In this document: piece by piece, positions 1 to 64,000 of the stretch | Layout of the letters: every line of letters begins with the position of its first letter | How positions within the stretch are numbered: position 1 is the stretch's first letter | From: a virus | Direction: 5' to 3' (one strand) | Length of the DNA: 64,000 bases | Virus record (IMG/VR): IMGVR_UViG_3300012944_000024 | Location: 1 to 64,000 of that record | The notes under the pieces: model-generated | The model's input: only the letters and a program-made list of their open reading frames with translations | Database searches by the model: none | Told to the model about the DNA's origin: nothing | Position numbers and translations under genes: made by a program

Positions 1-114
1 ACCCCGACCGCGACCCCGACCGCGCCCGCGACCCCGACCCCGACCCCGACCGCGACCCCGACCCCGACCGCGACCCCGACCGCGACCGCGACCCCGACCG
101 CGACCGCGACCGCG
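1..114. repeat. Hexamer tandem repeat ACC(C/G)CG x19
   Basis: Alternating ACCCCG/ACCGCG units (one CCCGCG), encoding SG/SR dipeptides on the minus strand. Confidence 0.95.
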
Positions 115-151
115 ACGAGTCGAACGCACCCCGCAAAATCGCCGCGTTCAC
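1..151 (-). CDS. Ser-Arg/Ser-Gly repeat protein (runs off window)
   Basis: GTG at 151 overlaps stop of 148..489; reads VNAAILRGAFDSSRSRSRSRSGSRS... Confidence 0.6.
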   Translation of the reverse strand, partial: MNAAILRGAFDSSRSRSRSGSRSRSGSRSGSGSRSGSGSGSRARSGSRSG

Positions 152-489
152 TTCGAAGCCTTGGGGATCTCGTGCTTCCACGGGAAAATATCGCAGACCG
201 CCCCGCGCCCCACGACGAACCAGTCCGGTGCGCGCTCGAACTCTTCGATCGTCCCGGTCGCGAGCATCTCGCCAAAACGTCCCGTATCGGCCACCCACCC
301 TCCGTCCTCGAGCACGAAGAAGTCTCGCCCGATCGCCCTGACCACCCCGAGGTCGATCATGGTCACCGTGCGGATGACGATCTTGTCGCCCACCTTGAAG
401 GGCAAGAGCACTTGCGGCTTGTCGGCCCCACCGCACATCCGCTTGATCTCCAGCAGCTGCTTTACCGTCAGTTCATCGATGTTGATCAT
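148..489 (-). CDS. Conserved phage protein (DUF6948-like)
   Basis: MINIDELTVKQ...IRTVTM...LEDGGWVADTGRF...VGRGAV; resembles small phage proteins that precede low-complexity repeat ORFs. Confidence 0.7.
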   Translation of the reverse strand: MINIDELTVKQLLEIKRMCGGADKPQVLLPFKVGDKIVIRTVTMIDLGVVRAIGRDFFVLEDGGWVADTGRFGEMLATGTIEEFERAPDWFVVGRGAVCDIFPWKHEIPKASK

Positions 490-497
490 GCCCGCCG

Positions 498-764
498 CTA
501 TGCCTGGGAACCCGGGTTCCCAGCAAAAGGGTCGCGATGGATATGACCAAGCGCGAAGCGCGCAACGTGCTCGCGCACCCGACCCGAGTCGCACTTGCGC
601 CGGAGCGGGAAGGCGACCGCCTTGCAGGCCGGGTGCTCGCAGGAGAGCTCAATCACCTGCTCCTCCCACCGCCCCTCCTCGGCGTCGAAGACGCGCGGCT
701 CGTAGCGCCCCACCACGTGCGGAGCCATGTCGGGCCGGTACTCGAGCTTCTTGTCGTTGCTCAT
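498..764 (-). CDS. Hypothetical protein
   Basis: ATGA overlap with upstream gene; ends GNPGSQA, encoded by the 16-bp palindrome plus GGCATAG. Confidence 0.75.
   Translation of the reverse strand: MSNDKKLEYRPDMAPHVVGRYEPRVFDAEEGRWEEQVIELSCEHPACKAVAFPLRRKCDSGRVREHVARFALGHIHRDPFAGNPGSQA
506..521. repeat. 16-bp palindrome GGGAACCCGGGTTCCC copy 1
   Basis: Exact; in CDS tail (GNPGS); 1 nt from GGCATAG box. Confidence 0.98.
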
Positions 765-1054
765 AGCGGCGCCTGCCCCCCCATCGCGTCCCAGTGCTTG
801 TGGTGCTCCTCCGCGCACGGGCGGCAGAGCGGGATGGGGCGGTTCGGATCCTCTCCCTGCCCGTCCCAGGGGTAGGCGGTGCGCGAGGGCTCGAGCTGGA
901 TGTCCTGGTCTCGGCACTGGTAGGTCGCGTCGAGCCCCGCGTGGGTCGCGCAGTGCTGGCAGACCCGTTTCGGCGGACCGAGTAGGAGCTCACGGAACCG
1001 CCGGTGCGCGCCCTCGAAGTCGAGCGGCTGGGAAGCGGGGAGGATCAGGCCCAT
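761..1054 (-). CDS. Hypothetical Zn-binding protein
   Basis: CQHC...LCRPC motifs; coupled to neighbours. Confidence 0.7.
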   Translation of the reverse strand: MGLILPASQPLDFEGAHRRFRELLLGPPKRVCQHCATHAGLDATYQCRDQDIQLEPSRTAYPWDGQGEDPNRPIPLCRPCAEEHHKHWDAMGGQAPL

Positions 1055-1134
1055 TCGTCCAGCCACCCGTAGAGCACCCAGCAAAAACACGCCACCCACG
1101 TGCCCACCGCGAACATCCCCATCGGGTCATCCAT
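1045..1134 (-). CDS. 29-aa hydrophobic peptide
   Basis: MDDPMGMFAVGTWVACFCWVLYGWLDEWA; TGATG overlap with upstream stop; fills the gap exactly. Confidence 0.5.
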   Translation of the reverse strand: MDDPMGMFAVGTWVACFCWVLYGWLDEWA

Positions 1135-1526
1135 CACGCGGCCCGCTTGCGCGCCCGCTTGCGCGCCCGCTTGCGCGCGTTGCGGGTGCGGCGATCAAGC
1201 TCCTGCTTTCGCATCGCCCCCTCTGCCCTCCACCTCGGCCCGCTCGTGTGAAACGCCAGCCAACTCACACGATACGTCTTGCCCCCATCCTCATCGGCGC
1301 GCTTCTCGATCGCCCAGGTGCGCGAGCGCATCCGCAGCAGCGCGATCGCGTAGAGGAAGTACTGCGGCTCTCGCTCGCCCTTTCGGAAGCGGTAGTCGAC
1401 CGCGCCCGCGGCGTGCAGCTTGGAGCGCGCGATCCAGATCAGCCACCCCGCGGCCCTCGGGCCCTCGATGCGTACGCGCTGGCGCTGCGCCCAGATCCCC
1501 TGCACGTCGAAACTCGGCGGCTTCAT
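1134..1526 (-). CDS. Hypothetical basic protein
   Basis: ATGA overlap; C-terminal (RKRA)x3 from a 12-bp tandem repeat. Confidence 0.7.
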   Translation of the reverse strand: MKPPSFDVQGIWAQRQRVRIEGPRAAGWLIWIARSKLHAAGAVDYRFRKGEREPQYFLYAIALLRMRSRTWAIEKRADEDGGKTYRVSWLAFHTSGPRWRAEGAMRKQELDRRTRNARKRARKRARKRAA

Positions 1527-1792
1527 CGCGGCGCCAATGGAGCGGCGCGAAGCTCAAGACGAATCTCGACAATCTGCTTCTCGAGCGCGACCACCTTGCG
1601 CTCCGCCCCCTCGGCCCTCGCGAGCGCGTCGCGCAGGGCGTCGCTGTAAAAGACGACGAGCGAGGTGATCGCATTGTGCCCGGTCGCGGCGCTGTCGCCG
1701 TGCCGAGAACGGAGCCCGACGCCGACCTGCGCCTCGATCGCCTCGATCGCCGCGCGCACCTGCTCGCCACTCGTCGGCTTCTCGTCTCCCAT
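1523..1792 (-). CDS. Hypothetical coiled-coil protein
   Basis: 89-aa ORF; GGCATAG box 9 nt upstream. Confidence 0.7.
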   Translation of the reverse strand: MGDEKPTSGEQVRAAIEAIEAQVGVGLRSRHGDSAATGHNAITSLVVFYSDALRDALARAEGAERKVVALEKQIVEIRLELRAAPLAPR

Positions 1793-1801
1793 GCCCGCCC
1801 G

Positions 1802-1981
1802 CTATGCCTTGTTCTTCGCCACCCACTTGCCGATCTTGCTCTTCGGCTTGACCTTCTGGGGCAGGTGCTTCGTCTTGCCGCGCGACGCGTCGTTGAACTC
1901 GTCGACGACGCCCTGCTCGATCTCCCCGCGCGCGGCTGCGGCGTTCATGTAGCGCTGCTGACTTATGCTTTTATAGGGAAT
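1802..1981 (-). CDS. Small basic phage protein (MPxKS..QQRYM type), apparent ATT start
   Basis: (I/M)PYKSISQQRYMNAAAARGEIEQGVVDEFNDASRG; GGAGGAGG upstream of ATT. Confidence 0.6.
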   Translation of the reverse strand: MPYKSISQQRYMNAAAARGEIEQGVVDEFNDASRGKTKHLPQKVKPKSKIGKWVAKNKA

Positions 1982-1985
1982 GGGA

Positions 1986-2453
1986 TCACCCTCCTCCCGC
2001 AGGCGGCTTGTCCGTCGGGGTCTCGTGCTGCCGGCCGAGCGCTTGGAGCTGCGAGCGCATCGCCGACCCGAGCAGGCTCTGAAAGAGGCTCTGGGGGATG
2101 CCGGCCGACGCGGCGAACCGCGCGAGCTCCAGGGTGAAGTTGCCAACCCCCTCGACGGCAGCCCGGTAGAACCGCTCCTGCGGGCCCGACAGGCGCATGA
2201 ACTGGTCGGGCGCGGCGTGGAAGGTGTGGCCCTCCTCGAGCTCCACCACGGGGGTGGAGCGGGCATGCTCGTACGCCTCGGCCTTCTCGACCTTCGGCTC
2301 GTAGACGTGCCCCTCGCCGTCGAAGAAGCGCGCCACGCGCCCGACGGTGCCGGATCGGATGTGGATCACCCACGCCTGCTCCTGCACCAGCCCCCTCCAC
2401 CAGTCGATCGGGGTCATGGTCGGTTGCTCGTCGCTCATCGGGGCGGTCCTCAT
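1986..2453 (-). CDS. Hypothetical protein
   Basis: 155-aa ORF, ATGA overlap. Confidence 0.75.
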   Translation of the reverse strand: MRTAPMSDEQPTMTPIDWWRGLVQEQAWVIHIRSGTVGRVARFFDGEGHVYEPKVEKAEAYEHARSTPVVELEEGHTFHAAPDQFMRLSGPQERFYRAAVEGVGNFTLELARFAASAGIPQSLFQSLLGSAMRSQLQALGRQHETPTDKPPAGGG

Positions 2454-2857
2454 TCGTCAGGCGGGCGGTTGCGGGCGTGGCCGGCGAGATCGATGGGTGC
2501 GGCCGCAACCACATCCTCAACGAAGTCCTCGGGGTTCGCTAGCTGCTCGCCCAGCGCGGGCCGCCACCGCCAGTCGGGGTCCTCGAGATCGGCAACCAGC
2601 TCGGGCGGCAGGCGCCGCCAGTTCGCGTGCGGATCGCGCGCCGTACTCTCCCACCCCCGCACGTAGCCGGCGCGGTAGCAGGTCTCGGCGAGCCGTGTGC
2701 CAAACTCCAGCACCATCGCGCGCGTCAGCCGGTGGGGGTTGGCGTTGAGGAACTCGATCACCAGGAGGCGAAGGCGCGCGGGTGGGGTGGGCCCTTCGTG
2801 GAACGTCCCGAACGCCTTCTCGAACGCGTCGCGTAGGAAGCGGGCGAACGGGGTCAC
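2450..2857 (-). CDS. Hypothetical protein
   Basis: GTG start overlapping the methyltransferase stop ([14 protein letters not shown]...). Confidence 0.75.
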   Translation of the reverse strand: MTPFARFLRDAFEKAFGTFHEGPTPPARLRLLVIEFLNANPHRLTRAMVLEFGTRLAETCYRAGYVRGWESTARDPHANWRRLPPELVADLEDPDWRWRPALGEQLANPEDFVEDVVAAAPIDLAGHARNRPPDE

Positions 2858-4845
2858 TTCGAGTGCCGGATGATCTGACCCTTGGCGATCCGCGCCATCG
2901 CCCACGCCGCGTGCTTCGGTACGAGCTCGATCCCCACCACCTCATCCCAGCCCGCTTGCAGCGCACCAATGATTTCACTTCCGGCTCCGGAAAACGGTAC
3001 GAGCAGGCGCCTCGGCTTGCCGTCCGCGCGCGGCGGCGGGAGGAGCATGCGGGCGAAGTAGCGACAGAGGTCGATCGGCTTGAGCGTGCTGTGTCCGTTC
3101 TTCGCGCGCCCTTGGCGCGAACCGTCCCGCATGGCACCAACGCCATGCGGGACGGTCTCGAAATTCTCGAGCCCCCGGTCGCGCTCCTCGCGCGAGACCT
3201 TTGATGTGAAGAAGAATCGGCTCGCACCTCCTCGGTCGCCGCGAGCCGTGTCGGTGCTGTCGACGCCTCCGAACATCCCCCCGGGATAGTCGGGTCGGTG
3301 CCTCCCGCCCCCCGACATCCCCGGCCGGTCCCCACTCTGCAAGTCGAGCAGGCGCACCGGGCAGCCCTCGACGCACTCGTACGCGTCGATCGTCTCCTTC
3401 CCATTGACTCCGTAGCCGGCGTCGGGCGTCCCCACCGGGTACGTCCCACGACCATGCATCCCATCCAGCGCGCCTCGGTTCTTGACCCCGTTGCGCTTGA
3501 CCGCGGTCCCCGTCTTGACCACGCGCTCCCCCACCCTCACGCAATCGGGTGCGTGCGATAGCACCACGTTCGCCGGCCACCTCCCCTTCACCTTCTTGCC
3601 CGCGTAGCCGGTGACGTTCTTGGGAGCGATCGAGGCTGGACTCGAACCATCGTTGCCCGCGGGAGCGTTGAACCGTTCAACGCTCCCGATGCGGCTCGCC
3701 TCGATGTCGAGCCCACCCACCCCATGGGTCACCGCGTTGTCCGCGATCGTCCCGCGATGCGGCTTGCTCACCAGCAGCAGGGGCTCGTAGTCAGGGGCTA
3801 AGTCCGAGCTTGCGACCTCTGATGTAACAAGAGCGACCGCAGAAGACGCGAGGGTGAACTCGAGTCCAGCAGCGGCGACGGCGAACGATGCGACCGCAAG
3901 CGAGGCACTCGGCGTCATGCCACGTCCGCTCGTCGCGACCTCGATGATGAGTTCTGGCGTGATCTTCGACAGTGAGGAGTTCAAGGTTCTCAATGCGGTT
4001 GTCAGACTTGATGCCGTTTCGATGGTGAACGTGCTCTCTCGTCTCAAGATCTCGTTCAAGGTGTCGAGCCATGACGACACGATGCTCAAGCTCGTAGGCA
4101 CCGTCGAATCGGACCGCGACGTAGCCATCACTCCGAACAAATCGTCCGGTGAACTGCACTGTTGCACGGCATCCCATAGAACAGAACCGAGCGGTGCGAG
4201 CGCGTCTCGACTTGACGACGAAAGCCTGTCCGCAATTTTCGCAAGTGAGCTCAATTGGCATGCAACTTCCGTCAGCTTGTGAGCCAACGATACCACGATC
4301 CCCTTCAGATCGAGCGGCTTCTGGACCATCTCGAGTATTTCCCACGCCGGCTTGAGCGCTGTCCCCTGCCCATCCCACCGCCTCGCCTCTTCTGAGATCG
4401 CCGCGCCCTTGTCGGTCATCCCATAGTGAGGACCACCCAACGCGGGACTCTGACTCACCACGGAGGTGGCGCGGTCGCGCCACCTCCCCCGCTTCTTGTC
4501 GAGCTCCTTCGCGATGTCGAGCGACTTGGGCCACCCGCTCGCGTAGAGCCACATGCAGACGTCGCACGGCAAAAAGCCCGCGTCCTCCACGTTGACCGCC
4601 ATCCGATGGAACGTCCGCGTGCCGCCGAAGAAGAACGCGAACGCCCCCGGCCTCAGGACCCGCAGCACCTCGACGAACGCGTTGACGCTCGGGACGTCGT
4701 AGTCCCACTTGACCCCGCCGCTGCCGTGCATGAACTCGAGACCGTAGGGCGGGTCGGCGAACGCCGCGTCGAAGCTCTCCGGCTCCATCTCGCGCAGCAC
4801 CCGGCGCACGTCCCCGACGACGATCTCGTACGGGCGACCGCTCAC
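2854..4845 (-). CDS. DNA methyltransferase (beta-class N6A/N4C) with ~180-aa in-frame insertion
   Basis: FADPPYGL catalytic motif, [50 protein letters not shown] motif; GTGA overlap with ParB-like gene. Confidence 0.9.
3791..4261 (-). CDS. HNH endonuclease nested in an alternative frame of the methyltransferase
   Basis: [10 protein letters not shown]...FCSMGC, DGYV...EHRVVM...[19 protein letters not shown], second CxxC...FCGRSC; GGAAG upstream of ATG. Confidence 0.9.
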
Positions 4846-5510
4846 TTGCGCCGCTTGCCGCCGAGCAGCTCGAGCACCACGTCGCCCGTCCCCCGCTTGC
4901 TCGTGCGCGCCTTCTCCTCGAGCTTCTCCTTCACCGCGTCGCGCGTCTTCTTGTCCTTGAACTCGAGCCGCAGGGTCGCGGTCCCCACGATCGTCTCGGT
5001 CTCCTCGGTGATCCTGGGGGGCTCGGAGAACTTCATGTACCGCGCGTAGTCGTCCTCCTCGAACCCGAGCATCTCCTTCTCCTCGGGCAGCACCGGGGAG
5101 GTGTGGGCGATGTCCTCGAGCATCTCGCCGACGAGCTTCGCGATGAACTCTCCCTCCACGTTGTTGAGGGCGATGTTCAAGATCTTCGCCTCCCGATCGA
5201 TGAGGTCGAGCACCACGCACGGCAGCCGGGGGGTCGCGACGTTGTCCTCGATGCAGATCTCCCGCACCGCCTTGACCCGCTGGTGTCCCCCCACGATCAC
5301 CATCGGACCGTGCGCCTTGCTGAAGCGCTGGATGACGAGGTTCTCGAGAAACCCATTCTTCCGGATCCCCTGCTTGAGCGCGTCGAACTTGTAGGGCGAG
5401 ATCGAACGCGGATTGTACGCGGCAGGTTGCAGCTCTTGCACCGCCATCATCACCACTGATCGAACCTCGAACGGTTGCAGCACCTGCGCGACTGTCTTTG
5501 ATCGGTTCAT
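4842..5510 (-). CDS. ParB/Srx N-terminal domain protein
   Basis: LQPAAYNPR...[12 protein letters not shown]...[10 protein letters not shown] (ParB box I/II-like). Confidence 0.85.
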
Positions 5511-5989
5511 ATGTGCACCCATCGAACCCTCGTAACGATCTTGGAGATCGCCCCTTGTCGCACGCCAAACCGTTCGGCAAGCGTCTTACGTGACTCCCCG
5601 GCCTTAGCAGCAGCGCGGATCTCCAACACCTGTTCGTCGGTCAGCTTGGCGAGATGATGCCCAACCCCTGCCTTGCTATGGCGTCGACCCTTCTTCATCG
5701 AATCGTGGACGTTGTCCTTCTGCGTTCCGACGAAGAGATGTTCGGGGTTCACGCACCGCGGAGTATCGCAAGTGTGCAGGACAAGTAACCCAGCCGGCAC
5801 TGGACCCCTATGCATCCACCACGACACCACGTGCGCGCGATTCGACCTGCTGCGCTTCGTACCCGGGATGAATGCGTAGAAGAAACCGTACCCGTCCTTG
5901 TCCAGACCCCCAGTCCAGAGCCAGCACCCGTCACTCTTCTCTACGTGCGTGAAAAACCGGATCCTCGGTTCGATTGTTCTGGGCGCCAC
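5507..5989 (-). CDS. HNH endonuclease with C-terminal HTH
   Basis: CWLWTG..DKDGYG, AHVVSW, VLHTCDTPRCVNPEHL..GTQKDN, KLTDEQVLEIR. Confidence 0.92.
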   Translation of the reverse strand: MAPRTIEPRIRFFTHVEKSDGCWLWTGGLDKDGYGFFYAFIPGTKRSRSNRAHVVSWWMHRGPVPAGLLVLHTCDTPRCVNPEHLFVGTQKDNVHDSMKKGRRHSKAGVGHHLAKLTDEQVLEIRAAAKAGESRKTLAERFGVRQGAISKIVTRVRWVHI

Positions 5990-6006
5990 GCCTCCCCCTA
6001 TGCCCC

Positions 6007-6022
6007 GGGAACCCGGGTTCCC
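6007..6022. repeat. 16-bp palindrome copy 2
   Basis: Exact; intergenic after ruvC; 2 nt from GGCATAG box. Confidence 0.98.
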
Positions 6023-6027
6023 ACCAG

Positions 6028-6576
6028 CTAGGCGAGCGAGAGGAACGGCAGACCGAGCTCCGAGAGCCCCGCGTTGGCCACGACGAACGCGTCGACCTGG
6101 TCGCCGTCGGCGAACGGGGCACCATGGTCCCAGATCGCCTGATGGGTCACACGCTTCACGTCTTCGCGTGGGAGCTTGCCCAGGATCAGCTTGCGCGCGC
6201 TCGACGCCACCACGGGGCGCAACGTGCGCCCGTAGGTGAATAGCTCGACCCGGCAGACTCCCCCTAGCTCCGCGAGCCTGGTCACGCTGCTCGAGTGCTT
6301 GGAGAAGGCATACCCCTCTACGAAGGTGTGCTGGGCGCGCTTCTCGAGGACGAAGTTGCGCGCCCACCCGGAGATCTTGATCAAGCGCCGGTACTGCCAG
6401 GCGAGAGCGTCAACCCCCGTCTTGACCAGCGCGTCGTCGCCCCCGACGTACGTTTCGAATCGTAATGTCAGCCAGTCGCCCAGCTCCCAACCTTGCGGGA
6501 TGAAGCAGGCGGCGGGCGCAGTGAGCGAGAGGTCGAACCCCACGATCCCGCCGAGCGAACGGACGCGCCTACCCAT
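6028..6576 (-). CDS. ruvC: RuvC-like Holliday junction resolvase
   Basis: VGFDLSLT, FVEGY, LAELGGV, DQVDAF acidic motifs. Confidence 0.85.
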   Translation of the reverse strand: MGRRVRSLGGIVGFDLSLTAPAACFIPQGWELGDWLTLRFETYVGGDDALVKTGVDALAWQYRRLIKISGWARNFVLEKRAQHTFVEGYAFSKHSSSVTRLAELGGVCRVELFTYGRTLRPVVASSARKLILGKLPREDVKRVTHQAIWDHGAPFADGDQVDAFVVANAGLSELGLPFLSLA

Positions 6577-8530
6577 CGACCACCCGCGCGGTCGAGTGCT
6601 TCCCGTCGCTCACGATCTCGATCCGCCCCGGCAGCGCATCCAGCACGCTCGCGTGGTGGGCGATCACGATCCCCTGCCCGAACCCCGCCCGGCCGAGCAG
6701 ACCGGGGAGGTGGGAGGCGAGGGCCCGGCGGTTCTCGCCGTCGAGGGCGCCGAACAGCTCGTCGAGCATCGCGACCCCCCAGCCGGCCATCCGGTCCTGC
6801 CGGAGCCACGCTGACGCGCCCACCTGGAAGGCGAAGCCGGCGAGGTCGTCGGCCCCCCCGCTCCTCTCGCTCGGCTCGAGCTCAAGCTTGTTGGTGAGCT
6901 GCGCGCCCCTCTCCGCCCCGCACCTCGCGCACTCCCGCACCCTGCGCGACGCGGGGAACGCGGCCCCGCACCCGCTGCACTGCGCTGCCAGCCCCGCGGT
7001 CTCCCGGCTCCACACGACCTTCACGGAGAGCTCGATGCCGCTGACCGCCAGGACGTCCTGGTTGGCGCGGTCCTCGATCTCCGCCAGCGCCCCCTCGGCC
7101 ATCCTGCGTTGCGCCCCGCCCTTGCCGAAGATCGCCGCCCCTGCCGCGGCCACCCGCGCGGCCCGTTCGAGCTGGACGAGCTCCTCGTCGATGGTGGCGA
7201 TCTGCACGCCCCGCGCCTCGATCGCCTGGACCGATCCCGATAGCTGGGTGTGCAGGCGCCGCGCGCCCTCGAGCAGCACCTCCACGTTCGCCGCCTCGGT
7301 TGGGTCGTAGGTTCCCGTGGGGGCGCCGAGCTTCGCGTGCTTCTCCTTCGAGACTCGCAGCCGCCGCGCCTCCTCGCGCAAGTCGTCGAGCCGCTGGGAG
7401 TCGCGTCGCCGCACCCGCAGCGCCTCCTGGGCGAGTAGGTGCTCCTGGTGCTTCGCCTCGTACTCGGCCCCCGTGGCCTCGTCCTCGCTCTTGTCGAGCG
7501 CCGCCTGGGTCAAGTTGGCCGAGGTCTCCGAGACCACGAACGCCTGCGCGGGGCACGCCTTGCCGGCGATCGGGCAGACCCCGTCGAAGTGGCCGAGCGA
7601 GACGTTCATGCGCGCGCGGACCCGCTCGCCGATCGCCAGGCACCTCGCCCCCAGCCGCTGCAGCTCCCGGCCCAGCTCACCTTCGCTCGCCTCGAGCGCG
7701 TCGGTCTTCGGGGCCACGTTGCGCGCCGCGAGCTCGCGCCCCTGCGCGATGATCGCGTCGTAGCGGACGGCGTCCTCGGCGAGCCGGGCGCGCTCCGCGC
7801 CCTTCTCCTTCTCCCATCGGAACTGGCCCAGCTCCCTCTCCAACCTCTCGACCTCCCCCACCTGCACAGCCGCGCGCCCCGCGACCTCCTCGCCCGTCTT
7901 GCACCCGTGCCGCTCGAGCTCCCATCGCACCACCGCCTCGGCGTCCGCGCGCTCTCGCCGCTTGCCCTCGACGCGCGTCGAGAACTCCGCCAGCACCGCC
8001 TGGGCGTCGTCCTCGCACCGCTCGAGCGGCTCGAGCCGGATCCACGACGAGACCGTCTCCATCCTCGTGCCCGGATCCATCGAGACCATCCGGGCCATCT
8101 CGCGCTGGCGCATGTAGCAGAGCAGGAAGTCCTCGCGGTTGAGGCCGATGATCTGCTCGATCTGTCCTTGCGCCTCGGCGTTCATACTCGCGCCCTCGGG
8201 GTTGCCGGGCGGGAAGAGGGTCACCCGCTCGGGATGCGCGGCCGAGAAGGTCCGCACGATCCGGTGCCCGCTCGAGAGGTTGAGCTCCACCTCCAGACCC
8301 TTCTCCCCGCGTGTGATGAGGTCGGCCTTGCGCCGGCAGTCCTCGGGCATCCGGCCGTGCAGGCACCAGTCGATCGCGCCCACCAGGCTCGACTTGCCCA
8401 GGCGGTTCGAACGGTCCACCGCGACCGTCGAGGTCGCGACGAGCGCGTAGAAAGTCGAGCGCAGCGCAAGCTCCTGATCGCCCTTGAAGCACCGCCAGTT
8501 GCGCAGCTTGAGGCGCTCGATCGTGATCAC
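6569..8530 (-). CDS. sbcC: SbcC/Rad50-like (gp46-like) ATPase
   Basis: LKLRNWRCF, SNRLGKSS Walker A, coiled coil with central Cys pair, SGG signature, MLDELFGALD Walker B/D-loop, VIAHH. Confidence 0.9.
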   Translation of the reverse strand: MITIERLKLRNWRCFKGDQELALRSTFYALVATSTVAVDRSNRLGKSSLVGAIDWCLHGRMPEDCRRKADLITRGEKGLEVELNLSSGHRIVRTFSAAHPERVTLFPPGNPEGASMNAEAQGQIEQIIGLNREDFLLCYMRQREMARMVSMDPGTRMETVSSWIRLEPLERCEDDAQAVLAEFSTRVEGKRRERADAEAVVRWELERHGCKTGEEVAGRAAVQVGEVERLERELGQFRWEKEKGAERARLAEDAVRYDAIIAQGRELAARNVAPKTDALEASEGELGRELQRLGARCLAIGERVRARMNVSLGHFDGVCPIAGKACPAQAFVVSETSANLTQAALDKSEDEATGAEYEAKHQEHLLAQEALRVRRRDSQRLDDLREEARRLRVSKEKHAKLGAPTGTYDPTEAANVEVLLEGARRLHTQLSGSVQAIEARGVQIATIDEELVQLERAARVAAAGAAIFGKGGAQRRMAEGALAEIEDRANQDVLAVSGIELSVKVVWSRETAGLAAQCSGCGAAFPASRRVRECARCGAERGAQLTNKLELEPSERSGGADDLAGFAFQVGASAWLRQDRMAGWGVAMLDELFGALDGENRRALASHLPGLLGRAGFGQGIVIAHHASVLDALPGRIEIVSDGKHSTARVVDG

Positions 8531-9171
8531 AATATTCCTCGAACGATCTTGTCGATCTCCGTTTCTGGAGGGATCGGGCCTCTCGCATCGATCAGGACTC
8601 GAATGCACTCGTCCTGATCTCCTCCCTCTACAACGCGCAGATGCTTCAACTCAGACCACGCAAACCAACGAGCAAACCGCTCTAGTACAATTGGTTCGTC
8701 AATGGGGATCGACGCGTTTACTCGTTCTACTCGCAACGAGGGTGGTGTTTTGGAGACAGCTTTTTCTAACTGTCTCCTCTTCCAATCGGGCATCGGGGGG
8801 CGATTTAGCTCTGGCTCCCTGACGAGAGCTGTCCCTCTGATGCCACGAGAATCGACAACGTCGACTCGGAGAATCGTTCTCCCAATGAGAAGCCAACAGC
8901 CTTTGACGATCCCCTGCTGAGCGTATCGACGGCGCTCATCTACCTGCTGGTGCCAGGCAACGAGTTGTTCTTCTAGCTTGTAGACACGATCCTGAAGATC
9001 CTGCCGCCACTCGCTCGGAAGCTTGTCCGACTTCGCGATGTTGCATGGAGCACACGCGAGCACGAGGTTGCGGGGTAATGAACTACCCCCTCTTGAGAAC
9101 GGAACGACGTGATCTTCGTGGAACGGGCCGGTCTTCGTCTCGCAGTAGAAGCAACGCTCAACGATTCTCAT
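8527..9171 (-). CDS. HNH endonuclease (McrA-like N-terminal domain)
   Basis: CFYC...EDHVVPFSRGG....NLVLACAPCNIAKSDK; lower-GC DNA. Confidence 0.88.
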   Translation of the reverse strand: MRIVERCFYCETKTGPFHEDHVVPFSRGGSSLPRNLVLACAPCNIAKSDKLPSEWRQDLQDRVYKLEEQLVAWHQQVDERRRYAQQGIVKGCWLLIGRTILRVDVVDSRGIRGTALVREPELNRPPMPDWKRRQLEKAVSKTPPSLRVERVNASIPIDEPIVLERFARWFAWSELKHLRVVEGGDQDECIRVLIDARGPIPPETEIDKIVRGIL

Positions 9172-9689
9172 AGCCTCTGCCTCTCCGTCCTCCCTGAGCG
9201 CAACCGACTGACGCACTCGCGCCGGACAAGCACCTGGAAGTATCGCCCCCCGCGATCAAACCTCGACTCGAGTGAGTTGCGCCACGTCGTTGCCCAGTTG
9301 GAACCAGGTGCCCTCTCATCGAGAGGACCGTTCAATGTTACGTGCTCGTCCTGAGCAGCGAAGACGTAAAAGGGAAACGAGACCTCAGTACCCGGTTCCG
9401 GTACCTGGTCGATGATCCCAAGATACTTCTCTAGCCACACCCGCATGGTCCCCATGTGATGACCAAACCGGGGACTAAAGAGATCCAACCAGTCTTTTTC
9501 TACGCGCTCGCACCGATCATGCCCCTCTAACGCGTACGCGAGGAGTTCAAACGACGGCGTCTTGATCGCAGCCTCCCAAGCCCGATTGCGCGTCGCGCGT
9601 GCCTCGTTGTGTAACGGCGCTAGTACCTCCGCCTTCGCGAACAACTGCTTCATCTCTTCCGACGCCGCAAACCTCTCGAGTGCATTCAT
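9168..9689 (-). CDS. Hypothetical protein (inserted, lower GC)
   Basis: AGGAGG RBS; 173-aa ORF with ATGA overlap into the HNH gene. Confidence 0.75.
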   Translation of the reverse strand: MNALERFAASEEMKQLFAKAEVLAPLHNEARATRNRAWEAAIKTPSFELLAYALEGHDRCERVEKDWLDLFSPRFGHHMGTMRVWLEKYLGIIDQVPEPGTEVSFPFYVFAAQDEHVTLNGPLDERAPGSNWATTWRNSLESRFDRGGRYFQVLVRRECVSRLRSGRTERQRL

Positions 9690-9698
9690 CTCTGCCTC

Positions 9699-10271
9699 CT
9701 ACAATCGTTGTCGTTCCATCACCCCGGCGCAGAACGTCTCGAGCGCTCCGCGATCCTCGACGTGCGCCTCGGCTACGAGCTTCTCGACCACCTGGCGCGC
9801 CGTCTTGTGCTCGACCGGCTCGCGCGCCTGCGGGAGCACGCTGGTCGTGCGCCTCGGCATCACCCGCACCACCTGAGCGCCGCTCTCAATAACCGCCGCC
9901 CTCACCCACTCCACGTGCTCAACGCTCGCCTCAAGTGGTGGCTGGATCCGGACAATCCCCCCGCCCCCTGCACCATCGAGGAAGTCGAGCTTCAGAGCCG
10001 CGCCGCCCTCCGCGTACTTGCCCATGATCATCATCCAGACCGGATGATTGGGCCCGATGGTGAAGAGGGAGCGAGATCCGTCGACCTCGCGCACCTCGGG
10101 ATCGACACGTGGGATGGGCTGCACTCGGGTTCCCCGAACACGCACGACCGCCTCGGCGATCGTCTCGACACGGGGCAGGGTTCGGATCGCATCCACGATC
10201 TCCACCCCCACCTGCGTACCCGTCTTCACGTGGAACGCGTCGGCGACAGGAGGGGTCTTCTTGCGCGCCAT
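9699..10271 (-). CDS. Hypothetical protein, possibly the separated C-terminal (cap/SbcC-binding) part of SbcD
   Basis: Starts 2 nt after the short sbcD; IVRI...VVRV... followed by a terminal helical hairpin. Confidence 0.55.
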   Translation of the reverse strand: MARKKTPPVADAFHVKTGTQVGVEIVDAIRTLPRVETIAEAVVRVRGTRVQPIPRVDPEVREVDGSRSLFTIGPNHPVWMMIMGKYAEGGAALKLDFLDGAGGGGIVRIQPPLEASVEHVEWVRAAVIESGAQVVRVMPRRTTSVLPQAREPVEHKTARQVVEKLVAEAHVEDRGALETFCAGVMERQRL

Positions 10272-10273
10272 CC

Positions 10274-10990
10274 TCACACCTCGAAGATCTGAAAGCTCGG
10301 ACGGTTGCGCTCCTCGCCGTGCGTGAGGCGCGCGAGCGAGCCGGCGACGTGGACCCGCACCCCGTTGGGCGCCGTCCAGACCTGCCGCTCGTGGTAGTGG
10401 CCCCCCAGGACGAGCCACTCGGGCCGGCACGCCTCCCAGGGGAATGGGACGTCGCGCCCTCGCGGCATCTCCCTACTCTCCTCGCCGGGCGTGATGCCGG
10501 GATACTGAAGGTGCGTGGCGACGATGGTCGCGCGCGCGTCCGACGTCTGCAGCGACGCGAGCATGGGGGTCGGGGCGTAGGGGCGGTTCAGCGACGGGTA
10601 CGGCAGCCCGATCACCAGCGTCCCGTCGGGCATCTTGAACCGGTCCGCCCGATCGAAGACGTAGACCGAGAACGAGGCCAACCCCTTGAGGGGCGAGAGC
10701 ATCGTCGTCCCCTCCCCGTCCTCGGCGACGTCGTGGTTACCGGCGACCCATCCGGATGTGATGTCGTGCGTGGCGAGCTCCGTCGCGACGTCCACCGCGA
10801 GCTCCGCGCACCGGAGCACGATGCTCCCTGAGTCGGGATCGGCGAGGTCGCCGGTGAAGAGGTAGAGCCCGCACTTCTCGTCGATCGCGGCGCGCACCGT
10901 CTGCTCCATCGCGCGCGCGACGTCGTCGAATCGTCGGAACCCTGCTGTTGAGTGATCAGCATGAGCATCAGAGCAATGTAGGATCTTCAT
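10274..10990 (-). CDS. sbcD: SbcD/Mre11-like metallophosphoesterase nuclease
   Basis: MKILHCSDAH, FTGDLAD, VAGNHD, ATH, LGGHYH, AGSL. Confidence 0.92.
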   Translation of the reverse strand: MKILHCSDAHADHSTAGFRRFDDVARAMEQTVRAAIDEKCGLYLFTGDLADPDSGSIVLRCAELAVDVATELATHDITSGWVAGNHDVAEDGEGTTMLSPLKGLASFSVYVFDRADRFKMPDGTLVIGLPYPSLNRPYAPTPMLASLQTSDARATIVATHLQYPGITPGEESREMPRGRDVPFPWEACRPEWLVLGGHYHERQVWTAPNGVRVHVAGSLARLTHGEERNRPSFQIFEV

Positions 10991-11235
10991 GCGTCCGAGA
11001 TCCCTTGCAGCAACTCCGCGGCCCACTGCTCAATGCGCTCGGGCAATTCTCCGGTCTCTTCCCAGCGTTCGACTTCCTCGATCGTCAACGTCATCCCTTC
11101 CCCGCGCGCCGCTTCTTCGATACCGACGCGCACCGTAGGGGGGAGCTCGACCTGACGCGGCCGGATCATCCACCCACCCCGTCCGCAAGAGTCTTTGGGT
11201 TCACGCCCACGCGCGCAGCGATCTTCATGCGTCCG
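10982..11235. repeat. 16-bp direct repeat GATCTTCATGCGTCCG (10982-10997 and 11220-11235)
   Basis: Both copies encode the same stop/start junction (..DA*/MKI). Confidence 0.9.
10987..11169 (-). CDS. Small hypothetical protein
   Basis: 60 aa; ATGA overlap with sbcD; lies between 16-bp direct repeats. Confidence 0.6.
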   Translation of the reverse strand: MIRPRQVELPPTVRVGIEEAARGEGMTLTIEEVERWEETGELPERIEQWAAELLQGISDA

Positions 11236-11701
11236 GGAGCTCGATGCCGAGCGTGATCTCACCCGCGTCAACCGCACGACAGATCTCAACCCAACGTTCC
11301 AGCGCCCCCTCCACACGGAACCCCGACGCCCACCGGTAGACACTGCGCCACCAGAACTCAAGCAGGTTCTCCGGTTGAATCGGCACCCCGAACGATGGGG
11401 GACACGGCTCCGAGCTAGGCCACCCGATCACGTTGCCGAACTCGTTGATGTCGCGATTCGCGCTCGGGTGCTTCTCGAGAACGAAGTCTTCCATCTCCTC
11501 CCAGCTCCCCTCGCGCACTTCCCCATCGGGTACGTGGAGGCAGAACCGCGTCGGGTCATTCTTCAACGACCCGTACGCGAACATCCCCCACGGACCCCAC
11601 ATAGACGAGAGCTCGTAACCCTTCGCCTCGAGCTCCCTCACCCTCTCGGGCGGTGCGGCGCAAGACGGAAACTCGGGTAAATCTTCGAGGGTCGCTTTCA
11701 C
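11225..11701 (-). CDS. Hypothetical protein
   Basis: 158-aa ORF, GTGA overlap. Confidence 0.7.
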   Translation of the reverse strand: MKATLEDLPEFPSCAAPPERVRELEAKGYELSSMWGPWGMFAYGSLKNDPTRFCLHVPDGEVREGSWEEMEDFVLEKHPSANRDINEFGNVIGWPSSEPCPPSFGVPIQPENLLEFWWRSVYRWASGFRVEGALERWVEICRAVDAGEITLGIELPDA

Positions 11702-11910
11702 GACTTCACCGTCGCCGGCCGAACCTGGAGGAGGATGTTCGCGCCGTCGTGGTCGAAGACAGTGCAGTGGTGACCCGTGTTGTTTGCGCGCGTCTGCGCG
11801 GCCGCCGCGACCTCTTCTCGCACCCCCGGCAAGTCCGCAGCATAGTCGCTTGCCGACTGCGATGAGAGCTCGATCACGTGCGGCCCGTTGAGCGTGTAGG
11901 TGAAACTCAC
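11698..11910 (-). CDS. Small hypothetical protein
   Basis: VSFTYTLNGPH...; overlaps at both ends. Confidence 0.65.
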   Translation of the reverse strand: MSFTYTLNGPHVIELSSQSASDYAADLPGVREEVAAAAQTRANNTGHHCTVFDHDGANILLQVRPATVKS

Positions 11911-12797
11911 GACCCGATCCCTTGCATCAGCTCCTCCGATGCCTTGATCCCACGCTTGGTGATGAGGTTGAGCGTCCGGAGCACCGCGAGCGCGCCCGAA
12001 AGGCTCCCGCTCTTCTTGTACCCGGTCGCGTCGACGATGAAGTCGACATCGATCGCGTTGGGGTAGGAGGACACGATCGCCTGCAACACCGTCGCCCCCA
12101 TCGTCCCGACCCGATCGCACCAGAACTCGAGCAGCTTGGCGCCAGTCGGGATCTTCGCGTGAGCGGGGACGTGCGGGATCCCCTTCGCGGTGATGGAGAT
12201 GTGCTTCCCATCCCCCTCGATCCACCCCGCGGCGCGCAGCCGAGCGAGCGCACCCGAGAAGCTCCCGCTCCTGGAGTAGCCGGTCAGGATGGAGAGCTGC
12301 GCGTCCGTCGTCGGCTTCGGCGCGCGCTGCGCGAGGACGACGAGCATCTTGGCGTCCATCGGGCTGCGCGGCTCCGTCCCGCTTCCCGACGCGCCGAAGC
12401 TGAGCAGACCGTTGGCGGACTCCTTCTTCGCGTCCTCCTCGGCCCACTTGTCGAGCGTCGCCCCCACGACCTTCTTCGCGATCTCCGCCGGCCCGCCGTT
12501 GATCGTGCGCAGATCCGGCGGGTGCCCGACGAGTAGCTCGAGCCGACGCACCTGCAACTCGAGCCGCGCGACGCGCCCTTCGAGCGGGTCGGTCGGGTCG
12601 GCGTACCCGAGACGCACGCGCTTCGATGACGGCTCCGGCAGCACGATCCCCTCGCGCTTGACGAGCTCGTCGACCATGTCGGCCGCCTGCGCCATCCCCT
12701 CGGCGCGCTCGCGCTGCCCATTGGTCGCGTAGACCGCTGCGGCCACGCGGATGCGTTTGGCCAGGTCGGTCTCGGGGGTCTTGCGCGAGCGACTCAC
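11907..12797 (-). CDS. Protein with two tandem winged-helix-like repeats
   Basis: Repeated TGYSRSGSFSGALARLR / TGYKKSGSLSGALAVLR. Confidence 0.7.
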   Translation of the reverse strand: MSRSRKTPETDLAKRIRVAAAVYATNGQRERAEGMAQAADMVDELVKREGIVLPEPSSKRVRLGYADPTDPLEGRVARLELQVRRLELLVGHPPDLRTINGGPAEIAKKVVGATLDKWAEEDAKKESANGLLSFGASGSGTEPRSPMDAKMLVVLAQRAPKPTTDAQLSILTGYSRSGSFSGALARLRAAGWIEGDGKHISITAKGIPHVPAHAKIPTGAKLLEFWCDRVGTMGATVLQAIVSSYPNAIDVDFIVDATGYKKSGSLSGALAVLRTLNLITKRGIKASEELMQGIGS

Positions 12798-13975
12798 CCG
12801 CCCACCACGTCGGCACGCGCCGCCACATCCACCCCAAACGCCGCCCGCACGTCGCGCTCCAAGGCGTCGAGCAGGTCCGGCTTCGCGCTCGTCAGAAACC
12901 GCTTCACCCCCTGCCACCGGTTGCCATCATAGCTGAGCCACCCCGTCCCCTGGATGACGCCCAGCTCCTTGCCGAGCTCGAGGAGATCGCGCGCGCGATC
13001 GAACCCCTCGGGCGTCCAGGCCCCGTTGCTGGTGCAGAAGTCCGCCTTCTCGACAACGTCCTGGCGCGCGGAAACCTTCGTCTTGTGGATCTCGACCAGG
13101 TGGCGCTCGCCGACGATGGGGCTCTTCCAGTCGTCCTCGACCTCGTGGATCATCTTCGCCGCCGAGACGCGCACGTCGAGCGACGCGTCGAAGTAGAGCG
13201 ACGACCCGCCCGTCGTCTTCCAGTCGCTGCCGAACTTGCGCGCCATCGCCGATGCGTCGCGGTCCGCGCTCTCGCGCGCGACGAAGAGGATCGAGCAGCC
13301 CGTCTTGTGCATCAGCGGGGTGAGCTGGTCGAGCCACGCCTTGTTGAGCGCCGCCTTGATCATCCCCGACGCCCCCCGGTACCCGTCGACACTCCCGTCC
13401 TTGGACTCAGCGGCGAACTTGCGGATCTTCTCCTGGATGTCGAGCGGGACGAGCTTGCCGATCGAGTCGACGACGAAGAGACAGGTCGTGTCGGCGTCGA
13501 CCTTGCCCTTGTCGCGCGCCTCCGCCAGCCCGAGCGCGATACGGCGCACGTCGTCGACCGCCTGCTCGTACGAGTCGGGGCGCGCGGCGATGAAGCCCGC
13601 GTCGTCGACGTATCGCCCGAGCATCGTCTCGAGCCATGGGGCAGGGGTAGTGCACTCCGCGTCGATCAGTGCGTACATGTGCCGACGCCGGAGAAAGGAG
13701 AGCCCGATCCCGTTGGCAAAATTCGTCTTGCCCTGCCCGCTGGGTCCGTGAACCATCGCGACCCGGTCGGTCGGCCACCCGCCCACGCGGATCTTGAAGT
13801 CGACGCCCGGGAAGATCGTCGGCACCGCCCGCACCCGACGGAGCACCTCGCGCGCCTGCCGAAAGCTCTTCGACGACTTGGCGATCTCCGCAAACACCTT
13901 CGCCCCCGGGCGCTTGTCGGGCACCACGGGGGCGAAGGCTTCTACCGTCTCTACCGGGGGTCTGCGTCGCGCCAT
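12794..13975 (-). CDS. recA: RecA/UvsX-like recombinase
   Basis: VGGWPTDRV, GPSGQGKT Walker A, IDAE, VVDSIG Walker B, TTGGSSLYFDAS, KTKVS. Confidence 0.93.
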   Translation of the reverse strand: MARRRPPVETVEAFAPVVPDKRPGAKVFAEIAKSSKSFRQAREVLRRVRAVPTIFPGVDFKIRVGGWPTDRVAMVHGPSGQGKTNFANGIGLSFLRRRHMYALIDAECTTPAPWLETMLGRYVDDAGFIAARPDSYEQAVDDVRRIALGLAEARDKGKVDADTTCLFVVDSIGKLVPLDIQEKIRKFAAESKDGSVDGYRGASGMIKAALNKAWLDQLTPLMHKTGCSILFVARESADRDASAMARKFGSDWKTTGGSSLYFDASLDVRVSAAKMIHEVEDDWKSPIVGERHLVEIHKTKVSARQDVVEKADFCTSNGAWTPEGFDRARDLLELGKELGVIQGTGWLSYDGNRWQGVKRFLTSAKPDLLDALERDVRAAFGVDVAARADVVGG

Positions 13976-13984
13976 CGGGCTCGA

Positions 13985-13991
13985 CTATGCC
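13985..13991 (-). promoter_or_regulatory. GGCATAG box, representative copy (others at 498, 1802, 5998, 15397, 16392, 25209, 32201, 61836)
   Basis: Same 7-mer 8-10 nt upstream of seven start codons. Confidence 0.6.
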
Positions 13992-15337
13992 GTGAAACGC
14001 ACCCACTCCTCACGCCCGGGGCTCGTCATCACCGCATTGCGAATGAAAGGGATGTCGTCCCCCGGATCGCCCGCATTGCCATGGTCGGCTGCGGGCGGAG
14101 GGACGTAGGGCGCCTCCTGGGTGCGCGTGCGCATCGGCGGGGGGAGCGGGAGGGGGTCGGCCTCGATGATGTAGACCTTCCCGCACGCCGAGCACTTCGG
14201 GTCGCGCATCTTCATCACGTGCGTGCACGGGCCCTGCGGGGTCGGCGCGTTGCACATGACCTCCTCGTCGGGGTCCTCCATCGGCAGCGCGGGCGGGAGG
14301 GCGGGACGTCCGACCTCGGGAACCCGGGTTCCCGCCGGCTCCGCCGCACCCGCGTCCTTCATCGTCTTCCACTCGGCGCGCGCCTTGGCAAAGAACTGCT
14401 CGAACGGCAGCTTGACCAGCACCTGCCGCTCGAGATTGGCCATGTGGGTATTGGGGTCGTGGCGGCGCGCGAGCTCGTCGAAGCTGGGGGGAGGGTCGTG
14501 GACGATGAGCTTCTCGATCATCGGGGTCATCCGGATCTGCTCCATCCGGATCGCGTCGTACTTTTTGTCGAACGCGATCCCCTCGGCTGGGTTGTGCTCG
14601 AGCTGGATCGCGTACGGGTACTTGGCGATGTTGCCGCGCTCGCCGATCGCCTTGCGCGCGTGCGCGATGACCTCCTGGATCTTCAGGCCGACCAGGTTGG
14701 GTTCGATCGCCACCTGGATCCCCTTGGTGGGCTCGGCGTTGTCGACGGCCGCGAACGCGTACTCGAGCTTCGCCTTGCTGTCCTGCCTGTAGGCGACGTT
14801 CGGCGTGAAACCGCGCTGGTAGACCGGCCCGCCGCGCTCCTTGGGGATGAGGATCAGCTCCCTCTTCTTCTCCTCGCTCATCTTCTTGTCGCCGAAGAGG
14901 CCGCACATCCCGCCCGCGTGCAGGATGACCGTCTTGGATGGGTCGTCGCACTCGTACTTGAAGAGCGGCTCGCGCCAGTCGAGCCGCTTGGCCATGATCT
15001 CGGCGCGGATCCACTCGAGCATCTTGCAGTGCCCGCAGATCTCCGGCGGGCGGTCGCGCACCGTGCGCGTCTCGCGGTCGTAGAAGTTCTGCACCTGCAA
15101 GAGGTCCTCGTCCTCCCAGCAAACGAGCGGGTCGCCCCAGACCTCCACCTTCGCGACTCCCTCGACGTTGCGCCGCACCACCTTGAGAAACCGGTGCCGC
15201 CAAAGCGCCAGGATGGACGCCTGGGTGTGAAACCAGAGCGTGATGGAGTAGGGGTTCTTGTCCTTCCAGCCCTTGAGGTAGTTGCGCTTCCCGCCGCGCG
15301 CGGAGTGGCCTTGAAACTCGTCCCATGTCATCGGCAT
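13985..15337 (-). CDS. Putative single-stranded DNA-binding protein (gp32-like)
   Basis: Position between RecA and PolB; Cys/His cluster; acidic Pro-rich tail with DDIPF. Confidence 0.6.
   Translation of the reverse strand: MPMTWDEFQGHSARGGKRNYLKGWKDKNPYSITLWFHTQASILALWRHRFLKVVRRNVEGVAKVEVWGDPLVCWEDEDLLQVQNFYDRETRTVRDRPPEICGHCKMLEWIRAEIMAKRLDWREPLFKYECDDPSKTVILHAGGMCGLFGDKKMSEEKKRELILIPKERGGPVYQRGFTPNVAYRQDSKAKLEYAFAAVDNAEPTKGIQVAIEPNLVGLKIQEVIAHARKAIGERGNIAKYPYAIQLEHNPAEGIAFDKKYDAIRMEQIRMTPMIEKLIVHDPPPSFDELARRHDPNTHMANLERQVLVKLPFEQFFAKARAEWKTMKDAGAAEPAGTRVPEVGRPALPPALPMEDPDEEVMCNAPTPQGPCTHVMKMRDPKCSACGKVYIIEADPLPLPPPMRTRTQEAPYVPPPAADHGNAGDPGDDIPFIRNAVMTSPGREEWVRFTA
14318..14333. repeat. 16-bp palindrome copy 3
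   Basis: Exact; in SSB-like linker (GTRVP). Confidence 0.98.
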
Positions 15338-15407
15338 CGCGTCTCTCCATTCGTCGCCGGCAATGGGCCCAACGGCCGGGTGGCGACGGGGAGAGACTAT
15401 GCCGATC

Positions 15408-16382
15408 TCACTTGCGAAGCGTCTCGAGCAGCGTGCGCAGAGAACTGCATTTGCTGTTCCACCTCTCTGTGAGGTGTTCGATCGTGCTCTCGACCCCCTT
15501 GAGCTTGCGCCGCATCGTCTCCTGCGCGCGCCACTCGTCGGGAAACTTCTCGGCGACGCGCGAGGTCACGTCCGCGTCGGTGATCATCTTCTTTCGCTCG
15601 CCCGCTTCCTTCTCCGCCTCGAGCTCCGCGTGCGCCTCGCTGCGCATCGCCGCGCTCGTCACCTCCGCGTCGCGCTCCCAGTTCGACCTCTCGAGCTGCG
15701 CGCCCAGGTAGAGGCGGTGGGCCCGGCGGGCGCGTTGCTCGGCCTTGTCGAGGTGCTCGCGCAAGGTGTGATAGTCCCCTCGCTGCTCGCCGACCTCGAG
15801 GTTCGTCTCGAGGTCGGTGTAGTCCTTGAACGCATCGACCGCGTAGACGCTCTCGATGATCCGGGCGTAGTCGGGCGTGATGCCTGGACCCTTGTTGGCC
15901 GTAGCGAAGAGCGGGACCTCCGGCTTCGGCAACGGGATGTTCGCGCGAATCGCCTCCTCCCGCGTCCCCGGTATGCCCGCGATCGTCTCGACGATCGCGG
16001 GTTGGGTGGGTGGGGCGACCCCGACCCGGGTCGGGGCCTTGGGCGACTCAGTCGCCGCATCCGCGACGAACGGCTTGAGAAACTCGGGCATCGGACCGGA
16101 CGTCTCGAGCCAGTCGCGCGCCTGCAGCCGCTGCACCAGCGTCCACTGCGAGATGTGCCCGAGCTTCACCGCGATCGGCGGGATGACGTTCTTCAACCGA
16201 TAGACAAGCTCGCCGAAGTCCATCTCCCCGCTCCCGTGGACGTTCGGCCTCCCGACCCCGTTGACCAAGGCCGCCCTCTCCGCCGCGGACTGCGCGGGAG
16301 CGATCTCCTGCGGTTTGCTCGTCGCGGCGAGCAGCGCGTCGGCCGCACTCGTTGCCGGGGTCTGCGGGCTCCGTACTCTCAT
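15408..16382 (-). CDS. Putative recombination mediator (UvsY-like C-terminal coiled coil)
   Basis: KKMITDADVTSRV...long helix; adjacent to SSB and RecA. Confidence 0.45.
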   Translation of the reverse strand: MRVRSPQTPATSAADALLAATSKPQEIAPAQSAAERAALVNGVGRPNVHGSGEMDFGELVYRLKNVIPPIAVKLGHISQWTLVQRLQARDWLETSGPMPEFLKPFVADAATESPKAPTRVGVAPPTQPAIVETIAGIPGTREEAIRANIPLPKPEVPLFATANKGPGITPDYARIIESVYAVDAFKDYTDLETNLEVGEQRGDYHTLREHLDKAEQRARRAHRLYLGAQLERSNWERDAEVTSAAMRSEAHAELEAEKEAGERKKMITDADVTSRVAEKFPDEWRAQETMRRKLKGVESTIEHLTERWNSKCSSLRTLLETLRK

Positions 16383-16391
16383 GGCGGCCAA

Positions 16392-19169
16392 CTATGCCGC
16401 CGTCTCCTTCGCGCGCTCGACCGCCGCGACCAGCTCGGGTGAGACCGCCACGAGCAACCCGATCTCCACCGGCCTATCCCCCGCCCTCATCACCACCGGG
16501 CGCGAACCCGGGTGCTCGCGCAGCACCGCCTTCACCCGCAGCCGCATCTGCGCGTCGGCCCGCTCGTCGCCCGTCTCGGGCAGCTCGACCACGAAGGGTC
16601 CGTCGAGCGCGGCGGTCGCGCTCATCGCGGGAGGCGGGGCGAAGAGATCGGACTGCGCGGCGTTTCTCTTTCGCCTCTGGGAACCCGGGTTCCCAACGAC
16701 CCCGGCGAGCTCGCCCTGCCCGGCCTTGACCGCCTTCTCCCACGTCTTTTTCGGGCGCGTCTTGTCGTACCCGCTCCAGTCGTAGTGGGGGAAGGCGGCG
16801 TCGACGAGCGCGCGCGTCGGCTTCCACACCGCGTCCCAGAGGTAGTGGCGATCGAGCTCGCCCACGTAGTCGGCCGCCGGGATCACCTTCTGCGGGCTCT
16901 CGGTCGCGTCGACCACGACGTACGAGACCCGCGTGCCCTCGTCGACCATCTCGCCGCGCTTCTTGAGCTCGCGCCCCACCCGCACGTGCACCGACTCGGC
17001 CATCGGGGTCCCGTCCTTCTTCACCTTCTGGCTCTTCTCGAACTCGCGCAGCGACTTGCCGAGGGCGGCCGACTGGGCGACCTCCTCGATCGGCAGCGGC
17101 TCGCGGAGCACGTGGTGGAAGTAGCGGTCGACGATCGGGACGAAGTCGCTCGGGTCCTCGCTGCGCTCCTCGAGCAGCTTCTGGATGCACTCGAACTGCA
17201 GCGCGCGCGTCAGCTTGAACGTGTCTCCCCGCTTGTACTCGAACCCTCTTATGTCCGGCTTGCCGCGCGGGGGCGGGAACTGCTCGTGGTGCTTGCCGCA
17301 ATCTCGGCAGGTCATCGTCTTTACGTCGAGCGCACCGGGCTGCTGCTCGCCGTCCTTGACGACGTCGCACGTACAGCTCGCCGTCCCCTTGAAATGTCGA
17401 AAGACGCCCGCGTAGCGCTTCTTCGTCGCCCCCCCGCCACTCTTCTTCACGAAGACCACGCGCTCGTACTCCTTCTCGTAGGCGAGCTCCAGGTGGTTCT
17501 CGACGCACCCGTGCTCGCGAGCGATCCGCGGGTAGAGCTCCTTGTTGCACCACTCGACGAACTCGGCGACCTGCTCGCGCGTGACGTTGCGGAGCATCGC
17601 GGCGTCCGTGTCGCCATAGATCGGATCCATCCCGCGCTCCTGCGCCGCGCTCATCGTCTGGTGGATCAGGTAGACCCCCGTCGTCGAGGTCGACTCCGCG
17701 ACCGCCCGCTTGTGAAACCGCGAGAACACCGAACCGATCACCCCGAACGCGGCGTTCGCAATGACCTTGAACGCCATGCTCATGCGGAACGCCTGCCACC
17801 ACTCGGGGGAGCCAGCAGCCGCCTCCGCCTGCTTCTTGCTCCAGTACTTTCGGAGCTTGCGGACCTCCTTCATGAAGAGCGGCAAGAGACCCGGCACGTC
17901 GGTGCGGAACCCGGCGCGGGTCGCGGGGGCGCGCGAGCAACCCGGCGGGATGGGCCCGTTGATCGGCACGAGCGGCTCGATCGTCTCGGGCGACATGTTC
18001 CACGTCATCTGGATCGACGGGTACATCCCGCTGAAGTCCAGCACGTGTGCGTCCTTGACGATCCCCGTCAGCTTCGGCTCGAGCACGAACGCGCCCGCGA
18101 ACTTCTCGTGCGGCTCGCCCTGCTCCCACACCCGCGTGGGCGCGCGCAGCCCGCGCTCGCCGTAGAGCCGCAAGAGGTACGCGTCGACGTAGCTGGTCGG
18201 GTTGGCGCTCTGCGTGTCCGGGAAGGTCCGAGCGATCTCGCAGATCGCGTCGTTGATGGCGAGGTGGCCGAGCTTCTTCTCGAGCTTCGCGAGCAGCACG
18301 GTGTCGCGCACGCAGTAGCGGAGCATCCGGAGCCGCTCGGGCCCCCCCGCCTCCCACGCCTCCCACGTCTTGCCCGCGTCGAAGTTTCCCTTCCCTTCCT
18401 TCAGATGGATGCGCGCGACGCTCTCGAGCGCGAGGGACTCCTTCTCGTCGCCGCTCTCAGCGGCATTCTTGTTCATCCGTTCGTAGAGGACCATCTGGTC
18501 CATCCAGAGCCACCGGTCGAAGGTCCGGACCTTCGCGCCCAGCGCCTGCGTGCGCAGCTTGACGATCGGGAAGTCGAAGTCGTCGCCGAACCACGCCACC
18601 ACCTGGTCGAACCCGCCGAGCTGCTCCCAGAGCCCCTCGATCAGCTCGCGCTCCGCCTCGTCGCTGTCCTCGCGCAGCACCCGCGCCGATACCACGCGCT
18701 CGTCCTCGTCGACCAGGCTCCAGCACAGCACCCTCGCCTTGCCCCGGCGGGCCACCGCGGGCGGGACCCTGCTGTCGGTCTCGATGTCGAGAAAGACCCG
18801 CCGCGGCTTCTGGATCGTCGCCGGATGGTCGGAGAAGAACCGACGGAACGGATCCACGTCCCCCTCGTAGCTCGCGACGGCGTGCTCCTCGCGCAGCCAC
18901 CTGACGACGTTCGCGCGGTACTCGGGCGCGCGGTAGCGGATGCGCAGGAAGTCCTTCTCGCTCGTGATCCCCGCGACCGCGCTCGCCTCGCGCAGCTGCC
19001 GCAGCTCCGTCGGCTGGATCTCGCCGTGCTTGTGGAAGCTCGACCAGTCCGCGGGACGCCGATGCGCCCCGAGTTTCCCTGCGTCGTCGCGAAAGAGAAG
19101 GACCAGCTCGGAGCCGTCGACGAACCCGTTGACGTAGGCGCGATCGGGCATACGGATCGTGAGGAGCAT
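16392..19169 (-). CDS. polB: Family B DNA polymerase with 3'-5' exonuclease
   Basis: ExoI LDIETD, ExoII FGDDFDFP, ExoIII YCVRD; motif A DFSGMYPS, B KVIANAAFG, C YGDTD, KKRY. Confidence 0.96.
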   Translation of the reverse strand: MLLTIRMPDRAYVNGFVDGSELVLLFRDDAGKLGAHRRPADWSSFHKHGEIQPTELRQLREASAVAGITSEKDFLRIRYRAPEYRANVVRWLREEHAVASYEGDVDPFRRFFSDHPATIQKPRRVFLDIETDSRVPPAVARRGKARVLCWSLVDEDERVVSARVLREDSDEAERELIEGLWEQLGGFDQVVAWFGDDFDFPIVKLRTQALGAKVRTFDRWLWMDQMVLYERMNKNAAESGDEKESLALESVARIHLKEGKGNFDAGKTWEAWEAGGPERLRMLRYCVRDTVLLAKLEKKLGHLAINDAICEIARTFPDTQSANPTSYVDAYLLRLYGERGLRAPTRVWEQGEPHEKFAGAFVLEPKLTGIVKDAHVLDFSGMYPSIQMTWNMSPETIEPLVPINGPIPPGCSRAPATRAGFRTDVPGLLPLFMKEVRKLRKYWSKKQAEAAAGSPEWWQAFRMSMAFKVIANAAFGVIGSVFSRFHKRAVAESTSTTGVYLIHQTMSAAQERGMDPIYGDTDAAMLRNVTREQVAEFVEWCNKELYPRIAREHGCVENHLELAYEKEYERVVFVKKSGGGATKKRYAGVFRHFKGTASCTCDVVKDGEQQPGALDVKTMTCRDCGKHHEQFPPPRGKPDIRGFEYKRGDTFKLTRALQFECIQKLLEERSEDPSDFVPIVDRYFHHVLREPLPIEEVAQSAALGKSLREFEKSQKVKKDGTPMAESVHVRVGRELKKRGEMVDEGTRVSYVVVDATESPQKVIPAADYVGELDRHYLWDAVWKPTRALVDAAFPHYDWSGYDKTRPKKTWEKAVKAGQGELAGVVGNPGSQRRKRNAAQSDLFAPPPAMSATAALDGPFVVELPETGDERADAQMRLRVKAVLREHPGSRPVVMRAGDRPVEIGLLVAVSPELVAAVERAKETAA
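16679..16694. repeat. 16-bp palindrome copy 4
   Basis: Exact; in PolB linker (GNPGS). Confidence 0.98.
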
Positions 19170-19336
19170 TCCTCGCCTCGATCTTCTTCTTGCTCACCCC
19201 GCGCTCGACCATCGCGAACACACGCGACCGCTCCTTCGGACCGTACTTCTCGGATCGACCAATCGCACCGCCTTCTCCTTCAATGCCTCTGTCTTCGTCA
19301 TCTCCCGTTCTCCTTTCGGATGCGCTCGGCACCCTG

Positions 19337-20266
19337 TCAACTCCCGATATCCAGCCCAAACTGCGCGGTCCTCTCCATCGCGACCTTCGCGTATGCCGGA
19401 TTGGACTCGATGAGCGTCGCCGACCTCCCCAGGCTCACCGCCGCGCGCCCCGTCGTCCCGCTCCCACCGAACGGGTCGATCACGTGGTCGCCCGGTCGGC
19501 TCCCCGCGAGGATGCACCGGCGCGGTAGCTCGATCGGAAACGTCGCCGGGTGACCGTCAGGCGACTTGTCGAGCTGGATCTCCCACACCGATCGAGCGTT
19601 GCGACCCGCCTCGGGGCCTGCTGAGAGGTAGAGACCATTGTGCGACCCCCGCCCCGGCGCCTTGCTCGGGACGGGACCCACGACGGTGCGGTGGTGATTA
19701 CCCCAGAGCGCGGTCTCGCGGATCGCGTCGGCGTCGTAGAAGTAAACCTCCGACTTAGCCAGCAGGAACACGTGCTCGTAGTCGAGCGTCGGACGGTCAC
19801 GGACGCTCTCGGGGAGGCAGTTCGGCTTGCGCCACAGCACGTCCGCCCGCAAGTACCACCCGTCCGCGCGGAGCGCAAACGCCACCATCCACGGGACGCC
19901 AACCAGATCCTTTCCCTTGAGACCACTCGGAGTCGGACTCCGAGTCCTCATCGCCCGCGCGGGATTCTTCTTGTCCGCCGCGCGCCACGATCGGTTGCCG
20001 CTCGCGTAGGTGTCGCCGAGGTTGAGCCAGATCGTCCCATCATCGCGAAGCACCCGCCTCACCTTTCGGAAGACGCCCACGAGCTCGTCGACGTACTCCT
20101 CGACCGACTTCTCAAGGCCGATCTGCCCGGCGTGGTCGTAGTCGCGCAACCCCCAGTACGGGGGGCTGGTGACGCAGCATCGGAAACGAGCGGGGGAGAG
20201 CTGCGAGAGTACGTCCCGGCAGTCACCGACCAGGACGATCGACTCCGGGGGCCTTCGTTGCCTCAC
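19337..20266 (-). CDS. N4-cytosine DNA methyltransferase, SmaI/XmaI/Cfr9I-like (predicted CCCGGG)
   Basis: CCVTSPPYWGLRDY, SGNRSWRAADKKNPARAM, PESVRDRP, HPATFP, IDPFGGSGTT; specificity inferred from recalled family sequence. Confidence 0.88.
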   Translation of the reverse strand: MRQRRPPESIVLVGDCRDVLSQLSPARFRCCVTSPPYWGLRDYDHAGQIGLEKSVEEYVDELVGVFRKVRRVLRDDGTIWLNLGDTYASGNRSWRAADKKNPARAMRTRSPTPSGLKGKDLVGVPWMVAFALRADGWYLRADVLWRKPNCLPESVRDRPTLDYEHVFLLAKSEVYFYDADAIRETALWGNHHRTVVGPVPSKAPGRGSHNGLYLSAGPEAGRNARSVWEIQLDKSPDGHPATFPIELPRRCILAGSRPGDHVIDPFGGSGTTGRAAVSLGRSATLIESNPAYAKVAMERTAQFGLDIGS

Positions 20267-21507
20267 TCGCCCGGGACGATCCGCTTCACATCGAGCTTCG
20301 CGATCAGCTCCCCCGCCGCATTGCGACCGATGTGGATGTAGACGCGCACGTCGTTGACCAGCTCCCAGACCCCGTAGGGGACGTCGGCGATCTGCTTGGC
20401 CGGCACGCGCTCCTCGGTGCGGTGGGCGGGCCGCTTGTAGAGCCTGACCATGTGCTTGCCCTCGACCGCCGCGACGGTGATCGCGTTGGTCGGGGCGAGC
20501 TTGCCCCGCGCGAGCGCCTTCTTGGCCTTCTTCTTGTCCCTACCGGGCGTCTGCGAGTGGATCCCCTTGCGACCCGCCTGCTGCTCGAGCTCGCGCCGCC
20601 CCACCTCGGGATTGCTTCGCAACTTGTCGAGCAGCTCCTGCTGGAGCTCCTTGTCGTCGATCGAGATGACCAGACGCATCTTGGTCGGACCGATCTGCCT
20701 CGCTTCGTCTTCACTGAATGCGTGCGCGATCCGCTGCAGGTCTTGCGCGTATTTGCGACCCATCCCGAGCTCCGCTCGCGCAAAGTCCTCAAGCTTCGTG
20801 TACGCGGTCTTCCCATCGGGCGTCTTCCTAGACTTCCAGATCTCATTCACTCCGATCTCGTTTAGCTTCCTGCCGATGAGGAAGATGTTGATCCTCGCGT
20901 TTCGCTGCAGCTCGCGGATCTCGGAGACCGCGAAATCCAAGTCGCCCGCCGGCACCAATTCCGCCACCGCCTCGACAGTCGACTCGTGCACGAGCGCGCG
21001 CGTCCCCGTCTCCTCGGGCGCTTCAACCTCTCCCCCATCTTCGTTCTCGTTCTTACCGTCGCCGGGATTGTCGGCCACCTGGTCGCTCTCGTCGTGATCC
21101 CCGCAGAAGGGGCACGCGTCGAAGTCGTGCATGGTCGAGACCCCACCGCACTGGTCGCACGGCGAGACCGCCTGCTTGGCCTTGGCGAAGTGTTCCTTCA
21201 GCGCCAGGACGAGCTCGGGAAGGGTGGCCTTCTTGCTGACCTTCAGCTTGAGCTTGGCGATCGCCAGCCCAATCGCTGCCGGCTCGAGCTTGCTCTCCTC
21301 GATCCCGTGCACGTACTGGATCTCGTTCGTCGCGGCTGCCGTCTTGATCGGCGTGACCTTACCCATGGCGTCGTCCTTTTCTTCTTCCTGCGCCGGCGGC
21401 GCATCCGTCCCTTCTACCGCACCCGCACCGTGGCATCCGCACTCCTCGATCGGCTTGTCGCAATCGAGGCACCGCGCCGCACCCAACCACTCCGGCATCT
21501 TGCTCAT
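20263..21507 (-). CDS. Putative DNA-binding protein (Zn motifs plus DUF3102/ParB-HTH-like region)
   Basis: CxxC motifs; IFLIGRKLNEI...LEDFARAELGMGRKYAQDLQRIA...IGPTKM. Confidence 0.6.
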   Translation of the reverse strand: MSKMPEWLGAARCLDCDKPIEECGCHGAGAVEGTDAPPAQEEEKDDAMGKVTPIKTAAATNEIQYVHGIEESKLEPAAIGLAIAKLKLKVSKKATLPELVLALKEHFAKAKQAVSPCDQCGGVSTMHDFDACPFCGDHDESDQVADNPGDGKNENEDGGEVEAPEETGTRALVHESTVEAVAELVPAGDLDFAVSEIRELQRNARINIFLIGRKLNEIGVNEIWKSRKTPDGKTAYTKLEDFARAELGMGRKYAQDLQRIAHAFSEDEARQIGPTKMRLVISIDDKELQQELLDKLRSNPEVGRRELEQQAGRKGIHSQTPGRDKKKAKKALARGKLAPTNAITVAAVEGKHMVRLYKRPAHRTEERVPAKQIADVPYGVWELVNDVRVYIHIGRNAAGELIAKLDVKRIVPGE

Positions 21508-21524
21508 CGGTCGCCCCTGCCCCG

Positions 21525-22334
21525 TTATGCCGCGACCGAAGTCGCCGCCGGTTGGATCGCCACCTCAACGGGGCGCCGGAACGGCCCCGCCAGCGCCCTC
21601 ACCCAGAGCGGCTCGGGCTCGACCATCTCGAAGAGCTCGTCGGGCGGGTAGGGGGTCGCGTCGTCCTCCCCGGTGAGCCCCACCACCACGTCGCGCACGA
21701 TCCGCCGGGCCTGCCGGAGATCCCCCGCCCCGCACTCGACCCGCGCGGCGTAGGAGCACCAGATCTGCTCCGCCGCCCCGTCCACGCTCCCCTCCGCCCT
21801 CTGGAGCGCCAGGAGCACCAGCGCCTCGCGCACCGTCTCGGAGCCCGCCAGGTAGGCCGCAAAGGCCCGCTCCGTCGCGATCCGCTCGACCGGGTCGACC
21901 GACTCACCAGGCAGGCGCGACTCGAAGTCCCCGCGCCGCTCGTCGTCCTTTCGGGCCAGGCTGGAGAAGCACCGCTCGAACCGCCCTGGGTTCTTCGCCT
22001 CGTTGCCGGAGAGCTTGGCGTTTCTCCACTTGTGGATCTGCCGCTGCGCGCGCCGCGTCGCGCACCACACGATGTACCCCCCGTAGCTGCCGCGCTCAGT
22101 CACCCGCTTGGGGTTGCATTTCTTGACGTACTGGATCGCCAGCAGCATCAGGGCCTGCTGCACGTCCTCGGGCCCCACGTCCATCGGCAGCTTGCGCCGC
22201 CACCGCCGCCAGAGCCGCGCCGTCACCATCTGCCAGGTGCGCATGGTGCGCCTCAAGAACTCGTTGTCGTCGATCTCGCCCGCGACCCGCGCGCGCGCCG
22301 CATCCTCGAACGTCTCGTCACCTTTCCTCATCAC
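21525..22334 (-). CDS. Phage sigma-70-like factor (region 2-like)
   Basis: EDVQQALMLLAIQYVKKCNPKR...SYGGYIVW..TRRAQR; AAGGAGG RBS. Confidence 0.6.
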   Translation of the reverse strand: MMRKGDETFEDAARARVAGEIDDNEFLRRTMRTWQMVTARLWRRWRRKLPMDVGPEDVQQALMLLAIQYVKKCNPKRVTERGSYGGYIVWCATRRAQRQIHKWRNAKLSGNEAKNPGRFERCFSSLARKDDERRGDFESRLPGESVDPVERIATERAFAAYLAGSETVREALVLLALQRAEGSVDGAAEQIWCSYAARVECGAGDLRQARRIVRDVVVGLTGEDDATPYPPDELFEMVEPEPLWVRALAGPFRRPVEVAIQPAATSVAA

Positions 22335-22391
22335 ATCCTCCTTGGCTGTTGAGGGGGGCGAGGCGCTCGGCCCCACCCCCCGGGAATTCAC

Positions 22392-24117
22392 TCACCCGGC
22401 TCGGTCGCTCGCCGTCACCATGTCCGCGCCGCACGTGCAGTGGCTGAGAAGCTCGTTGCACTCGACGCAGCAGTTCTCGTTCGGCGCGAGCCAGGCGGGC
22501 AGCCGGGAACCCGGGTTCCCAGCGCCGAGTTGCTCGGGGTCCGACTGCGCGCCGTCGAGCACCAGGGGGTCGACGGCCGCCGCGTTGATCAGCTGGTCAT
22601 CCGTCGGCTCGACGAAGGGGTAGTCGGGCTCCACCGGCGCGGGCTCCGCGACCCCGTCGAGGAAGTGCGAGCGGTCGACCGTCTTGAGGCCCGCGCGCGT
22701 CGCGAGCTCCGCGACGTGCGAGAAGACCAGGTGGTCGCGCGCCCGCGTCGCCGCCACGTACATCAGACGTCGCTCCTCTTCCTGGTCCCCTCGGGGGTGC
22801 GGGAAGATCGTCTCGTTGCACCCGACCACCCAGACGGTCGGCCATTCGAGACCCTTGGATCGATGAATGCTCATCAGGGTGAGTGAGTTGTCGCGCTTGC
22901 CCCGCTTCTGCCGGGCGCTCTCGAGGACGTTCTGGTCGACGTAGTCGAGCAGCTCGCCGACCGTCTTGAACGCCTGAGCGACCCGGAGCAGCTCGCGCAC
23001 GTTCGCGCCGTGCGAGCTGTCGACGCTGTCCTCCGCCCCCTCCTCCTTCTCGATGTACTCGATGTAGTGGGTCTGCCGGACGACTTGGTCGAGCACCTCG
23101 TAGGGCCCGCCATCCATCTCGCCGATCCGGCCGATCAGGTCGACCCACTCGTTGGCGCTCTGCACCTGCCGGCGCTGCAGCCCGGCCTGCTGGGTCGCCT
23201 TCGCGACCACGTCGGCCCAGTAGGCGTCCCGGTTGTTCGGGTCCGCCCGGAGCGCCATGACGCGCTCGACGAACTTCGCCCCGAGGAATCGGAAGGGGGC
23301 GTTGATGCATCGGCGGATCCCGTCGCCGTCCTTGTCTCGGTCGAAGGCGACGCGCAGGTAGGCGAGCAAGTCCTTGACCTCCATCACCCACCACCATCAG
23401 GTTGCGGTGCGAGCTCGCGAGAAATGCCTGTAGCTCCTTCTGCACGCGGGAGTTGTCCTGCGCCTCATCGGTGATGACGTACTCGAACCGGTGCGCCCAG
23501 CTCGCGCGCACGACCTCGTCGTCTCGGAGCAGCCGATGCGCGAAGACGAGCATGTCGTCGAACGTCAGCAGCCCGGCCGACTCGATCAGATCCTGCGACG
23601 TCACCCACGCCTGGATCGCCTTGTCGGACTCGCGCCCGAAGCGATTGCGCGCGAGCCCGCTCGCCTCCTCCGAACCAGGCTCGAACGCGTTGGCCTTGCA
23701 GTGCGCGATGAACTTCCGGACGCGCGCGAGATCGGCGCCGATCCAGTTCATGTGCTTGTACCCGAGGGTCTGCTTGACGAAGCTCTTGGCCTTGTCCTTG
23801 TCGTCGACGATCCACGCGCTCGCCGGGTGCTTCTCCTCGCGCAGGATCGACTGGCAGAGCGCGTGCCACGTGTTGCACTTGACGCCCGAGATCCCCAGGT
23901 GCCGGACGCGCGCGTCCATCTCGTCGGCCGCCTTGCGCGAGAAGGTCAGCATCACGATCCGGTCGGGGTCGACCCCCTCCTCGACCATCGCGCCCACGCG
24001 GTGGACGATCGAAAATGTTTTTCCGCACCCCGCCACTGCCAAAACTTGGCACGGACCGGCGCGGTGCCTGACCACCGCAATCTGCTCGGGGTTGAGCCCC
24101 TGCTCGAATCGGCTCAC
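22392..24117 (-). pseudogene. uvrD: UvrD/PcrA (SF1) helicase with internal deletion and frame change at ~23385
   Basis: N-half: LNPEQ, AVAGCGKT, LTFSRKAA, DEAQD, VVGD; C-half in another frame: EVKDLLAYLR, LMSIHRSKGLEW, EERRLMYVAATRAR; motif III tail and motif IV absent. Confidence 0.85.
22505..22520. repeat. 16-bp palindrome copy 5
   Basis: Exact; in UvrD tail (GNPGS). Confidence 0.98.
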
Positions 24118-24368
24118 GAGAACCTCACATGCAATGGCGACCCCGTACGCCTCTTGTACTCTTGCTCACTCACCTGCGCGGCGACCTCCCAGGCGACGTG
24201 GTCAGGGTCGAGCGTGTCGCCGCCCTGCCCGCACGCCAGGTCCCACGCCTCGACCATCGCGGTCGCGTTGACCTCGCCGCACTCGTCGATGAACTTCTCG
24301 ACGTTCGCGACCATCCACCGGCGGATCGCCCGGCCCAGCATCACCCGCGTGTCTTCGTGGCTTGCCAT
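24114..24368 (-). CDS. Hypothetical protein
   Basis: GAGGAGG RBS; GTGA overlap with uvrD. Confidence 0.7.
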   Translation of the reverse strand: MASHEDTRVMLGRAIRRWMVANVEKFIDECGEVNATAMVEAWDLACGQGGDTLDPDHVAWEVAAQVSEQEYKRRTGSPLHVRFS

Positions 24369-24423
24369 CTGGCCTCCTCGGGGTCGCGCTCAGCAACCAC
24401 CTGAAGGAGAGCCTATGGGGACC

Positions 24424-24441
24424 GGACAAGAATGTCCAGTC
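24424..24441. promoter_or_regulatory. Operator-like dyad GGACAAGAATGTCCAGTC
   Basis: Intergenic; matches reverse complement of 34722..34739 at 16/18. Confidence 0.55.
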
Positions 24442-24447
24442 GATTGT

Positions 24448-24975
24448 TTAGCCCGCCTTGGGAACCCGGGCTGTCGGCCCGATTCGCGCGAGAATATCCG
24501 CCGCCAAGCTCGCGATCCGCTCGAGCTTCTCGGTCGTCTTGCCGAGCTGCTCGACGTGCGCGTCGATCGCCCACGCCACCGTCCTCACCACCGCCTCGAC
24601 GTCCTCGAGCAAGAAGTCCTGGTCGGCCGCCGCGGGGGCGACGATGCAGTCGCGCCGCTCGTCGGCGTCGAACGTCCACCGCGCGAACGCCAGCACGCCC
24701 TCCTTGGTCAGCACCAGGGGGGCCTCGCCGGTACCGATCGAGAGGGTCGCGTTGGCCCCCTCGGAGCGTACGCGGATCGCGTAGAAGCGATCGCGCGTGG
24801 CGCCGAGGTTGGGCAGACCGCGCAGGTGCTCACCGTCCAGGGCGTCGACGAGCTTCTCCTCGAGCCTGCGGATCGCGGCGATCACGGTCTCGCGCGCCTC
24901 GTCGCGCGCCGCGATCGTCCGGCCCTGCGCGCCGCGCGCCGCCGCGAGTCGTGCGGCCAGGGAGTCGTCACTCAC
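24448..24975 (-). CDS. Hypothetical protein
   Basis: GTGA overlap; VSDDSLAARL... Confidence 0.7.
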   Translation of the reverse strand: MSDDSLAARLAAARGAQGRTIAARDEARETVIAAIRRLEEKLVDALDGEHLRGLPNLGATRDRFYAIRVRSEGANATLSIGTGEAPLVLTKEGVLAFARWTFDADERRDCIVAPAAADQDFLLEDVEAVVRTVAWAIDAHVEQLGKTTEKLERIASLAADILARIGPTARVPKAG

Positions 24976-25193
24976 GAGGTCACGTCCTTGCGGCCGTAGC
25001 GGACGCTCCGGAGCTCGTCCTTGAGCCCCAAGTCCGAGACCCAGCGGTTGAGGGTGCGGATCGTCACGCCGAACTTCTTGGCCACCTCGGTCATCACGTA
25101 CCCGCACTTCTCGTGCACCTCGACGACGCGACGCTTCGCCTCGCGCGGCTTGCGCCGGACGAGCAAGCCGAACTCTGTATCCCGGAACGCCAT
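24972..25193 (-). CDS. Small HTH (Fis-like) DNA-binding protein
   Basis: GYVMTEVAKKFGVTIRTLNRWVSDLGL. Confidence 0.8.
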   Translation of the reverse strand: MAFRDTEFGLLVRRKPREAKRRVVEVHEKCGYVMTEVAKKFGVTIRTLNRWVSDLGLKDELRSVRYGRKDVTS

Positions 25194-25208
25194 TCTCGAT
25201 GCTCCAGT

Positions 25209-25688
25209 CTATGCCGGGAACGAGTAGGTCGCCCGGACGCGGCCCCGCAGCTCCTGCGCGTATCGGGTGAGATCGTAGCGTCGCATCCACTTGTACACCG
25301 TCGCCCGATCCACCCCCACCCCACGCGCCAGGGCAGCGGGTGAGCCGTGATGCGCCTCGAGCAGCAGGCGCAGCGCCGTCGCCCCATCCTGCCCCTCGGC
25401 GGCGAGGAGGGAGAGGGTGGTTCGCTCGGGCCTCGGGGGGCGCGGGCGGGCGACCGGAGCCGCGGCGGCGCGCGCCCGCTGGCCTTCGGCCACGTACCGC
25501 TCGCAGAGCTCGCGCACATACCCAATGAGCCCGAACCTCTCCGCCCGCCACCACACCGCCTGGCGCGTCATCCCGTACTCGCGCGCCACGTAGAGGACGC
25601 TGCCGTGGTGGCGGGCGAGCAGGTCGCGGAGCAGCGCCGGGGTCGCGGCCACGCGCGCCCAGCGCTTGAACCTCTCGGTCCGCCTCAC
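25209..25688 (-). CDS. Tandem Fis-like HTH protein
   Basis: HHGSVLYVAREYGMTRQAV and HHGSPAALARGVGVDRATVYKWM. Confidence 0.8.
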   Translation of the reverse strand: MRRTERFKRWARVAATPALLRDLLARHHGSVLYVAREYGMTRQAVWWRAERFGLIGYVRELCERYVAEGQRARAAAAPVARPRPPRPERTTLSLLAAEGQDGATALRLLLEAHHGSPAALARGVGVDRATVYKWMRRYDLTRYAQELRGRVRATYSFPA

Positions 25689-26020
25689 CGCCGATGCCTC
25701 AGCGGGTCACGCGTACCGTTCCGGAAGACCGGCCTCCCCACCCCTAGCTCATGCCCTGCCATCTGCACCGCGTTGCAGATCTCCTCGGGCAACCTGTTCC
25801 GACCCCCACCCTCGAGAGTGCGCCTCCACGACTCACGAAGATCGAACCGGAGCGTGCGCCGGACCATCTCCCCGCGCGCGGTGTCTTCGACGATCGTGAT
25901 GCTCAACTGCTCCCCGAACTCCTCGGATCTGACGAGCGCACGAAGACGCGTACCTCCCGGTCTCGGATCCCGCAATGCCACCTCGATCGCATCCTGCAGA
26001 CGAAAGAGGGTCGCGCTCAT
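25685..26020 (-). CDS. Hypothetical protein
   Basis: ATGA overlap with primase stop. Confidence 0.7.
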   Translation of the reverse strand: MSATLFRLQDAIEVALRDPRPGGTRLRALVRSEEFGEQLSITIVEDTARGEMVRRTLRFDLRESWRRTLEGGGRNRLPEEICNAVQMAGHELGVGRPVFRNGTRDPLRHRR

Positions 26021-27000
26021 GCTGCGAACCCCATCGACGCACGCAGCACCGCGATCGCGATCTGGATGGGCGAGGTGTCGACCGCGTCGGCCCCGCGCGT
26101 GGGGTACTCGAGCCGCACCATCTCGACGCGGCGCCGCAGCGCCCCTGCGATCTCCTCGGCCGCCTCGTCGCCGGCCTTGTCGGGGTCGGTCGCGAGGATG
26201 AGGCGCCGGAACGTCGCCAGCTTCGCGGCCTTGCGGTGGTCGAAGCGCGAGCCCGAGAGCCCGCAGAGCGCCGGGACGACGATCTCCTCGTCCATGTGCG
26301 AGAACGCCCGCTCGATCGCCAGCCCGTTCATCGCCCCCTCGAACACGATCCCCACCCGCCGGCCCGCCGGCTCGGGCCAGAGGTGCTCGCCCCAGAGCGC
26401 GCTCTTGTCGGGCCGCTCCGACGCATGCGCAGCCAGGTAGCGGGTCTCGTCGTCGACGAAGGTGCGCGCCGCGTAGTTGGCCAGCCGGCCCTGCCCATCC
26501 CACGTCGGCAGCACGATGCGGTGCGCGAGCCGCCCGTCGTAGGCGAGCCCGATCCGCCACCGCCCGACCTGGTCGTCGGTGATGCCGCGCGATCGCGCGT
26601 AGCTCTGCGCCATCCCCGGCCACTGGGCGAGCGGGCGGTTCTCCACCCCCGCGGGGATCCGGAACGGCTCACCGCGCGGCCCGACCGGCACGAACCGCAC
26701 GCGCACGTACGGGACCGACGCGGCCTCGCCCAGGTCGGCCAGCCACGCGCGCGCATCCTCGTAGGAGAGGGAGAGCACGAGCACCACGAGCTCGAGCAAC
26801 CGCCCGCCGCCTTTGCATGAGTAGCAAAAATACTGCCCGGCGCGGTCGCCCTCGGGGCGGACGAAGAAGTTTTGCCATCGGTGTGCAGGATTCGGGGCCC
26901 CGTGGGTCGGTAGGGGACAGTCCTCGCCCCAGATCCGGTCACCCTTGCGGCGCACCTTGATCCCGAGCTTCGCGATTGCCGCTTCGACGTCGACCCCCAT
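26017..27000 (-). CDS. dnaG: DnaG-type DNA primase
   Basis: CPLPTH...CYSC zinc domain, RIVLP, TOPRIM FEGAMN and ATDPDKAG. Confidence 0.9.
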   Translation of the reverse strand: MGVDVEAAIAKLGIKVRRKGDRIWGEDCPLPTHGAPNPAHRWQNFFVRPEGDRAGQYFCYSCKGGGRLLELVVLVLSLSYEDARAWLADLGEAASVPYVRVRFVPVGPRGEPFRIPAGVENRPLAQWPGMAQSYARSRGITDDQVGRWRIGLAYDGRLAHRIVLPTWDGQGRLANYAARTFVDDETRYLAAHASERPDKSALWGEHLWPEPAGRRVGIVFEGAMNGLAIERAFSHMDEEIVVPALCGLSGSRFDHRKAAKLATFRRLILATDPDKAGDEAAEEIAGALRRRVEMVRLEYPTRGADAVDTSPIQIAIAVLRASMGFAA

Positions 27001-27428
27001 CAGAGCCCCGGGACGAGCTCGAACATCCGCTCGTAGAACGCGCGGAAGGGGCACCACTTGAGGAACTCCGCGCGTGTGAAGTAGGTCACCGGGCAACCCG
27101 CCTCGCACTGGCGTGAAGTGCCGTACGTATGGACCCGGAACACGCATGCGAATCCCCCACGGTGCGGTTCAACCTTTGCGGTTGCCGCGGAGTAGATGAG
27201 CGTCCTCTCGAGCGTCTGCAGCCCCGTCTCCTCGAAGAGCTCTCGCTCCTGCGCCTGCTCAACCGTCTCGCCGTCCTCGACGAGACCCCCCGGGAAGGTC
27301 CACCCGCCGTACCGCTTGTTCCAGACGACCAGCAGCCCCTCGCTGATGTCGGTGGGCTTGTTGCGCCACATCCCCCCATCGAGCCCGCAGACGTAGCTGA
27401 TCGCCGCCATCTTCTTCGAGTCGTCCAT
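27000..27428 (-). CDS. NUDIX hydrolase
   Basis: [25 protein letters not shown] Nudix box. Confidence 0.93.
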
Positions 27429-27431
27429 CGC

Positions 27432-27680
27432 TCAGCCTCCGTCCGTGTCGTCCTGGGAACCCGGGTTCCCAGCCTCGAGCCCCAGGATCCGGACCGCCTT
27501 GAGGAAGTCGCGCACGAGCAACTCGCTGCGCGCGATCGCCCGCTTCAGCTCGACGGCGATCTTCCACGCCTTGTCCCAGTCGCTCTCGGCGTGCGCGAGC
27601 TGCAGATCCTTCTCACACCGCAGCACCTGGCGGAACGAGCGCGTCATGTCCGCGCCGATCTTCTTCGCAGTGCGCGCCAT
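27432..27680 (-). CDS. Hypothetical protein
   Basis: 82 aa, TGATG overlap; tail GNPGS from palindrome. Confidence 0.65.
   Translation of the reverse strand: MARTAKKIGADMTRSFRQVLRCEKDLQLAHAESDWDKAWKIAVELKRAIARSELLVRDFLKAVRILGLEAGNPGSQDDTDGG
27455..27470. repeat. 16-bp palindrome copy 6
   Basis: Exact; CDS tail (GNPGS). Confidence 0.98.
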
Positions 27681-27871
27681 CAGCGCGACCCGCCCACTCG
27701 CTTCGCTCTCGTCGCCTGCTTGCGCAGCAGCCGCACCTGCTCGGGGTCGAGGTCAGGGGTGAAGGTGCCCCGCTGGATGTTCGCCCGCTCGTAGTCGACG
27801 AGCACGATCGCCGCCCGCACCACCTCGCTCGCGAGCTCCTCGTCGGGCGTCTTCTTCGTGTTGAACCTCAT
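27680..27871 (-). CDS. Small hypothetical protein
   Basis: ATGA overlap with dnaB stop. Confidence 0.65.
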   Translation of the reverse strand: MRFNTKKTPDEELASEVVRAAIVLVDYERANIQRGTFTPDLDPEQVRLLRKQATRAKRVGGSR

Positions 27872-29310
27872 CGTGCGCCCCACTTGCCCTTCTTCTCTTT
27901 GACCGCGATCTGGTCCACCGGGTTGCCCCCCTTGCCTCCCGATGCCGTCACGTCGTACTCAACCGGCTTGCCCCCCTCGATGCTCCCGCGGTCCGGGTCC
28001 CAAGCGAACTCGATCGCCAGCGGCCACTTGCCGTAGCGCTGCTTGAGCACGTCGATCTCGAGCGAGTCGTCGGTGACGGGCTTCCAGAGCGCTGGGCGGT
28101 GGACCCCGATGATGTTGTCGGCCACCTCCACCCACGCGCCCGATCCCTTGATCCCCTCGCGCGTCGGGCGCTTGTCGGGCCGCGCCTCGATGTCCTTGAG
28201 CCTCTGCTGCTGCACCAGGATGCAGTGCACGTCGAGCTCCTCGGCCATCGCCTGCTGGCGGTAGAGCGCCTCCTCCTCCTCCTCGGGGGCCGCGTTGGCC
28301 AGGCACCGCTTCCAGAGGTCGGCCACGAAGACCGAACACCCGCTGTCGGCGATGTACCCCTGGACGAGGTCGAGATTGCGCTCGTTGCTCTTGCCCTTCT
28401 CGCCCGCGCGCCGCCGGAACGGGTTGGCGAGGAAACGCACATACCTCGAGATCTCCGTCATGCGCGAGCGCAATAGCTCGAGCCCCGCCTCGTCGAGGTT
28501 GCCGACCATCAGGTCGGTCCGCTTCCAGCCGAGCGAGAGGCAGGCGAGCAGCTCGAGCGTCACCCCGCCCTTCATTTCCCACGCCCCGTAGAGCACCTTG
28601 CGGCGCAGCCGGGCGAGCCCGAGGGTGATGCGCGCGGTCACCGTCGTCTTGCCCGCCCCGGAGATCCCCGTCACCACCGTGATTAGCCCGGGGGCAGCGG
28701 CGGGGATCATCCGCCGGTTCTTCGGATCACCCACGTCGTAGAGGTCGAGCCCGGGGACCCCGAACGGGTAGACCGCCCGCCCGCTCATGCGCTTTCTCAC
28801 GTCCTCGACCTGCTCGGCCACCACCCGCTCCGGATCGAGTAGGTGCTCCCGATCCCCCATCCCGTCGAAGCTCGTCGACACCGCGCGCGCGAGCCCGCGG
28901 ACCCGACTGATCTCCTCACCCTTCTCGAGGCTCTCGAGCAGGCTGGCGATCGGACCGGTCAGGGCGGTGTGGCGCTGCTTGTCGCCGAGGAGCTGCTCGA
29001 CCCAGTAGGCGAACGTCTTGCGCGCGGGCGCGTCGGGCCTCGCCCTCATCAGCTCCGCCAGGTACGCGGAGTCGACCTGCCCGCCCGAGAGCCGCGAGAG
29101 CGTCGCGGGGTCCGCGGCAAGCTCCTTTCGCACCGCCTCCTTGATCGCCTTCTGGATCTGCTGGTGCTCGGGTACGAGAAAGACGTCGGGCGGGTGGCGC
29201 TCTGCGAACTCCTTGCGGTACTCGGGGCTCGCGAGTTGCGCGGCGATCACCTGCTGTTCGTTCAGAGGGTCGGATCGAAAAACGAGCTCGCGCCACTTTT
29301 GGTCAGCCAT
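27868..29310 (-). CDS. dnaB: DnaB-like replicative helicase
   Basis: GISGAGKT, WEM, FVADLW, LVQQ...KRPT...IKGSG....VAD, KQRYG. Confidence 0.92.
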   Translation of the reverse strand: MADQKWRELVFRSDPLNEQQVIAAQLASPEYRKEFAERHPPDVFLVPEHQQIQKAIKEAVRKELAADPATLSRLSGGQVDSAYLAELMRARPDAPARKTFAYWVEQLLGDKQRHTALTGPIASLLESLEKGEEISRVRGLARAVSTSFDGMGDREHLLDPERVVAEQVEDVRKRMSGRAVYPFGVPGLDLYDVGDPKNRRMIPAAAPGLITVVTGISGAGKTTVTARITLGLARLRRKVLYGAWEMKGGVTLELLACLSLGWKRTDLMVGNLDEAGLELLRSRMTEISRYVRFLANPFRRRAGEKGKSNERNLDLVQGYIADSGCSVFVADLWKRCLANAAPEEEEEALYRQQAMAEELDVHCILVQQQRLKDIEARPDKRPTREGIKGSGAWVEVADNIIGVHRPALWKPVTDDSLEIDVLKQRYGKWPLAIEFAWDPDRGSIEGGKPVEYDVTASGGKGGNPVDQIAVKEKKGKWGAR

Positions 29311-29332
29311 GCCGACTCAGCGCGATACCGAT

Positions 29333-29689
29333 TTACGATCGCACTTCGAACACGCGGTACGTACGCGTCGGCTCACCCATGAACGTGAGCTGGATCTTGT
29401 CGCGCACGTTCGGTCGCCTCGTCCACCACCACACCCACCGATCCAACCGCCACGGCGGCGGATTGAAGATCTCGTACTCGTGCCCCATCCCATTCGTCAC
29501 TCGCGCACGATCAAAGCGTCCGACTAACGCGCAGCAGAGATAGTTGAAAATGATCCACACTTCGAGCAAGGCGATAGCGATCCACGCGACGAGCAAGATG
29601 ATGTACCCCACGCGCTCGACGCTCGGCGGCAGGCTGCGCGTGGTCGTCGACTTCAGCCACACGCAGACATCGATCCACGCCGGCAGCAT
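29333..29689 (-). CDS. Hypothetical membrane protein
   Basis: Hydrophobic segment YIILLVAWIAIALLEVWIIF. Confidence 0.6.
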   Translation of the reverse strand: MLPAWIDVCVWLKSTTTRSLPPSVERVGYIILLVAWIAIALLEVWIIFNYLCCALVGRFDRARVTNGMGHEYEIFNPPPWRLDRWVWWWTRRPNVRDKIQLTFMGEPTRTYRVFEVRS

Positions 29690-30192
29690 CACCCGCCCTG
29701 CCGGACGCAGTGCACGTGGTAGTCGGCGACGAGAGAGCCGAAGCAGAACTGCAGGCGCCAGCCGATGCGCTGCCCATCGCGCTGGTTCGCGCGCCGCCAC
29801 GCCTCGCGCTCGCCCTCGCGCCGCCACACCCACTTCATGAACAGGACCGACTTCGCTGCGTCCCCGGCGAAGTCTTTCGCGATCAACCGGTTTGCCGACG
29901 AGGTCGCGAACATCCGGCTCTTGCGATCGAGGTCGGCCACGACCCCGTAGACCTGCTCGTGCATCCACTCGTAGAGCGCGACCAGGTGGGCGCCACTAGC
30001 CCCCTCCCACTCGCCGCTCTCCGCCATCGCCTGCATCTCCGCCTTGCTCTTGGCGTCGCCGTAGAGGCGCCTCGGCTGCACCGGCGCGTCGGCGAACTCG
30101 GCGAGCGTCATGGAGCGCAGGCGCTTGGCGCTCTTGGGCTCCTCGGGGGGCTGGGTCGGGATGGGCTGATTGTGAGGGCGGAGGCGGCCCAT
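29689..30192 (-). CDS. Hypothetical protein
   Basis: TGATG overlaps; coherent ORF. Confidence 0.7.
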   Translation of the reverse strand: MGRLRPHNQPIPTQPPEEPKSAKRLRSMTLAEFADAPVQPRRLYGDAKSKAEMQAMAESGEWEGASGAHLVALYEWMHEQVYGVVADLDRKSRMFATSSANRLIAKDFAGDAAKSVLFMKWVWRREGEREAWRRANQRDGQRIGWRLQFCFGSLVADYHVHCVRQGG

Positions 30193-30710
30193 CAGACGCG
30201 CGCCTGCTGAACGGCCGCGAACACCATCTTCAGGCTCTCGATGTACTCGGCCACCTTCTGCGCTCGGATTGCCCGCGCGACCACGGCGAGCTCCGCGTGC
30301 ACGCGCGCGACCGCCTGCGCCTCGCTCTCGCCCTTGCGGACCGCGCTGGTCGCGCGGAACGGGCCGACCTCGATCCCATGAAACTGGATCGGCTGCATGT
30401 ACTCCTTGCCCCAGACGACCTCGACGACATGCGCGCCGTCCGCGATCATCTCGGCAGGGAAGTCGTGGGTAACGATCGCCGGAGGGGAGGCGGGATGCGG
30501 GAGGCGGGGGTCGAGACCATTCGGTTCTGGCTTCCCGTTCCCCTGGCTCCGCGCCGCCGCGGGCGCGCTCGCCTCCGGGCAGCCGTCGAGATGCTGGCCG
30601 ACCTGGAAGCACTCGGGGCACGCGACCTGCGAGGTCGGCGGCGGGGCCGGTTCTTGCGCGGCGGCTGCGGTGGTCTCTACGGGGCCTGTCGTCGTGGATC
30701 GAACTCTCAT
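30192..30710 (-). CDS. Hypothetical protein
   Basis: MRVRSTTT...; CPEC...H..GC motif. Confidence 0.7.
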   Translation of the reverse strand: MRVRSTTTGPVETTAAAAQEPAPPPTSQVACPECFQVGQHLDGCPEASAPAAARSQGNGKPEPNGLDPRLPHPASPPAIVTHDFPAEMIADGAHVVEVVWGKEYMQPIQFHGIEVGPFRATSAVRKGESEAQAVARVHAELAVVARAIRAQKVAEYIESLKMVFAAVQQARV

Positions 30711-30726
30711 CGTGGTTGACCTCGCC

Positions 30727-32190
30727 TTATACCGACCGGAGCCGGCGAATGTACTCCGACCCCTCGATCCATTCGCCATTCCACAACGCGCGCACCCGAA
30801 ACCACTTGTTCAAATTCTCAATCACTCTGCGTCCATAAACGTGGATATCGTGCAAGTACCAAAGGCGACCGGATTCCTTCCCACTCGCACTACGGCAGAG
30901 TCTCCCCTTCGTTTGATTCACCTGCTGACGATTGTTTCCGATCGGGGTCACGCAGATCCCGCGTGACACGGTGGGCAAGTCGAGTCCCTGCGCGATCGCC
31001 TGGTACGTCCCCACCCCGGCCATCTTGCGATCCTCACCCTGCCCGACGCGCAGCCCCGATGCGGTTCGAAAGAAAACTTCCTCCTGCCCCTTGCCCCCAA
31101 GCATCACCCCACTGCGGTACCCGCGCGCCACGAGCTCAGCGTCGAGGCTGCGCGCGTGCTCGACCCGGTGGGTGAAGAGCAAAACCTGCTCGCCCTGCTT
31201 CATCTCGAGCTCGGCGATCGAGAGCGCGAGCGCGTTGCGCGCCTCGTCACTCACCATCTGGGCCAGGAGCTTGTTGAAGTCCTGGCGGTAGCGGTACCAG
31301 GGCGCGCGAAACTCAGTGGGCACCACGCAGATCTCCACGTCCACGATCGCCCCTGACTCGATGAGTCGTTCGGGCGCGATCTCACACGCGACCTCGCCGA
31401 AGAGGTCGCGTGTGAGAAACTCCTTCTGGTCCTTGCGACTCGAGTCGGCCGAGACTCCGATGCGGTAGCGCGACCGGAACGGATCGACCGACGCGAATAG
31501 AGTCGGGGCCGCGAACCTCTGCACCTCGTCGCACGCGACGACGTCGTAGCGATAGGCGAGCTCATGATCCCCACGCTCGAACCGGCTCACGATCGTCTGC
31601 TGCATCGCCAAGTCGAGCCACTCGTGACCCCCGTCGCGGTCGCCGCGCACCACGCCCGGCTCGAACCCAAGCTCCTCCACGCACCGCGTCCTCCATTGCT
31701 CGAGCAGGTTGCCCGTCCAGACCATCACGAGCGCGCGGCGCTTGAGGCGCGCGAGCAGCCCGAAGAGAGCGCACGTCTTACCCGCCCCGGTCGCCGCATG
31801 CAGCAGGCAGTTCTGCTGACGCTCCGCCGCGTCGATCATCTCGCGCTGGTAGTCGCGCGCCACCTTCAGGTGGTCTGGGAACCCGGGTTCCCAGTTCTCC
31901 CAGACGCGCGCGTCCTCGACCTCCCAGGTGAGCCCGTGCGAGCGGAGCACGCTGCGCACGCGCGCGAAGCCGCCGCGCGGGAAGCTGATCTCGCCGCCCG
32001 GTAGGGCGGGGTCGTCGACGCAGACGAACGTCTCGTAGCGCTCGGGCTCCCCGGTCCCCGCGATCGTGCTGGGCGAGAAGGCGGGGTTGTCGTGGGTGAA
32101 CTGGCGCTCGAGGTCTCGACGCACTCGATCACCAATCGGTTCGAGCGCGATCCGGATCCTCGAGTCGAGCAGGATGCGCACGTCGGCCAA
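30727..32190 (-). CDS. SF2 (XPB/Ssl2/UvsW-like) helicase
   Basis: RDYQ, ATGAGKT, DEVQ, GVSA, QGLDLP, QTKGRLCR; TTG start. Confidence 0.92.
   Translation of the reverse strand: MADVRILLDSRIRIALEPIGDRVRRDLERQFTHDNPAFSPSTIAGTGEPERYETFVCVDDPALPGGEISFPRGGFARVRSVLRSHGLTWEVEDARVWENWEPGFPDHLKVARDYQREMIDAAERQQNCLLHAATGAGKTCALFGLLARLKRRALVMVWTGNLLEQWRTRCVEELGFEPGVVRGDRDGGHEWLDLAMQQTIVSRFERGDHELAYRYDVVACDEVQRFAAPTLFASVDPFRSRYRIGVSADSSRKDQKEFLTRDLFGEVACEIAPERLIESGAIVDVEICVVPTEFRAPWYRYRQDFNKLLAQMVSDEARNALALSIAELEMKQGEQVLLFTHRVEHARSLDAELVARGYRSGVMLGGKGQEEVFFRTASGLRVGQGEDRKMAGVGTYQAIAQGLDLPTVSRGICVTPIGNNRQQVNQTKGRLCRSASGKESGRLWYLHDIHVYGRRVIENLNKWFRVRALWNGEWIEGSEYIRRLRSV
31877..31892. repeat. 16-bp palindrome copy 7
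   Basis: Exact; inside SF2 helicase (WEPGFP). Confidence 0.98.
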
Positions 32191-32219
32191 GGTTGGACGA
32201 CTATGCCGGGTGCTCCTGC

Positions 32220-32340
32220 GATCTCCGATCTCGCACCTTCACACGAACCGATTTTCGCAGAAGATCTATTTAGAGATCTAAGATCGAAGAGGAGAGAAGA
32301 AGATCTTCTGATCTCTCTTTCTCGATCTACTTCTTCGATC
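32220..32340. other. AT-richer non-coding tract with clustered GATC/AGATCT (candidate origin or control region)
   Basis: About nine GATC within 120 bp, imperfect inverted repeat, at the boundary of structural and replication modules. Confidence 0.45.
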
Positions 32341-32359
32341 CAACAGGCAGCGGGAAGAG

Positions 32360-32389
32360 GTTCTAGGGGAAACCCACGACCCTCGTCAA
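32360..32389 (-). promoter_or_regulatory. Sigma70-like promoter TTGACG-N18-TAGAAC
   Basis: Near-consensus -35/-10 upstream of the replication gene block. Confidence 0.4.
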
Positions 32390-32412
32390 GCAAGAAGTTT
32401 CGACGCTCGATT

Positions 32413-32715
32413 TCACAAGCGTCTGAGAGCCGCGTCGATGTGGGGTGGGGCGCGGCGCAGCTCGAGTTGGCACGTGAGCAGCTCGGGATCGATCTCGAAG
32501 GGTTCGGTGATCCAGGTCTGGTCGTTGAGAGGGTGGGCGTAGACGGCGTCGGGCGCCTCGGAGCGCGCGCGCCGCCAGCGCAGCTCGCGATCGACCACGA
32601 CCTCACCGCCGTCGAAGGGGACGCGGGCCCGGATCCCCGAGGCGAGCGCGTTGAGCATCCAGGTCCCGGGGCGGGAGAAGCGCGCGTCGTACTCGAGCGT
32701 CCAGATCAGGCTCAC
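32413..32715 (-). CDS. Hypothetical protein
   Basis: 100 aa, GTGA overlap. Confidence 0.6.
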   Translation of the reverse strand: MSLIWTLEYDARFSRPGTWMLNALASGIRARVPFDGGEVVVDRELRWRRARSEAPDAVYAHPLNDQTWITEPFEIDPELLTCQLELRRAPPHIDAALRRL

Positions 32716-32894
32716 GGGGCAGGGCGGCGCGCCTTGGGAACCCGGGTTCCCGGACGGTGCGTCCGGAGATCGTCACGCCCGAGAAGGCTCACCTGCCCGA
32801 GCGCGGCGCTCTGCCGCATCGTCAGCGTGTCCTCCTTGGGCTCGAGGAGAAAGGCGACTACCATCGGGGCGGTGAGGATCCGGACCCGGATCAC
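32712..32894 (-). CDS. Small hypothetical protein
   Basis: Abuts holin-like gene; tail GTRVP from palindrome. Confidence 0.5.
   Translation of the reverse strand: MIRVRILTAPMVVAFLLEPKEDTLTMRQSAALGQVSLLGRDDLRTHRPGTRVPKARRPAP
32736..32751. repeat. 16-bp palindrome copy 8
   Basis: Exact; CDS tail (GTRVP). Confidence 0.98.
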
Positions 32895-33320
32895 TCAGAC
32901 CTGCGGGGGCATGGCGGGAGGGGGGATGGAGCGGGCGACCGCGACCTTCTGGGTCGGCGGGACGATCTCCTTGCCGCCCCGCGCGCTCTCCACGAACGCC
33001 TGGTGGCCAAAGACGGCCCCGATCCCCGACATGAGCCCGTCCACCACCGCCGCCACCCAGGGCTTGCCGGCGATGATCTCGGTGCTCGAGGTGCCGAGCA
33101 CGCCGAGCACGACTGCGATCCACGGCAGGTAGCGGGCGGGCAGCCGGCTCGCCACCCAGGTGGAGAGCCATCCCTGCTTGGCCAGCATGATGAGCCACAT
33201 CGTCACGATGGCCCCGACCAGCGGCCACGCGTGCGCGTTCCACGCGGCGAGCAGCTGGGGGAGCAGGGCGGGATCGAGCGAGTCGGTCGTCTGGATGAGC
33301 GCGGCGAGGAGGGTGGGCAT
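32895..33320 (-). CDS. Holin-like membrane protein
   Basis: Three hydrophobic segments, RYLPWIAVVLGVLG; downstream of tail genes. Confidence 0.65.
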   Translation of the reverse strand: MPTLLAALIQTTDSLDPALLPQLLAAWNAHAWPLVGAIVTMWLIMLAKQGWLSTWVASRLPARYLPWIAVVLGVLGTSSTEIIAGKPWVAAVVDGLMSGIGAVFGHQAFVESARGGKEIVPPTQKVAVARSIPPPAMPPQV

Positions 33321-33380
33321 CGTGGGAAGTCATCCTCACCCCCGCGAGCTTGGCGCGCACCCTTCCGGCATCGGGGAGGG

Positions 33381-33704
33381 ATGCGGTTCGTCGCCACCCT
33401 TAACTCGAGAATCCCAACCGGCCACCCCCATAGCCCCACCATCGGGACTCCGTCTTCTGACTATCGGAAGATCATCGAGGCGCCGAACTGGGTCGATGCG
33501 CGCCGCTACGCCCAGACGATCGATCCGAACTCGGTCGTGGTGAGCGCAACCCCCGCGGATGCTCAACCCACCGATGTGGAGCTGCGCTGGATCGGCCACG
33601 ATGGCGCCGAGGGCGGCGGACCCAATGCGAAACGCCTGCAGCACCGAAGTCGAGAACCAAGGTTCTCGACTCGCGACGCCGAGACGGGTTGGCAGGATCT
33701 CTGA
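33381..33704 (+). CDS. Hypothetical protein (opposite-strand moron)
   Basis: GGGGAGGG RBS, MRFVATLNSR... Confidence 0.65.
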   Translation: MRFVATLNSRIPTGHPHSPTIGTPSSDYRKIIEAPNWVDARRYAQTIDPNSVVVSATPADAQPTDVELRWIGHDGAEGGGPNAKRLQHRSREPRFSTRDAETGWQDL

Positions 33705-33724
33705 TCCGGGCATCGTGGATCCGC

Positions 33725-34129
33725 ATGGGCCAGTACGAAGACACCGCCGCGAAGTTCTTCCGCACCGCGCTCTCCTCGGAGTTGCTGCGTGACACTGTAC
33801 GGGAACGACAGCTCGCCGAGCTGTTCGCGCAGTATGCGAGTCAGGTCCCCCGCGCAGAGCCCGATACCCTGAGCGCGTGGCGCGAGATCGATGGCGCAGT
33901 CCCCGAGATGCTCGAGCGCGTCTACACCACCATCAACGCGGGAACGCGCGGGGAGATGAACCTCGTGGGCAACGTGGTCAACTACCGCGCCGGCGCATCC
34001 TGGATGCTCGTCGTGAACGGCAGGATCATCCGCCAATCCGAGCTCATCGAAGGACCGGAGCCGATGGGCGATGCGAAGCGCGCGTGCGACGACTTCCGCG
34101 ATCGCATCGTCGCGATGTGGAACTCGTGA
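33725..34129 (+). CDS. Hypothetical protein (opposite-strand moron)
   Basis: MGQYEDTAAKFF..., coherent codon usage. Confidence 0.7.
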   Translation: MGQYEDTAAKFFRTALSSELLRDTVRERQLAELFAQYASQVPRAEPDTLSAWREIDGAVPEMLERVYTTINAGTRGEMNLVGNVVNYRAGASWMLVVNGRIIRQSELIEGPEPMGDAKRACDDFRDRIVAMWNS

Positions 34130-34148
34130 TCGCGCTTCACGAAGCCCG

Positions 34149-34673
34149 CTAGCGCTCGCGCCGCGTGTCACCGCGCGGGGTCACGGCGGGCATGTTGGCG
34201 ACCGAGACCTTTCGACCGAGCTCGGTCTTGATCTCCTTGAGCACCTCGTTCTGGTGGGCGAGGGTGACGTTCTGGGTGCGAAACTCCCCGGCCAGATACT
34301 CCTTGCTGACCATCGAGGCGCGCATCGCCTCGGCCTGGTCGACCGCCTCGCTTGCCGTCTTGTCGATCGCGAGCAGCTTGCCCCCCATCGTGATCTCGTT
34401 CTTCTCGAGCGCGACGATCCTCGCCTGGTTCTCGCGCGCCTCGTCGCGCGCCCGACTCGCTTCTTCGTACGCCGCCCGCGCCGATGCCGCGCACTCGTCG
34501 CGCACGCGAAGCGTCTGCGCGGCCATCCCGTCGAGCTGCAGCTGCAAGAGGCGACGCTCCGACGTGTAGGCGCTCCGACCGAGCCACGCCACGATGGTCG
34601 CCACGATCCCCGCGAGCGTCCCGAGTAGCCCGAGGACGGCCCCGAGGGAGATCTTGAGGTTCTCGAGGTCCAC
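34149..34673 (-). CDS. Single-TM coiled-coil protein (lysis-associated?)
   Basis: N-terminal TM LGAVLGLLGTLAGIVATIVAWLG then long coiled coil. Confidence 0.65.
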   Translation of the reverse strand: MDLENLKISLGAVLGLLGTLAGIVATIVAWLGRSAYTSERRLLQLQLDGMAAQTLRVRDECAASARAAYEEASRARDEARENQARIVALEKNEITMGGKLLAIDKTASEAVDQAEAMRASMVSKEYLAGEFRTQNVTLAHQNEVLKEIKTELGRKVSVANMPAVTPRGDTRRER

Positions 34674-34720
34674 GCCAGGCCAGGGTGGACCGCAGGGGCG
34701 AAAAGCCGCAAGCAACGATA

Positions 34721-34744
34721 GGACTGGACAAGCTTGTCCAATCC
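34721..34744. promoter_or_regulatory. Operator-like palindrome TGGACAAGCTTGTCCA (34725-34740)
   Basis: Perfect 16-bp dyad with GGA/TCC flanks between divergent genes. Confidence 0.6.
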
Positions 34745-34797
34745 GCTACCGTCGTGATCGTGGGTGCCGAGCGCGCCCCGAAAGGATCCTGGGGACC

Positions 34798-35352
34798 ATG
34801 AGACGTATCGCCGCCCTCTTCGCCGCCCTCCTTCTGCCCGCCTGCGGGGGGCCGCCCTTCACCACCGCGGATCGGGCCGCCACGCCGCCCAGCGACGAGG
34901 CTGGGAACCCGGGTTCCCAGGTGCCGATCCCCGACCCCGTGGGCGACGCCGCCTCGGCTGGCAACCGGGACGACGCGGGGCTGCCAGACCCCCCCGCCCC
35001 CCTCCCCACCTCCCCCACCCCGCCTGGCAGCCCCGAGGCGGGCTCGCCGCCCGTCGACCCACCCGACGCCCCCCCGCCCGCGCGCGAGGCCACAGCGCCC
35101 TCGTGCGGGCCCGGCAACTGCGCGGGCTGCTGCGACAGTACGGGTACGTGCCAGCGGGGAGGGTCCGACACCGCCTGCGGGGCGTCGGGCAACGCGTGCG
35201 GAGATTGTGCCCCTTTGACGTGCCTCTCGGGCGCGTGCGTGGGGGCTACGTGCATGCCCGCGCTCTGCCCGGCGTGCAGCAATGGGCTGTCGTGCTGCGC
35301 GGCCGGTGGGTGCGGGTGCGTCGGGGGCGCGGGGCTCTGCGTCGCGAACTAG
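34798..35352 (+). CDS. Pro-rich/Cys-rich lipoprotein (myxobacterial style)
   Basis: MRRIAALFAALLLPAC lipobox; Pro linker; CGPGNCAGCC...CGASGNACGDC. Confidence 0.8.
   Translation: MRRIAALFAALLLPACGGPPFTTADRAATPPSDEAGNPGSQVPIPDPVGDAASAGNRDDAGLPDPPAPLPTSPTPPGSPEAGSPPVDPPDAPPPAREATAPSCGPGNCAGCCDSTGTCQRGGSDTACGASGNACGDCAPLTCLSGACVGATCMPALCPACSNGLSCCAAGGCGCVGGAGLCVAN
34903..34918. repeat. 16-bp palindrome copy 9
   Basis: Exact; in lipoprotein linker (GNPGS). Confidence 0.98.
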
Positions 35353-36956
35353 AGGTCCCAGCCCATCACGGCCACGTTCACGCTCCCCACGCCGCGCGAC
35401 GACCCCGTGCTATCGACCTGCAGGCCGAATCCGAACAGGACTCCGGACGGCGGGATGGCAACCTTCACGCGGTAGCCGACCGCGAGCGCGTTGGCCGACA
35501 CCGTCGGGTTTGGCAGGGAGTCGACGATCACCTCGGCGCGTGTGAGCACGTGCGTCAAGGTCGACTCGTACACGAGCACCGAGAGCTGCAGGAAGTCGAT
35601 GAATCCCGACGGGACCGGTCCCGAGATGACCGTGAGGAGCAGGTGGAGCGCCTTGGCGTTCGCGGGGTAGTCGGTCACCGGCGCGTAGGTCCCGCTGGAG
35701 AACGAGCCCGACGTAGTGAGGGTCTTGGTGAAAAGACCCCCGGCGCCGGGGACGTTGGTCGTCTGCTTGACCCCATCGGTCACCACCGCGGCGACCGCCC
35801 CGCTGGTGGTCAGCCCGACCGCGATGCAGACGGCCTTCTGCGTCGCCCCCCCCAGCCCCGTCCCTGGGGGCAGGGCGAGAGGTGCGTTGGGGGCGCCCAA
35901 AAAGCTCGCAGGCGTCATCGAGAGCGACGGGATGCCGCGCGGGTTGCCCGGCGCGAGCAGGCCCCCTTGCAGCGTGTAGATCGCCCACCGAGGCAACCCA
36001 AACGGCTCGAGCAGATAGACGTACCCGACCCCCGCGCTGATCGCGCCGCTCTGGTTGGCCGCGAGATTGAGGTCGGTGGTGCCGCCGAGCTGGCCGCCCA
36101 GGCGGTAGAGGCACCCGCCCCCCGTCCCCAAAAAAACGAAGTTTGGATCGGTCGCGCTCGTGTCGACGTAGCCAGTGAGCAGCGCGTGGGTCGGCGAGCT
36201 CGCCGTGTCGATCTGGGTCCGATGGATCCGGGTGTGCGGATCGCGAGTGGCGAGGTTGAAGGGCGGGAAGAGCCGGTCGCCCACGAAGGGGCGCACATCC
36301 CAGAGGGTGCAGTTGGACGAGGTGATGGCGGTGAAGCCGGTGGGGGCGGAGATCACCGCGAGCGGCACCCACCCCACCGCCGTGCCGGGAAACCCGCCGC
36401 CCGACCCGCCCGCGCGCACGCGGTACTGCAGACGCCCGGAGATGACCTTGTTGACCGTCGAGGCGAGAAAGAGCCCCGTGACGGGATTGAAGATGTCGCG
36501 GTTGTCGGTCTCGAGGACCGAGAACCCACCCGCCACCCTCGCGCACTCGACCACGTAGATGATCGTCCCGCCCGACGTGTTGGCCGGGACGGCGAGGGCG
36601 CCGGCGATGTTGATCCCCGGGTCGCGGATCACCTTGTACTGCGACTCGTCGGGGTTGATCGAAACATCAGGATCGTAGAGGCCGATCACCCCGGGATCGA
36701 CCAGGAGGTTCAGGCTGCCGATCTGCGGGCGCACCACCAGCCCGTTGAAGACGGCCGCGCTCGGAGGGGAGGTGGCGATCGTCGACTGCAGGTCGAACGA
36801 GCTCGCCTGCGTGTCGTCGGTGCCGCAGTAGGTGTCGGCGAGCGCGCGGAGCAGCTCGTTCAGATCGAGCCCGCGGAATCGCTGCGCGCGGTTCTGGTCG
36901 TCCGAGATCGCGCGCTCGCTCGCGTTGTAGACCAGTTCCTGCTCGCCATTGGCCAT
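35349..36956 (-). CDS. Tail fibre / baseplate-attached protein
   Basis: Follows baseplate genes; beta-rich Gly/Thr composition. Confidence 0.7.
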   Translation of the reverse strand: MANGEQELVYNASERAISDDQNRAQRFRGLDLNELLRALADTYCGTDDTQASSFDLQSTIATSPPSAAVFNGLVVRPQIGSLNLLVDPGVIGLYDPDVSINPDESQYKVIRDPGINIAGALAVPANTSGGTIIYVVECARVAGGFSVLETDNRDIFNPVTGLFLASTVNKVISGRLQYRVRAGGSGGGFPGTAVGWVPLAVISAPTGFTAITSSNCTLWDVRPFVGDRLFPPFNLATRDPHTRIHRTQIDTASSPTHALLTGYVDTSATDPNFVFLGTGGGCLYRLGGQLGGTTDLNLAANQSGAISAGVGYVYLLEPFGLPRWAIYTLQGGLLAPGNPRGIPSLSMTPASFLGAPNAPLALPPGTGLGGATQKAVCIAVGLTTSGAVAAVVTDGVKQTTNVPGAGGLFTKTLTTSGSFSSGTYAPVTDYPANAKALHLLLTVISGPVPSGFIDFLQLSVLVYESTLTHVLTRAEVIVDSLPNPTVSANALAVGYRVKVAIPPSGVLFGFGLQVDSTGSSRGVGSVNVAVMGWDL

Positions 36957-36989
36957 GAGCGGCAATGTCCTACGAGTCGGGGTACCGCG

Positions 36990-38876
36990 TCACGGACACG
37001 GACCATCGTCCAGCAGCAATTCCCAGCCAACCCCACCCGCTCGGACCTTCTCGATCGCCGCGTAGACGGACTGGTAGGTGAGCGAAGAGAGGTAGGGGGA
37101 GCCGTCGAAGAAGTCGTCGTACGGCTCGGCGTCAAACGCGCCGGTCGGGTAGTCGTCAAAGGCGAAGCCGAACTCGCCGAACGAGAGGGTCGGGACGCCC
37201 ACGTAGAAGTAGGCGCGCATCGTCAGGTAGGAGAAGAGGACGCGGAACCGGTTGGCATCCATCAGCCCCGCGGTCAGCCCGCTCGGCACCAGGACCGCCC
37301 CGCTCCTCAGCCCCACGATCGGATCCCCGATCGTGAACTTCCCGCGGATGCTGGCGAAGCCCGCGAAGCTCGTGAACGGGGCCGGGGGGCCGGGCACGAA
37401 CGGGGCCGGGCCGACGGGATTGTAGACGACCGCGGTCGTCACGATCCCCGCCGCGCTGGTCTGCGAGACCTTCTCGCCGTCGAGAAAGACGCCGGTGAAG
37501 ATGCCCGATGCGACGACGAGGTCGTAGTCGAACGCGTCCCCCCCGGCCCCGTGCACGTCGACGGGCTTGTCGAAGAAGAAGCCCGGATAGCTGGGCTGCC
37601 CGGCTTCGCGAAAGCACCAGGGGATCCCGGGGATCGCGCGGTTGAGCGCGCGCCGGATCGCATTGGGCGAGACCACGTCGGCGAGCTGGGCGACGCGCAC
37701 GCGGTACTGGTCATCAGACTCGGCAGGCGCGCGGTCGATGTCCTTCTCGCGCCCGAGCGCGTCGAGCATCGCGGCCTTGCCGCCCGTAGGGCTCGCGGTG
37801 TTGGTCACTCTGACCTGCCAGTCGATCACCCAATCCAGCACCCGCCACCCCGCCGTCTCGACCTCGGGGGTCAGGTCGAGGTTCTCGAGCTCCACGTCGA
37901 TCGCAGCGGTCGCCCCGCTCACCATCCCGACCACGTCGGTCGCGGCGGCGCCGTTCTGCTTCTGAAACGTCAGCACGAGATCCGCGCCCGCCTGGAAGAG
38001 GCCGAGCAGCAACCCGTACCCCACCACGCTCGCCCCGTTCATCAACTCGAGCTTCTCGCCGATCTCGAACGTGCCGGTGAAGTCGCCCGCGAAGCTGCGC
38101 ACCGACTGCTCGAGCGCGAGCTCGAGGGTCCCGCCCGTCTGCGGGGTGACGGAGAGGTTCGGGGGGAGCCACCCGATCGCCCGCGCCACCTTGCCCGTGT
38201 TGGTCCCGGCGGTGAAGGCGACATACTGCCCGACGTGCTGCGGGACGAACGCGTCGGCGACGTCGATCGCATCGAGAAAGACGCGAGCGAGCGAGGAGGT
38301 CGTCACCACGCCGCCCGGGTAGTTCACCCCGCGCACCGTCGCCTCGACGTTGGTGAAGTTGGTGCCGGGCTGGTCGATCACGACCAGCGTGCCAGGCATG
38401 GGGTTGTTGTAGCCGGCGCCCGGACGCTCCGCGCGCGCCGCCACCGTGATGGGGCCCGTCTCGCCGGGCGCGAAGACCGCGTTGTCGGTCAGCACGTAGC
38501 GCCGGCCCGTCAGCACCCTCACCCCTTCCGGGTATCCCCAGTCGGTGATCTGCTCGTCCACCAGGGTCCCGGCGATCAAGACGAGCGGCAGGGAGAGGAG
38601 CCCCGATCGGGTGAGGGTGAGGGTGACGGATGCGCGCGACGATCCGCTCGCGGGCTCGTCGGATTGCCCCGACCAGGGCAGCACGAACATCGCCTGGGTG
38701 GTGGTGTCGATCGCCTTGCTGACCCGCTCGCCCTGCGCCCACGCCTGCGTGTACGCCTCGAACCCGCCCCCCTCACCCGCCTGCTCGATCGGCTCGCGGA
38801 ATCCCTTGTCGACCGCACGCTCCCAGACCTGCTGCAGCTCGGCCTTCGTGAGCGGCCCGACCTTGGGGGTGATCAC
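36990..38876 (-). CDS. Baseplate wedge protein (gpI/J-related)
   Basis: LDALGREKDIDRAPAESDDQYRVRV motif, RAGGV at end. Confidence 0.75.
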   Translation of the reverse strand: MITPKVGPLTKAELQQVWERAVDKGFREPIEQAGEGGGFEAYTQAWAQGERVSKAIDTTTQAMFVLPWSGQSDEPASGSSRASVTLTLTRSGLLSLPLVLIAGTLVDEQITDWGYPEGVRVLTGRRYVLTDNAVFAPGETGPITVAARAERPGAGYNNPMPGTLVVIDQPGTNFTNVEATVRGVNYPGGVVTTSSLARVFLDAIDVADAFVPQHVGQYVAFTAGTNTGKVARAIGWLPPNLSVTPQTGGTLELALEQSVRSFAGDFTGTFEIGEKLELMNGASVVGYGLLLGLFQAGADLVLTFQKQNGAAATDVVGMVSGATAAIDVELENLDLTPEVETAGWRVLDWVIDWQVRVTNTASPTGGKAAMLDALGREKDIDRAPAESDDQYRVRVAQLADVVSPNAIRRALNRAIPGIPWCFREAGQPSYPGFFFDKPVDVHGAGGDAFDYDLVVASGIFTGVFLDGEKVSQTSAAGIVTTAVVYNPVGPAPFVPGPPAPFTSFAGFASIRGKFTIGDPIVGLRSGAVLVPSGLTAGLMDANRFRVLFSYLTMRAYFYVGVPTLSFGEFGFAFDDYPTGAFDAEPYDDFFDGSPYLSSLTYQSVYAAIEKVRAGGVGWELLLDDGPCP

Positions 38877-39997
38877 GCCGCCAACCCGACCGTCACGAAC
38901 GAAGGGGTCGTCCTGAGCGTCTGGCCGAGCGCGGGGACGAGGTCGCCCGCGGGAGCGACGATTGCCGACTGCTTCACCACCAGGCCTTGCGCGGCGTAGC
39001 GCTGTAGCACCGAGAAGAGCTGGCCCACGTAGAGCGGCCCGTTGACAGGCAGGGAGTTGACGAACCCCACCACCGCCGCCTGGATGATCTGCGAGAGCGC
39101 GACGGTGTCGACGTTGCCCGCGAAGGTGAGCGAGAGGACGACCGAGATGAGCTGCGGGATCGAGGTGAACACGAGCACTGTGATCCCACCCGCGCGGTAG
39201 TCGTCAAGAGAGCTCAGCACTTGGGAGGCGAGCGCGGCCGACGCGACCCCGCTCGAGTCGGCGATGTAGAGGTTCACCACGCGCGCGGGCTGGCCGAGCG
39301 TGTTGATCGCCTCGACCGCCATCGCCGATGTCACCCCCGGGACCGCCTTGGCGCCGAACTCGATCGCCGAGAGCACCCCGCGGCGCGCGGTCAGCCAGAA
39401 CCCGCGAATGCGGTTTCGGAAGTCGTCATCCTCCTCGACGTCCTCGCCCCCCGCGGTGACGTCGTCGTTATTGACCTGGACGGTCGTGTCGAAGAGCACC
39501 TGCGCGTTCTGAAATCCCCGGATCTGGTTCTTGCCGACCTGGGTCGCCTTGCCCGCCTGGCTCGCGCGTACGTTCGCGAACACGAAGTCGGTCTGCCCGA
39601 GGTTGAAGGTCGCGGTCGTGGTGGTGACGTAGCTGATCCCCCCGATTGTGGTGAGGGTGGTGCCGGCGGGGATGGAGCCGGCCCCGAGCGCTGCGGATAG
39701 CCGGAAGAAGCGCACCGTCCCGAGCGCCGCCGAGGCTCCCTTGCGGGCAATCTGGTAGCGGTCGTAGGCGTAGCGGTCGAGGTCGTCCCCGCTCGCCCCG
39801 TCGAGCAAGAGCGACGAGATTCGGAAGCCGAGCTGCTTGACGATCGCGTAGTGGACGACGCTCTGCGAGCCGACGAAGAGGTTCACGTCGCTCCCGACGA
39901 CGTCTACCTGTCCGGGATCGATCCGCTTCGCCCGCGCGAGGACGTACGCGCGCCCTATGGAATAGAGGTCGACTCGGCTTGGCAAATCGAGCGGCAC
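38873..39997 (-). CDS. Baseplate J-like protein
   Basis: ASGDDLDR...RKGASAA.GTVRF, GGEDVEEDDDFRNRI, VPGV. Confidence 0.9.
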   Translation of the reverse strand: MPLDLPSRVDLYSIGRAYVLARAKRIDPGQVDVVGSDVNLFVGSQSVVHYAIVKQLGFRISSLLLDGASGDDLDRYAYDRYQIARKGASAALGTVRFFRLSAALGAGSIPAGTTLTTIGGISYVTTTTATFNLGQTDFVFANVRASQAGKATQVGKNQIRGFQNAQVLFDTTVQVNNDDVTAGGEDVEEDDDFRNRIRGFWLTARRGVLSAIEFGAKAVPGVTSAMAVEAINTLGQPARVVNLYIADSSGVASAALASQVLSSLDDYRAGGITVLVFTSIPQLISVVLSLTFAGNVDTVALSQIIQAAVVGFVNSLPVNGPLYVGQLFSVLQRYAAQGLVVKQSAIVAPAGDLVPALGQTLRTTPSFVTVGLAA

Positions 39998-40007
39998 GGG
40001 GGCGAGC

Positions 40008-40889
40008 CTACTGCGTCGCGGCGGAGAGCTTGAACTTCGTCGCCCCCCCGCTCTTCATCCGCGCGGCGACGACGAACCAGCAGAGTCCGGGGGCGACGGG
40101 ATCGGTCATCGTCGTAACGGTCACCGCCGCCGTCTCCGGCTCCTGCTTGATCTGCGACTCCCAGTCGGCCGCCAGGGTGGCGCGCAGCTGCGCGGAGGCG
40201 AGCCGCTTGCCGTACGAGGGGATCCCGACCCCGTAGCCGGGCAGGTGGGCGAAGGCGTTCTTCTTGGTGATCCCGCGCCGCAGCACGCGCTTCTTGTACG
40301 CGACCAGGCCCTCGTCGAACGCGTAGTCGCCGGTGTCGTCGACCACGTAGGTCCCGTAGGCGATCGCGGCGGGCGAGAGGGGCGAGGTCCCCAGCAGCGA
40401 GGCGGGGGTCTGGGGGTTGGCGAAGTCTCTCGAGGGAACGGGCGACTCGAGCTGCGGGGGGACGATCCGCCGGTAGAGCCCGATGAAGCCGAGCGAGGCG
40501 GGCGTCGGCATGGGGGTGCGGGTCGCCGCATCCGCCACCCCCGTGACCGTCACGGTGTAGAGCGACGGGAAGGGGGTCATGGGGCGATCGAGGACGAGCT
40601 CGATCGTGTTGGGATCGGCGCCGACGCGCGCGAAGAGCACCGTCACGGCGCGCGCGGTGGTCCCGTCAATCCCCTGGGTGGTCGTGTCGGGCTCGATCGC
40701 ATAGTGCGAGAGCAGCGAGGCGTCCTGCAGGTCGAGCAGGCCCGAGAAGTACGGAGCCTCGGAGAAGTAGAGGCGCACCAGATTCTCGGCGATCGCGACG
40801 GCTCCCTGAAACTCGAACCCGCCAAGCGACCCTCCCCACGGGTCTCGCCCCCACCCCTCCGCCCCCCAGCCGGTCGTGGGAGCCGTCAT
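40008..40889 (-). CDS. Baseplate protein, Ig-like N-terminus plus gp25/gpW-like C-terminus
   Basis: VRLYFSEA...YTVTVTGVAD; GDY...AFAHLPGYGVGI. Confidence 0.7.
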   Translation of the reverse strand: MTAPTTGWGAEGWGRDPWGGSLGGFEFQGAVAIAENLVRLYFSEAPYFSGLLDLQDASLLSHYAIEPDTTTQGIDGTTARAVTVLFARVGADPNTIELVLDRPMTPFPSLYTVTVTGVADAATRTPMPTPASLGFIGLYRRIVPPQLESPVPSRDFANPQTPASLLGTSPLSPAAIAYGTYVVDDTGDYAFDEGLVAYKKRVLRRGITKKNAFAHLPGYGVGIPSYGKRLASAQLRATLAADWESQIKQEPETAAVTVTTMTDPVAPGLCWFVVAARMKSGGATKFKLSAATQ

Positions 40890-41302
40890 GGATCGAACTC
40901 CAGATCGGGATCCGGGTCGTACGCGGGAATGCGCCCGCCGCCGTAGGGGCCACGAAAAAACAAGGTGGCCGTCACGCTGATCGGGTTGTTGAGATTGCAG
41001 TTGAGACCGAGCGACAAACCGAAGGTCGGGATCGCAGGTGGGTACGCGAGCGGCGGCAAGTGGAAGCCGAGCGCGGCACTGATAAACGGGATCTTGAATC
41101 CGCAGAGCTCTGCTGCGGGCAGCCCGGCGTCGAAGCTCACGCTCGCGCTGAGCAGGCCAGGCACGGGCGGTAGCTCGGGTAACTGCGGCAGCTCGGGTAC
41201 CTGCGGGACCGACGGGACGGGCGGGACCGATGGGATTGGGGGGATCGACGGGATCGACGGGATCGACGGGTTGGGTATGCCAGGTAGGGTCGGGTTCGGC
41301 AT
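40886..41302 (-). CDS. Pro-rich baseplate-region protein
   Basis: (PSI/PSV/PEL)n repeats; ATGA overlap. Confidence 0.65.
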   Translation of the reverse strand: MPNPTLPGIPNPSIPSIPSIPPIPSVPPVPSVPQVPELPQLPELPPVPGLLSASVSFDAGLPAAELCGFKIPFISAALGFHLPPLAYPPAIPTFGLSLGLNCNLNNPISVTATLFFRGPYGGGRIPAYDPDPDLEFDP

Positions 41303-41315
41303 CTCGTCGCCGACG

Positions 41316-42275
41316 TTATCCGATCAGGAGTCCCGGAGCACCGATGCCAGGCGTCGTCCCAGGCACCATCGGTTGCGATAGAGCGGCTTGAATCATGGAC
41401 AAGAATGGAGTGACAGGCATCACCGCCGCCGCTTGCAGAGCCCCGCCCGCTCCGAGAGCCGTGGTGATCGCAGCCGCCAGCGTCGCGCCCGTCAGGGGCG
41501 TGATCCCGCCCGTCGCAGCACCGACCGCGATGAAGAGAGCGTTGAGGACAGCCACGACCGATTCGATGCTGGTCGCGTGCCACGACGCCTTGTTGCCCGC
41601 GGTTCCAAACTGCAGGATGCCCTGCGTGTAGAGAAACGACAGAGCCTTGTCGAGAGTCATCTGAGCGCCGTTTGCGCCCATCGTCACTTGCTTCTTCTCG
41701 ATGTCGATCTGTACCAACGTGTCGGCATCCCCGTTTTGAAAACCGAGGAAGTCGGCCGTCAGCGCGAGAAACGCTGCGTCTGCATTGGAGAGAGTGATGT
41801 TGCCGACCGCGTCGATGCTGAGAAACGCCTTCGTCATCGCGCTTCGCAGCAAGTACGACGCAGACGTTTCGAATATGTAGGGCACCCTCAATCGCCGAAA
41901 CGCGAAGTTGTTCCCGTTCGTACTCTGCCCTGCAACCATGGTGGGGAACTTGTCGATCTCTTGATTCAGACGCCCGAGGATCACGCACCCAGCCTTCTCG
42001 TCGCCCTCTGGGATCCCTACGATCACCTCATCCCCACCCAGGAACGGAAACCACTCCCCCTCTCCGTTTCCCGCGACCTCGTGGGCCACGCGGCACACCA
42101 CCGGGACCCCGCTCGGGTGCAGCTTCACGTTCACCAGCGGGCCGTACTCCTTGGTAAACGTGACGCTCTTGGCGCCGGCCGTCTCGATCTCGACCGTCCC
42201 GTACGAGATCCACTGGCGCGAATCACTCTCGCCACTCGCGGACTCGCGCATCATCGACGGGTCGAGGTAGCTCAC
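41316..42275 (-). CDS. Baseplate spike (gpV/gp45-like)
   Basis: OB-fold-like start with GEWFP..GGDEVIVGIPEGD...VILGRL then beta-repeat. Confidence 0.8.
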   Translation of the reverse strand: MSYLDPSMMRESASGESDSRQWISYGTVEIETAGAKSVTFTKEYGPLVNVKLHPSGVPVVCRVAHEVAGNGEGEWFPFLGGDEVIVGIPEGDEKAGCVILGRLNQEIDKFPTMVAGQSTNGNNFAFRRLRVPYIFETSASYLLRSAMTKAFLSIDAVGNITLSNADAAFLALTADFLGFQNGDADTLVQIDIEKKQVTMGANGAQMTLDKALSFLYTQGILQFGTAGNKASWHATSIESVVAVLNALFIAVGAATGGITPLTGATLAAAITTALGAGGALQAAAVMPVTPFLSMIQAALSQPMVPGTTPGIGAPGLLIG

Positions 42276-44002
42276 GGCGATCCCTTGAACGGCTGGTCGA
42301 CGCGGATCTCGACGTAGTTCGCGCCATGCAAGTCGATGCTCACGCCCTCCTCGTCCCCGTCCCAGTCGACGCTCATCTGCCGCAGGCGGAAGGTCGTCTG
42401 AAACCCACCGTCGACGTACGCCTTTGCGTACGCGGCGGCGAGCTGGTCGTCGAAGCCGAGATCTTGCATCAATTGCGAGGCGCTCGCGAGCAGCCGGTCC
42501 TCGAGCTCTCCCGAGGTGCCGAAATGGGTCTCGCGCGCGACCAGCAGCTCGAAGGTGTCGCCGACGCGCATGTCGAGGATGTCGGGATCGAGGTTGCCCG
42601 CCCCGAAGCTCGCCAGGTTCTTCGTCTTGAGGTCGAGGGTGATCTCGTTACGCCCGACGCTCTGGTAGACGTTCTGCGCGATCATCTTCAGCGTCGCTTC
42701 GTCCTCGATCCCGCGGATGCGAAAGACCGTCCACTTCTGATCGGTCGTCGCGTCGCCCGGCCGGAATGTCGAGACGAGCTTGTTCGCCGCGCCCTTCGGG
42801 TCGGGAAAGCGCGCGACGAGCGTCTTCTTGCGCCTGGTGCTGTAGCAGCGGCACTCCACGTTGGTCGGCGTGCTCTTGGCGTACTTGCGCGCGATCTTCA
42901 TCTTGCCAAGGTTGCGACCCCAGATGAGCCTTCGGTACTGGAAGCTCACCCCGTCGACGGTGCGGCCCTGGAAGGGGTCGTCGACACGCCGCGCGGTCTG
43001 GTTGGAGAGAAGCGTCTGGACCTGCTGGATCAGGATGGTGGTCGCGTCGACGCGGATGATGTGGCCGATCGCGCCCGTCACGTCGGTCAGGTAGTCCCAG
43101 ACGGAGAGCTTCTCCGCCGCCGCCCCGCCCTTGCTTGGAGGCGGGCCGAGCTGCGGCTGGAACGCCGTCCCCGCCAGCGCGGCGCCGAGCTGCGGGGGGG
43201 TGGTGGAGGCGGGCAGGTACTGCACCGCGAGCCCGGAGAAGTTCGGGAAGTTGGAGAGGTAGTCGGCGATCGCCTCGTCGATCGGTTTCTTCGGCGAGAT
43301 GACCAGGCCCGCCGGCGCCTCCACGTCGATGAGCAAGCGGGTGTTGTCGCAGCACTCGAGCGTGAGGGTCGGTTCGCCGTCGTCGTCCCAGTCGTCGGCG
43401 AGGTCGTCGACGAATCCCTGAAAGCGCAGGTTGGATCGCGTCACCCCTTGATCGTCCTGGTAGGAGTCGGGGATCACGTTGAGCGGCTCGCGGTAGTTGA
43501 CCTGCCCGGTCGAGCCGGTGCGGGTCTGGCCCGCCACCCCCGCGGCGTAGTCGGCCGCCTTGACGGTCCCGCCGTACACCTCGACCCCCATCGAACGGAT
43601 CGTGCGCGGGTCGAGCGGGCAGTCGATCGTCTTGATCTTCACCGTCGCGGTGTCGGCCGCGCGGATGCCGTTCTGGTTCCACGTGACGCGCTTGGGGATG
43701 ATGCCCGCGATCACGTGGGTCAGGTTGTCCACGCTGCTCACCTGCCCCTGCGGGCCGCCCGGCGGGGGCTGCTGGCCCGCCGGCGCGAGGGTGAAGCGGC
43801 GCGTCCCGGGGACGGAGGTGTCCGGGGTGGCGACGAGCGGGGCGCGCTGATCCTTGGTCCCCTTGAGCACCGTGGTCGGCTTGGGGGGCGCGGTCCGCTG
43901 CAGCTCGGTCGAGCCGAACTCCTCGAAGCGCACGATCAGGCGGACCTTGAACGAGGGCCAGTACGTGCCATCGATCTGGGCGCTCGAGACGTTCGTCGCC
44001 AT
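42272..44002 (-). CDS. Baseplate hub (gpD/gp44-like)
   Basis: ADTATVKI, FQGFVDD, LTLECCDNTRLLID; position between LysM protein and spike. Confidence 0.75.
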   Translation of the reverse strand: MATNVSSAQIDGTYWPSFKVRLIVRFEEFGSTELQRTAPPKPTTVLKGTKDQRAPLVATPDTSVPGTRRFTLAPAGQQPPPGGPQGQVSSVDNLTHVIAGIIPKRVTWNQNGIRAADTATVKIKTIDCPLDPRTIRSMGVEVYGGTVKAADYAAGVAGQTRTGSTGQVNYREPLNVIPDSYQDDQGVTRSNLRFQGFVDDLADDWDDDGEPTLTLECCDNTRLLIDVEAPAGLVISPKKPIDEAIADYLSNFPNFSGLAVQYLPASTTPPQLGAALAGTAFQPQLGPPPSKGGAAAEKLSVWDYLTDVTGAIGHIIRVDATTILIQQVQTLLSNQTARRVDDPFQGRTVDGVSFQYRRLIWGRNLGKMKIARKYAKSTPTNVECRCYSTRRKKTLVARFPDPKGAANKLVSTFRPGDATTDQKWTVFRIRGIEDEATLKMIAQNVYQSVGRNEITLDLKTKNLASFGAGNLDPDILDMRVGDTFELLVARETHFGTSGELEDRLLASASQLMQDLGFDDQLAAAYAKAYVDGGFQTTFRLRQMSVDWDGDEEGVSIDLHGANYVEIRVDQPFKGSP

Positions 44003-45240
44003 CACGGCCCCTTGGTCGCGTTGACCACGGGGATCACCAGCAGGGATCCGGGCGTGAGCGAGACCTGGTGCCACGGCAGGTGGTTGGCGCGAAGGATGTC
44101 GATGTCGTGGTCGATGCTGCCGTAGTAGAGCTGCGAGACCGACTGCGGGGTGTCGCCCTGCTTGACCACCCGGATCCCCAGGATCATCCCTTGCCGCGTC
44201 CCCTGCAGGGTGTTGGAGCCGATCTCCCCGCCGCCCGGGTGGCGTGAGAACTGGTCGCGCATCTGCTGCTGGGCGATCTGGCCGGCGAGCGCGCAGCTCT
44301 GCGCTTCGTCGTCGACGGCGGCGAAGTAGGTGAAGGATCGCATCAGGTCCCCGACATTCTCGGAGACGCTCGCCTGCTCGAACGGAATGTCGCCGAGGTT
44401 ATCGGAGAACTGCAGGGCCTGATCGGTGGCGTCCTTGGCGAAGTCGATCACCGTGTTGGCGATGCTGAAGGGCAGGGTGGCGACGTCGATCGCGATGGCG
44501 CCGATCTGCGAGAGCCCCGTGGTGATGCGCGTGAGGTTCTGCACGAGCGACTGGACGATCGCGAGCGGCGCGTTCGCGAGGGTCTCGAGCTGCCCGAGCG
44601 TGAAGAAGGACGCGCTGCTGAGGATGTTCTTGTTCTGCGAGACGATCTTCGCGTTCGCCGCGGCGATCGTGGCCGCCATCGAGGAGACGAGCGCGGAGCT
44701 CGCGCTCTCCACGTCCGCCTCGCGCGCCGCCACCGCGCGCTGCTGCGTCGCGCCGCGCGAGACCCACGAGAACGTGACCGACCACTCGACGTCGACGGAT
44801 CTCGAGGGCTTGAAGTCCCAGTGCGAGACCCGCCCCTCCCGCACCACCGTGCGGGAGATGACCCCGTCGGTCGAGCTCGCGATCGCCCAGGTCACGCGCA
44901 GCCTCTGCCCCTTGCGGGCCAGGTCTTCAAAGATGTCCCAGAGCGAGCCGGGCGAGCTGACGTCGATCTCCCCGCTCCCGTCGTTCCACGAGCACGGCGC
45001 GCGGTTGATCACCGTCAACCGCCACTCGCCCGTCCATGTGGTCGGGATCTCCTTGGCCACCAGCACCTGCTGGGTCGCCTCGGTCGGGTTGCCCGGGTAC
45101 CAGGTGGTCGGAAGGACGTTCTCCCCGCCCCAGTTGGCCCCCCCCATCCTGGGGAGCCCGCCCCCGCGCAGCGAGAGGGTCCGCGTCGGGTTGCGGTAGG
45201 CGTCGAGCTCGACGATCCCGATGGCGGAGGAATAACTCAA
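44002..45240 (-). CDS. Tail tube initiator with C-terminal LysM-like domain
   Basis: VVKQGDTPQSVSQLYYGS....ILRAN...GSLLVIP; follows tape measure. Confidence 0.75.
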   Translation of the reverse strand: MSYSSAIGIVELDAYRNPTRTLSLRGGGLPRMGGANWGGENVLPTTWYPGNPTEATQQVLVAKEIPTTWTGEWRLTVINRAPCSWNDGSGEIDVSSPGSLWDIFEDLARKGQRLRVTWAIASSTDGVISRTVVREGRVSHWDFKPSRSVDVEWSVTFSWVSRGATQQRAVAAREADVESASSALVSSMAATIAAANAKIVSQNKNILSSASFFTLGQLETLANAPLAIVQSLVQNLTRITTGLSQIGAIAIDVATLPFSIANTVIDFAKDATDQALQFSDNLGDIPFEQASVSENVGDLMRSFTYFAAVDDEAQSCALAGQIAQQQMRDQFSRHPGGGEIGSNTLQGTRQGMILGIRVVKQGDTPQSVSQLYYGSIDHDIDILRANHLPWHQVSLTPGSLLVIPVVNATKGP

Positions 45241-45271
45241 GGGGGTCCCAGCTCCCGGCGTGAGCCGGCGC

Positions 45272-45601
45272 TCAGACCGCCTTCTTGTTTCGTCCCACCC
45301 ACTTCGCCAGAGGGTTGGCCGCGCCCTTCGGCTTCGCCATCGGCTGCGTCGCCGGGGAGGCCGACGCCACCACGCTCGAGGCCGTCGAAGATCCCTGCGT
45401 CGAGCTCGACGAGCCCGGCGACGAGGTCGAGGCGGTCGGGTCGTTGGAGGCGCCGCTCGACGCTGCCGGCGGGGCGGAGGAGGCCGGCTGGGTCGACGCG
45501 GGGGGCGCGGAGGAGCTCGGCGCCGGGGCAGGGGGCTTGGGGGGGCCCTTCTTCTTCGCAGCGCCCGCCGCGACGAACTTCGAGAGTTTCGGAAAGGCCA
45601 T
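45272..45601 (-). CDS. Disordered Ser/Pro/Ala-rich protein with basic termini
   Basis: MAFPKLSKFV...NPLAKWVGRNKKAV. Confidence 0.6.
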   Translation of the reverse strand: MAFPKLSKFVAAGAAKKKGPPKPPAPAPSSSAPPASTQPASSAPPAASSGASNDPTASTSSPGSSSSTQGSSTASSVVASASPATQPMAKPKGAANPLAKWVGRNKKAV

Positions 45602-45657
45602 CGGGATCTCCGAGATGAGACCTACCAGGGGGCCGAGAGCCGCCGCAAACTCCGGCC

Positions 45658-45673
45658 GGGAACCCGGGTTCCC
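45658..45673. repeat. 16-bp palindrome copy 10
   Basis: Exact, extends to 22 bp; 9 nt after tape measure stop. Confidence 0.98.
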
Positions 45674-45682
45674 GGCGGGGGA

Positions 45683-47650
45683 TCAGAATCCAAAGGTCTG
45701 TGAAAAGCGACTCGTGATCCGATTGGTCGCGGAGCGCGCGATGTCCTTCCGGAAGATAAGTGCGATCTTGTCCGGGTCGGCGTTCCGGAAGTCCTGGTGG
45801 ATGTGCATCGTGGTCGGCCCGAAGTTGATCGGCGGCAGCTTCGTCTCCGGTCCCTCCGCGCCGCCCGATGCGAGCCCGTGGAGCTTCTTGAGCGCGTCCT
45901 CCACGCTCCCCGTCGCCCCCGCGAGCGCGATGCGCAGGGCGTTGTTGGCGGAGAGGATCCGCCGCGCGCTCGCGTCGGCCTCCTTGGCGTTGACCTCGGT
46001 GGCGGTCTTGAACGCGCTGGTGATCTTCCCCATCCCGAGGCCCACCGCGATCCCCTGGGCGCCCATCACGTTCGCGCTCGCCGCCTCGAACCCGCCCATC
46101 GCGTTCGCGAGCTTGGCGTGGCCCTCGGCCTGCGCGTTGGCCTGGGCGAGCACCTTGCGGTAGGCGTCCTCGGTCATGTCGCCCGCCTCGACCGCCGCGG
46201 CGCCAGAGCGCTCGAGCGACTCGATGTAGTGCTGCATGTCCTGGTCGGTCGCCTCGACCTTCTGCGCGTCCTCGCCGATCTTGCGCACCACCGCGTTGAT
46301 GTTGGCGAGCCGGTCGGCCGCCGCGTCGACGCTCTCGGTGAAGGGGTTCATGTGCTCGATGAGCCGCCCGAAGCTCATCCCGCTCTCCTGCTCGAGCTTG
46401 CCCATCTGATCGGACGCGAGCGTCCACGACCCCACCGCCGCGACCAGCGCGCCCGCCCCCAGCGCCGCCCCCGCCCCGCCCGTCCCCCCCAGCCCCCCCG
46501 CGCCCCGCGCCTTGCCCGCCGCCGCCCCCAGGCCCGGCAGCGCCCCCGCCCCCTGGGTCAGCATCCCCAGGGCCGGCTTGCCCACGTACTGCGCCGCCGC
46601 GAGCCCGAGGAGCAGATCGCGGTGCTCGGCGAGGAAGGAGACGGCCCCCTTGATCGCCCCCGCCCCGTCCTCGAGCGCCTTGCTGATCTCGTCCGCGTGG
46701 GTCTCGAGGTACTCGAATGCCTCCTTGATCTCGGCGCCGGCGATCTTCACCCACTCGCCAACCTTGTCCCCCATCGTGTGGGCGAGCCGCTCGATCTCCT
46801 CGCGGTGCTCGGCGAGGTAGACCTTCAGGTGCTCGAGCTGCGGGCCGACCGCGGCGATCATCGGGGCCCCCATCGTCTCGAAGAACGCCTCGCGCGTGCC
46901 GCTCAGCGAGGTGAGCAGCTGGTCGAACGAGAGCGGCGCGTCCTTCATGCGCTTGGCCATCCGGTCGACCGCGGTCTCGGCGAGCTTGAAGACGTCCTCT
47001 TGCTTGCCCCCCTGCATCATCGCGTTGAGCGCCTTGGCGACCTTCTTGGCCCCGCCCTCGACAACGCCCGTCTGCCGCATCAGCTGCACGAGCGCGTTCT
47101 TGGGCCTCACGATCCCCATCTCGAGGTCGCGCCACGCCGCGCTCATCGCCTCGAGCCCGCCGGGCAGGTTCTTCGACGCGACGGCCATCTTGTCGACCAT
47201 CCCGGAGACCTCCTCGCTCGAGCGGGTCGAGCGAGAGGCGATCATCTCGAACGCGTCGAGCATCGATTCCTTCGTGTTGCCTGTAGTGATCCCGAGCTGC
47301 TCGAAGTGCTCGTTCAACTTCTCGGCCTTCTCGGAGAGCTCGTCGAAGCTGCTCTCGCCCTTCTCGACCATGCTGATCGCCCCGGCGAGCTCCTTCTTCT
47401 GCTCGGCCAGGTGGGCGGCGGAGTGGAAGACCTCCTCACCGAACTCCTTGACCGTCTCGACCGCCCCCGAGAGCTGGAACCCGATCGCCACCGCGGCGGC
47501 CTGCTTGGCCATCCCCATCATCTCGTGGCCCACCTCGTGGACCTTCTCTCGCAGGCCCTCGAAGTTCTCCTTGAGCTTGTGCAGCGCCTCGTGCGCCTGA
47601 TCGTCAAGAGTCAGCTTGGTGGAGACTTCCGCTTGCTCGTGTTCGCTCAT
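45683..47650 (-). CDS. Tape measure protein (655 aa)
   Basis: Helical Ala/Gly-rich; directly after chaperones. Confidence 0.85.
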   Translation of the reverse strand: MSEHEQAEVSTKLTLDDQAHEALHKLKENFEGLREKVHEVGHEMMGMAKQAAAVAIGFQLSGAVETVKEFGEEVFHSAAHLAEQKKELAGAISMVEKGESSFDELSEKAEKLNEHFEQLGITTGNTKESMLDAFEMIASRSTRSSEEVSGMVDKMAVASKNLPGGLEAMSAAWRDLEMGIVRPKNALVQLMRQTGVVEGGAKKVAKALNAMMQGGKQEDVFKLAETAVDRMAKRMKDAPLSFDQLLTSLSGTREAFFETMGAPMIAAVGPQLEHLKVYLAEHREEIERLAHTMGDKVGEWVKIAGAEIKEAFEYLETHADEISKALEDGAGAIKGAVSFLAEHRDLLLGLAAAQYVGKPALGMLTQGAGALPGLGAAAGKARGAGGLGGTGGAGAALGAGALVAAVGSWTLASDQMGKLEQESGMSFGRLIEHMNPFTESVDAAADRLANINAVVRKIGEDAQKVEATDQDMQHYIESLERSGAAAVEAGDMTEDAYRKVLAQANAQAEGHAKLANAMGGFEAASANVMGAQGIAVGLGMGKITSAFKTATEVNAKEADASARRILSANNALRIALAGATGSVEDALKKLHGLASGGAEGPETKLPPINFGPTTMHIHQDFRNADPDKIALIFRKDIARSATNRITSRFSQTFGF

Positions 47651-47651
47651 C

Positions 47652-47966
47652 TCAGGCGTCCTCGGGGCTACCGCCCTCGTTCTTCAAGATCTCCACCACC
47701 ACCTCGAACGCGTCGCGCATCTCGCCGACGTCGCGATGCTCCCACGAGAACGGGTCGACGCGCGCGTAGCGGGCGAGCACCATCTTCATCCACAACCGGT
47801 CGCGAATGACCCGGGCCGGGTCCTTGCTGTAGAGGAGCGAGGCGTCAAACCCAACGCTCACGCAGAGGCGCGCGAGGACGTCGTCAACCCAGTCGGGGTC
47901 GGGCGGGAAGGTGGACCGCCGCCCGCTTAGCCGACCGTCCGCGGCGCCACGCAGTGCTCGAAAAAA
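47652..47966 (-). CDS. Tail assembly chaperone GT, -1 frame segment
   Basis: Open -1 frame from slippery site to 1 nt before tape measure start; no own start codon. Confidence 0.75.
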   Translation of the reverse strand, partial: FFRALRGAADGRLSGRRSTFPPDPDWVDDVLARLCVSVGFDASLLYSKDPARVIRDRLWMKMVLARYARVDPFSWEHRDVGEMRDAFEVVVEILKNEGGSPEDA

Positions 47967-48484
47967 TCGGCGTTCTCCGAAGCGTCCATCACGTGCGTCT
48001 TGAGGTAGATCCCCTTGAGCTGCTGGCGGCACTTGCCGCCGATCTCGTTCCAGAAGGCGGCGACGCTCGCGAATCCATCCCCGTCCGCCGGGTGGGTCGG
48101 GGCCAGCGAGATCTTCTTGCCATCGACGCTGCGGATCATCGCCTTGGCCATCTCGTCGATGATCCGGATCCCGTCGCCGCGCGCGAGCTTGCTCGCCCGC
48201 TTCTCATCGGACTCCGAGAGGTTCCAGAGGATGCAGGTGCGGTCCTCGCCCTTGGGCATGTTCGTCATCGGCGCGCGGAAGCGGACGAACCAGATCGTCC
48301 AGCCCGGAGGAAACGAGAACCCCGCGGGCACCTTCGCCCATGCGGGGGTGGCCTGATCGGTGTCGGTGGGGACGACGTCGTCCTCGTCGTCGAGATCCAC
48401 CACCGCGGGGGCCGGGGCCCCGCCCCCCTCGCCCTTCGCCTCGGCGATGAGCTTCTCCATGTCATCGGCTTCGATCTTCGGCAT
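47927..48484 (-). CDS. Tail assembly chaperone G
   Basis: Upstream of tape measure; carries slippery heptamer. Confidence 0.75.
   Translation of the reverse strand: MPKIEADDMEKLIAEAKGEGGGAPAPAVVDLDDEDDVVPTDTDQATPAWAKVPAGFSFPPGWTIWFVRFRAPMTNMPKGEDRTCILWNLSESDEKRASKLARGDGIRIIDEMAKAMIRSVDGKKISLAPTHPADGDGFASVAAFWNEIGGKCRQQLKGIYLKTHVMDASENADFFEHCVAPRTVG
47960..47966 (-). other. Programmed -1 frameshift site T TTT TTC
   Basis: GAT TTT TTC in frame near the end of chaperone G; X XXY YYZ pattern. Confidence 0.8.
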
Positions 48485-48509
48485 GCGTCGGTTTCCTCCG
48501 CGGGCGAGC

Positions 48510-49037
48510 TTACTCGTGGATCTTCTCGATCTCCCGCTTCACCTCCTCCTCGAGGATGGCGGGGATCCGGCGGCGCGCCTTGGCCATGATCCTTAGCCCC
48601 TTGCCCTCGCCCCCGAAGATCCCCTTCTTCTTCATGCTCTGCGCGATCGCCCAGGCGATCTGCCGGCCCGCTGCGCCGCGCTCTTCCTTCTTCGCCGCAC
48701 CGACAAGCCCCTTGCGCACCACCCACTCGGCCAGGGCGTCGATCATGCGCTTGCCGATCTTGATGTTCTCCGCCCGCGCGCCGTCCTCGATGATCCCCGC
48801 GTGCGGGGTGGCGTTGTAGACGAGCGCGCCGTTCTCGACCGCCCGCGCCCGCCAGCCCGCGCGGTAAACCCCCCGGTCCACCGGGACACGCGGCTCGCGC
48901 GGAATGATCTCGGTCACGATCACCCCCACGACCCGATGGGCCGCCGCAAGCAGCCCGCGCAGCGCCGCCTTGCGCCTCTTGCCCTCGAGCTCCACCACCC
49001 ACGCGGGCGCCTGCTCGATCGTCATCTTCCGGCCCAT
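48510..49037 (-). CDS. Neck/tail completion protein (HK97 gp10-like)
   Basis: PVDRGVYRAGW...YNATPHAGIIEDG. Confidence 0.75.
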   Translation of the reverse strand: MGRKMTIEQAPAWVVELEGKRRKAALRGLLAAAHRVVGVIVTEIIPREPRVPVDRGVYRAGWRARAVENGALVYNATPHAGIIEDGARAENIKIGKRMIDALAEWVVRKGLVGAAKKEERGAAGRQIAWAIAQSMKKKGIFGGEGKGLRIMAKARRRIPAILEEEVKREIEKIHE

Positions 49038-49290
49038 GGGACCGGATCATGGCATAGGTGGGGGCGAGGCGAGCGAGATGACCGTGCCCCCCCGCGGCTC
49101 TCCTCGCCTCTCTTTTTTCAACCCGCCGGCATAGGAGAGTCGAGCTGGAGCGGTGGGCCCTCCCCCCATCGCGATCTAGCTCCTCTTAGGTGGGCGCCCG
49201 GGGCGGCGTGGACACGGGGCTGGAGAGGGACGACGCAGACCCTTGGGACCCCGAGAACGCGCCACCCCGGAACTCCCGTACGCCCGCCCC

Positions 49291-49306
49291 GGGAACCCGG
49301 GTTCCC
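49291..49306. repeat. 16-bp palindrome copy 11
   Basis: Exact; 8 nt after HNH stop. Confidence 0.98.
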
Positions 49307-49314
49307 AGCGCGGT

Positions 49315-49974
49315 TCATGCCGACCGTTTTCGCAGAGGCGGGGTCGTGAACGCGATCTCTTTGGACCACCCGAGCTTGCCGATGCGATCGCGCAGCGTTC
49401 GAGCGTGGATCCCAAGTCGCCCCGCCCACTCGTCGATCGTCAGGGATTCACCCTGGTACTCGATCAGCTTGGTCGCCCTGCGGTTGCGCGACTGCTCCTT
49501 GCGCGTCGCCCACCGCACGTTACCCGGCTCGTAGTTCCCGTCGTTGTCGATGCGCTCGATCGTGTGAGTAGGCGTTGGGCGCAGACCCATATACGCAAAG
49601 AATGCCGCAAAGTCGTCGACCCAGTCGGGGTGCAACCCGATCCCGCGCCCGCCGTAATCCTTGAAGTCCTTCGCATGTGGGTTGAGGCAACGCTTCTTCA
49701 TCGACTGCCAAGACCCATACTCACCTAGCTTGCGACCCGCATGGGTAGCCCCATGCGTCGTCGCTGCAGCCGACGTGCGCTCGCGGTGCAGGCACCCGCA
49801 CGATTGCGTCCTCCCATCGAGGAGCGGACCGCTGAAGGCGTCCTTCGTCCCCCCGCAGTCGCACACGCATCGCCAGCGGTTTGCGCTCCCGCCGCCTGGG
49901 TAGACCACCCTCTCCCCGGGCCCCGTCACCACCAACCTGCCGAACCTGCGCCCCGTGAGGTCGTTCTTCTTCAC
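49315..49974 (-). CDS. HNH homing endonuclease
   Basis: DLTGRRFGRL, CVCDCG, SCGC, MKKRC, YGGRGI, IERIDNDGNYEPGNVRWAT..EQ.RN. Confidence 0.93.
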   Translation of the reverse strand: MKKNDLTGRRFGRLVVTGPGERVVYPGGGSANRWRCVCDCGGTKDAFSGPLLDGRTQSCGCLHRERTSAAATTHGATHAGRKLGEYGSWQSMKKRCLNPHAKDFKDYGGRGIGLHPDWVDDFAAFFAYMGLRPTPTHTIERIDNDGNYEPGNVRWATRKEQSRNRRATKLIEYQGESLTIDEWAGRLGIHARTLRDRIGKLGWSKEIAFTTPPLRKRSA

Positions 49975-50005
49975 GACCCGGAGACTAATACAATCTAATA
50001 ACTAA

Positions 50006-50443
50006 TCAAGAGAGCTGCAATGAGAAGTCATCAGCCTCTCCGCTCAGTTTCTTATTTGCGTAGTCGGTCCGGCTCGGCGTGCTCACCGCCTGCGGTCCGA
50101 ACTTCGCGTCGGGGATGTAGATCGAAGGCTCGTCGCCGTTCGGGTAGAACAGCACGGCCCCGATGTTGATGACGAGGTTGGGGGTGTTGCGCTTCTGCCG
50201 GTCGTGGATGGCGATGATGAGGCGCAGCCAGTCCTGCGAGTGCGTGTGCATCTCGAAGTCGAACTTGACCCCGTTGTAGACGTCGTCCTTCCGGTTGGTC
50301 TTCTCGCCGAGGTAGCCCTGACTCTTGATCTCGCTCTCAAACTCCACGTTGAAGTTATGGATATCCGTGAGGGTATCTTGCAGGACCCCTCCAGAGGTGA
50401 TCACGAGCTCAATCTCCTGCCCCTTCAGCCTTTGGGCTACCAC
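50006..50443 (-). CDS. Tail tube protein
   Basis: 145 aa beta-rich, after sheath; AAGGAAAAGG upstream of GTG. Confidence 0.8.
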   Translation of the reverse strand: MVAQRLKGQEIELVITSGGVLQDTLTDIHNFNVEFESEIKSQGYLGEKTNRKDDVYNGVKFDFEMHTHSQDWLRLIIAIHDRQKRNTPNLVINIGAVLFYPNGDEPSIYIPDAKFGPQAVSTPSRTDYANKKLSGEADDFSLQLS

Positions 50444-50478
50444 TAGACCCTTTTCCTTCTTGTGCTGGCATCCGGTCC

Positions 50479-50766
50479 ATGGGCTGCACAGACCTCATGG
50501 GGCGCGTTTTTGGTAGATGGACCGTCGTCAGTCTCGCACCTCGCGTCAGGAAACGAACCTTCTGGAACTGCGTCTGCACCTGCGGAGTAATGCGAGTCGT
50601 CCACGCGGGAGCGCTCATCGCGGGCAGCACGAACTCGTGCGGGTGTTTGCGCGTCGAGATCGGCCGTGCGCAACGGGGTACGTTCTACCACCGCATCGCG
50701 CGCGGCTTCTCCGAAGAAGAGGCCATCACCACCCCCCCTCTCAAGAAGAACGGACTCCCTCGCTAG
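50479..50766 (+). CDS. Nuclease-less derivative of HNH endonuclease
   Basis: DLMGRVFGRW, CVCTCG, SCGC joined directly to TFYHRI.RG.S.EEAITTPPL; catalytic core missing. Confidence 0.75.
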   Translation: MGCTDLMGRVFGRWTVVSLAPRVRKRTFWNCVCTCGVMRVVHAGALIAGSTNSCGCLRVEIGRAQRGTFYHRIARGFSEEEAITTPPLKKNGLPR

Positions 50767-50791
50767 CGCCACGGTCACTTGGGGTTCCCTT

Positions 50792-53374
50792 TCACGCCGC
50801 TTGCGGCAAGAGCTCCGCCACCACCACCGTCTCACCGATCGTGGTCTGCAGCACGATCGAGTCGAGCGAGGCGAGCAGCCGGACCACCACGATGATCCGG
50901 AAGAGCCCCTGCCCGAGCGTCACCACGTCGTTGCCGCTCTTGGTGTCGACCCCGAAGGAATCGATGCGCTGCGCGTCGGGGTTGTTGGGGTTGCCCTGGC
51001 TCGCGCTGCTCCCCCCGCCCGCCAGCCCGTTCAAGAACTGGAAGATCTCCGTCCGGATCGCGTTGCGACGCTTGGAGGTCGAGAGCTTCTTGCCGAACTC
51101 CTTGAGCGAGATGGCCATTGAGTCCTGGAGGAAGTCGGCCATCCGGCGGCGTTTGATGTTCACGATCGACGGGTTGGCGAGCGGGTCCACGCTCGTCACG
51201 CCGCTCTGGAAGGCTGCGACCCCATCGTCGATGATGAGCGCGCAGATCCCCGCCGCCTTGAAGGCTTGGTAGGTCGTGATGTCGAAGTTCTGGACGTTCG
51301 AGCCCGTCTCGATCGCGTTGACCCCGTCGGCGAAGTCGGTGTCCTGGCCGGGGTTCTCCTCCGGGTTGAGGTTGCTCATCACCGAGGCGAGAAACCCATC
51401 GGCGCCCACGTCGACGTTGCCGCTCGCGTTGAACCCCTCGCCCCCGCCGGGCCCGACGAGCGCGATGATCGGCACAAACGTGTTCGCCTGCGGGTAGCAG
51501 TAGATGACCCGATCGGATCGGTACGCCCCGACCCCCGGGGTCGCGGTCGTCGAGAGCGCGGTCTGCACGGGCGTATTGAGCGGGGTGCGGATGCAGGCGA
51601 CGCGGCCGAAGCACCCGCTCGCGCTCGCGCTGATCGCGTTGTTCCGCAGGGCGGTGCGGATCGCGTTGCTCTGCCGGGCCGCGAAGATGATGTTGGTCGT
51701 CTTGGCGACCGTGTTGACGCGCGCGGTCGCGGCGATCGAGATCGCGTACTGCGCGTCGATCTGGTTCTCGGTGAGCGCGGCGGTGATGACCTGCGGGTTG
51801 ACGACCGAGAAGGCCCCGATCGCGGGAGGCGAGAGGATCTGGCTCACCGACCCCGCCCCCGTCCCCGCGCCCGTCCCGTCGTCGAGGGCGTGGCGGATCT
51901 TCACGCTCCAGCTCGTCGCCCCCGCGGCTTGCTGGACCCCGGCGATCGTGACCCCCGAGAGCGCGAAGAGGACGCCCTGCATGGTGACGAACTGCGCGCC
52001 GCCCGGTACCTGCACGACCGTGCCGGCCGGGAAGGAGCCAGCGGGAGGGGGGGTGCCGAGGGTCTGCCCCACCACCAGCCCCAGCTCGGTCAGCACCGCC
52101 CCCGCGCTCGCCCCCACCACGCTCACCACGCCGCCCGGCTTGGTCCCCACGACATAGAACCGGCTCGCCCCGTCGCTCGTCACCGGGGCCCCCTGGGCCG
52201 CCGCGGTGAAGGCAGCATTGAGCTTGGTGACGGTAGCGGCGAGGGTGTCGCCCGACGCGACCGTCGTGGTCACCGACGGCAGGGAGGCGTCGAGCTGCAG
52301 GGTGATGGTCCCGGAGGTCCCGAGGTTGTACGTCCCGGCCCCGCTCACCAGGATGGGCAGACCGGTCGCGGTCGCCTCGGTGCCGGCGAGGAAGCCGAGC
52401 GCGGTCGCGGTCGTGCCCGACCCGACCACGAGGAAGCCCGTTGCACTCGTGTTGGAGATGCGGAGAGCGCCGTTCGGGTCGCTCTCCACCTTCGTGTTGG
52501 CGATCGCGGCCTGCACGATGAGGGCGATCTCGTTGGGCGCGACCGCCGCGATGTTCGCCACGTTTCCCGCCCCGCTCGTGACCCCCGCGGTCAGGCCGAG
52601 CTGCGCGAGCACGCCCGTCGACCCGCCGACGACGCTGACCTGCCCGCCCGTGCCGCCCTGCTGGCCCGTCAGGGTCAGCTGGCCGCCCGAGGTGCCGGCC
52701 AGCGCGAACCCCGCGTACTGGTTGATCCGCGCCACCACCTGCGCGAGCGACTGGTCGGCCGCGAGGAAGGTGACGATGAAGGAGGTGCCCTGGTCGTACG
52801 CGAGCGTGAGGGTGTTGCCGCCCGCAAAGGTGGTCGGGTAGGTCCCCCCGATCGCCGTGACCGTCGCGGCCGTCCCGGTGAAGGTGGCGGAGGTCGGGCC
52901 GGCGCCGACGTCGAGCTGCAGCACCTGCCCGGTCTGCAGCGCGTAGCGGAAGGCGGCGTTGCCGGTGAGGAAGGCGAGCCGCGTGATCGTGACCGCCCCG
53001 ACGGAGGTGTCGACGCGGCAGAGCAGCAGGGTCGAGAAGGTCTTCTGATTGAGCTGGACGACCCCGTTGCCGTTCCAGAACTCGGCCGCCAGCGCCCCGT
53101 CGGCGAAGCGCTGGCGCGCGCACGGGTTCTGCCCCGGCAGGCTGCCGTACTGGTACCCCAGGCTCCCCCAGGTGGTCTGAAAATCCGTCGTCGAGATCAC
53201 CTGCTGCGGGGCGTTGAAGGGGCCGTCCTCGAACTCCCCCACGCACATCGTCGTGCCCGACCCGATCCCCGCGATCGCGCCAGGCGGGGTCAGGTCGATC
53301 ACGTTGATCGACTCCACATTCAAAAGGACCGTATTGCCTGGGTCCTGAAGAAATCGACGGGTGAACATCCCCAT
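50792..53374 (-). CDS. Tail sheath protein (860 aa)
   Basis: VGEFEDGPFNAP..V.S; C-terminal FQSGVT...IKRRRMADF. Confidence 0.9.
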   Translation of the reverse strand: MGMFTRRFLQDPGNTVLLNVESINVIDLTPPGAIAGIGSGTTMCVGEFEDGPFNAPQQVISTTDFQTTWGSLGYQYGSLPGQNPCARQRFADGALAAEFWNGNGVVQLNQKTFSTLLLCRVDTSVGAVTITRLAFLTGNAAFRYALQTGQVLQLDVGAGPTSATFTGTAATVTAIGGTYPTTFAGGNTLTLAYDQGTSFIVTFLAADQSLAQVVARINQYAGFALAGTSGGQLTLTGQQGGTGGQVSVVGGSTGVLAQLGLTAGVTSGAGNVANIAAVAPNEIALIVQAAIANTKVESDPNGALRISNTSATGFLVVGSGTTATALGFLAGTEATATGLPILVSGAGTYNLGTSGTITLQLDASLPSVTTTVASGDTLAATVTKLNAAFTAAAQGAPVTSDGASRFYVVGTKPGGVVSVVGASAGAVLTELGLVVGQTLGTPPPAGSFPAGTVVQVPGGAQFVTMQGVLFALSGVTIAGVQQAAGATSWSVKIRHALDDGTGAGTGAGSVSQILSPPAIGAFSVVNPQVITAALTENQIDAQYAISIAATARVNTVAKTTNIIFAARQSNAIRTALRNNAISASASGCFGRVACIRTPLNTPVQTALSTTATPGVGAYRSDRVIYCYPQANTFVPIIALVGPGGGEGFNASGNVDVGADGFLASVMSNLNPEENPGQDTDFADGVNAIETGSNVQNFDITTYQAFKAAGICALIIDDGVAAFQSGVTSVDPLANPSIVNIKRRRMADFLQDSMAISLKEFGKKLSTSKRRNAIRTEIFQFLNGLAGGGSSASQGNPNNPDAQRIDSFGVDTKSGNDVVTLGQGLFRIIVVVRLLASLDSIVLQTTIGETVVVAELLPQAA

Positions 53375-53466
53375 TACGCAGCCATCCTCTCGGAATGAAG
53401 AACGGTTCCACGACGACCAGACCACTCGTCGAGCGTCTTGTCCTTCTTCGGCTTCGGTTGCGTCAT
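53374..53466 (-). CDS. 30-aa leader ORF coupled to sheath
   Basis: MTQPKPKKDKTLDEW...; TAATG overlap with sheath start. Confidence 0.45.
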   Translation of the reverse strand: MTQPKPKKDKTLDEWSGRRGTVLHSERMAA

Positions 53467-53516
53467 CGCCCGCCGAATCTACGGGGTGGGGAGGCGGCGC
53501 GTCAGCTTTCGACCTC

Positions 53517-54227
53517 TCACGTCGGCGGACGACGCGGGAAGGCGGCAAGCGCGCTCTCGTAGCTCGGGTCGCTCTTCTCGTAGGTGGCGACCTCGGCGCG
53601 CGGGGCGATCTCCACCACCCTCCGCAGCGTGACGAGGTCGAAGCGCATCTCGAAGACCATCTCCGTCCGGCGCCGCCTCCGCCCACTGTCCTCGTCGTCG
53701 ATGTTCTGCCCCTCGAGCGCCAGGAAGTGCGCGGTCTGCCCGTAGTAGGCGGGGACGCGCAGCCGCACCCCGGCCATCTCCTCGACCGGGTGGCACGCCC
53801 ACTCCACGCCCGCGAGGATGGCGCGCCGCTGCGCGCGCGTGCTCGCCCAGATGACCAGCACGACGCGCTCGACGTACTCGTCGCTGCACACCAGGACCGT
53901 CCCGGGACCATGCTCGTCTCTCGATCCCTCGTCGGCCGCGGGGGTCAGGCCCTTGGGGTCGAGGGTGTAGCGGCCCGGCTCGAACACGATGGTCGGGAAC
54001 TTCATCGGCTGCACGTCGTCGTCGGGGTACTCGACGAGGAAGCGCTCGCGCGGGATCTGGTAGTCCTCGGGCGGGCCGGGCGGGTTGAGCTTTCGAAAGA
54101 CGATGCAGTGCAGGTAGTCGGCGAATCGCTCGAGCACCGCGGTGCGCCCGTCGACCGCGGCGATCGGGATGGCGGGTCGCGGGGGGAAGACCGAACCCCA
54201 GCGGGTCCCGTCGAGCAGCTTAGTCAT
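53517..54227 (-). CDS. Tail terminator-like protein
   Basis: FPTI...LVIWASTRAQR; directly upstream of sheath. Confidence 0.7.
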   Translation of the reverse strand: MTKLLDGTRWGSVFPPRPAIPIAAVDGRTAVLERFADYLHCIVFRKLNPPGPPEDYQIPRERFLVEYPDDDVQPMKFPTIVFEPGRYTLDPKGLTPAADEGSRDEHGPGTVLVCSDEYVERVVLVIWASTRAQRRAILAGVEWACHPVEEMAGVRLRVPAYYGQTAHFLALEGQNIDDEDSGRRRRRTEMVFEMRFDLVTLRRVVEIAPRAEVATYEKSDPSYESALAAFPRRPPT

Positions 54228-54312
54228 TGCGGCATCGTACCCCACGACCCCGGACGGGGGGATCGCTAGGCCCGAATCCTAAGCACCCTGAAAACCAATC
54301 GGGCAGGGAGCA

Positions 54313-54528
54313 ATGGGTGCCCGTCCGGAGTCACCAATGCTCACGAGTCACTTCGCAGACGAGACGATCGAGGTCGGGTGCGAGCGCGAGCGCGAGCGAT
54401 GCGCGATCCAGCTCCCGTGGGACGACCCCTTCCAGGGTCTCGCCGCGTACATCGAAGCGCGCCATCTGACAGTTCGTCTCCACCTCGAGCGCGAACGTCT
54501 TCGAGACGCTAGGGGTCGTACCCGCTAG
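54313..54528 (+). CDS. Small hypothetical protein (strand uncertain)
   Basis: GGAG before ATG at 54313 and 54337; mirror frame also open. Confidence 0.35.
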   Translation: MGARPESPMLTSHFADETIEVGCERERERCAIQLPWDDPFQGLAAYIEARHLTVRLHLERERLRDARGRTR

Positions 54529-55123
54529 TGCTCGAGCCATCGCGGAGCGCGTCGACACTCACCCGCTCGATCAGCGCCTGCCACTCCACCCCGCCCGCGT
54601 GCCGGTGCGGGACCGCCATGAGCCGGAACTTCATCCGCTCGGCCGGGTCGTCCCCGCGCCCGTCCTCCTGGACCTCCCAGTAGAAGTCGAGCGGCTCGGG
54701 CAGCCCCTTGGCGTCCAGGCGCGCGGGCAGGCAGTGTGCGCTCGAGGGGCGCGGGGGATCGTGGTCCCACGCGAACTCGGCCGAAGGGATCGCGATCCCC
54801 CGAAGCTGATCGGAGGTGAAGAGGGCGGAGATCTCCGTCACCCGCATCGACCCCACCGGCAGGACCCCGCCGGAGAAGAACCGATAGGAGACGTTGTCCA
54901 GGCTCACCACCTTGGGGGTGGGGAGGATCTCCAGCCGCGCGACCTGCCTCTCCCGCCCCTCGCCGCGCTCCTCGCCCGCCCAGCGCGTCCACACCAGCCA
55001 GACCCGATAACTCCTAACCCCAAACCTTGTGGCGAATTGTCGAAGACGGTCGACGCGCGGGGCGAGCCGGTGGGCGAGCGTGTTGGACGCCTGGCGCGGG
55101 GTGAGGGGCCGGGGGCGCGGCAT
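54509..55123 (-). CDS. Head closure / head-tail joining protein
   Basis: Position after adaptor; LEILPTPKV...G.LP.G.MRVTEIS. Confidence 0.65.
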   Translation of the reverse strand: MPRPRPLTPRQASNTLAHRLAPRVDRLRQFATRFGVRSYRVWLVWTRWAGEERGEGRERQVARLEILPTPKVVSLDNVSYRFFSGGVLPVGSMRVTEISALFTSDQLRGIAIPSAEFAWDHDPPRPSSAHCLPARLDAKGLPEPLDFYWEVQEDGRGDDPAERMKFRLMAVPHRHAGGVEWQALIERVSVDALRDGSSTSGYDP

Positions 55124-55124
55124 C

Positions 55125-55400
55125 TCAGTGGCAGCTCGCCGCCGCCTTCTCCTCGCCGACCTTCTTCGCCACGCTCTGCGCGAGCGCCTGGACCGCGCCC
55201 TGCTTGTCGGCACCAATGTGGCAGTCCGAGAGGATCTGCATCACCGGCTCGCCGTAGTGCTCGACCACGCACGCCGCCTCCACCACCGTGAGGACCGCGA
55301 CGGGCGCGACCTGCGCGGCGAGCGGACAGCCCGCCTGCACCACCACGATCCCCGCGCACGCGACGACCAGCGCCAAGTTCATCATCAGGCTGTGCTTCAT
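55125..55400 (-). CDS. Small lipoprotein-like protein
   Basis: Hydrophobic N-terminus ending QAGC; AGGAG RBS. Confidence 0.6.
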   Translation of the reverse strand: MKHSLMMNLALVVACAGIVVVQAGCPLAAQVAPVAVLTVVEAACVVEHYGEPVMQILSDCHIGADKQGAVQALAQSVAKKVGEEKAAASCH

Positions 55401-55410
55401 GGTCCGTCTC

Positions 55411-55824
55411 CTATCCGTGCGAGCGGCGCGCGTTGACCCCGCCGGTCTGCATATAAAATCGCTGGTCGTACGGGTTGGGGATGATACCGAAGAGGTTCGC
55501 GAGGCTCGCGCGCCACCGCATGTACCCCGCGTTGCCCCAGAGCTGCCGGTGCTCGTCCTTGTTGATCTCGATCTCGTCGATCTTCGTGACCGCCATCAGC
55601 TCGTAATCCTCGACCCCCTGGCACTCGATGCGCTCGAGGATCTCCAGGTGCCGCCGCACCTCCGGGGCCGCGGCGGGCAAGAGCTTGTCCATCGACACCT
55701 CGATCGGGAACTGCGACTGCACCGACGCGGGCACCCCGAGGGCGAAGGTGTAGGTGAGCTGGCCTTGTTGGTACCCGAGATGGTGCCTGATCTTCACTTT
55801 CTCTTCGTCGGTGAAGATCGTCAC
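55411..55824 (-). CDS. Head-tail adaptor
   Basis: FTDEEKVKIRHHLGY...LANLFGI. Confidence 0.75.
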   Translation of the reverse strand: MTIFTDEEKVKIRHHLGYQQGQLTYTFALGVPASVQSQFPIEVSMDKLLPAAAPEVRRHLEILERIECQGVEDYELMAVTKIDEIEINKDEHRQLWGNAGYMRWRASLANLFGIIPNPYDQRFYMQTGGVNARRSHG

Positions 55825-55828
55825 CGGC

Positions 55829-56176
55829 CTAGCCCGCCGTGGTCGGAACCGGGTCGGGCGCGAACGTCTCCTCGGGCTCCTCGCTCTCGTCGGCGATGAG
55901 CTCGAGTTTGATGCCCTGCTTCTTCAGGCCCGCGATGTCGTAGCAAAGCTCGCTGACCTCCTTGCCCGCGCGCAGCGCGGTGCGCGCGTTGTTGAACATC
56001 ACCATCCCGCCGTTCAAGACCCGGTAGCGTTTCGCCTTCGGGCCCACCCCGCGCCCCAGAAAAGGCGTGGGGGTCGGGGGGACGATCTGACCCTGCGGGG
56101 ACGGCATCCCGCTCGCCCCGCCCGGCATCTTCGCCAGAGCCCCTTCCGTACCCACCGCGTTCGGCTTGTTTCGCAT
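55829..56176 (-). CDS. Hypothetical protein downstream of capsid
   Basis: GGAGG RBS; KRYRV...LKKQGIKLE. Confidence 0.7.
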   Translation of the reverse strand: MRNKPNAVGTEGALAKMPGGASGMPSPQGQIVPPTPTPFLGRGVGPKAKRYRVLNGGMVMFNNARTALRAGKEVSELCYDIAGLKKQGIKLELIADESEEPEETFAPDPVPTTAG

Positions 56177-56208
56177 CGTCGTCGTGCCTCCGGGGCCCAA
56201 GATACACG

Positions 56209-56243
56209 AAGGCCCGGTCGCCCTTGAAAGAACACCGGGCCTT
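56209..56243 (-). terminator. Stem-loop after major capsid gene
   Basis: AAGGCCCGGT-N15-ACCGGGCCTT, weak U-tract. Confidence 0.4.
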
Positions 56244-56265
56244 GCGCGTCGTAGGTGTAGTGGCT

Positions 56266-56281
56266 GGGAACCCGGGTTCCC
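56266..56281. repeat. 16-bp palindrome copy 12
   Basis: Exact, extends to 22 bp; 10 nt after capsid stop. Confidence 0.98.
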
Positions 56282-56291
56282 AGCACTCAGA

Positions 56292-57701
56292 TCACATGGC
56301 GTGTTCCACGACCAGGGCGCGTTTGAACCTCTCCGGCCCCGACGGGCCGGTCACGTCGCTCGGCACCGGGAAGCAGGTCGTGATGCTCCACGTGCTCGAG
56401 ACGACCTGCTGCAGCCGGTCGAGCGGGGCGCGCAGGATCAGGCGGATGCGCTCGGTGAGGATCTTGATCCCGTTGTTGACAACGTCGAATGTCCCCGTCT
56501 TGCCCGTCAGGCCCGCCTCGGTCACGAAGTCGGACTCGTCGAGGTAGCGCTCGTAGAGCGCCCCCTTGCCGGTCACGATGACGCGGTCGATGTCGACGCC
56601 CTGGTCGTTCGTCGTCTCGGCGCCGATCTCGGCCGAGTACTGCGCGAAGTTCGGGCCCGTGAAGACCCTCGGTCCCCCGTTGCTCGCGTTGAACGGGTCG
56701 GGCGACTCGTTGTTCATGAAGAACATGATCCCCGAGATGTGGCCGATGAAGCCGCTCGAGTACATCGCCCCTTCGGGCAGCGCGGTGTTGAGGCGCTGCA
56801 GCACCGGGTCGGTGAAGATCTGCGCGTTCGCGAGCGGCGAGATGTGCGCGTGGTAGTAGCCGTCCTCGTGGGGCATCACGTTGCCGCGCCGAAGCAGCGC
56901 GACCGCGTTGATGCAGTCCTGCAGGGTGACGGTGTCGCCCGAGCCGATCGCGTCGATCGTCGCCCCCCCGCCGCTGCGCACGATGCGCGGCGCGTAGGTG
57001 CTCTTGAGGCTCGTGCGGGCCGCGAACACCGCCCCCACCGCCGCGGCGAGCGTCAGGGTGCCGGGGCCGAACGGATCGGTCGGGTCGTCGGGAACGAACC
57101 CGGTGACCTGCACCGTGATGGTGCCGGCGACACCGACGACGCCGAGCGTCGCGGAGAGGGGCGAGGCCGGCGAGACCGGCTTGGGGGCCACGTTGACGCC
57201 AGGCACGATCACGTCGGTGAACCCGTTGAGGCTCGCGACGTGCACCTGCGTGTCGGTCGTGAGGGTCGCGACGTTGATGACCGTGTTGCCCGACAGGTAC
57301 GCCAGGAAGAGTGAGTTTCGGGCGACGCGGTTGATGCTCTGCCCCGCCCCGATGCCCAGCTGCTGGATGTTGCGCATCAGCAGCGAGGCCGCCGCCGTCA
57401 CGCTCGTCGGCATGTTCGTGTCGACCGTGTCGGAGTACTGCTGGATCACGCTCGTCCACTGCTCGTAGATCACCGTCGAGGGCTGAGGGTCCTGGCCCGG
57501 CACGAGCGGCTTGGTCTTGGGGGTGAGGAGACCGGGGCGCGTCTGGTTCAGCGTCTCGCCCGTGTTGGCCTGGACCTGCTCGGCGAGCGCCTCGGCGCGG
57601 TACGCGAAGTTGGGGACGAGCCCATCGTGGAAGGCGCGCTCGAGCGCGCCTTGCTGGTGGAGCTCCTGCATGTACGGGGGGACGAGGAGGATGACGGACA
57701 T
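56292..57701 (-). CDS. Major capsid protein (469 aa, with insertion domain)
   Basis: Follows scaffold; QYSDTVDT, AGQSINRVARN, YHAHISP, RAPLDRLQQ pattern. Confidence 0.85.
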   Translation of the reverse strand: MSVILLVPPYMQELHQQGALERAFHDGLVPNFAYRAEALAEQVQANTGETLNQTRPGLLTPKTKPLVPGQDPQPSTVIYEQWTSVIQQYSDTVDTNMPTSVTAAASLLMRNIQQLGIGAGQSINRVARNSLFLAYLSGNTVINVATLTTDTQVHVASLNGFTDVIVPGVNVAPKPVSPASPLSATLGVVGVAGTITVQVTGFVPDDPTDPFGPGTLTLAAAVGAVFAARTSLKSTYAPRIVRSGGGATIDAIGSGDTVTLQDCINAVALLRRGNVMPHEDGYYHAHISPLANAQIFTDPVLQRLNTALPEGAMYSSGFIGHISGIMFFMNNESPDPFNASNGGPRVFTGPNFAQYSAEIGAETTNDQGVDIDRVIVTGKGALYERYLDESDFVTEAGLTGKTGTFDVVNNGIKILTERIRLILRAPLDRLQQVVSSTWSITTCFPVPSDVTGPSGPERFKRALVVEHAM

Positions 57702-57992
57702 GGGAATCTTTCGTGGGGAGGGTGGAGGATCGCGCCCGCACGCCTTCCCTGCCGATCCGACGCCCTCGTCCCCGATCCGCCTGTTGACCGCCGGCGTGCG
57801 CGTTGGGGATTCTTCGTCGCTCTCGCAGGGCCTGGCCGCGGCGGCCTGAAACCTGATCTCCAGGCGAGCGTCCCCGATCGCCGATCGCGAGCGCAAGAAA
57901 AACGAAGGGCCGGGACCCTCGCGGATCCCGGCCCCGGTGCGTGGGTGCACCCACCTGGCAGGAGCCTATCCCCGCCACTCTGGCTGGTTAGT

Positions 57993-58859
57993 TCAGGTGT
58001 AGCCGTTGGCCTTCTTCCACTCGCGGACCTCGACGGCGTTCATCGAGTTGGGCTGGCCCGGCTTGAGCGTCTTGCCCTGAAACTTCCCCGTCGTGATGAC
58101 CGGCGCGGGCTTGTTGTCCCCACCGCCCTGCGGGTTGGCCCCGCCCGTCACGAGCGGGACCCGCTCCGTCTGGGTCGTGGGGGCGGGCGCTTCCTTCTTC
58201 GCAAACTCGGGGTTTTCTTTCACGTACTCAGCTAGGAAGTCGCGGATCTCCTTCTCTGAGTCCTTCTCGCTCATCGCGTCGAGCTGCTCGACGGTGAACT
58301 TACCGGCCAAGTGGGTGGAGAGCTCGCCCTTCACGTACCGCCAGTGCTTGGGGGCGATGTACTCGACCGCCACCGCCTTCACCTCTTCGCCCGCCTGGGC
58401 GACGATCGCGTTCTCCTCGATCTCCAGGACCCGCTCCTCGGCCGCGCTCGCGCGCTCCTTGGCGATCCGGGCCTCCTCCTTCGCGCGCTCGATCTCCCCG
58501 AGCCCCGCGAGCCGGGCCGCCTCGGCCTTCTCCTCGAGCTGCTTGCGCTTCGTCTCGTTGCCCTTGATCGTCTCGGCGTCGTCGGTGCCGAGCAGCTCCT
58601 TGAGCTTCGCGGACGTGTTCTTCTTGCTCGCCCGGTCGATGCGGTCGGCGAGCTGCTTGCTCGTCAGGACGATCTTCTCGCCCGGCCTCGGCTCCTCCTC
58701 GTCGCCGATCTCGCGCGGCGCCGCGGGGGCCTGGGTGGCGCCCGCCGGAGCTGGGGGAGGGGGTGGCGGAGAAGGCGGGGCGCCCGCCCCAGGCGCGGCT
58801 CCGCCCGCGGGCGGCTGGCCACCAGCGGGCGGGGGATTCGGATCGGTTGTGGTCGTCAT
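57993..58859 (-). CDS. Capsid scaffolding protein
   Basis: Pro-rich N-terminus, charged coiled coil, KENPEF; GGAGG RBS; upstream of capsid. Confidence 0.8.
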   Translation of the reverse strand: MTTTTDPNPPPAGGQPPAGGAAPGAGAPPSPPPPPPAPAGATQAPAAPREIGDEEEPRPGEKIVLTSKQLADRIDRASKKNTSAKLKELLGTDDAETIKGNETKRKQLEEKAEAARLAGLGEIERAKEEARIAKERASAAEERVLEIEENAIVAQAGEEVKAVAVEYIAPKHWRYVKGELSTHLAGKFTVEQLDAMSEKDSEKEIRDFLAEYVKENPEFAKKEAPAPTTQTERVPLVTGGANPQGGGDNKPAPVITTGKFQGKTLKPGQPNSMNAVEVREWKKANGYT

Positions 58860-58933
58860 GCGTCGATTCCTCCAGGGTTCTCGCGTCGCGTACCCCCGCG
58901 CGCGTCTGCGCGGGGGCTTGTCCTGTCTGGGCT

Positions 58934-58949
58934 GGGAACCCGGGTTCCC
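58934..58949. repeat. 16-bp palindrome copy 13
   Basis: Exact; 11 nt after stop at 58961. Confidence 0.98.
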
Positions 58950-58960
58950 AGGTCGCCCGA

Positions 58961-59755
58961 TCAGAAGTTCGGGCTGGGCGCCTCGAGCACCGCGTTCAGG
59001 TCGACGCCGCCCGATCCGGCGGGCGCGCCGCCGTTGCTATTCGGGATCGAGCCCGACGCGATCCCGAGCTTCACGCGCACCTGCGTGACCACGTCGGCGA
59101 TGCGAAACTGCAGCTGCATCTTGTTGGCCGAGAGGTTCGCGTTGAGCGTCGTGGCCGGCGCGCCGCCCGGCACCAGCACCGCGCACTTGCCCACGTTGGT
59201 GCCGGCGAGGATCTCCGCCTCGAGCATCGAGACCACCCCAGGGGCCGCGTTCGCGCCCGGGGCCGCCGCGCCCGCGTACTTCGCGGGGATCAGCCCGACC
59301 CCGGTGCCCGGCACGACGCTGAGCGTGAGCTCGACCACGTCCTGCTTCTGCACCGCGTAGTCGAGATCCACGTCGTTGTAGGCGTCGGTCGTCAGGAACA
59401 TCAGGTCGCCGCTCGGCGAGATCCCCACCGTCCCGGTCGTCGGGGTCGTCCCGTAGGGGGTCTTGGCGGTCAGCTCCCCGAGCGTGCCCGTCGAGGTCGA
59501 TGCGTCCTGGGCGCGCGCGTAGACGCGCGAGATGCTCCTCGCCTTCGCGTCGTCGGGCAGGGTGATGACCTTGCAGGTCGCCACCCCCACGTACGGGTTG
59601 GCGGCGCCGCCGAATGCGTTCTGCCGGCGCAAGCCGACTTCGCTCTGGCGGAGGAAGGTGCCGAACCCGACCAGCCGCAGCATGTCGGCGAGCGTGTTCG
59701 CGCCGGCCGCGTTCAATCGCGCGACGAGTCCCTGAGCTGCGGTCGAGATGGTCAT
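58961..59755 (-). CDS. Virion structural protein (head-associated?)
   Basis: 264 aa Gly/Thr/Ala-rich; AGGAG RBS. Confidence 0.65.
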   Translation of the reverse strand: MTISTAAQGLVARLNAAGANTLADMLRLVGFGTFLRQSEVGLRRQNAFGGAANPYVGVATCKVITLPDDAKARSISRVYARAQDASTSTGTLGELTAKTPYGTTPTTGTVGISPSGDLMFLTTDAYNDVDLDYAVQKQDVVELTLSVVPGTGVGLIPAKYAGAAAPGANAAPGVVSMLEAEILAGTNVGKCAVLVPGGAPATTLNANLSANKMQLQFRIADVVTQVRVKLGIASGSIPNSNGGAPAGSGGVDLNAVLEAPSPNF

Positions 59756-59829
59756 TCGAATCGTCTCCTGGTCGTTGTGACGCGAGGCTAGACCTCAGAG
59801 CTGGCGCTGCGCGAAAAAGCCGTCAGCCT

Positions 59830-60258
59830 TCACAGCTGACCCGACGCAAAATACTCGATCTGCCCCGATCCCTGGACCTCGAGCAGCGTGATCCAGAAGC
59901 CGTCCGGCGCGTCCGCCTCGTGGAGGAAGATCCCATTGCTCGGCAGGACCGCGACGATCGACCCGCCCGCGGGGTTGCGGTAGGTAATGCGGAACTGGAA
60001 GAGCCCCGCCTTGACCCGCATGTAGACCGTGTCGGCCTGGGTGACATCGTCGGTCGCCCCGACCCCGCTGAGCGCGACGAACGCGCTCGGCGAGTTGACG
60101 TTGCGCGTCTTGGCCCCCGTCGAGACGGGCGAGGGCTTTGGGCACGGGGCGCCGAGCTGCCCGAACGGCACGCTCGTCGTCGCGCTCGGGAAGCCGGGCG
60201 CCTCGCACCCCGCGGGGGGCGCCTCGGTGAGCGTGCCGGAGATCTGGACCGTCCCCAC
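59830..60258 (-). CDS. Virion structural protein
   Basis: 142 aa beta-rich ORF in head module. Confidence 0.65.
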   Translation of the reverse strand: MGTVQISGTLTEAPPAGCEAPGFPSATTSVPFGQLGAPCPKPSPVSTGAKTRNVNSPSAFVALSGVGATDDVTQADTVYMRVKAGLFQFRITYRNPAGGSIVAVLPSNGIFLHEADAPDGFWITLLEVQGSGQIEYFASGQL

Positions 60259-60262
60259 GCGC

Positions 60263-60616
60263 TCACTCGCTCGTGTCGGCGGTCGGCTCGTTGGGGATGT
60301 CGCCCACCGGGCCCCCGTCCTCGACGTCGGAGTTTTTCGCGGGCGCGGCGGTGGAGCCGCCGAGCTTGAAGGGCTTGTGCTTCTGGCCCGCCGGGGTCGT
60401 GCCGATCATGCCGCCGCGATCGCTGGGAGGATCCATGTGCAGGGTCCGGCCGCCGTCGGCAACGCTGTCCGCGTTGAAGTCGGGCGGCCCTGACTTCTGG
60501 GGGCGGTCGGGGCCGCGCTGGTTGGTCATCCCCGCGCTCTTGCCCGCGTCGGAGTTGCCGACCGCGCCGCTCTTGCCGTCGGGGGAAAATGGGTTGGACT
60601 TGCCGTCTGCGTTCAT
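60263..60616 (-). CDS. Disordered protein with KHKPFKL motif
   Basis: GAGGAG RBS; low complexity. Confidence 0.6.
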   Translation of the reverse strand: MNADGKSNPFSPDGKSGAVGNSDAGKSAGMTNQRGPDRPQKSGPPDFNADSVADGGRTLHMDPPSDRGGMIGTTPAGQKHKPFKLGGSTAAPAKNSDVEDGGPVGDIPNEPTADTSE

Positions 60617-60644
60617 GGGGGTGCTCCTCGAACTCGAGTCTACC

Positions 60645-60660
60645 GGGAACCCGGGTTCCC
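60645..60660. repeat. 16-bp palindrome copy 14
   Basis: Exact; 5 nt after stop at 60666. Confidence 0.98.
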
Positions 60661-60665
60661 AGGCA

Positions 60666-60935
60666 TCAGACCTTGAACGGCTTGTGTCCGTTCTTCGCAG
60701 CGGGCCAGGGGATCGCGGGCTTGTAGACCGGCCGGCCCCCATCGTCGGTGGGCGAGCTCGCCAGCCCCCCGACCTCCCCGTCCGCAGTCATCACCTCCGC
60801 GCCGGCCTCGGCGAGCGTGACGCCCTCGTCGTCGGCCCGCTCCTGCGCGGCCCCGGCGCTCTGCGGCTTCTGCGCAGGCGCCTCGCCGACGTTGCGCCCC
60901 GCGGGCGCGGAGAGGTTGAACGGCTTGCGGGGCAT
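60666..60935 (-). CDS. Disordered protein with RKPFNL/HKPFKV motifs
   Basis: 89 aa, starts 5 nt after upstream stop. Confidence 0.6.
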   Translation of the reverse strand: MPRKPFNLSAPAGRNVGEAPAQKPQSAGAAQERADDEGVTLAEAGAEVMTADGEVGGLASSPTDDGGRPVYKPAIPWPAAKNGHKPFKV

Positions 60936-60940
60936 CGCGC

Positions 60941-61582
60941 TTACGGGTGCTCCGTAACCGAGAGCCCCGCGGCCGCGCCCGTCGAGCCCGTCCCGAGCGT
61001 CGCGGTCGCGTCCCCCGCGGTCGTGACGAGCGAGAAGGTCGCGGCGGTCCCCGGGACCAGACCGGTCACCTCGAGCGAGATGGAGCCGTTGAAGGGCGGG
61101 GCGCCGGCCGCGCCCGTGTAGGTCCCCAGAGCCGCGATGACGGTCGCGCCCTGCTTGAGCAGCACCCGGATCGTCCCCGAGGCGAGCGGGGCGAACGAGA
61201 AGAACGACTTGACCGTCGCGTTGGGGGAGCTCTTCGGGGTGTAGGCGACGTTCGGGGTGATGGCGGCAGCCGCCACGACCGTCCCGCCCGCGACCGCCTG
61301 GGACGAGGCGACGTTGCCCCCCTCGTTGCTCGAGGAGGCCGCCACCGCGGCGATCATGATCGCATCGATCTCGGTCGGCTGGGCGCCCTGCTTCTTCTTC
61401 TTGGTCGCGATCACTGCGCCGGCGGCGGCCGCCGCGTTCGTCGAAGGGACGAGCTGGCCGCCCGCCGAGAGGATGGGGGCGGTGGGGGTGAGGGCGTCGT
61501 TGATCAGCTCCCCGGCCGAGAGGACGGTCGCGCCGTTCGGGCCCTTCATGCGGGTCGTATTCAGCAGGTACCAGCTCGCCAT
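60941..61582 (-). CDS. Virion structural protein
   Basis: 213 aa Ala/Thr-rich; GGGAG RBS. Confidence 0.65.
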   Translation of the reverse strand: MASWYLLNTTRMKGPNGATVLSAGELINDALTPTAPILSAGGQLVPSTNAAAAAGAVIATKKKKQGAQPTEIDAIMIAAVAASSSNEGGNVASSQAVAGGTVVAAAAITPNVAYTPKSSPNATVKSFFSFAPLASGTIRVLLKQGATVIAALGTYTGAAGAPPFNGSISLEVTGLVPGTAATFSLVTTAGDATATLGTGSTGAAAGLSVTEHP

Positions 61583-61645
61583 TGGGTAGCTCCCTCGAGC
61601 ACGAGAGGTACCAGCGCGCCGCCCGTGGCAGCAAGAAGCGGCCCG

Positions 61646-61825
61646 CTAAAGCCAGCCTGGGAGAGCCCTTCGGATCAACCCTTCGAAGACATCGTCCTGC
61701 CCGCCGCTTGCCTCATCGGTGGCTTTCCAGAGCCGGTCAAATTCCACCTTGGTCCACCGACCCTCGGCGATCAGTCGGTCGGCCTCCTCTGCGATCGCGT
61801 TGAGTGCGTCTGCGTCGAACCCCAT
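61646..61825 (-). CDS. Small acidic protein, candidate immunity protein for MuF peptidase
   Basis: 59 aa, TGATG overlap with MuF stop; GGCATAG box 10 nt upstream. Confidence 0.55.
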   Translation of the reverse strand: MGFDADALNAIAEEADRLIAEGRWTKVEFDRLWKATDEASGGQDDVFEGLIRRALPGWL

Positions 61826-63528
61826 CAACGTTTGCCTATGCCGAGCTTCTTGAAGACGTCCTGGACCATCTGATGCCCAATGGGATCGAACGAGGCAAGC
61901 AGGTTGGGCTTGCGCATGTGCGCGGCGAACGACTCGGCGAAGTACTCGTCCTTGTGAACGCTGCCGTACCGGGTCAGGTGCGATTTGTCTGACTTCGCTT
62001 TCTGGAACGCGGTCTGCACGATCGCGTTCACCTCCGACCCTCCCGATAGGTGCACGTGGTGCCCGATCTCGTGCGCGAGCGTCAGGGCGATCGCCTCCTC
62101 GGCCGACTTGCCGAGCGAACTGATGCTCCACGACACCCCAGGCTCGTACGGGTTTGCATCGACTACGCGGTGCGCACGAATGTCGATCCGCGTCTTGAGC
62201 ACTCGTCTCTCACCCTCAGCGTTGGTCGTGTAGTGCTGCGTGTGGAGCCCATTGGGACGTTTGCCTCGCTGCTTTATCTCCGGGACCGCGACGAGCTCGT
62301 CGATCGGATTCGTCTCGAGATGGTCGAGCACACCGCGGTGCGGAAGGGCGGTGTCGAAGACGGTCGAGACGTCCACGTCTCCGCCCCCGCGCGGAAGGCG
62401 CTTCTGCGTGAAATTCTTGAAGTGAACTCCGGGGAGCAGGTGGTCAGGGCGTTCCTCGAGTGCAGCCGGCACCACCGCGGCTGCCGCCTTCGGTTCCTCC
62501 TTGCCCTTGCCGAACTGCTCGAGCGGGATGGTCGTCATCTTCGGGCGCGGCGGGACCGCGCCCTTGCGCCCGTCGTACTTCCAGCGCGCCGCCACCTCCC
62601 CGTCCGTCTTCCACGCCAGCGCGGGAGGGATGGGCCAAGAGATCCGGTGCGGGACAACAACACCGCGATCGTTCGGTCGGTCGGGAGGATGCTGCATGAG
62701 ACCGTACCAGCTCTGAAACGGCTCCTGCGGGCGCCGGATCTGGCCGTGCGTCGCGTAGCTGTCGGCGGCAGTGCGGTCGTCGAAGTGCGCGGACAGGATC
62801 TTCACCATGTCGCCGAGCTCGTCGTCGGCCGCGCGCGTAACCTCGTAGCCTGCGCGGTTCATAGCCGACATCGTTTCCGAACGTACAATTCTCTCAGCCC
62901 AAAATGCGGGGGACGCCTGGAGGAAGGGAGACTGCTCGGTCAGCTCGTCACGAACCTCCCCCCAGGGCTTGCGCGTCAGGAATCCCTTCTGCAGCACGCG
63001 CTCGAAGTGCCCGATCGTCTCCGCCCCGTACCGCTCCAGCACCCCCGGCTTCGCCGGATGCGCCTGCTCGTCCGCCCCCTCGATCGCCTCCCCGCTCGAC
63101 GCGAGCCGGCGCAGGATGGACGCCTTCACCCCGCTCTGCGCCTGGTCGACGATCCCCGCCTCCTCGAGCTGCAGGGGGGCGGCGACGCCGCGGAAGTCCC
63201 GCTCGGCCGCCCGCAGGTACTCGAGCGTCCCGCGCGCCCCCGCCTCCGCCGCCTCCGCGCCCGTCTCCACCACCGTCTTGGCGATCCCGCGCTGCGCCAC
63301 CTTGGTCGCCTCGCGCACCTGCGCGAGCGTGGCGCGCATCTGCGTAATCGTGAAGGTCGAGTCGTCGAGCCCGCGCAGGTGGACCGCTTCGAGGATGCGC
63401 CGCTCGAGATCCGCCGCCGCGGCCGCGAGCACCTTGCGCACGCGCTCGATCCCGACCTTCTGGGTCAGCTCGAGCGCCTGGCGGTGGTCCTCGGCGAGCG
63501 CCTCGCGCGGGGTCAGGTTGGCCGCCAT
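61825..63528 (-). CDS. MuF (gpF/SPP1 gp7-like) minor head protein with C-terminal zinc metallopeptidase
   Basis: AERIVRSETMSAMN, DDRT, HGQ, PPDRPNDR; then LAHEIGHHVH...TRYG....EYFAESF. Confidence 0.85.
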   Translation of the reverse strand: MAANLTPREALAEDHRQALELTQKVGIERVRKVLAAAAADLERRILEAVHLRGLDDSTFTITQMRATLAQVREATKVAQRGIAKTVVETGAEAAEAGARGTLEYLRAAERDFRGVAAPLQLEEAGIVDQAQSGVKASILRRLASSGEAIEGADEQAHPAKPGVLERYGAETIGHFERVLQKGFLTRKPWGEVRDELTEQSPFLQASPAFWAERIVRSETMSAMNRAGYEVTRAADDELGDMVKILSAHFDDRTAADSYATHGQIRRPQEPFQSWYGLMQHPPDRPNDRGVVVPHRISWPIPPALAWKTDGEVAARWKYDGRKGAVPPRPKMTTIPLEQFGKGKEEPKAAAAVVPAALEERPDHLLPGVHFKNFTQKRLPRGGGDVDVSTVFDTALPHRGVLDHLETNPIDELVAVPEIKQRGKRPNGLHTQHYTTNAEGERRVLKTRIDIRAHRVVDANPYEPGVSWSISSLGKSAEEAIALTLAHEIGHHVHLSGGSEVNAIVQTAFQKAKSDKSHLTRYGSVHKDEYFAESFAAHMRKPNLLASFDPIGHQMVQDVFKKLGIGKR

Positions 63529-63543
63529 CGCGCAATCCCGCGA

Positions 63544-63870
63544 CTACTTCGTCTCTTCCTTCAGCTGCACTGCGCTCACGTCGAGCCGGTAGGACGCGGA
63601 GCCGATCTTCGGCGGCGACCCCATCGTGGAGTGGGACCCGCCGGCCTGCACGCGGATCGCGTTGGCCCGAAAGTCCGCCCGTCCCCAGGCTGCATTGTAC
63701 GCGTCGAGGTCGATCTGCTCCGCGTAGAACTTCGCACGATCGAGCACCGACGCCATGTCCTCGGTCTCGGTCGGTAGCTGCGCCAGCAGCGGGGTCAAGC
63801 GGACCTTCTCCGCCTCGAGCTCCGCTGCGATCGTCTCCTTCGTGGCCGTGATGTCGATTCCCCAGCTCAT
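63544..63870 (-). CDS. Hypothetical protein
   Basis: AAGGAG RBS; 108 aa. Confidence 0.7.
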   Translation of the reverse strand: MSWGIDITATKETIAAELEAEKVRLTPLLAQLPTETEDMASVLDRAKFYAEQIDLDAYNAAWGRADFRANAIRVQAGGSHSTMGSPPKIGSASYRLDVSAVQLKEETK

Positions 63871-63893
63871 GTTCGATTCTCCTTTTCGTTCGC

Positions 63894-64000
63894 CTACGTG
63901 CCCGGCCCGCTATCGCTCGCCGTCTTGCCGTCCTCCTCGCCCCCACCCCCGAAGGGGGGCTTGCTCGCACCGAACTTCGGCGGCGCAGCGCCGGGCGGCT
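63894..64000 (-). CDS. C-terminal tail of upstream gene (probably portal), partial
   Basis: PPGAAPPKFGASKPPFGGGGEEDGK...TAG; identity inferred only from position before MuF. Confidence 0.5.
   Translation of the reverse strand, partial: PPGAAPPKFGASKPPFGGGGEEDGKTASDSGPGT

Follow-up and report, generated by a model that had tools for sequence, protein, structure and literature searches.

In Cluster A mycobacteriophages, a monomeric two-domain immunity repressor binds stoperators, asymmetric sites of 13-14 bp whose orientation follows transcription (PMC9283540, PMC6550527). Cluster O mycobacteriophages carry a 17-bp dyad repeat, TGTTCGGNNNCCGAACA, in more than 30 copies per genome and with no assigned function (PMC4351075). 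KorB-type readers have about a dozen dispersed sites and act at a distance over the whole element (PMC11790492, PMC12409273). The linear plasmid-prophage N15 is described as having dispersed centromere sites, IR1-4, and as encoding SopA and SopB (PMC7205306, citing Ravin and Lane 1999). Here, we analysed a palindrome repeated along a 64,000-nt stretch of DNA (the window) from an uncultured phage, called G000 below, and compared it with these systems.

Palindrome sites in the phage genome

The palindrome GGGAACCCGGGTTCCC occurs in 14 exact copies in the window, compared with 0.05 expected from shuffles, and all copies listed in the first-pass annotation were confirmed as exact. A search allowing up to two mismatches returned the same 14 matches and thus no variant with one or two mismatches. 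The “partial copies” previously given at 24460 and 16504 correspond to matches at 24460 and 16502, but each carries three mismatches. The complete phage genome of 98,407 bp contains 20 exact copies and one variant at 79455, spread evenly across the genome, and the minus strand holds 129-130 of its 132-133 called genes.

Eight of the 14 window sites lie within called ORFs, in protein linkers or tails, and are read in all three frames (GNPGS five times, GTRVP twice, WEPGFP once); the other six are intergenic, 5-11 nt beyond the stop codon of the upstream gene (Table 1). The split and the frame readings proposed earlier therefore hold, on the minus strand. The dyad is often longer than the core (ctGGG...CCCag), with the 18-mer present 12 times and the 20-mer seven times.

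The palindrome is a phage feature, neither a host repeat nor an assembly artefact. G000 is matched letter for letter across two sites by an independent metagenome contig (L242), the same core is found many times over in several other assemblies, and bacterial genomes gave only scattered single matches per fetched stretch.

Table 1 Palindrome copies and genes of particular interest within the window
Feature	Coordinates	Strand	Setting or characteristics
Palindrome copy	506..521	.	C-terminal tail of ORF 498-764(-); reads GNPGS
ParB_N-only protein	4842..5522	-	GGHQR motif, no HTH; less likely reader
Palindrome copy	6007..6022	.	Intergenic; 5 nt beyond stop of 6028-6576(-)
Palindrome copy	14318..14333	.	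Indel-rich linker of 13985-15337(-); reads GTRVP
Family B DNA polymerase (PolB)	16392..19169	-	Conserved neighbour of candidate reader gene
Palindrome copy	16679..16694	.	PolB linker ahead of QSDLF tail; reads GNPGS
Candidate reader, 414 aa	20263..21507	-	CxxC...CxxCG zinc ribbon, ParB/Noc-type DNA-binding domain, C-terminal beta domain
Palindrome copy	22505..22520	.	Tail of UvrD_C-like gene 22392-23387(-); ~1 kb upstream of candidate reader gene
Palindrome copy	27455..27470	.	Tail of 27432-27680(-)
Palindrome copy	31877..31892	.	N-terminal part of SF2 helicase 30727-32181(-); reads WEPGFP
Palindrome copy	32736..32751	.	Small ORF 32712-32894(-); reads GTRVP
Palindrome copy	34903..34918	.	Strand-switch region; within weakly scored plus-strand ORF 34798-35352
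Palindrome copy	45658..45673	.	Intergenic; 9 nt beyond stop of 45683-47650(-)
Palindrome copy	49291..49306	.	Intergenic; 8 nt beyond stop of 49315-49974(-)
Palindrome copy	56266..56281	.	Intergenic; 10 nt beyond stop of 56292-57701(-)
Palindrome copy	58934..58949	.	Intergenic; 11 nt beyond stop of 58961-59755(-)
Palindrome copy	60645..60660	.	Intergenic; 5 nt beyond stop of 60666-60935(-)

Palindromes of related phages

Ten further large relatives each contain 13-26 copies of a palindrome of 16-24 bp. Iterated palindromes are thus present across the family, but their sequence is lineage-specific: the sister phage G364 has 24 copies of TGGAACTCGAGTTCCA, G366 has 18 of TTGGAAACCCGGGTTTCCAA, G367 has 25 of ACCGCACGGCGCCGTGCGGT and G369 has its own palindrome, GTCGGTGATCGATCACCGAC. 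The palindromes of G364 and at least 15 other relatives differ strongly from that of G000. Seven contigs share a GAACCCGGGTTC core, and in each of them dyad symmetry ends at the 20-22-bp consensus with background beyond, which argues for a fixed motif rather than a variable stem.

In seven contigs, 46 of 92 sites are intergenic (8.3 expected) and 21 are located mid-gene (62.9 expected); a further seven genomes have 90 intergenic sites out of 142. In 32 of 42 cases, a site is nearer to the stop codon before it than to the following start (P=0.0009), a placement that a transcript-level role would also explain. The density is about one site per 3.5-5.3 kb. In each of the 11 genomes measured, sites are spaced more evenly than expected by chance (coefficient of variation 0.49-0.76), with P=0.014 for G000, 0.025 for G001, 0.09 for G003 and 0.23 for G002 against random placement.

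Individual positions turn over rapidly. G000 and G364 have only 3 of 21 sites in the same positions, and G366 and G371 have 2 of 18. Ortholog alignments place the intragenic sites in indel-rich linkers and tails. Where PolB orthologs do hold a site at the same place, the frames differ (GNPGS in G000, GTRVP in G002), in agreement with the earlier proposal that selection acts on the DNA and not on the protein. The core of that proposal stands; it had missed the minus-strand genes, the differences in palindrome from phage to phage and the positional turnover.

Candidate reader and alternative explanations

Among the proteins previously named as possible readers of the sites, the product of 20263-21507 fits. 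Its gene belongs to a family (A2) located immediately upstream of PolB in 31 loci and is present in all ten motif-bearing genomes whose contig covers the replication module. With a threshold of three copies, 19 loci had exact iterated 12-mer palindromes; every one of them carries A2, and none of 48 loci without it had such palindromes (Fisher 1.6e-10). This association is confounded by phylogeny because A2 loci are also the closer PolB relatives, and limited by the incomplete contigs G372 and G003-G006. In G372, neither A2 nor a palindrome was found, yet the structural module of the family is present. Twelve A2 loci fall below the threshold; of these, L304 has a spaced repeat, and in two others a known motif occurs twice. 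In 6 of 17 loci, the 5′ end of the A2 ORF has a site no more than about 250 bp away, compared with about 1.9 expected (P=0.008).

The AlphaFold2 (AF2) model of the candidate reader contains a helical domain (pLDDT 80-89), and the putative ParB/Noc-type DNA-binding domain spans about residues 183-318. The model superposes on the DNA-binding domains of ParB, Spo0J and Noc, among them parS and NBS complexes, with Z scores of 8.6-10.8 and an rmsd of about 3 Å across 97-113 residues, although for helical domains Z scores near 10 can arise by chance. SopB and P1 ParB DNA complexes follow at about Z 5, and other families remain below 4. Foldseek returned the same ParB/Spo0J/Noc proteins as top matches at weak E-values of 0.17-1. 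Pfam and NCBIfam did not recognise the DNA-binding domain by sequence, the “DUF3102” label given earlier is not backed by Pfam (one member at E=0.078), and a ParB_N (CTPase) domain is absent by both sequence and model. The protein was modelled as a homodimer through its tail, with a score of 0.66 against 0.01 for the best control; 20 of 30 solved homo-pairs reached the mark, as did 1 of 23 single chains. At least 80% of the contacts are common to the three runs, and the partner pLDDT is 72.

Motif similarity shows no correlation with PolB identity (r=-0.01) and a weak one with identity between A2 DNA-binding domains (partial r=0.30, permutation P=0.006). For a narrower putative recognition segment, this covariation vanishes (partial r=0.06, P=0.30). 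The loci L327 and L333 have a common motif despite 31% identity in the A2 DNA-binding domain. Palindromes of 20-24 bp are long for one HTH dimer, which counts against the candidate.

The other named candidates fare less well. The ParB_N-domain protein (annotated as 4842-5510) lacks an HTH, has a nuclease-type DGxHR-like motif and escaped detection when BLASTP family clustering was applied to the near-complete motif-bearing genomes G364 and G368. Of the HTH candidates in 24972-25688, the small HTH protein (24972-25193) gave no match in several relatives, and its neighbour (25209-25688) had a match in G002 only.

On balance, the sites appear to be parS/operator-like sites for a phage-encoded dimer, the product of 20263-21507; we infer its binding and the biological role. 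GGGAACCCGGGTTCCC would then form the centre of a site of 18-20 bp bound by a homodimer composed of a zinc ribbon, a ParB/Noc-type helix-turn-helix and a dimerising tail, without the ParB CTPase domain. Each phage of the family would keep roughly 13-26 evenly spread sites, and selection appears to target site number and spacing rather than particular genes; new sites would therefore arise where they are least harmful, immediately after a stop codon or within a linker or tail irrespective of frame, while old sites decay. The site sequence is lineage-specific, like that of operator/repressor or parS/ParB pairs. The role may be to mark or organise the whole phage chromosome, tied to the phage's own replication and recombination machinery, either in genome-wide silencing (stoperator- or KorB-like) or in partition and compaction. 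Of the original suggestion of chromosome-marking sites read by a dimeric phage protein, the parS/operator format and the phage origin are retained, with a single named candidate fitting.

It is rather unlikely that the palindromes function as hairpins, whether in RNA (as factor-dependent terminators or attenuators, stabilisers of mRNA 3′ ends, or processing sites for a sequence-specific RNA-binding protein) or in single-stranded DNA (as targets of the phage SbcCD/RecA recombination machinery). SbcC-like, Mre11/SbcD-like and RecA-like proteins are encoded in the phage module co-occurring with the motif, and at least about half of the sites closely follow a stop codon. A stem of 7-8 pairs (6-8 motif pairs) with a CCGG loop gives local folds of -13 to -18 kcal/mol, but z is only -1 to -3 against shuffles. 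Copies within one genome have the same sequence, with no covarying variable stem past the consensus and no T-run after the motif. Terminator calling between 44 and 62 kb classified none of the five sites there as terminator-like, whereas ordinary hairpin-plus-T terminators with unique sequences occur near sites, for example at 57935-57906. The G001 variants are strand-asymmetric: at least nine sites have T at plus-strand position 15 and none has the mirror change. But this yields an A-C mismatch in the sense RNA and no G-U pair. Mid-gene placement extends to PolB, where a terminator would do damage; conserved gene order is not accompanied by conserved site positions, and no Rfam family matched.

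It is quite improbable that the sites mimic a host centromere-like site on which a host ParB-like protein, such as the long one of Caldilineales, loads, leading to plasmid-like partition, silencing or titration of the host protein. The core GGAACCCGGGTTCC with the commonest G000 flanks (T...A) is a site present in 1-6 copies in 30 of 56 Caldilineales genomes and in just 2 of 301 sampled Chloroflexota. It lies inside and just after the ParB-like gene (HTH_ParB above the Pfam cut-off, GERR motif) of a P480-ParA-ParB-like operon, a second ParA/ParB-like operon of these bacteria. Across 12 Caldilineales genomes the codons of the site are invariant, while conserved codons around it change freely at synonymous positions, and presence of gene and motif coincides (27/3/3/23 genomes, Fisher 2e-9). 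In the phages, neither ParA nor HTH_ParB was found by sequence. However, motif similarity ignores phage phylogeny, so that with a host reader closely related phages would need hosts of different orders, whereas the bacterial site is invariant across an order. The GC content also differs (64-71% in the phages, 44-59% in the Caldilineales loci), no relatives of the phage marker protein 56292-57701 were found in the 56 Caldilineales genomes, and each phage conserves outer arms past the bacterial core. With only 16,384 possible 14-bp palindromes, the phage core could plausibly agree by chance with one of the many natural ParB-type sites, and the 14-mer match may reflect a host link or coincidence.

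Very improbable, finally, is a spread of the palindromes as tiny selfish REP- or MITE-like elements, moved by a trans-acting enzyme or recombination with no gain for the phage. The within-genome identity, lineage-specific sequence, fast positional turnover and stop-downstream placement resemble the REP elements of REP/RAYT systems. But the palindromes are perfect, orientation-free and without the asymmetric tetranucleotide of REPs, and no HUH/Y1 transposase-like gene was found among the proteins scanned (part of the gene set). The even spacing in every genome and a copy number near 13-26 argue for selection on distribution; orthologs hold a site in the same linker in different frames, and no intragenic copy breaks a frame.

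Comparison with described systems

The preferred reading, sites for a phage-encoded ParB/Noc-type dimer, shares features with each of the systems described. As in N15, palindromic sites (of the ParB-family protein SopB in N15) are scattered rather than clustered. N15 is described with four sites, while the phage has about 20, no ParA found and no sign of a plasmid prophage state. Like stoperators, the palindromes are many copies of a short conserved site, within and between genes genome-wide, with a phage-encoded (here candidate) reader and a site diverging between lineages together with the protein (here weakly). Unlike stoperators, they are perfect 16-24-bp palindromes, and their candidate reader, whose gene stands beside PolB in a replication module, is modelled as a homodimer and has a ParB/Noc-type domain; no integrase or immunity cassette was found among the phage proteins scanned. 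The Cluster O repeat shares the dyad symmetry, the invariant arms and the genome-wide distribution, mostly between genes or at gene ends, but it has a 3-bp spacer, is the same in all five Cluster O phages and has no proposed reader (PMC4351075). Here, each lineage has a different palindrome and a co-occurring candidate reader gene.

The sites of Noc (NBS) and ParB (parS) are likewise spacerless palindromes of 14-16 bp, and NBS, ATTTCCCGGGAAAT, has the same CCCGGG centre, with different flanking half-site bases. The model of the phage protein fits onto Noc/ParB DNA-binding domains (PDB 6y93, 6t1f, 4umk) with Z scores of 10.2-10.8. Sequence homology to Noc/ParB was undetectable with Pfam and NCBIfam, and a bacterial ParB-like family, compared at the profile level, scored a probability of 0.3%. 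Unlike Noc and ParB, the phage protein has neither a CTPase domain nor a ParA partner.

The candidate reader would be an undescribed phage protein, and together with the palindromes this likely reader would constitute a testable new genome-marking system. It resembles KorB-OB of plasmid RK2 and BisD in that a (here candidate) ParB-type HTH protein is paired with dispersed palindromes on a mobile replicon (PMC11790492, PMC12409273). KorB and BisD, however, are CTP-dependent sliding clamps with an N-terminal CTPase domain (PMC11790492, PMC12409273), whereas the phage protein has a zinc ribbon instead.

An iterated palindrome and its relatives

The 16-mer GGGAACCCGGGTTCCC occurs in 14 exact copies in the window, compared with 0.05 expected from shuffled sequences, and has no additional match at one or two mismatches. 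All the exact copies reported in the first-pass annotation were found again; the two partial copies that it had added are present at 16502 and 24460, but each differs from the motif at three positions. The whole phage record (G000, 98,407 bp, CheckV completeness 100%), of which the window is the first 64 kb, contains 20 exact copies and one variant. The dyad usually extends to cTGGG...CCCAg, and the longer site word is gcTGGGAACCCGGGTTCCCagc. A metagenome contig independent of G000 is identical to it over two sites, and in further assemblies the same core is repeated many times, which excludes an assembly artefact. A metagenome scan with a 20-mer yielded six contigs, none of them from a high-GC host with a ParB-like operon. 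Among sequencing runs, one DNA data set contained a fraction of 0.05 of the sampled words, and no RNA data set was listed. No DNA similarity to G000 was found among deposited phages, and the literature searched neither mentions GAACCCGGGTTC in this sense nor links phage ParB-like proteins to dispersed palindromes. The record starts and finishes in one and the same tandem array of hexamers (ACCCCG/ACCGCG units, on the same strand at both ends); therefore, either its ends are redundant or the assembly was interrupted within a repeat.

In IMG/VR, we identified six more contigs with many GAACCCGGGTTC copies (G001–G006). The first of these (88.8 kb) has 20 sites and is syntenic with G000, with proteins only 24–57% identical; the other five form a related group. 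In the seven core-bearing contigs the inner 14 bp are constant, whereas the outer arms differ symmetrically between genomes, and complementarity ends in each contig at its own 20–22-bp consensus, followed by a background of 0.28. The palindrome is a fixed word and not a stem of variable sequence. A fixed-sequence dyad, a length fitting a dimer and a symmetry ending at the consensus are the properties of parS/operator-type sites, and we regard the palindromes as putative protein-binding sites of this type, the candidate partner being modeled as a homodimer. On the plus strand of G001, at least nine sites read ...GGGTTCTC and the mirror change was never seen, a strand-specific degeneracy that points to a constraint dependent on orientation or to biased mutation.

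A search with a conserved protein of G000 yielded fifteen relatives with 54–71% identity. None of them contained the G000 core, but most of their 20-kb loci had an iterated palindrome of their own, as confirmed in whole genomes. The word of G364, the sister of G000, is also given as cTGGAACTCGAGTTCCAg. The observation is thus far stronger than could be seen in the first-pass annotation, because the system is family-wide. Two further IMG/VR loci are variants of it: L316 (IMGVR_UViG_3300046323_000673) carries the palindrome ATCCAATTGGAT in pairs 14 bp apart, with four pairs in 22 kb, and L304 (IMGVR_UViG_3300015610_000633; 49% GC) carries five copies of the spaced repeat CGTCTA-N6-TAGACG.

Iterated palindromes in the phage genomes
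Genome	Word	Copies	Outer arms
G000	GGGAACCCGGGTTCCC	20	ctG...Cag
G002, G003, G005			ggaC...Gtcc
G004			gacC...Ggtc
G006			ccgC...Gcgg
G364 (sister of G000, 95 kb)	TGGAACTCGAGTTCCA	24	
G365	TTCGAAAAGCGCTTTTCGAA	13–20	
G366	TTGGAAACCCGGGTTTCCAA	18	
G371	GGAAACCCGGGTTTCC	16	
G367	ACCGCACGGCGCCGTGCGGT	25–26	
G368	ACGCCGGATCGATCCGGCGT	15–19	
G369	GTCGGTGATCGATCACCGAC	15–19	

A codon-bias gene caller placed 129–130 of the 132–133 G000 genes on the minus strand. Read on this strand, the previously noted distribution holds: six window sites are intergenic, 5–11 nt beyond the stop codon of the upstream gene, and eight lie inside called ORFs and are read in all three frames (GNPGS five times, GTRVP twice, WEPGFP once). 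At two sites, the palindrome is followed by a sense-strand GGCATAG box and then, 9–10 nt on, by a start codon; this box is absent from the other sites. We counted the placement of 92 sites in the seven core-bearing contigs. Half of them (46) are intergenic (8.3 expected), 21 are mid-gene (62.9 expected) and 19 lie within the final 15% of a gene's length (12.3 expected). The upstream stop is nearer than the following start for 32 of 42 intergenic sites (P = 0.0009). Intragenic sites lie in indel-rich linkers and tails. The PolB site reads VVGNPGSQR in G000 and DGTRVPSGK in G002, directly before a common Q(S/G)DLF tail. Orthologs may retain the site there in another frame; selection acts on the DNA, as had been proposed from the window.

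Among the 142 sites of the seven relatives with their own words, 90 lie between genes. The spacing has a coefficient of variation of 0.49–0.69 in these genomes and 0.60–0.76 in G000–G003 (P against random placement 0.014 for G000, 0.025 for G001, 0.09 for G003 and 0.23 for G002). Of the 21 sites of G000, just three recur in G364 within or behind the orthologous gene, and two of 18 sites are positionally common to G366 and G371, which use the same word. The number and evenness of the sites are kept while single sites turn over, which argues for a function of the whole chromosome and against gene-specific operators or terminators.

A candidate reader gene next to PolB

The palindrome system is inherited together with a T4-style phage recombination and replication set, in which several further proteins are unknowns. 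An incomplete relative (G372, 72.8 kb, 77% complete) has the structural module but neither an iterated palindrome nor the replication/recombination module.

Features in G000 and in the bacterial loci
Feature	Position	Remark
Exact 16-mer copies in the window	506, 6007, 14318, 16679, 22505, 27455, 31877, 32736, 34903, 45658, 49291, 56266, 58934, 60645	
16-mer variant	79455	G000
Hexamer tandem array	1–60; G000:C1:98348–98407	contig ends
Palindrome with GGCATAG box	498–534; 5985–6006	
ParB_N protein	4842–5522 (−)	
SbcC-like protein	6569–8530	G000 module
Mre11/SbcD-like protein	10274–10909	G000 module
RecA-like protein	12794–13927	G000 module
PolB	16392–19169 (−)	G000 module
N6_N4 DNA methyltransferase	19337–20266	Pfam E = 4.6e-44
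Candidate reader (414 aa)	20263–21507 (−)	directly upstream of PolB
UvrD_C(-like)	22392–23387	G000 module
HTH protein	24972–25193	
HTH-adjacent protein	25209–25688	
Weak PF17762 match	25251–25385	11.4 bits
Primase	26017–27000	G000 module
DnaB	27868–29310	G000 module
SF2 helicase	30727–32181	G000 module
Conserved protein used as query	56292–57701	
Canonical intrinsic terminator	57906–57935 (−)	after gene 57993–58859
Caldilineales operon	L203:9137–13112 (G009:C23)	also at about 20 more loci, e.g., L219, L221, L224, L232, L244

We surveyed 79 IMG/VR loci anchored on PolB, the alignment A2 of the reader family being too diverse as a query. In 31 of them, the gene directly upstream of PolB is the reader gene. 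Exact iterated 12-mer palindromes were detected in 19 loci, all with the reader gene, and in none of the 48 loci lacking it (Fisher 1.6e-10). Among the 12 gene-positive loci under the threshold, one has CGTCTA-N6-TAGACG five times, and a known word occurs twice in each of two others. Palindromes are also absent from five PolB relatives with upstream DNA but without the reader gene. This association is partly phylogenetic. Motif similarity does not follow PolB identity (r = −0.01); with the identity of the reader's DNA-binding domain it is weakly correlated (partial r = 0.30, permutation P = 0.006), and with its narrower putative recognition segment there is no correlation. The neighboring methyltransferase gene has no ortholog in G001–G006 and is therefore not a conserved partner of the motif.

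Among the readers suggested in the first-pass annotation, this protein is better supported than the other two candidates. The ParB_N protein lacks an HTH and contains a GGHQR motif of the nuclease type, and no counterpart of it was found in G364 and G368; for the small HTH protein, several relatives yielded no match, and the protein adjacent to it has a match in G002 only.

The candidate reader is the fastest-evolving protein common to all module-bearing genomes (23–37% identity). In its alignment, an invariant N-terminal zinc ribbon (CxxC...CxxCG) is followed by a helical domain of the pattern W.LG..L.E...WK.R...GK.AYK.FE.F..AELG....A..LMDVA..F and a C-terminal beta domain; the putative recognition helix reads ...GRKYAQDLQRIA... 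in G000 and ...GRKQAQDLMRIQ... in G364. In the AF2 model, the helical domain (residues ~183–318, pLDDT 80–89) superimposes on 6t1f, 1vz0, 4umk, 6y93, 7o0n and 7ng0, parS and NBS complexes among them, with Z 8.6–10.8 and an rmsd of 2.7–3.5 Å over 97–113 residues. Next in the ranking, DNA complexes of SopB and P1 ParB reach about Z 5; the values afterwards are below 4. The top Foldseek matches are the same ParB/Spo0J/Noc proteins, with weak E-values of 0.17–1. The reader is thus predicted to carry an HTH DNA-binding domain of the ParB/Spo0J/Noc fold. At the sequence level, it was not placed in the ParB family: when profiles were compared, the probability of a match to A1, the bacterial ParB-like alignment, was 0.3%, and Pfam HTH_ParB (PF17762) had no match at the reader gene in G000–G003 or G005, the only weak match lying elsewhere. 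Neither Pfam nor NCBIfam assigned a ParB_N domain to it. With this and the N-terminal zinc ribbon, we consider it a probable carrier of a ParB-type DNA-binding domain rather than a ParB-CTPase. Residues 183–414 were modeled as a symmetric homodimer with a score of 0.66, the best control reaching 0.01 (pLDDT 72, at least 80% of contacts common between runs); 20 of 30 solved homo-pairs reached this mark, as did one of 23 single chains. In a set of 5.8 billion proteins, the family is rare and has no name, and Pfam recognized only weak zinc ribbons in it.

Other readings of the palindrome and a parS-like system in Caldilineales

A host repeat of the REP or HIP type was rejected. Scanning one genome per prokaryote species gave single scattered matches per 8-kb stretch, 74 of 121 without flanking symmetry, and the motif is not equally frequent in the bacterial chromosomes sampled: Caldilineales have 1–6 copies per 3–10 Mb, the phage one per 5 kb. 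Elements of the REP/RAYT type are imperfect palindromes, carry an asymmetric tetranucleotide that is conserved and are associated with a Y1 (HUH) transposase. The phage palindromes are perfect and symmetric; no transposase-like match was found in about 40 proteins scanned. A link to restriction or methylation does not agree with CCCGGG outside the motif occurring at the Markov expectation (75 observed, 72.8 expected), nor a LexA/Cheo box (GAAC-N4-GTTC) with the location of the bacterial copies, which are found within genes, behind them or where two genes converge rather than ahead of SOS genes. Intrinsic terminators were rejected too, with no T-run after any copy and none of the five sites in 44–62 kb called terminator-like, while other hairpins there were. 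Nearby hairpin-plus-T terminators have unique sequences, and the motif folds into a short stem of 7–8 pairs, local folds of −13 to −18 kcal/mol being only 1–3 sd below shuffles. Rfam had no family at the gathering threshold. One canonical terminator, a 13-pair stem followed by TCGTTTTTCT, was identified; the phage therefore uses ordinary terminators distinct from the palindrome.

The 14-mer core is also found in 30 of 56 Caldilineales genomes with 1–6 copies, compared with 2 of 301 genomes sampled across the Chloroflexota. It sits in a conserved operon of three genes, encoding a 480-aa protein (P480) with a C-terminal DnaA_N-like domain, ParA, and a ParB-like protein of 540–600 aa in which a GERR motif is present and HTH_ParB exceeds the Pfam cut-off. 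The best structural-sequence matches of the latter in a profile search were Spo0J and Noc; a PDB search with its sequence alone gave no match. The sites (GGAACCCGGGTTCC, also given as TGGGAACCCGGGTTCCCA) lie inside the ParB-like gene, 35–50 nt past its stop codon and in the first operon gene. The codons GGA ACC CGG GTT CCC are invariant in 12 genomes, in which conserved residues nearby are encoded by three or four synonymous codons. Gene and motif co-occur (27/3/3/23 genomes, Fisher 2e-9). The five such genomes checked all encode a canonical ParB, and four of them have one perfect canonical parS; the operon is therefore a second, parS-like system. The site appears to be a parS variant that has not been described so far and may belong to a second replicon. 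In a phylum that has been little studied, this side finding possibly adds a second replicon or partition system. A Chloroflexaceae MAG (G008, L208–L215; 68–70% GC) has eleven long CAGGGGnnTGGGGAACCCGGGTTCCCCAnnCCCCTG-type palindromes on nine contigs, with one pair 72 bp apart, and no ortholog of the long ParB-like protein was found in it; these palindromes resemble a family of REP-like hairpins with the apex in common.

We consider it very improbable that a host protein such as the Caldilineales ParB-like protein reads the phage sites. The usual flanks of the Caldilineales sites, TG...CA, are those of G000, but the sister phages use unrelated words, the GC content is 64–71% in the phages and 44–59% in the Caldilineales loci, no phage relatives were found in the 56 genomes with the conserved G000 protein as query, and only 16,384 palindromes of 14 bp are possible. 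Phage and bacterial proteins share no profile similarity; the phage proteins had no homology to the ParB-like, ParA or P480 proteins even at E up to 10.

A possible address system and comparison with known sites

The best-supported mechanism is that a phage-encoded dimer with a ParB/Noc-type DNA-binding domain would read the lineage-specific palindromes, which are kept at an even density of one per 3.5–5.3 kb. We infer that its role might be genome-wide silencing, marking for the phage replication and recombination machinery, or partition and compaction. Tentatively, and with doubt prevailing, we suggest that the hitherto undescribed zinc ribbon/ParB-type/dimer protein encoded beside PolB, which would have no CTPase, loads onto about 20 lineage-specific palindromes at even spacing as a chromosome address system in a large family of uncultured ~100-kb phages. 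Such a system could tell self from non-self DNA for the phage replication/recombination or silencing machinery, and its specificities would diversify like immunity groups. If this is true, the identity with the Caldilineales site would mean a shared recognition mode or piracy of the host partition system. The family offers at least 18 natural protein–site pairs for studying specificity change in ParB-type domains, the experimental handle is direct with one protein and one 20-mer, and we suggest that the pairs could be used for orthogonal DNA tagging.

Genome-wide dispersed binding sites are known from very few phage systems, among which the stoperators are understood and the Cluster O repeat is not. 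In this family of large environmental phages, the phenomenon is clean, with one perfect palindrome in about 20 even copies, a different word per lineage and a single co-occurring candidate reader with a predicted ParB/Noc fold and no CTPase switch. The closest known cases are stoperators (PMC9283540, PMC6550527), the Cluster O repeat (PMC4351075), KorB-OB (PMC11790492) and the N15 centromere sites (PMC7205306), and the phage palindromes differ from each of them in symmetry, protein architecture or copy number. They do not conform to stoperators, and no integrase/repressor cassette was found among the proteins scanned. Stoperators are asymmetric, oriented with transcription and bound by the monomeric immunity repressor of a temperate phage, whereas the sites here are perfect palindromes and the candidate reader is modeled as a dimer.

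Follow-up and report, generated by a model that had tools for sequence, protein, structure and literature searches.

A ShiLan-type HNH endonuclease gene overprinted on the open frame of a probable beta-class DNA methyltransferase in an uncultured GC-rich virus

The stretch of DNA analysed here, referred to as the window, comprises 64,000 nucleotides (positions 1 to 64,000) of the IMG/VR record IMGVR_UViG_3300012944_000024. The record is that of an uncultured GC-rich virus of 98,407 bases and encodes a PolB, a RecA-like protein, DnaB and a Mu-F-like protein. Only matches of ~21-26% were observed for the PolB, to haloarchaeal viruses and cyanophages. The features at the locus, with the evidence used to place them, were as follows.

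2854 to 4845, minus strand: probable beta-class (N6/N4) DNA methyltransferase ORF, 663 aa (ORF list, homologue alignment)
about 3787 to 4341, minus strand: ShiLan-type insert, 555 nt, methylase aa 169-353 (185 aa) (alignment to the insert-free homologues P0002-P0007 and P0013; GC)
3791 to 4261, minus strand: HNH endonuclease ORF, 156 aa plus TGA, methylase frame +2 (Pfam HNH_3)
4315 to 4347, minus strand: motif copy 1, 11 residues, aa 167-177, at the insert start (alignment, motif extraction)
3760 to 3792, minus strand: motif copy 2, 11 residues, aa 352-362, aligning with the native strand of insert-free homologues (alignment)
4266 to 4270, minus strand: weak Shine-Dalgarno-like GGAAG, 4 nt upstream of the HNH ATG (sequence)
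4842 to 5522, minus strand: ParB_N-like ORF upstream of the methylase, context (ORF list, Pfam)
5507 to 6100, minus strand: free-standing HNH_3 gene upstream, context (Pfam)

The methylase frame is free of stops from 5580 to 2854 on the minus strand (ORF list and sequence), and alignment with homologues places the true start at GTG 4845, which the stop of the ParB_N-like ORF overlaps. The motif order of the 663-aa ORF, with DPPY N-terminal and PFSGAGSE C-terminal (DPPY ... FxGxG), is that of a beta-class amino-methyltransferase. The whole protein scored 19.6 bits against Pfam N6_N4_Mtase (PF01555), under the cut-off of 26.7, and the domain is present in two homologues (P0004 and P0006) that are 59-64% identical to the window methylase. 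An AlphaFold model of the N half resembles TTHA0409, CcrM, M1.HpyAVI and M.MboIIA. In the alignment the exteins retain all of the conserved motifs, namely DPPY, FPKS, GTALKP, NID, RWP.N, GGASRFF, HPT.KP and FxGxG.

Seven insert-free homologues (50-68% identity) read GTALKPAW/EPISLCCKPY, while the window has 185 aa after GTALKPAW, and the insert was therefore assigned to aa 169-353. Its exact edge is ambiguous because the insert opens with a second copy of the strand motif. The GC content drops from about 0.67-0.70 in the flanks to 0.555-0.60 across the insert (0.57 against 0.68), and ~80 nt of the insert lie outside the HNH ORF. The insertion site is the conserved ALKP/xxEP....KP of a PF01555-type phage methylase, the same site being interrupted in Murica relative to SirDuracell and in 24 loci. 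Read in the methylase frame, the insert is low-complexity, rich in Ser, Thr, Leu and Ala and poorly ordered in the model, and full-length AlphaFold prediction placed it in low-confidence helices outside the normal methylase core. The original prediction had described a methylase ORF (2854-4845) without a stop across a lower-GC insert, in agreement with the ORF list and GC profile, and its description of the methylase-frame reading as a Ser/Thr/Leu-rich non-domain sequence holds. The alignment to insert-free homologues that it proposed was carried out and gave the edges of about 3787-4341.

The embedded ORF runs from ATG 4261 to TGA 3791-3793, and its 156-aa product matches Pfam HNH_3 (PF13392) with an E-value of 2e-10 (40.5 bits against a cut-off of 24.8). 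Two four-cysteine zinc fingers (CxxC...CxxxC), one N-terminal and one C-terminal, lie on either side of the HNH core, so that the complete 156-aa Zn-finger/HNH protein first proposed in another frame is present as described. The catalytic residues are conserved, with H60, H79, H80, N88, N92 and H101 and eight cysteines invariant among 20 relatives, and a search against PDB chain sequences gave no match at E<=0.01. The free-standing HNH_3 gene upstream (5507-6100) was considered as a paralogous source of the embedded HNH and was ruled out, as BLASTP found no significant match between them.

The nearest HNH (locus L008) is 65% identical. Identities of 43.6-45.9%, covering 92% of the protein, were obtained with the HNHs of ShiLan, Pollywog, Filuzino, Murica, Mantra and others (tblastn, 43.6% for ShiLan and 44.2% for Pollywog), and the HNH of Cylindrospermopsis phage Cr-LKS3 is 55% identical. 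In all of these phages the HNH is found within a gene annotated as a methylase and its frame relative to that gene is unchanged, and the frame offset between HNH and methylase is identical in the window and in the loci L001-L006. The embedded family occurs in a cyanophage, mycobacteriophages and many uncultured viruses and MAGs, again in the same relative frame. A search for other methyltransferases with an alternative-frame HNH at this motif, as had been suggested, returned 28 embedded relatives. In MKC-IRE-02 an HNH_3 ORF was found antisense inside its own methylase.

An enigmatic, horizontally moving insertion of 202 aa in actinophage methylases has been described as the 'ShiLan domain' (Gosselin et al. 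2023, Genes 14:288; PMC9957025). A later paper recognised it as an HNH gene lying out of frame that bears neither an intron nor an intein signature, and noted a repeat of 11 aa and the prediction of a loop (Arsenault, Gosselin and Gogarten 2025, Genes 16:178; PMC11855218). As judged from the sequence, the window element is a new, divergent homologue (44% aa) of this ShiLan-type hidden HNH. The layout itself had already been published, and the novelty implied by the original prediction was overrated in that both the duplication of 11 aa and the idea of a loop were likewise in print (PMC9957025, PMC11855218). The window shares with ShiLan gp65 the methylase family and the insertion site (after ALKP and before xxEP....KP), a homologous two-zinc-finger HNH in the third frame of a stop-free host frame, an 11-aa repeat at the start of and after the insert, and the lack of an intron or intein signature. 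The two differ in insert length (185 aa in the window, 202 aa in ShiLan), in the HNH start (ATG behind GGAAG against GTG) and stop (TGA against TAA), and in the coupling of the window methylase to a ParB_N gene. ShiLan is a temperate mycobacteriophage, unlike the uncultured GC-rich 98-kb virus with PolB, RecA-like and DnaB genes that hosts the window element. The hidden HNH of Pacc40 gp60 is similar in being an out-of-frame endonuclease-like ORF inside a phage methylase with an open frame, although going by the description in that paper it involves another methylase family, another site and an unrelated ORF (PMC11855218). What is added here is incremental and computational, consisting of stop statistics across a range of GC, Shine-Dalgarno conservation, protein-level co-variation of the strand copies, and split and possible scar variants.

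Two copies of the strand motif E-x6-KP mark the ends of the insert, and the HNH stop overlaps the P-D codons that open copy 2. This is the peptide-level duplication, with the HNH stop at the second copy, that had been noted at the outset. The repeat was found in 24 of 27 embedded loci including the window, and a visible copy 1 in one further locus (L030) was missed by the pattern. Copies 1 and 2 of one locus resembled each other more than did copies taken from different loci (BLOSUM 31.6 vs 21.1, permutation p 2e-5). The fraction of identical residues encoded by the same codon was 0.36 within loci and 0.35 between them, which ruled out that the repeat arose by a recent DNA duplication or by gene conversion. 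The match is therefore kept at the protein level, because the copies co-vary in residues and not in codons. Copy 2 keeps the near-invariant proline of the family, and copy 1 has often lost it. In the full-length AlphaFold model, built from a mixed alignment, copy 2 lay in the core strand E352-360 (pLDDT about 76-82) and copy 1 was disordered, a placement biased by the insert-free sequences in the alignment, which align to copy 2. When the N half was folded alone with an N-half alignment, copy 1 formed the strand E165-175 with block-mean pLDDT of 70 (161-170) and 93 (171-180). That either copy can fill the strand slot is only a lead from these models.

The relationships of the insert and its hosts are discordant. 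The nearest relatives of the window methylase (61-68% identity) carry no insert, while the nearest HNH (65%) sits inside a methylase that is only 41% identical. Murica and the insert-free SirDuracell share 98% identity over the first 376 nt, diverge through the insert and are 77% identical downstream, a pattern that looks like a co-conversion tract. Together these observations point to horizontal spread and fit homing, with cleavage by the HNH protein as a prediction. The lower GC of the insert likewise fits transfer. Variant layouts were also found. In one locus (L026) the methylase is split. Its N-half ORF stops just past copy 1; a free-standing HNH, an MT-A70 gene and a further ORF come next, and then a C-half ORF that begins from copy 2. 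In another locus (L018) N-half ORFs end after the motif and the HNH is free-standing; the locus also has a full methylase in which the two copies stand only 9 residues apart, possibly a scar that has lost its HNH. In a third (L027) the HNH lies upstream of a single motif.

To place the open frame in context, 88 loci with HNH relatives were gathered from viral and genome collections and sorted by the methylase halves flanking the HNH. None of the 28 embedded loci had a methylase-frame stop across the HNH match, over a GC range of 0.28-0.67 and including loci at GC 0.28 (L030), 0.36 (L023), 0.39 (L017), 0.41 (L027) and 0.43 (L016). The third frame of embedded loci had 2-18 stops, with 16-18 stops at GC 0.28-0.43. 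Free-standing HNH relatives had stops in the corresponding frame in 62 of 63 cases, the median density being 4.1 per 100 codons (Fisher p 1.3e-22 for openness of the methylase frame in embedded vs free-standing loci). In one embedded locus (L019) the HNH frame has gained a stop and the methylase frame is still open.

A recoding null was then applied in which each HNH protein was rewritten with the codon usage of its own flanking methylase. Between 1.5 and 12 stops were expected per locus and 0 were observed, for a combined p of 3e-29 over 26 loci. For the window alone 3.4 stops were expected in the methylase frame (P(0)=0.02), and the case for stop avoidance depends on the relatives, whose independence is incomplete. 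Shuffling synonymous codons within the HNH gene gave P(0)=0.82 for the window and is a weak null because the codon usage of the HNH is already purged of stop-prone codons. Comparison with the relatives excludes chance as the origin of the open-frame layout. Stop avoidance would be expected only where the methylase frame of the insert is translated, and its occurrence across the embedded relatives therefore supports read-through and argues against splicing or bypass. It shows that translation through the insert matters and does not mean that the product methylates DNA. The first option of the original prediction, a splicing-free strategy of dual coding with a tolerated loop, is thus favoured by the comparison (0 of 28 embedded loci with methylase-frame stops). 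Frequent methylase-frame stops in homologous inserts, which it had named as evidence to the contrary, were seen in 0 of 28.

Expression of the HNH may follow from a start site of its own. Most related loci, including Pollywog and Mantra, carry GGAGG 5-9 nt upstream of the HNH ATG or GTG, and in the methylase frame this sequence translates as Leu-Glu-(Ala/Asp/Gly). An HNH-frame stop was present 0-15 codons upstream of the HNH start in 13 loci, and a long methylase-HNH frameshift fusion is ruled out in these 13 relatives. Internal initiation led by a Shine-Dalgarno sequence is the simplest reading for HNH production. The claim that the HNH has its own ribosome binding site stands in part, as a Shine-Dalgarno-like site is present, although in the window it is only a weak GGAAG and the GGAGG is found in the relatives. 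The published account of ShiLan reported no detectable ribosome binding site and proposed leaderless initiation, in contrast to the GGAGG upstream of the HNH in most relatives and the weaker site of the window.

Considered together, these results are best explained by a ShiLan-type HNH homing element that is overprinted in the +2 frame of the methylase, is not removed and is read through as a tolerated loop, with the HNH made by internal initiation. We place the probability of this reading at about 0.8, and published analyses reach the same read-through reading (PMC9957025, PMC11855218). An HNH homing-endonuclease gene would have inserted into the strand motif ALKPxx/EP....KP of the methylase, bringing with it a second copy of the interrupted strand. 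Ribosomes starting at the methylase GTG would read through 185 extra codons to give the 663-aa methylase, in which a poorly ordered excursion would sit between the catalytic half and the half for target recognition and AdoMet, and selection on the codon choice of the HNH would keep the methylase frame free of stops. The HNH would be made separately from the same mRNA by starting internally at its own ATG behind the Shine-Dalgarno-like site. It would presumably cut the motif-coding DNA of insert-free alleles, and repair would copy the element in with flanking methylase sequence. The sequence comparisons establish the anatomy and homology of the element, stop avoidance, the lack of known intron or intein signatures and the conservation of a Shine-Dalgarno site among relatives. 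From these we infer that the insert is translated by read-through, that the methylase would be active with the loop and that the HNH would cleave and home.

It is conceivable, though improbable, that the methylase instead works as two pieces, an N half through copy 1 and a C half from copy 2 that associate, with the read-through peptide serving as a tether or being proteolysed; this would be why each half keeps a copy of the junction strand. The truly split locus (L026) and the N-half ORFs that end right after the motif (L018) would be consistent with such an arrangement, as would the lineage-matched protein-level selection on both copies and the AlphaFold models in which copy 1 is a confident strand in the N half alone and copy 2 in the full protein. 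However, in the embedded form the frame does not end after copy 1 and copy 2 lacks a conserved start, which leaves a single chain as the default. Separate synthesis of the halves would also not require the full length of the insert to be kept free of stops. Neither a protease site nor a processing domain was seen.

Very little probability was assigned to the methylase being a dispensable relic inactivated by the insertion, its frame open by chance in a GC-rich phage. GC-rich DNA often has long stop-free alternative frames (here an open stretch of 305 aa in the HNH frame, and a methylase frame that continues upstream to 5580), and the methylase is not essential in mycobacteriophages (PMC11855218). 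The recoding null for the window (P(0 stops)=0.02) nevertheless speaks against such a chance, the 28 embedded relatives are open down to GC 0.28 where free-standing relatives are not, and the exteins retain every conserved methylase motif.

Searches for a means of removing the insert were negative. Rfam returned no family in the window region 2500-6000 at E<=1 and none at the gathering threshold in 20 related loci, and no covariance-model match to the ribozyme core of a group I or group II intron, which the original prediction had named as contrary evidence, was found in either set. No Hint or intein Pfam domains and no in-frame Hint splicing blocks were found in the 663-aa protein. The insert ends in Y and is followed by E, in place of the terminal Asn and the C, S or T at +1 of an intein, which bears out the earlier statement that intein termini are absent. 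To our knowledge ribosomal bypass of >500 nt has no precedent, and bypass of the gene-60 type uses a stop at the take-off site. The least probable explanation, proposed at the outset as a fallback, is that an unrecognised RNA element, self-splicing or processed by the host, excises the insert from the mRNA, or that ribosomes bypass it between the motif copies: the motif duplicated at both ends superficially resembles intron exon-mimicry or take-off and landing sites and a novel ribozyme would evade Rfam, but only ~80 nt are available beyond the HNH ORF, the copies match in amino acids and not in codons (17/33 nt identical in the window), Rfam was empty for the window and 20 relatives, and removal or bypass predicts no stop avoidance and would leave it without a reason. 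A published MFannot/RNAweasel search was also negative (PMC11855218).

The duplicated strand could be a substitute for splicing, here termed 'self-splinting'. The strand mimic carried by the element would give each methylase half a complete junction strand, and the enzyme would fold, or assemble when split, despite a foreign loop of 185 residues. Both copies would be matched to the core of the host protein by protein-level selection, and the embedded, split (L026) and possible scar (L018) forms would be stages of one life cycle. This proposal is tentative and is considered possible rather than probable. If true, self-splinting would be a route for a homing endonuclease into a conserved motif without an intron or intein.

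An intron, an intein or the splitting of the host gene is generally regarded as necessary for a homing endonuclease to survive inside an essential motif. As with endonucleases borne by inteins and group I introns, the window element occupies a conserved motif of a conserved gene, and the group shows a patchy distribution and what looks like co-conversion of flanking sequence; unlike them it has no Hint blocks or ribozyme, and stop avoidance suggests that the 185 extra residues are kept in the host product. Free-standing homing endonucleases that split their host gene are known as 'genes in pieces', such as mobE in nrdA of phage Aeh1. The window resembles these in having a homing endonuclease gene within a host gene and no intron or intein, and L026 represents a split version of methylase and HNH. 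It differs in that the host gene is left whole, without a stop or a restart, and carries the endonuclease overprinted on a frame that would be read through.

All of the published ShiLan cases are rich in GC, a setting in which open alternative frames come cheaply, and for this reason the stop statistics given here provide missing support for the published loop hypothesis. The element is not confined to mycobacteriophages and is present in uncultured viruses and MAGs over a GC range of 0.28-0.67, always with the host frame purged of stops. Initiation led by an internal Shine-Dalgarno sequence would allow the HNH to be expressed in a simple way. At these loci gene callers report the long methylase ORF alone and overlook the nuclease. 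ShiLan-type elements would represent a fourth way for homing endonucleases to occupy a conserved motif, by overprinting on a host frame that is read through.

The window has another HNH_3 / His-Me endonuclease gene, free-standing and directly upstream of the ParB_N-methylase pair (5507-6367, minus strand), which was unrelated by sequence to the HNH embedded in the methylase, and an HNH gene is likewise located directly upstream of the methylase genes in Pollywog and Mantra. The stop of the ParB_N-like ORF and the GTG start of the methylase overlap (GTGA) at 4842-4845 on the minus strand, which suggests that the two would be translationally coupled as separate genes and not joined in the common ParB-methylase fusion.

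A GGAGG Shine-Dalgarno was identified 5-9 nt 5' of the hidden HNH start in most of the loci compared, mycobacteriophage elements included, with two related loci providing examples:
L001 2066-2084, GGAGG before hidden HNH start
L006 2485-2503, GGAGG before hidden HNH start
This differs from the description of ShiLan-type HNH in mycobacteriophage methylases, where no RBS was detectable and leaderless initiation was proposed (PMC11855218).

Other related loci featured different arrangements of the methylase and HNH. A split form of the same pair was located in L026 (2349-5988), where the two methylase halves were separate ORFs:
2349-2837, methylase N-half ORF, terminating directly past motif copy 1
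2878-3507, free-standing HNH_3, next after the N-half ORF
3677-4432, MT-A70 methylase, followed by one unknown ORF
5404-5988, methylase C-half ORF, beginning at copy 2 (MKVVTLARKP)
5814-6494, second C-half-like ORF with a similar strand at its start, running off the locus end

L018 (315-5534), on a 289-kb viral contig, included two methylase N-half ORFs in tandem, each ending directly past the motif, and the following features:
905-2815, second N-half ORF, with intein-like ends CLSEDTEILT ... VFVTGN|S
1350-2405, zinc-finger/HNH_3 ORF of 351 aa, in a different frame within the second N-half ORF
2791-3495, free-standing HNH, after the tandem N-half ORFs
3801-5534, full methylase, after the free-standing HNH
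The second N-half ORF had no Hint match in Pfam. Motif copies in the full methylase were just 9 residues apart, possibly a scar from HNH loss.

The 517-aa annotated methyltransferase CDS of Mycobacterium phage MKC-IRE-02 (L007:1947-3500) is an opposite-strand variant and contains:
2501-2860, antisense HNH_3 ORF (E 4e-10)
The embedded element of L019 (3001-3550) has a stop codon within its HNH frame but none in the methylase frame, and from these reading frames the endonuclease looks to be in decay with the host gene still translated.

L027 (189-1697) represents a second insertion position within the same methylase family. A shortened HNH relative, matching residues 1-116, was located 5' of a lone GTSLKPANEPICVARKP motif, the motif duplication was absent with one GTSLKPANEPICVARKP copy present, and the methylase frame was still stop-free at a GC of 0.41.

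Follow-up and report, generated by a model that had tools for sequence, protein, structure and literature searches.

A phage genome of 98,407 bp carries, in its replication module and beside a sigma-like gene, a solitary N4-cytosine (m4C) methyltransferase whose predicted target, CCCGGG, lies at the centre of a palindrome that is iterated around the same genome. The explanation that we favour, and regard as probable, is that this CCCGGG methylase was acquired mainly for anti-restriction and that methylation of the palindromes is a by-product. The overlap between methylase and palindrome is real, and most likely incidental or secondary. The virus record under study (G000) is rated complete, has a G+C content of 68% and encodes almost all of its genes on the minus strand; its first 64 kb, the whole stretch of DNA described at the outset, is referred to below as the window. 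The methylase gene, its motifs and its two neighbours are positioned as follows.

19337..20266, minus strand: orphan beta-class N4-cytosine DNA methyltransferase gene, predicted target CCCGGG; intact, 309 aa (PF01555, identity, HMM and tree)
20156..20170, minus strand: catalytic motif IV TSPPY, residues 33-37 (translation)
19949..20002, minus strand: clade-specific segment SGNRSWRAADKKNPARAM, residues 89-106, matching the XcyI-linked and SmaI-linked consensus
19451..19477, minus strand: AdoMet-binding motif I DPFGGSGTT, residues 264-272 (translation; invariant in the clade alignment)
20263..21507, minus strand: conserved 414-aa core gene upstream of the methylase, its stop overlapping the methylase start (homologues in relatives)
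16392..19169, minus strand: family B DNA polymerase (PolB), downstream neighbour of the methylase, carrying one palindrome copy at 16679

A preliminary description of this DNA had reported a TSPPY-type methylase, and the TSPPY and FGGSG motifs are indeed both intact in the 309-aa PF01555 protein, which scores 151.4 bits against the Pfam PF01555 (N6_N4_Mtase) profile, where the cut-off is 26.7, and covers positions 2-221 of the 221 in the profile. SPPY is the usual form of motif IV in N4-cytosine enzymes. Motif IV is N-terminal and motif I is C-terminal, which is the order of the beta class, and an insertion of approximately 35 residues (about residues 185-220) is found between motif VIII and motif X. 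The GTG start codon of the gene overlaps the stop codon of the upstream gene, as GTGA. That upstream 414-aa core gene gave no match to Pfam or to PHROG, and a megablast search of GenBank phages with 8 kb of this phage also returned no match. A second methylase is encoded by the same genome, with a weak PF01555 match containing DPPY, plus an HNH_3 match.

A translated search of annotated plasmids and phages showed that the methylase is 49.5% identical, over 94% of the protein, to M.Pac25I of plasmid pRA2, an enzyme whose target has been determined experimentally as CCCGGG (PMC4936722) and whose plasmid neighbour matches Pfam RE_XcyI (E 6e-110). Similar identities were seen with a methylase from an Agrobacterium plasmid (50%), which likewise adjoins an RE_XcyI protein (Pfam, E 1.6e-104), and with the methylase of a 4.4-kb Klebsiella plasmid (49.5%), which adjoins a Pfam SmaI-family nuclease (E 8e-51) and a C protein. 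Identity to p05 of phage phiAH14a was 46-50% (46% over 99%), and p05 expressed in E. coli protects CCCGGG from SmaI (PMC4936722). The closest homologues that we found were P0002 (76% identity) and P0005 (60%). A close sequence relationship between the SmaI-class methylases and those of the XmaI/Cfr9I/Pac25I/XcyI class has been noted previously (PMC1920265, Table 1). The product of M.SmaI, M.Cfr9I and M.XcyI is C-m4C-CGGG, and the same has been suggested for the remaining enzymes (PMC1920265); for p05, in contrast to the second cytosine modified by these three (PMC1920265), the first was inferred to be the modified one (PMC4936722).

Linkage to restriction genes was also seen across cellular genomes. 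The 80 best homologues in species-representative genomes, which share 46-54% identity with the methylase and come from many phyla and some archaea, have an adjacent CCCGGG nuclease in 63 cases, 46 from the XcyI family and 17 from the SmaI family. Ten neighbours of the remaining orphan cellular homologues were housekeeping or unknown genes, with no other nuclease family among them. In a quick maximum-likelihood tree with SH-aLRT support, the methylase falls inside a clade (SH-aLRT 97) that includes both of the endonuclease-linked groups and has XcyI-linked lineages on both sides of it. Its own subclade (SH-aLRT 89) comprises phiAH14a p05, the enzyme of a second phage (G017, below) and four orphan cellular genes, and its terminal branch is long (1.55). 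Identity to 66 endonuclease-linked enzymes is 48-58%, as compared with 46-66% between the XcyI-linked and SmaI-linked groups themselves, and is comparable to that of p05 (median 53%). An HMM built from endonuclease-linked members only gave 395 bits for the methylase and 403 for p05; other PF01555 methylases of related phages reached only 37-65 bits.

The clade-specific segment is located between motifs VI and VII/VIII. Its consensus is SGNRGWRAPDKKNPARAM in XcyI-linked and SGGRTWRDADKKNKGRAM in SmaI-linked methylases, conservation being at least 80% at most positions, and SGNRSWRAADKKNPARAM...GLKGKDL of the phage enzyme agrees with both at nearly every well-conserved position. The suggestion that this segment is typical of the SmaI/XmaI/Cfr9I family is therefore borne out, and fits the published groupings (PMC1920265, PMC4936722). 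Solved enzymes of other specificities (TTHA0409, M.PvuII, M.RsrI, CcrM, MboIIA and DpnA) aligned with the methylase at the catalytic and AdoMet-binding parts only, and not over residues 93-221. In its PF01555 beta-class fold, TSPPY motif, SGNRxWRxxDKKNxxRxM...GLKPKDL segment and full-length identity of about 50%, the protein resembles M.Pac25I, M.Cfr9I, M.XcyI and M.SmaI; unlike them it is borne by a phage, has neither partner nuclease nor C protein, carries the insertion of about 35 residues before motif X and has a specificity that is predicted. We conclude that the methylase belongs to the M.SmaI/M.Cfr9I/M.XcyI/M.Pac25I m4C clade. Identity, nuclease linkage, tree and HMM all agree with the CCCGGG target that had been proposed at the outset, and on this homology-based evidence its specificity is very probably CCCGGG.

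The enzyme might instead recognise a different but related site (CCGG, CCSGG or a longer word), or be inactive, and in that case target and palindrome centre would coincide only in part or not at all. The long terminal branch, the insertion between motifs VIII and X, the identity of only about 50% to characterised enzymes and the fact that the G017 enzyme, from the same subclade, has its segment rewritten all point in this direction, and given the long branch and the insertion at about residues 185-220 a shift of specificity is conceivable. However, the catalytic and AdoMet-binding motifs are intact, nearly all of the highly conserved segment positions are kept, and the 80 closest cellular homologues and ten orphan neighbours included no case of a clade member adjoining a nuclease from a different family. 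Moreover, phiAH14a p05 is equally divergent and has a longer insertion, yet is experimentally CCCGGG-specific (PMC4936722). We consider this alternative unlikely.

Profile HMMs for the SmaI and XcyI endonuclease families, run on six frames of the whole 98-kb genome, found no member of either family, and the methylase is therefore an orphan, in keeping with the earlier remark that no cognate restriction enzyme is seen. An ORF at 33689-34129 on the plus strand was considered as a relative of the Pac25I nuclease on the basis of a 60-aa BLAST similarity to the nuclease N-terminus (40%, E 6e-4); it had no Pfam or XcyI-family HMM support, and we regard the similarity as chance. Homologues of the 414-aa gene and of PolB abut one another, or lie no more than about 330 nt apart, in the related phages G001, G010 and G011, and it follows that the methylase is an insertion private to G000. 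Two relatives, G010 and G017, also encode clade methylases, at other loci than in G000. Downstream of the G010 methylase gene, and convergent with it, is what remains of a SmaI-family nuclease, namely 62-98 aa of its C-terminus (HMM E 2e-26), and this locus looks like a captured restriction-modification system with a decayed nuclease.

Relatives of the methylase are encoded by at least 589 other IMG/VR contigs (tblastn E <= 1e-3), the best 80 at 43-53% identity. An adjacent nuclease was present at one of these 80 best viral loci, and none of the 80 has a CCCGGG-centred iterated palindrome. We also considered whether CCCGGG is specifically depleted at the viral methylase loci, where it occurs 96 times against 711 expected from base composition. 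The control word GGGCCC occurs only 64 times, and CCCGGG is therefore not singled out by the depletion.

The iterated palindrome in this phage is the 16-mer GGGAACCCGGGTTCCC. The window contains 14 exact copies of it, where shuffled sequences predict 0.05, and no copies carrying one or two mismatches. Across the 98,407 bp there are 20 exact copies and a single one-mismatch copy at 79455, which confirms the description of an iterated 16-mer with a CCCGGG centre; the predicted methylase target is at the exact centre of all 20. The consensus extends to CT-16mer-AG. Approximately 12 of the 20 copies are in short gene-boundary spacers, in the order stop codon, palindrome, ribosome-binding site, start codon, and the others are within ORFs, in several reading frames. 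The copies in the window, which have no strand assigned, are as follows.

506..521: between divergent gene starts
6007..6022: intergenic, 6 nt past a stop codon
14318..14333: within a 450-aa ORF
16679..16694: within the PolB linker, read as GNPGS
22505..22520: near the 3' end of a UvrD_C-like gene
27455..27470: final codons of a small gene, directly before the ribosome-binding site of the next gene
31877..31892: within a helicase gene
32736..32751: 3' end of a 60-aa ORF
34903..34918: 188 nt upstream of a called gene
45658..45673: 10 nt past a stop codon
49291..49306: 9 nt past a stop codon
56266..56281: 11 nt past a stop codon
58934..58949: past a stop codon, and followed by a GC-rich hairpin
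60645..60660: between a stop codon and the ribosome-binding site and start of the next gene

The window contains 46 CCCGGG sites, where 54 ± 7 would be expected, and the whole genome contains 75. As the preliminary description had pointed out, the site also occurs outside the repeats; there are 54 such sites where a 4th-order Markov model predicts 62, so that the site is at its expected frequency there, neither avoided nor enriched. The idea that phages of this group lacking the methylase avoid CCCGGG was not upheld, as G011 and G013 have no sites but G006, G007, G008 and G016 are rich in them. Counts of the control word GGGCCC rise and fall with those of CCCGGG across the relatives, and no clear pattern emerges in which a phage shows one or the other, the methylase or avoidance of its site.

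When viral contigs were scanned for GGGAACCCGGGTTCCC, one other multi-copy record was found, G001 (88.8 kb), and in a scan of metagenomes almost all of the matches listed were single-copy. G001 is distantly related to G000 (the PolB proteins are 40-48% identical) and has seven exact and 13 near copies of the palindrome, with the common core GGAACCCGGGTTC. Of 21 copies, 18 retain the CCCGGG core although the outer bases are variable, indicating that the palindrome centre is under constraint. Neither a PF01555 nor a C5 methylase is encoded by G001. The record has a completeness rating of 95%, and since its two ends join up in the G000 gene order, little is missing and the genome is essentially whole. 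A search for a palindrome-binding protein common to G000 and G001 only yielded a sigma-70 region-4 HTH protein, an MT-A70 methylase and part of a helicase, and was not decisive.

Further PolB relatives were found among viral contigs with a two-sequence PolB alignment as the query (a single-protein query matched none). Iterated perfect palindromes are present in eight of the nine phages of this PolB group that were examined, no iterated palindrome being found in G013, and the sequences vary between phages. Those of the relatives other than G001 are listed below.

G010: GATTCGAAAAGCGCTTTTCGAATC, 20 copies with the 10-bp core, 12 with the full 24-mer
G017: AGTTGTCGCCCCGGGGCGACAACT, 12 copies with the 10-bp core, 9 with the full 24-mer
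G011: GTTTAGACAGATCGATCTGTCTAAAC, 8 copies with the 24-bp core, 6 with the full 26-mer
G007: CGCGCCGCGCGGCGCG, 16 copies
G008: TGAACATCGATGTTCA, 7 copies
G016: GTCTCCTCGAGGAGAC, 9 copies

It can be seen that the presence of the methylase does not follow the palindrome centre. The G017 palindrome is centred on CCCCGGGG, which contains CCCGGG, but the centre in G010 is AGCGCT, despite an intact clade methylase. A clade methylase is thus found in two of the three phages with a CCCGGG-centred palindrome (G000 and G017, not G001) and in one of the five others (G010), which amounts to no association. In the G010 enzyme the clade segment is complete; the G017 enzyme has it rewritten, and its specificity is uncertain. 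The palindrome system is a trait of the lineage whose sequence is free to vary, and the methylase is an accessory gene that turns up sporadically; we conclude that gene and palindrome are inherited separately.

These comparisons bear directly on the proposal, made in the preliminary description, that the palindrome is a methylation-gated binding site. According to this proposal, m4C at the palindrome centre would alter binding by a putative dimeric protein, and the methylase would act as a timer or switch of transcription or replication, either besides or instead of a role in anti-restriction. Such coupling would fit with the position of the predicted target at the exact centre of all 20 palindromes, with the location of the gene in the replication module beside a sigma-like gene, and with the retention of the CCCGGG core in 18 of the 21 G001 copies when the outer bases are variable. 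It would also fit with G017, where a clade methylase accompanies a CCCGGG-containing palindrome centre; that G000 and G017 both show this pairing could reflect a functional link. Methylation in G001 (95% complete) could be supplied by its host. In principle the arrangement is like that of Dam/GATC and CcrM/GANTC, since a methylase target inside a putative protein-binding site could gate binding. Dam/GATC in pap or agn43 and CcrM/GANTC are methylation-sensitive regulatory sites for which methylase and sites are conserved together and the competing binding protein is known. Here, however, methylase and palindrome are not conserved together among relatives, and the binding protein is putative.

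Several findings argue more strongly against coupling. The co-occurrence of gene and 16-mer across related phages had been suggested as a check, with retention of the palindrome by phages without the gene named beforehand as the outcome that would count against the idea, and this is what was found: G001, an essentially whole record, keeps the palindrome family in about 20 copies with no PF01555 or C5 methylase, and G010 pairs an intact clade methylase with an AGCGCT-centred palindrome. The palindrome is present in eight of nine group phages and the methylase in three, with no association. In addition, the specificity segment has diverged in the G017 enzyme, and the methylase is an insertion private to G000. 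With the palindrome occurring in G001 without the gene, and the methylase occurring in G010 and at the 80 best viral loci without CCCGGG repeats, a switch or timer finds no support in these data, and we judge it, like a regulatory side-effect of m4C at the palindrome centre, to be unlikely. A more elaborate version is that the palindromes are operators of a genome-wide network into which a captured m4C methylase has been wired here and, independently, in G017, tuning binding and so constituting a replication-coupled timer based on m4C (not m6A) in a lytic phage; this seems to us improbable.

The second mechanism raised in the preliminary description was a HIP1-like, methylation-linked generation of the repeats; such an origin, in which the methylase and a mismatch-repair-like process would create and spread the palindromes, is very improbable. 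The resemblance to HIP1 (GCGATCGC) is that of an iterated palindrome with coding and non-coding copies whose core is the target, here predicted, of an orphan methylase in the same genome (PMC4390886, PMC5861425); the core of cyanobacterial HIP1 is such a target (PMC4390886), and the copies in this phage are exact and in some cases inside ORFs in several reading frames. However, HIP1 is an 8-mer that is present in thousands of copies and co-varies with its methylases across genomes (PMC4390886, PMC5861425), whereas the unit here is 16-20 bp, has 20 copies, is often at gene boundaries and does not co-vary with the methylase among relatives. Across the group the units are 16-26 bp, with about 7-20 per genome and often at gene boundaries, and not 6-8-mers that saturate coding DNA. 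G001 bears the same palindrome without the methylase, other relatives bear unrelated palindrome centres without a clade methylase, CCCGGG outside the repeats is at the expected frequency and not hyper-abundant, and no such repeats occur at the 80 best viral methylase loci.

Simple anti-restriction, which the preliminary description had kept as an alternative, is the better supported reading, with the methylase occurring apart from CCCGGG repeats in G010 and at many viral loci. On the anti-restriction reading, the gene would have arrived by horizontal transfer, coming to lie between two conserved genes of the replication module, and would be co-expressed with these replication genes because its start overlaps the upstream stop. 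The solitary, SAM-dependent enzyme would methylate one cytosine per strand of CCCGGG, and replicating phage DNA would be modified at all 75 sites, palindrome centres included. Its main role would be protection from enzymes of the SmaI type (CCC^GGG) and the XcyI/XmaI/Cfr9I type (C^CCGGG), which are widespread in bacteria. Methylation of all 20 palindrome centres would result from CCCGGG specificity, and would not be the reason that the palindromes exist. The palindromes would be constrained cis-elements that are unable to lose CCCGGG, and with the site fixed in 20 of them the phage would therefore be unable to shed its sites to escape restriction, a situation that may have favoured capture of the methylase. 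For this enzyme, the activity, the identity of the modified cytosine and the protective role are all predictions from sequence.

The closest functional analogue is p05 of Pseudomonas phage phiAH14a, which is likewise a solitary phage gene, falls in the same subclade, has an insertion at the same position and has a presumed anti-restriction role. phiAH14a differs from the phage studied here in being a temperate phage of 55 kb for which no iterated palindrome has been reported, and the segment of p05 is more diverged than that of our methylase. The methylase is thus one more phage-borne orphan of a well-known CCCGGG clade, and its main use is as a hint that restriction of the SmaI or XcyI type is present in the host lineage. 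The direction of cause is of some interest in its own right, as 20 fixed cis-elements with a restriction site that could not be purged would be a concrete selective reason to capture a matching methylase. The main question raised by the analysis concerns the palindromes themselves: this group of PolB phages, of roughly 90-100 kb, carries iterated perfect palindromes that are specific to each phage and independent of methylation.

Perfect, gap-free palindromes were found in eight of the nine phages of the PolB group that we examined, each of the eight having a family of its own. Among the phages with palindromes the unit is 16-26 bp long and is present in 7-20 copies per phage, frequently directly 5' of a ribosome-binding site or directly 3' of a stop codon. 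The loci are as follows:

L023-L027, palindrome loci of the relative G001
L062-L077 and L357-L372, palindrome loci of the relatives G010, G017, G011, G007, G008 and G016

The palindrome sequence varies between phages; one sequence is nevertheless common to the phage studied here (G000) and G001, even though G001 is a more distant relative, and it is lacking from G010 and G011, both of which are closer to G000 than G001 is. This pattern suggests either a dimeric DNA-binding protein whose specificity is changing fast or a host factor. It can also be seen that TGTC(T)...(A)GACA arms recur in several of the phage-specific palindromes (G007, G011, G016 and G017).

Two genes of G000 have a restricted distribution in the group:

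97698-98294 of G000 (L159:13698-14294), minus strand, third methylase, Pfam MT-A70 (E 1e-23)
81520-82158 of G000 (L158:17520-18158), minus strand, small protein, sigma-70 region-4 HTH, Cys motif

Besides G000, only G001 and G017, the phages with CCCGGG-centred palindromes, have the two genes; G010 and G011 lack both. The palindrome might be bound by the HTH protein, a weak candidate for this role.

Methylases of the M.SmaI clade, to which the predicted CCCGGG methylase of G000 belongs, are carried by two relatives. In G010 the methylase gene is directly followed, in convergent orientation, by what remains of a gene for a SmaI-family restriction endonuclease, its C-terminal part (48924-49148, minus strand; L050/L064; HMM E 2e-26) with 46-57% identity to members of that family, and the pair looks like a captured restriction-modification system that has decayed within the phage. 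The second relative encodes a methylase of the same subclade as that of G000:

L051:1489-2508, minus strand, methylase of G017

Here the conserved SGNR...KKNPARAM segment is swapped for a longer, unrelated stretch, and the palindrome centre in this genome is CCCCGGGG; the specificity of this enzyme may have shifted.

There are no CCCGGG sites in G011 (94 kb, 55.6% GC) or in G013 (89 kb, about 63% GC), and GGGCCC occurs at a single site in G013. The pattern suggests that CCCGGG is strongly avoided by part of the group.

The window also encodes these proteins and a second methylase ORF:

6028-6576, 6569-8608, 10274-11026 and 12794-13975, all minus strand, genes that between them encode a RuvC-like resolvase, a UvsX-like recombinase, an SbcD-like nuclease subunit and a 679-aa protein
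2854-5580, minus strand, second methylase ORF, 908 aa, ParB_N domain

The 679-aa protein adjoins the SbcD-like subunit, and its gene position suggests an SbcC/Rad50 partner; the phage therefore encodes a putative palindrome- and hairpin-processing nuclease in a genome full of perfect palindromes. A DPPY motif stands at residue 276 of the 908-aa ORF, which matches PF01555 only weakly, and an HNH_3 ORF (3791-4708) lies out of frame with it.

A CCCGGG site (20270-20275) lies 4 nt 5' of the GTG start of the predicted CCCGGG methylase, within the final codons of the upstream gene. This may be chance, or the enzyme could act at its own translation-initiation region. At 498-521 and 5998-6022 a GGCATAG box directly adjoins a palindrome copy, the order at both places being palindrome, GGCATAG, start codon.
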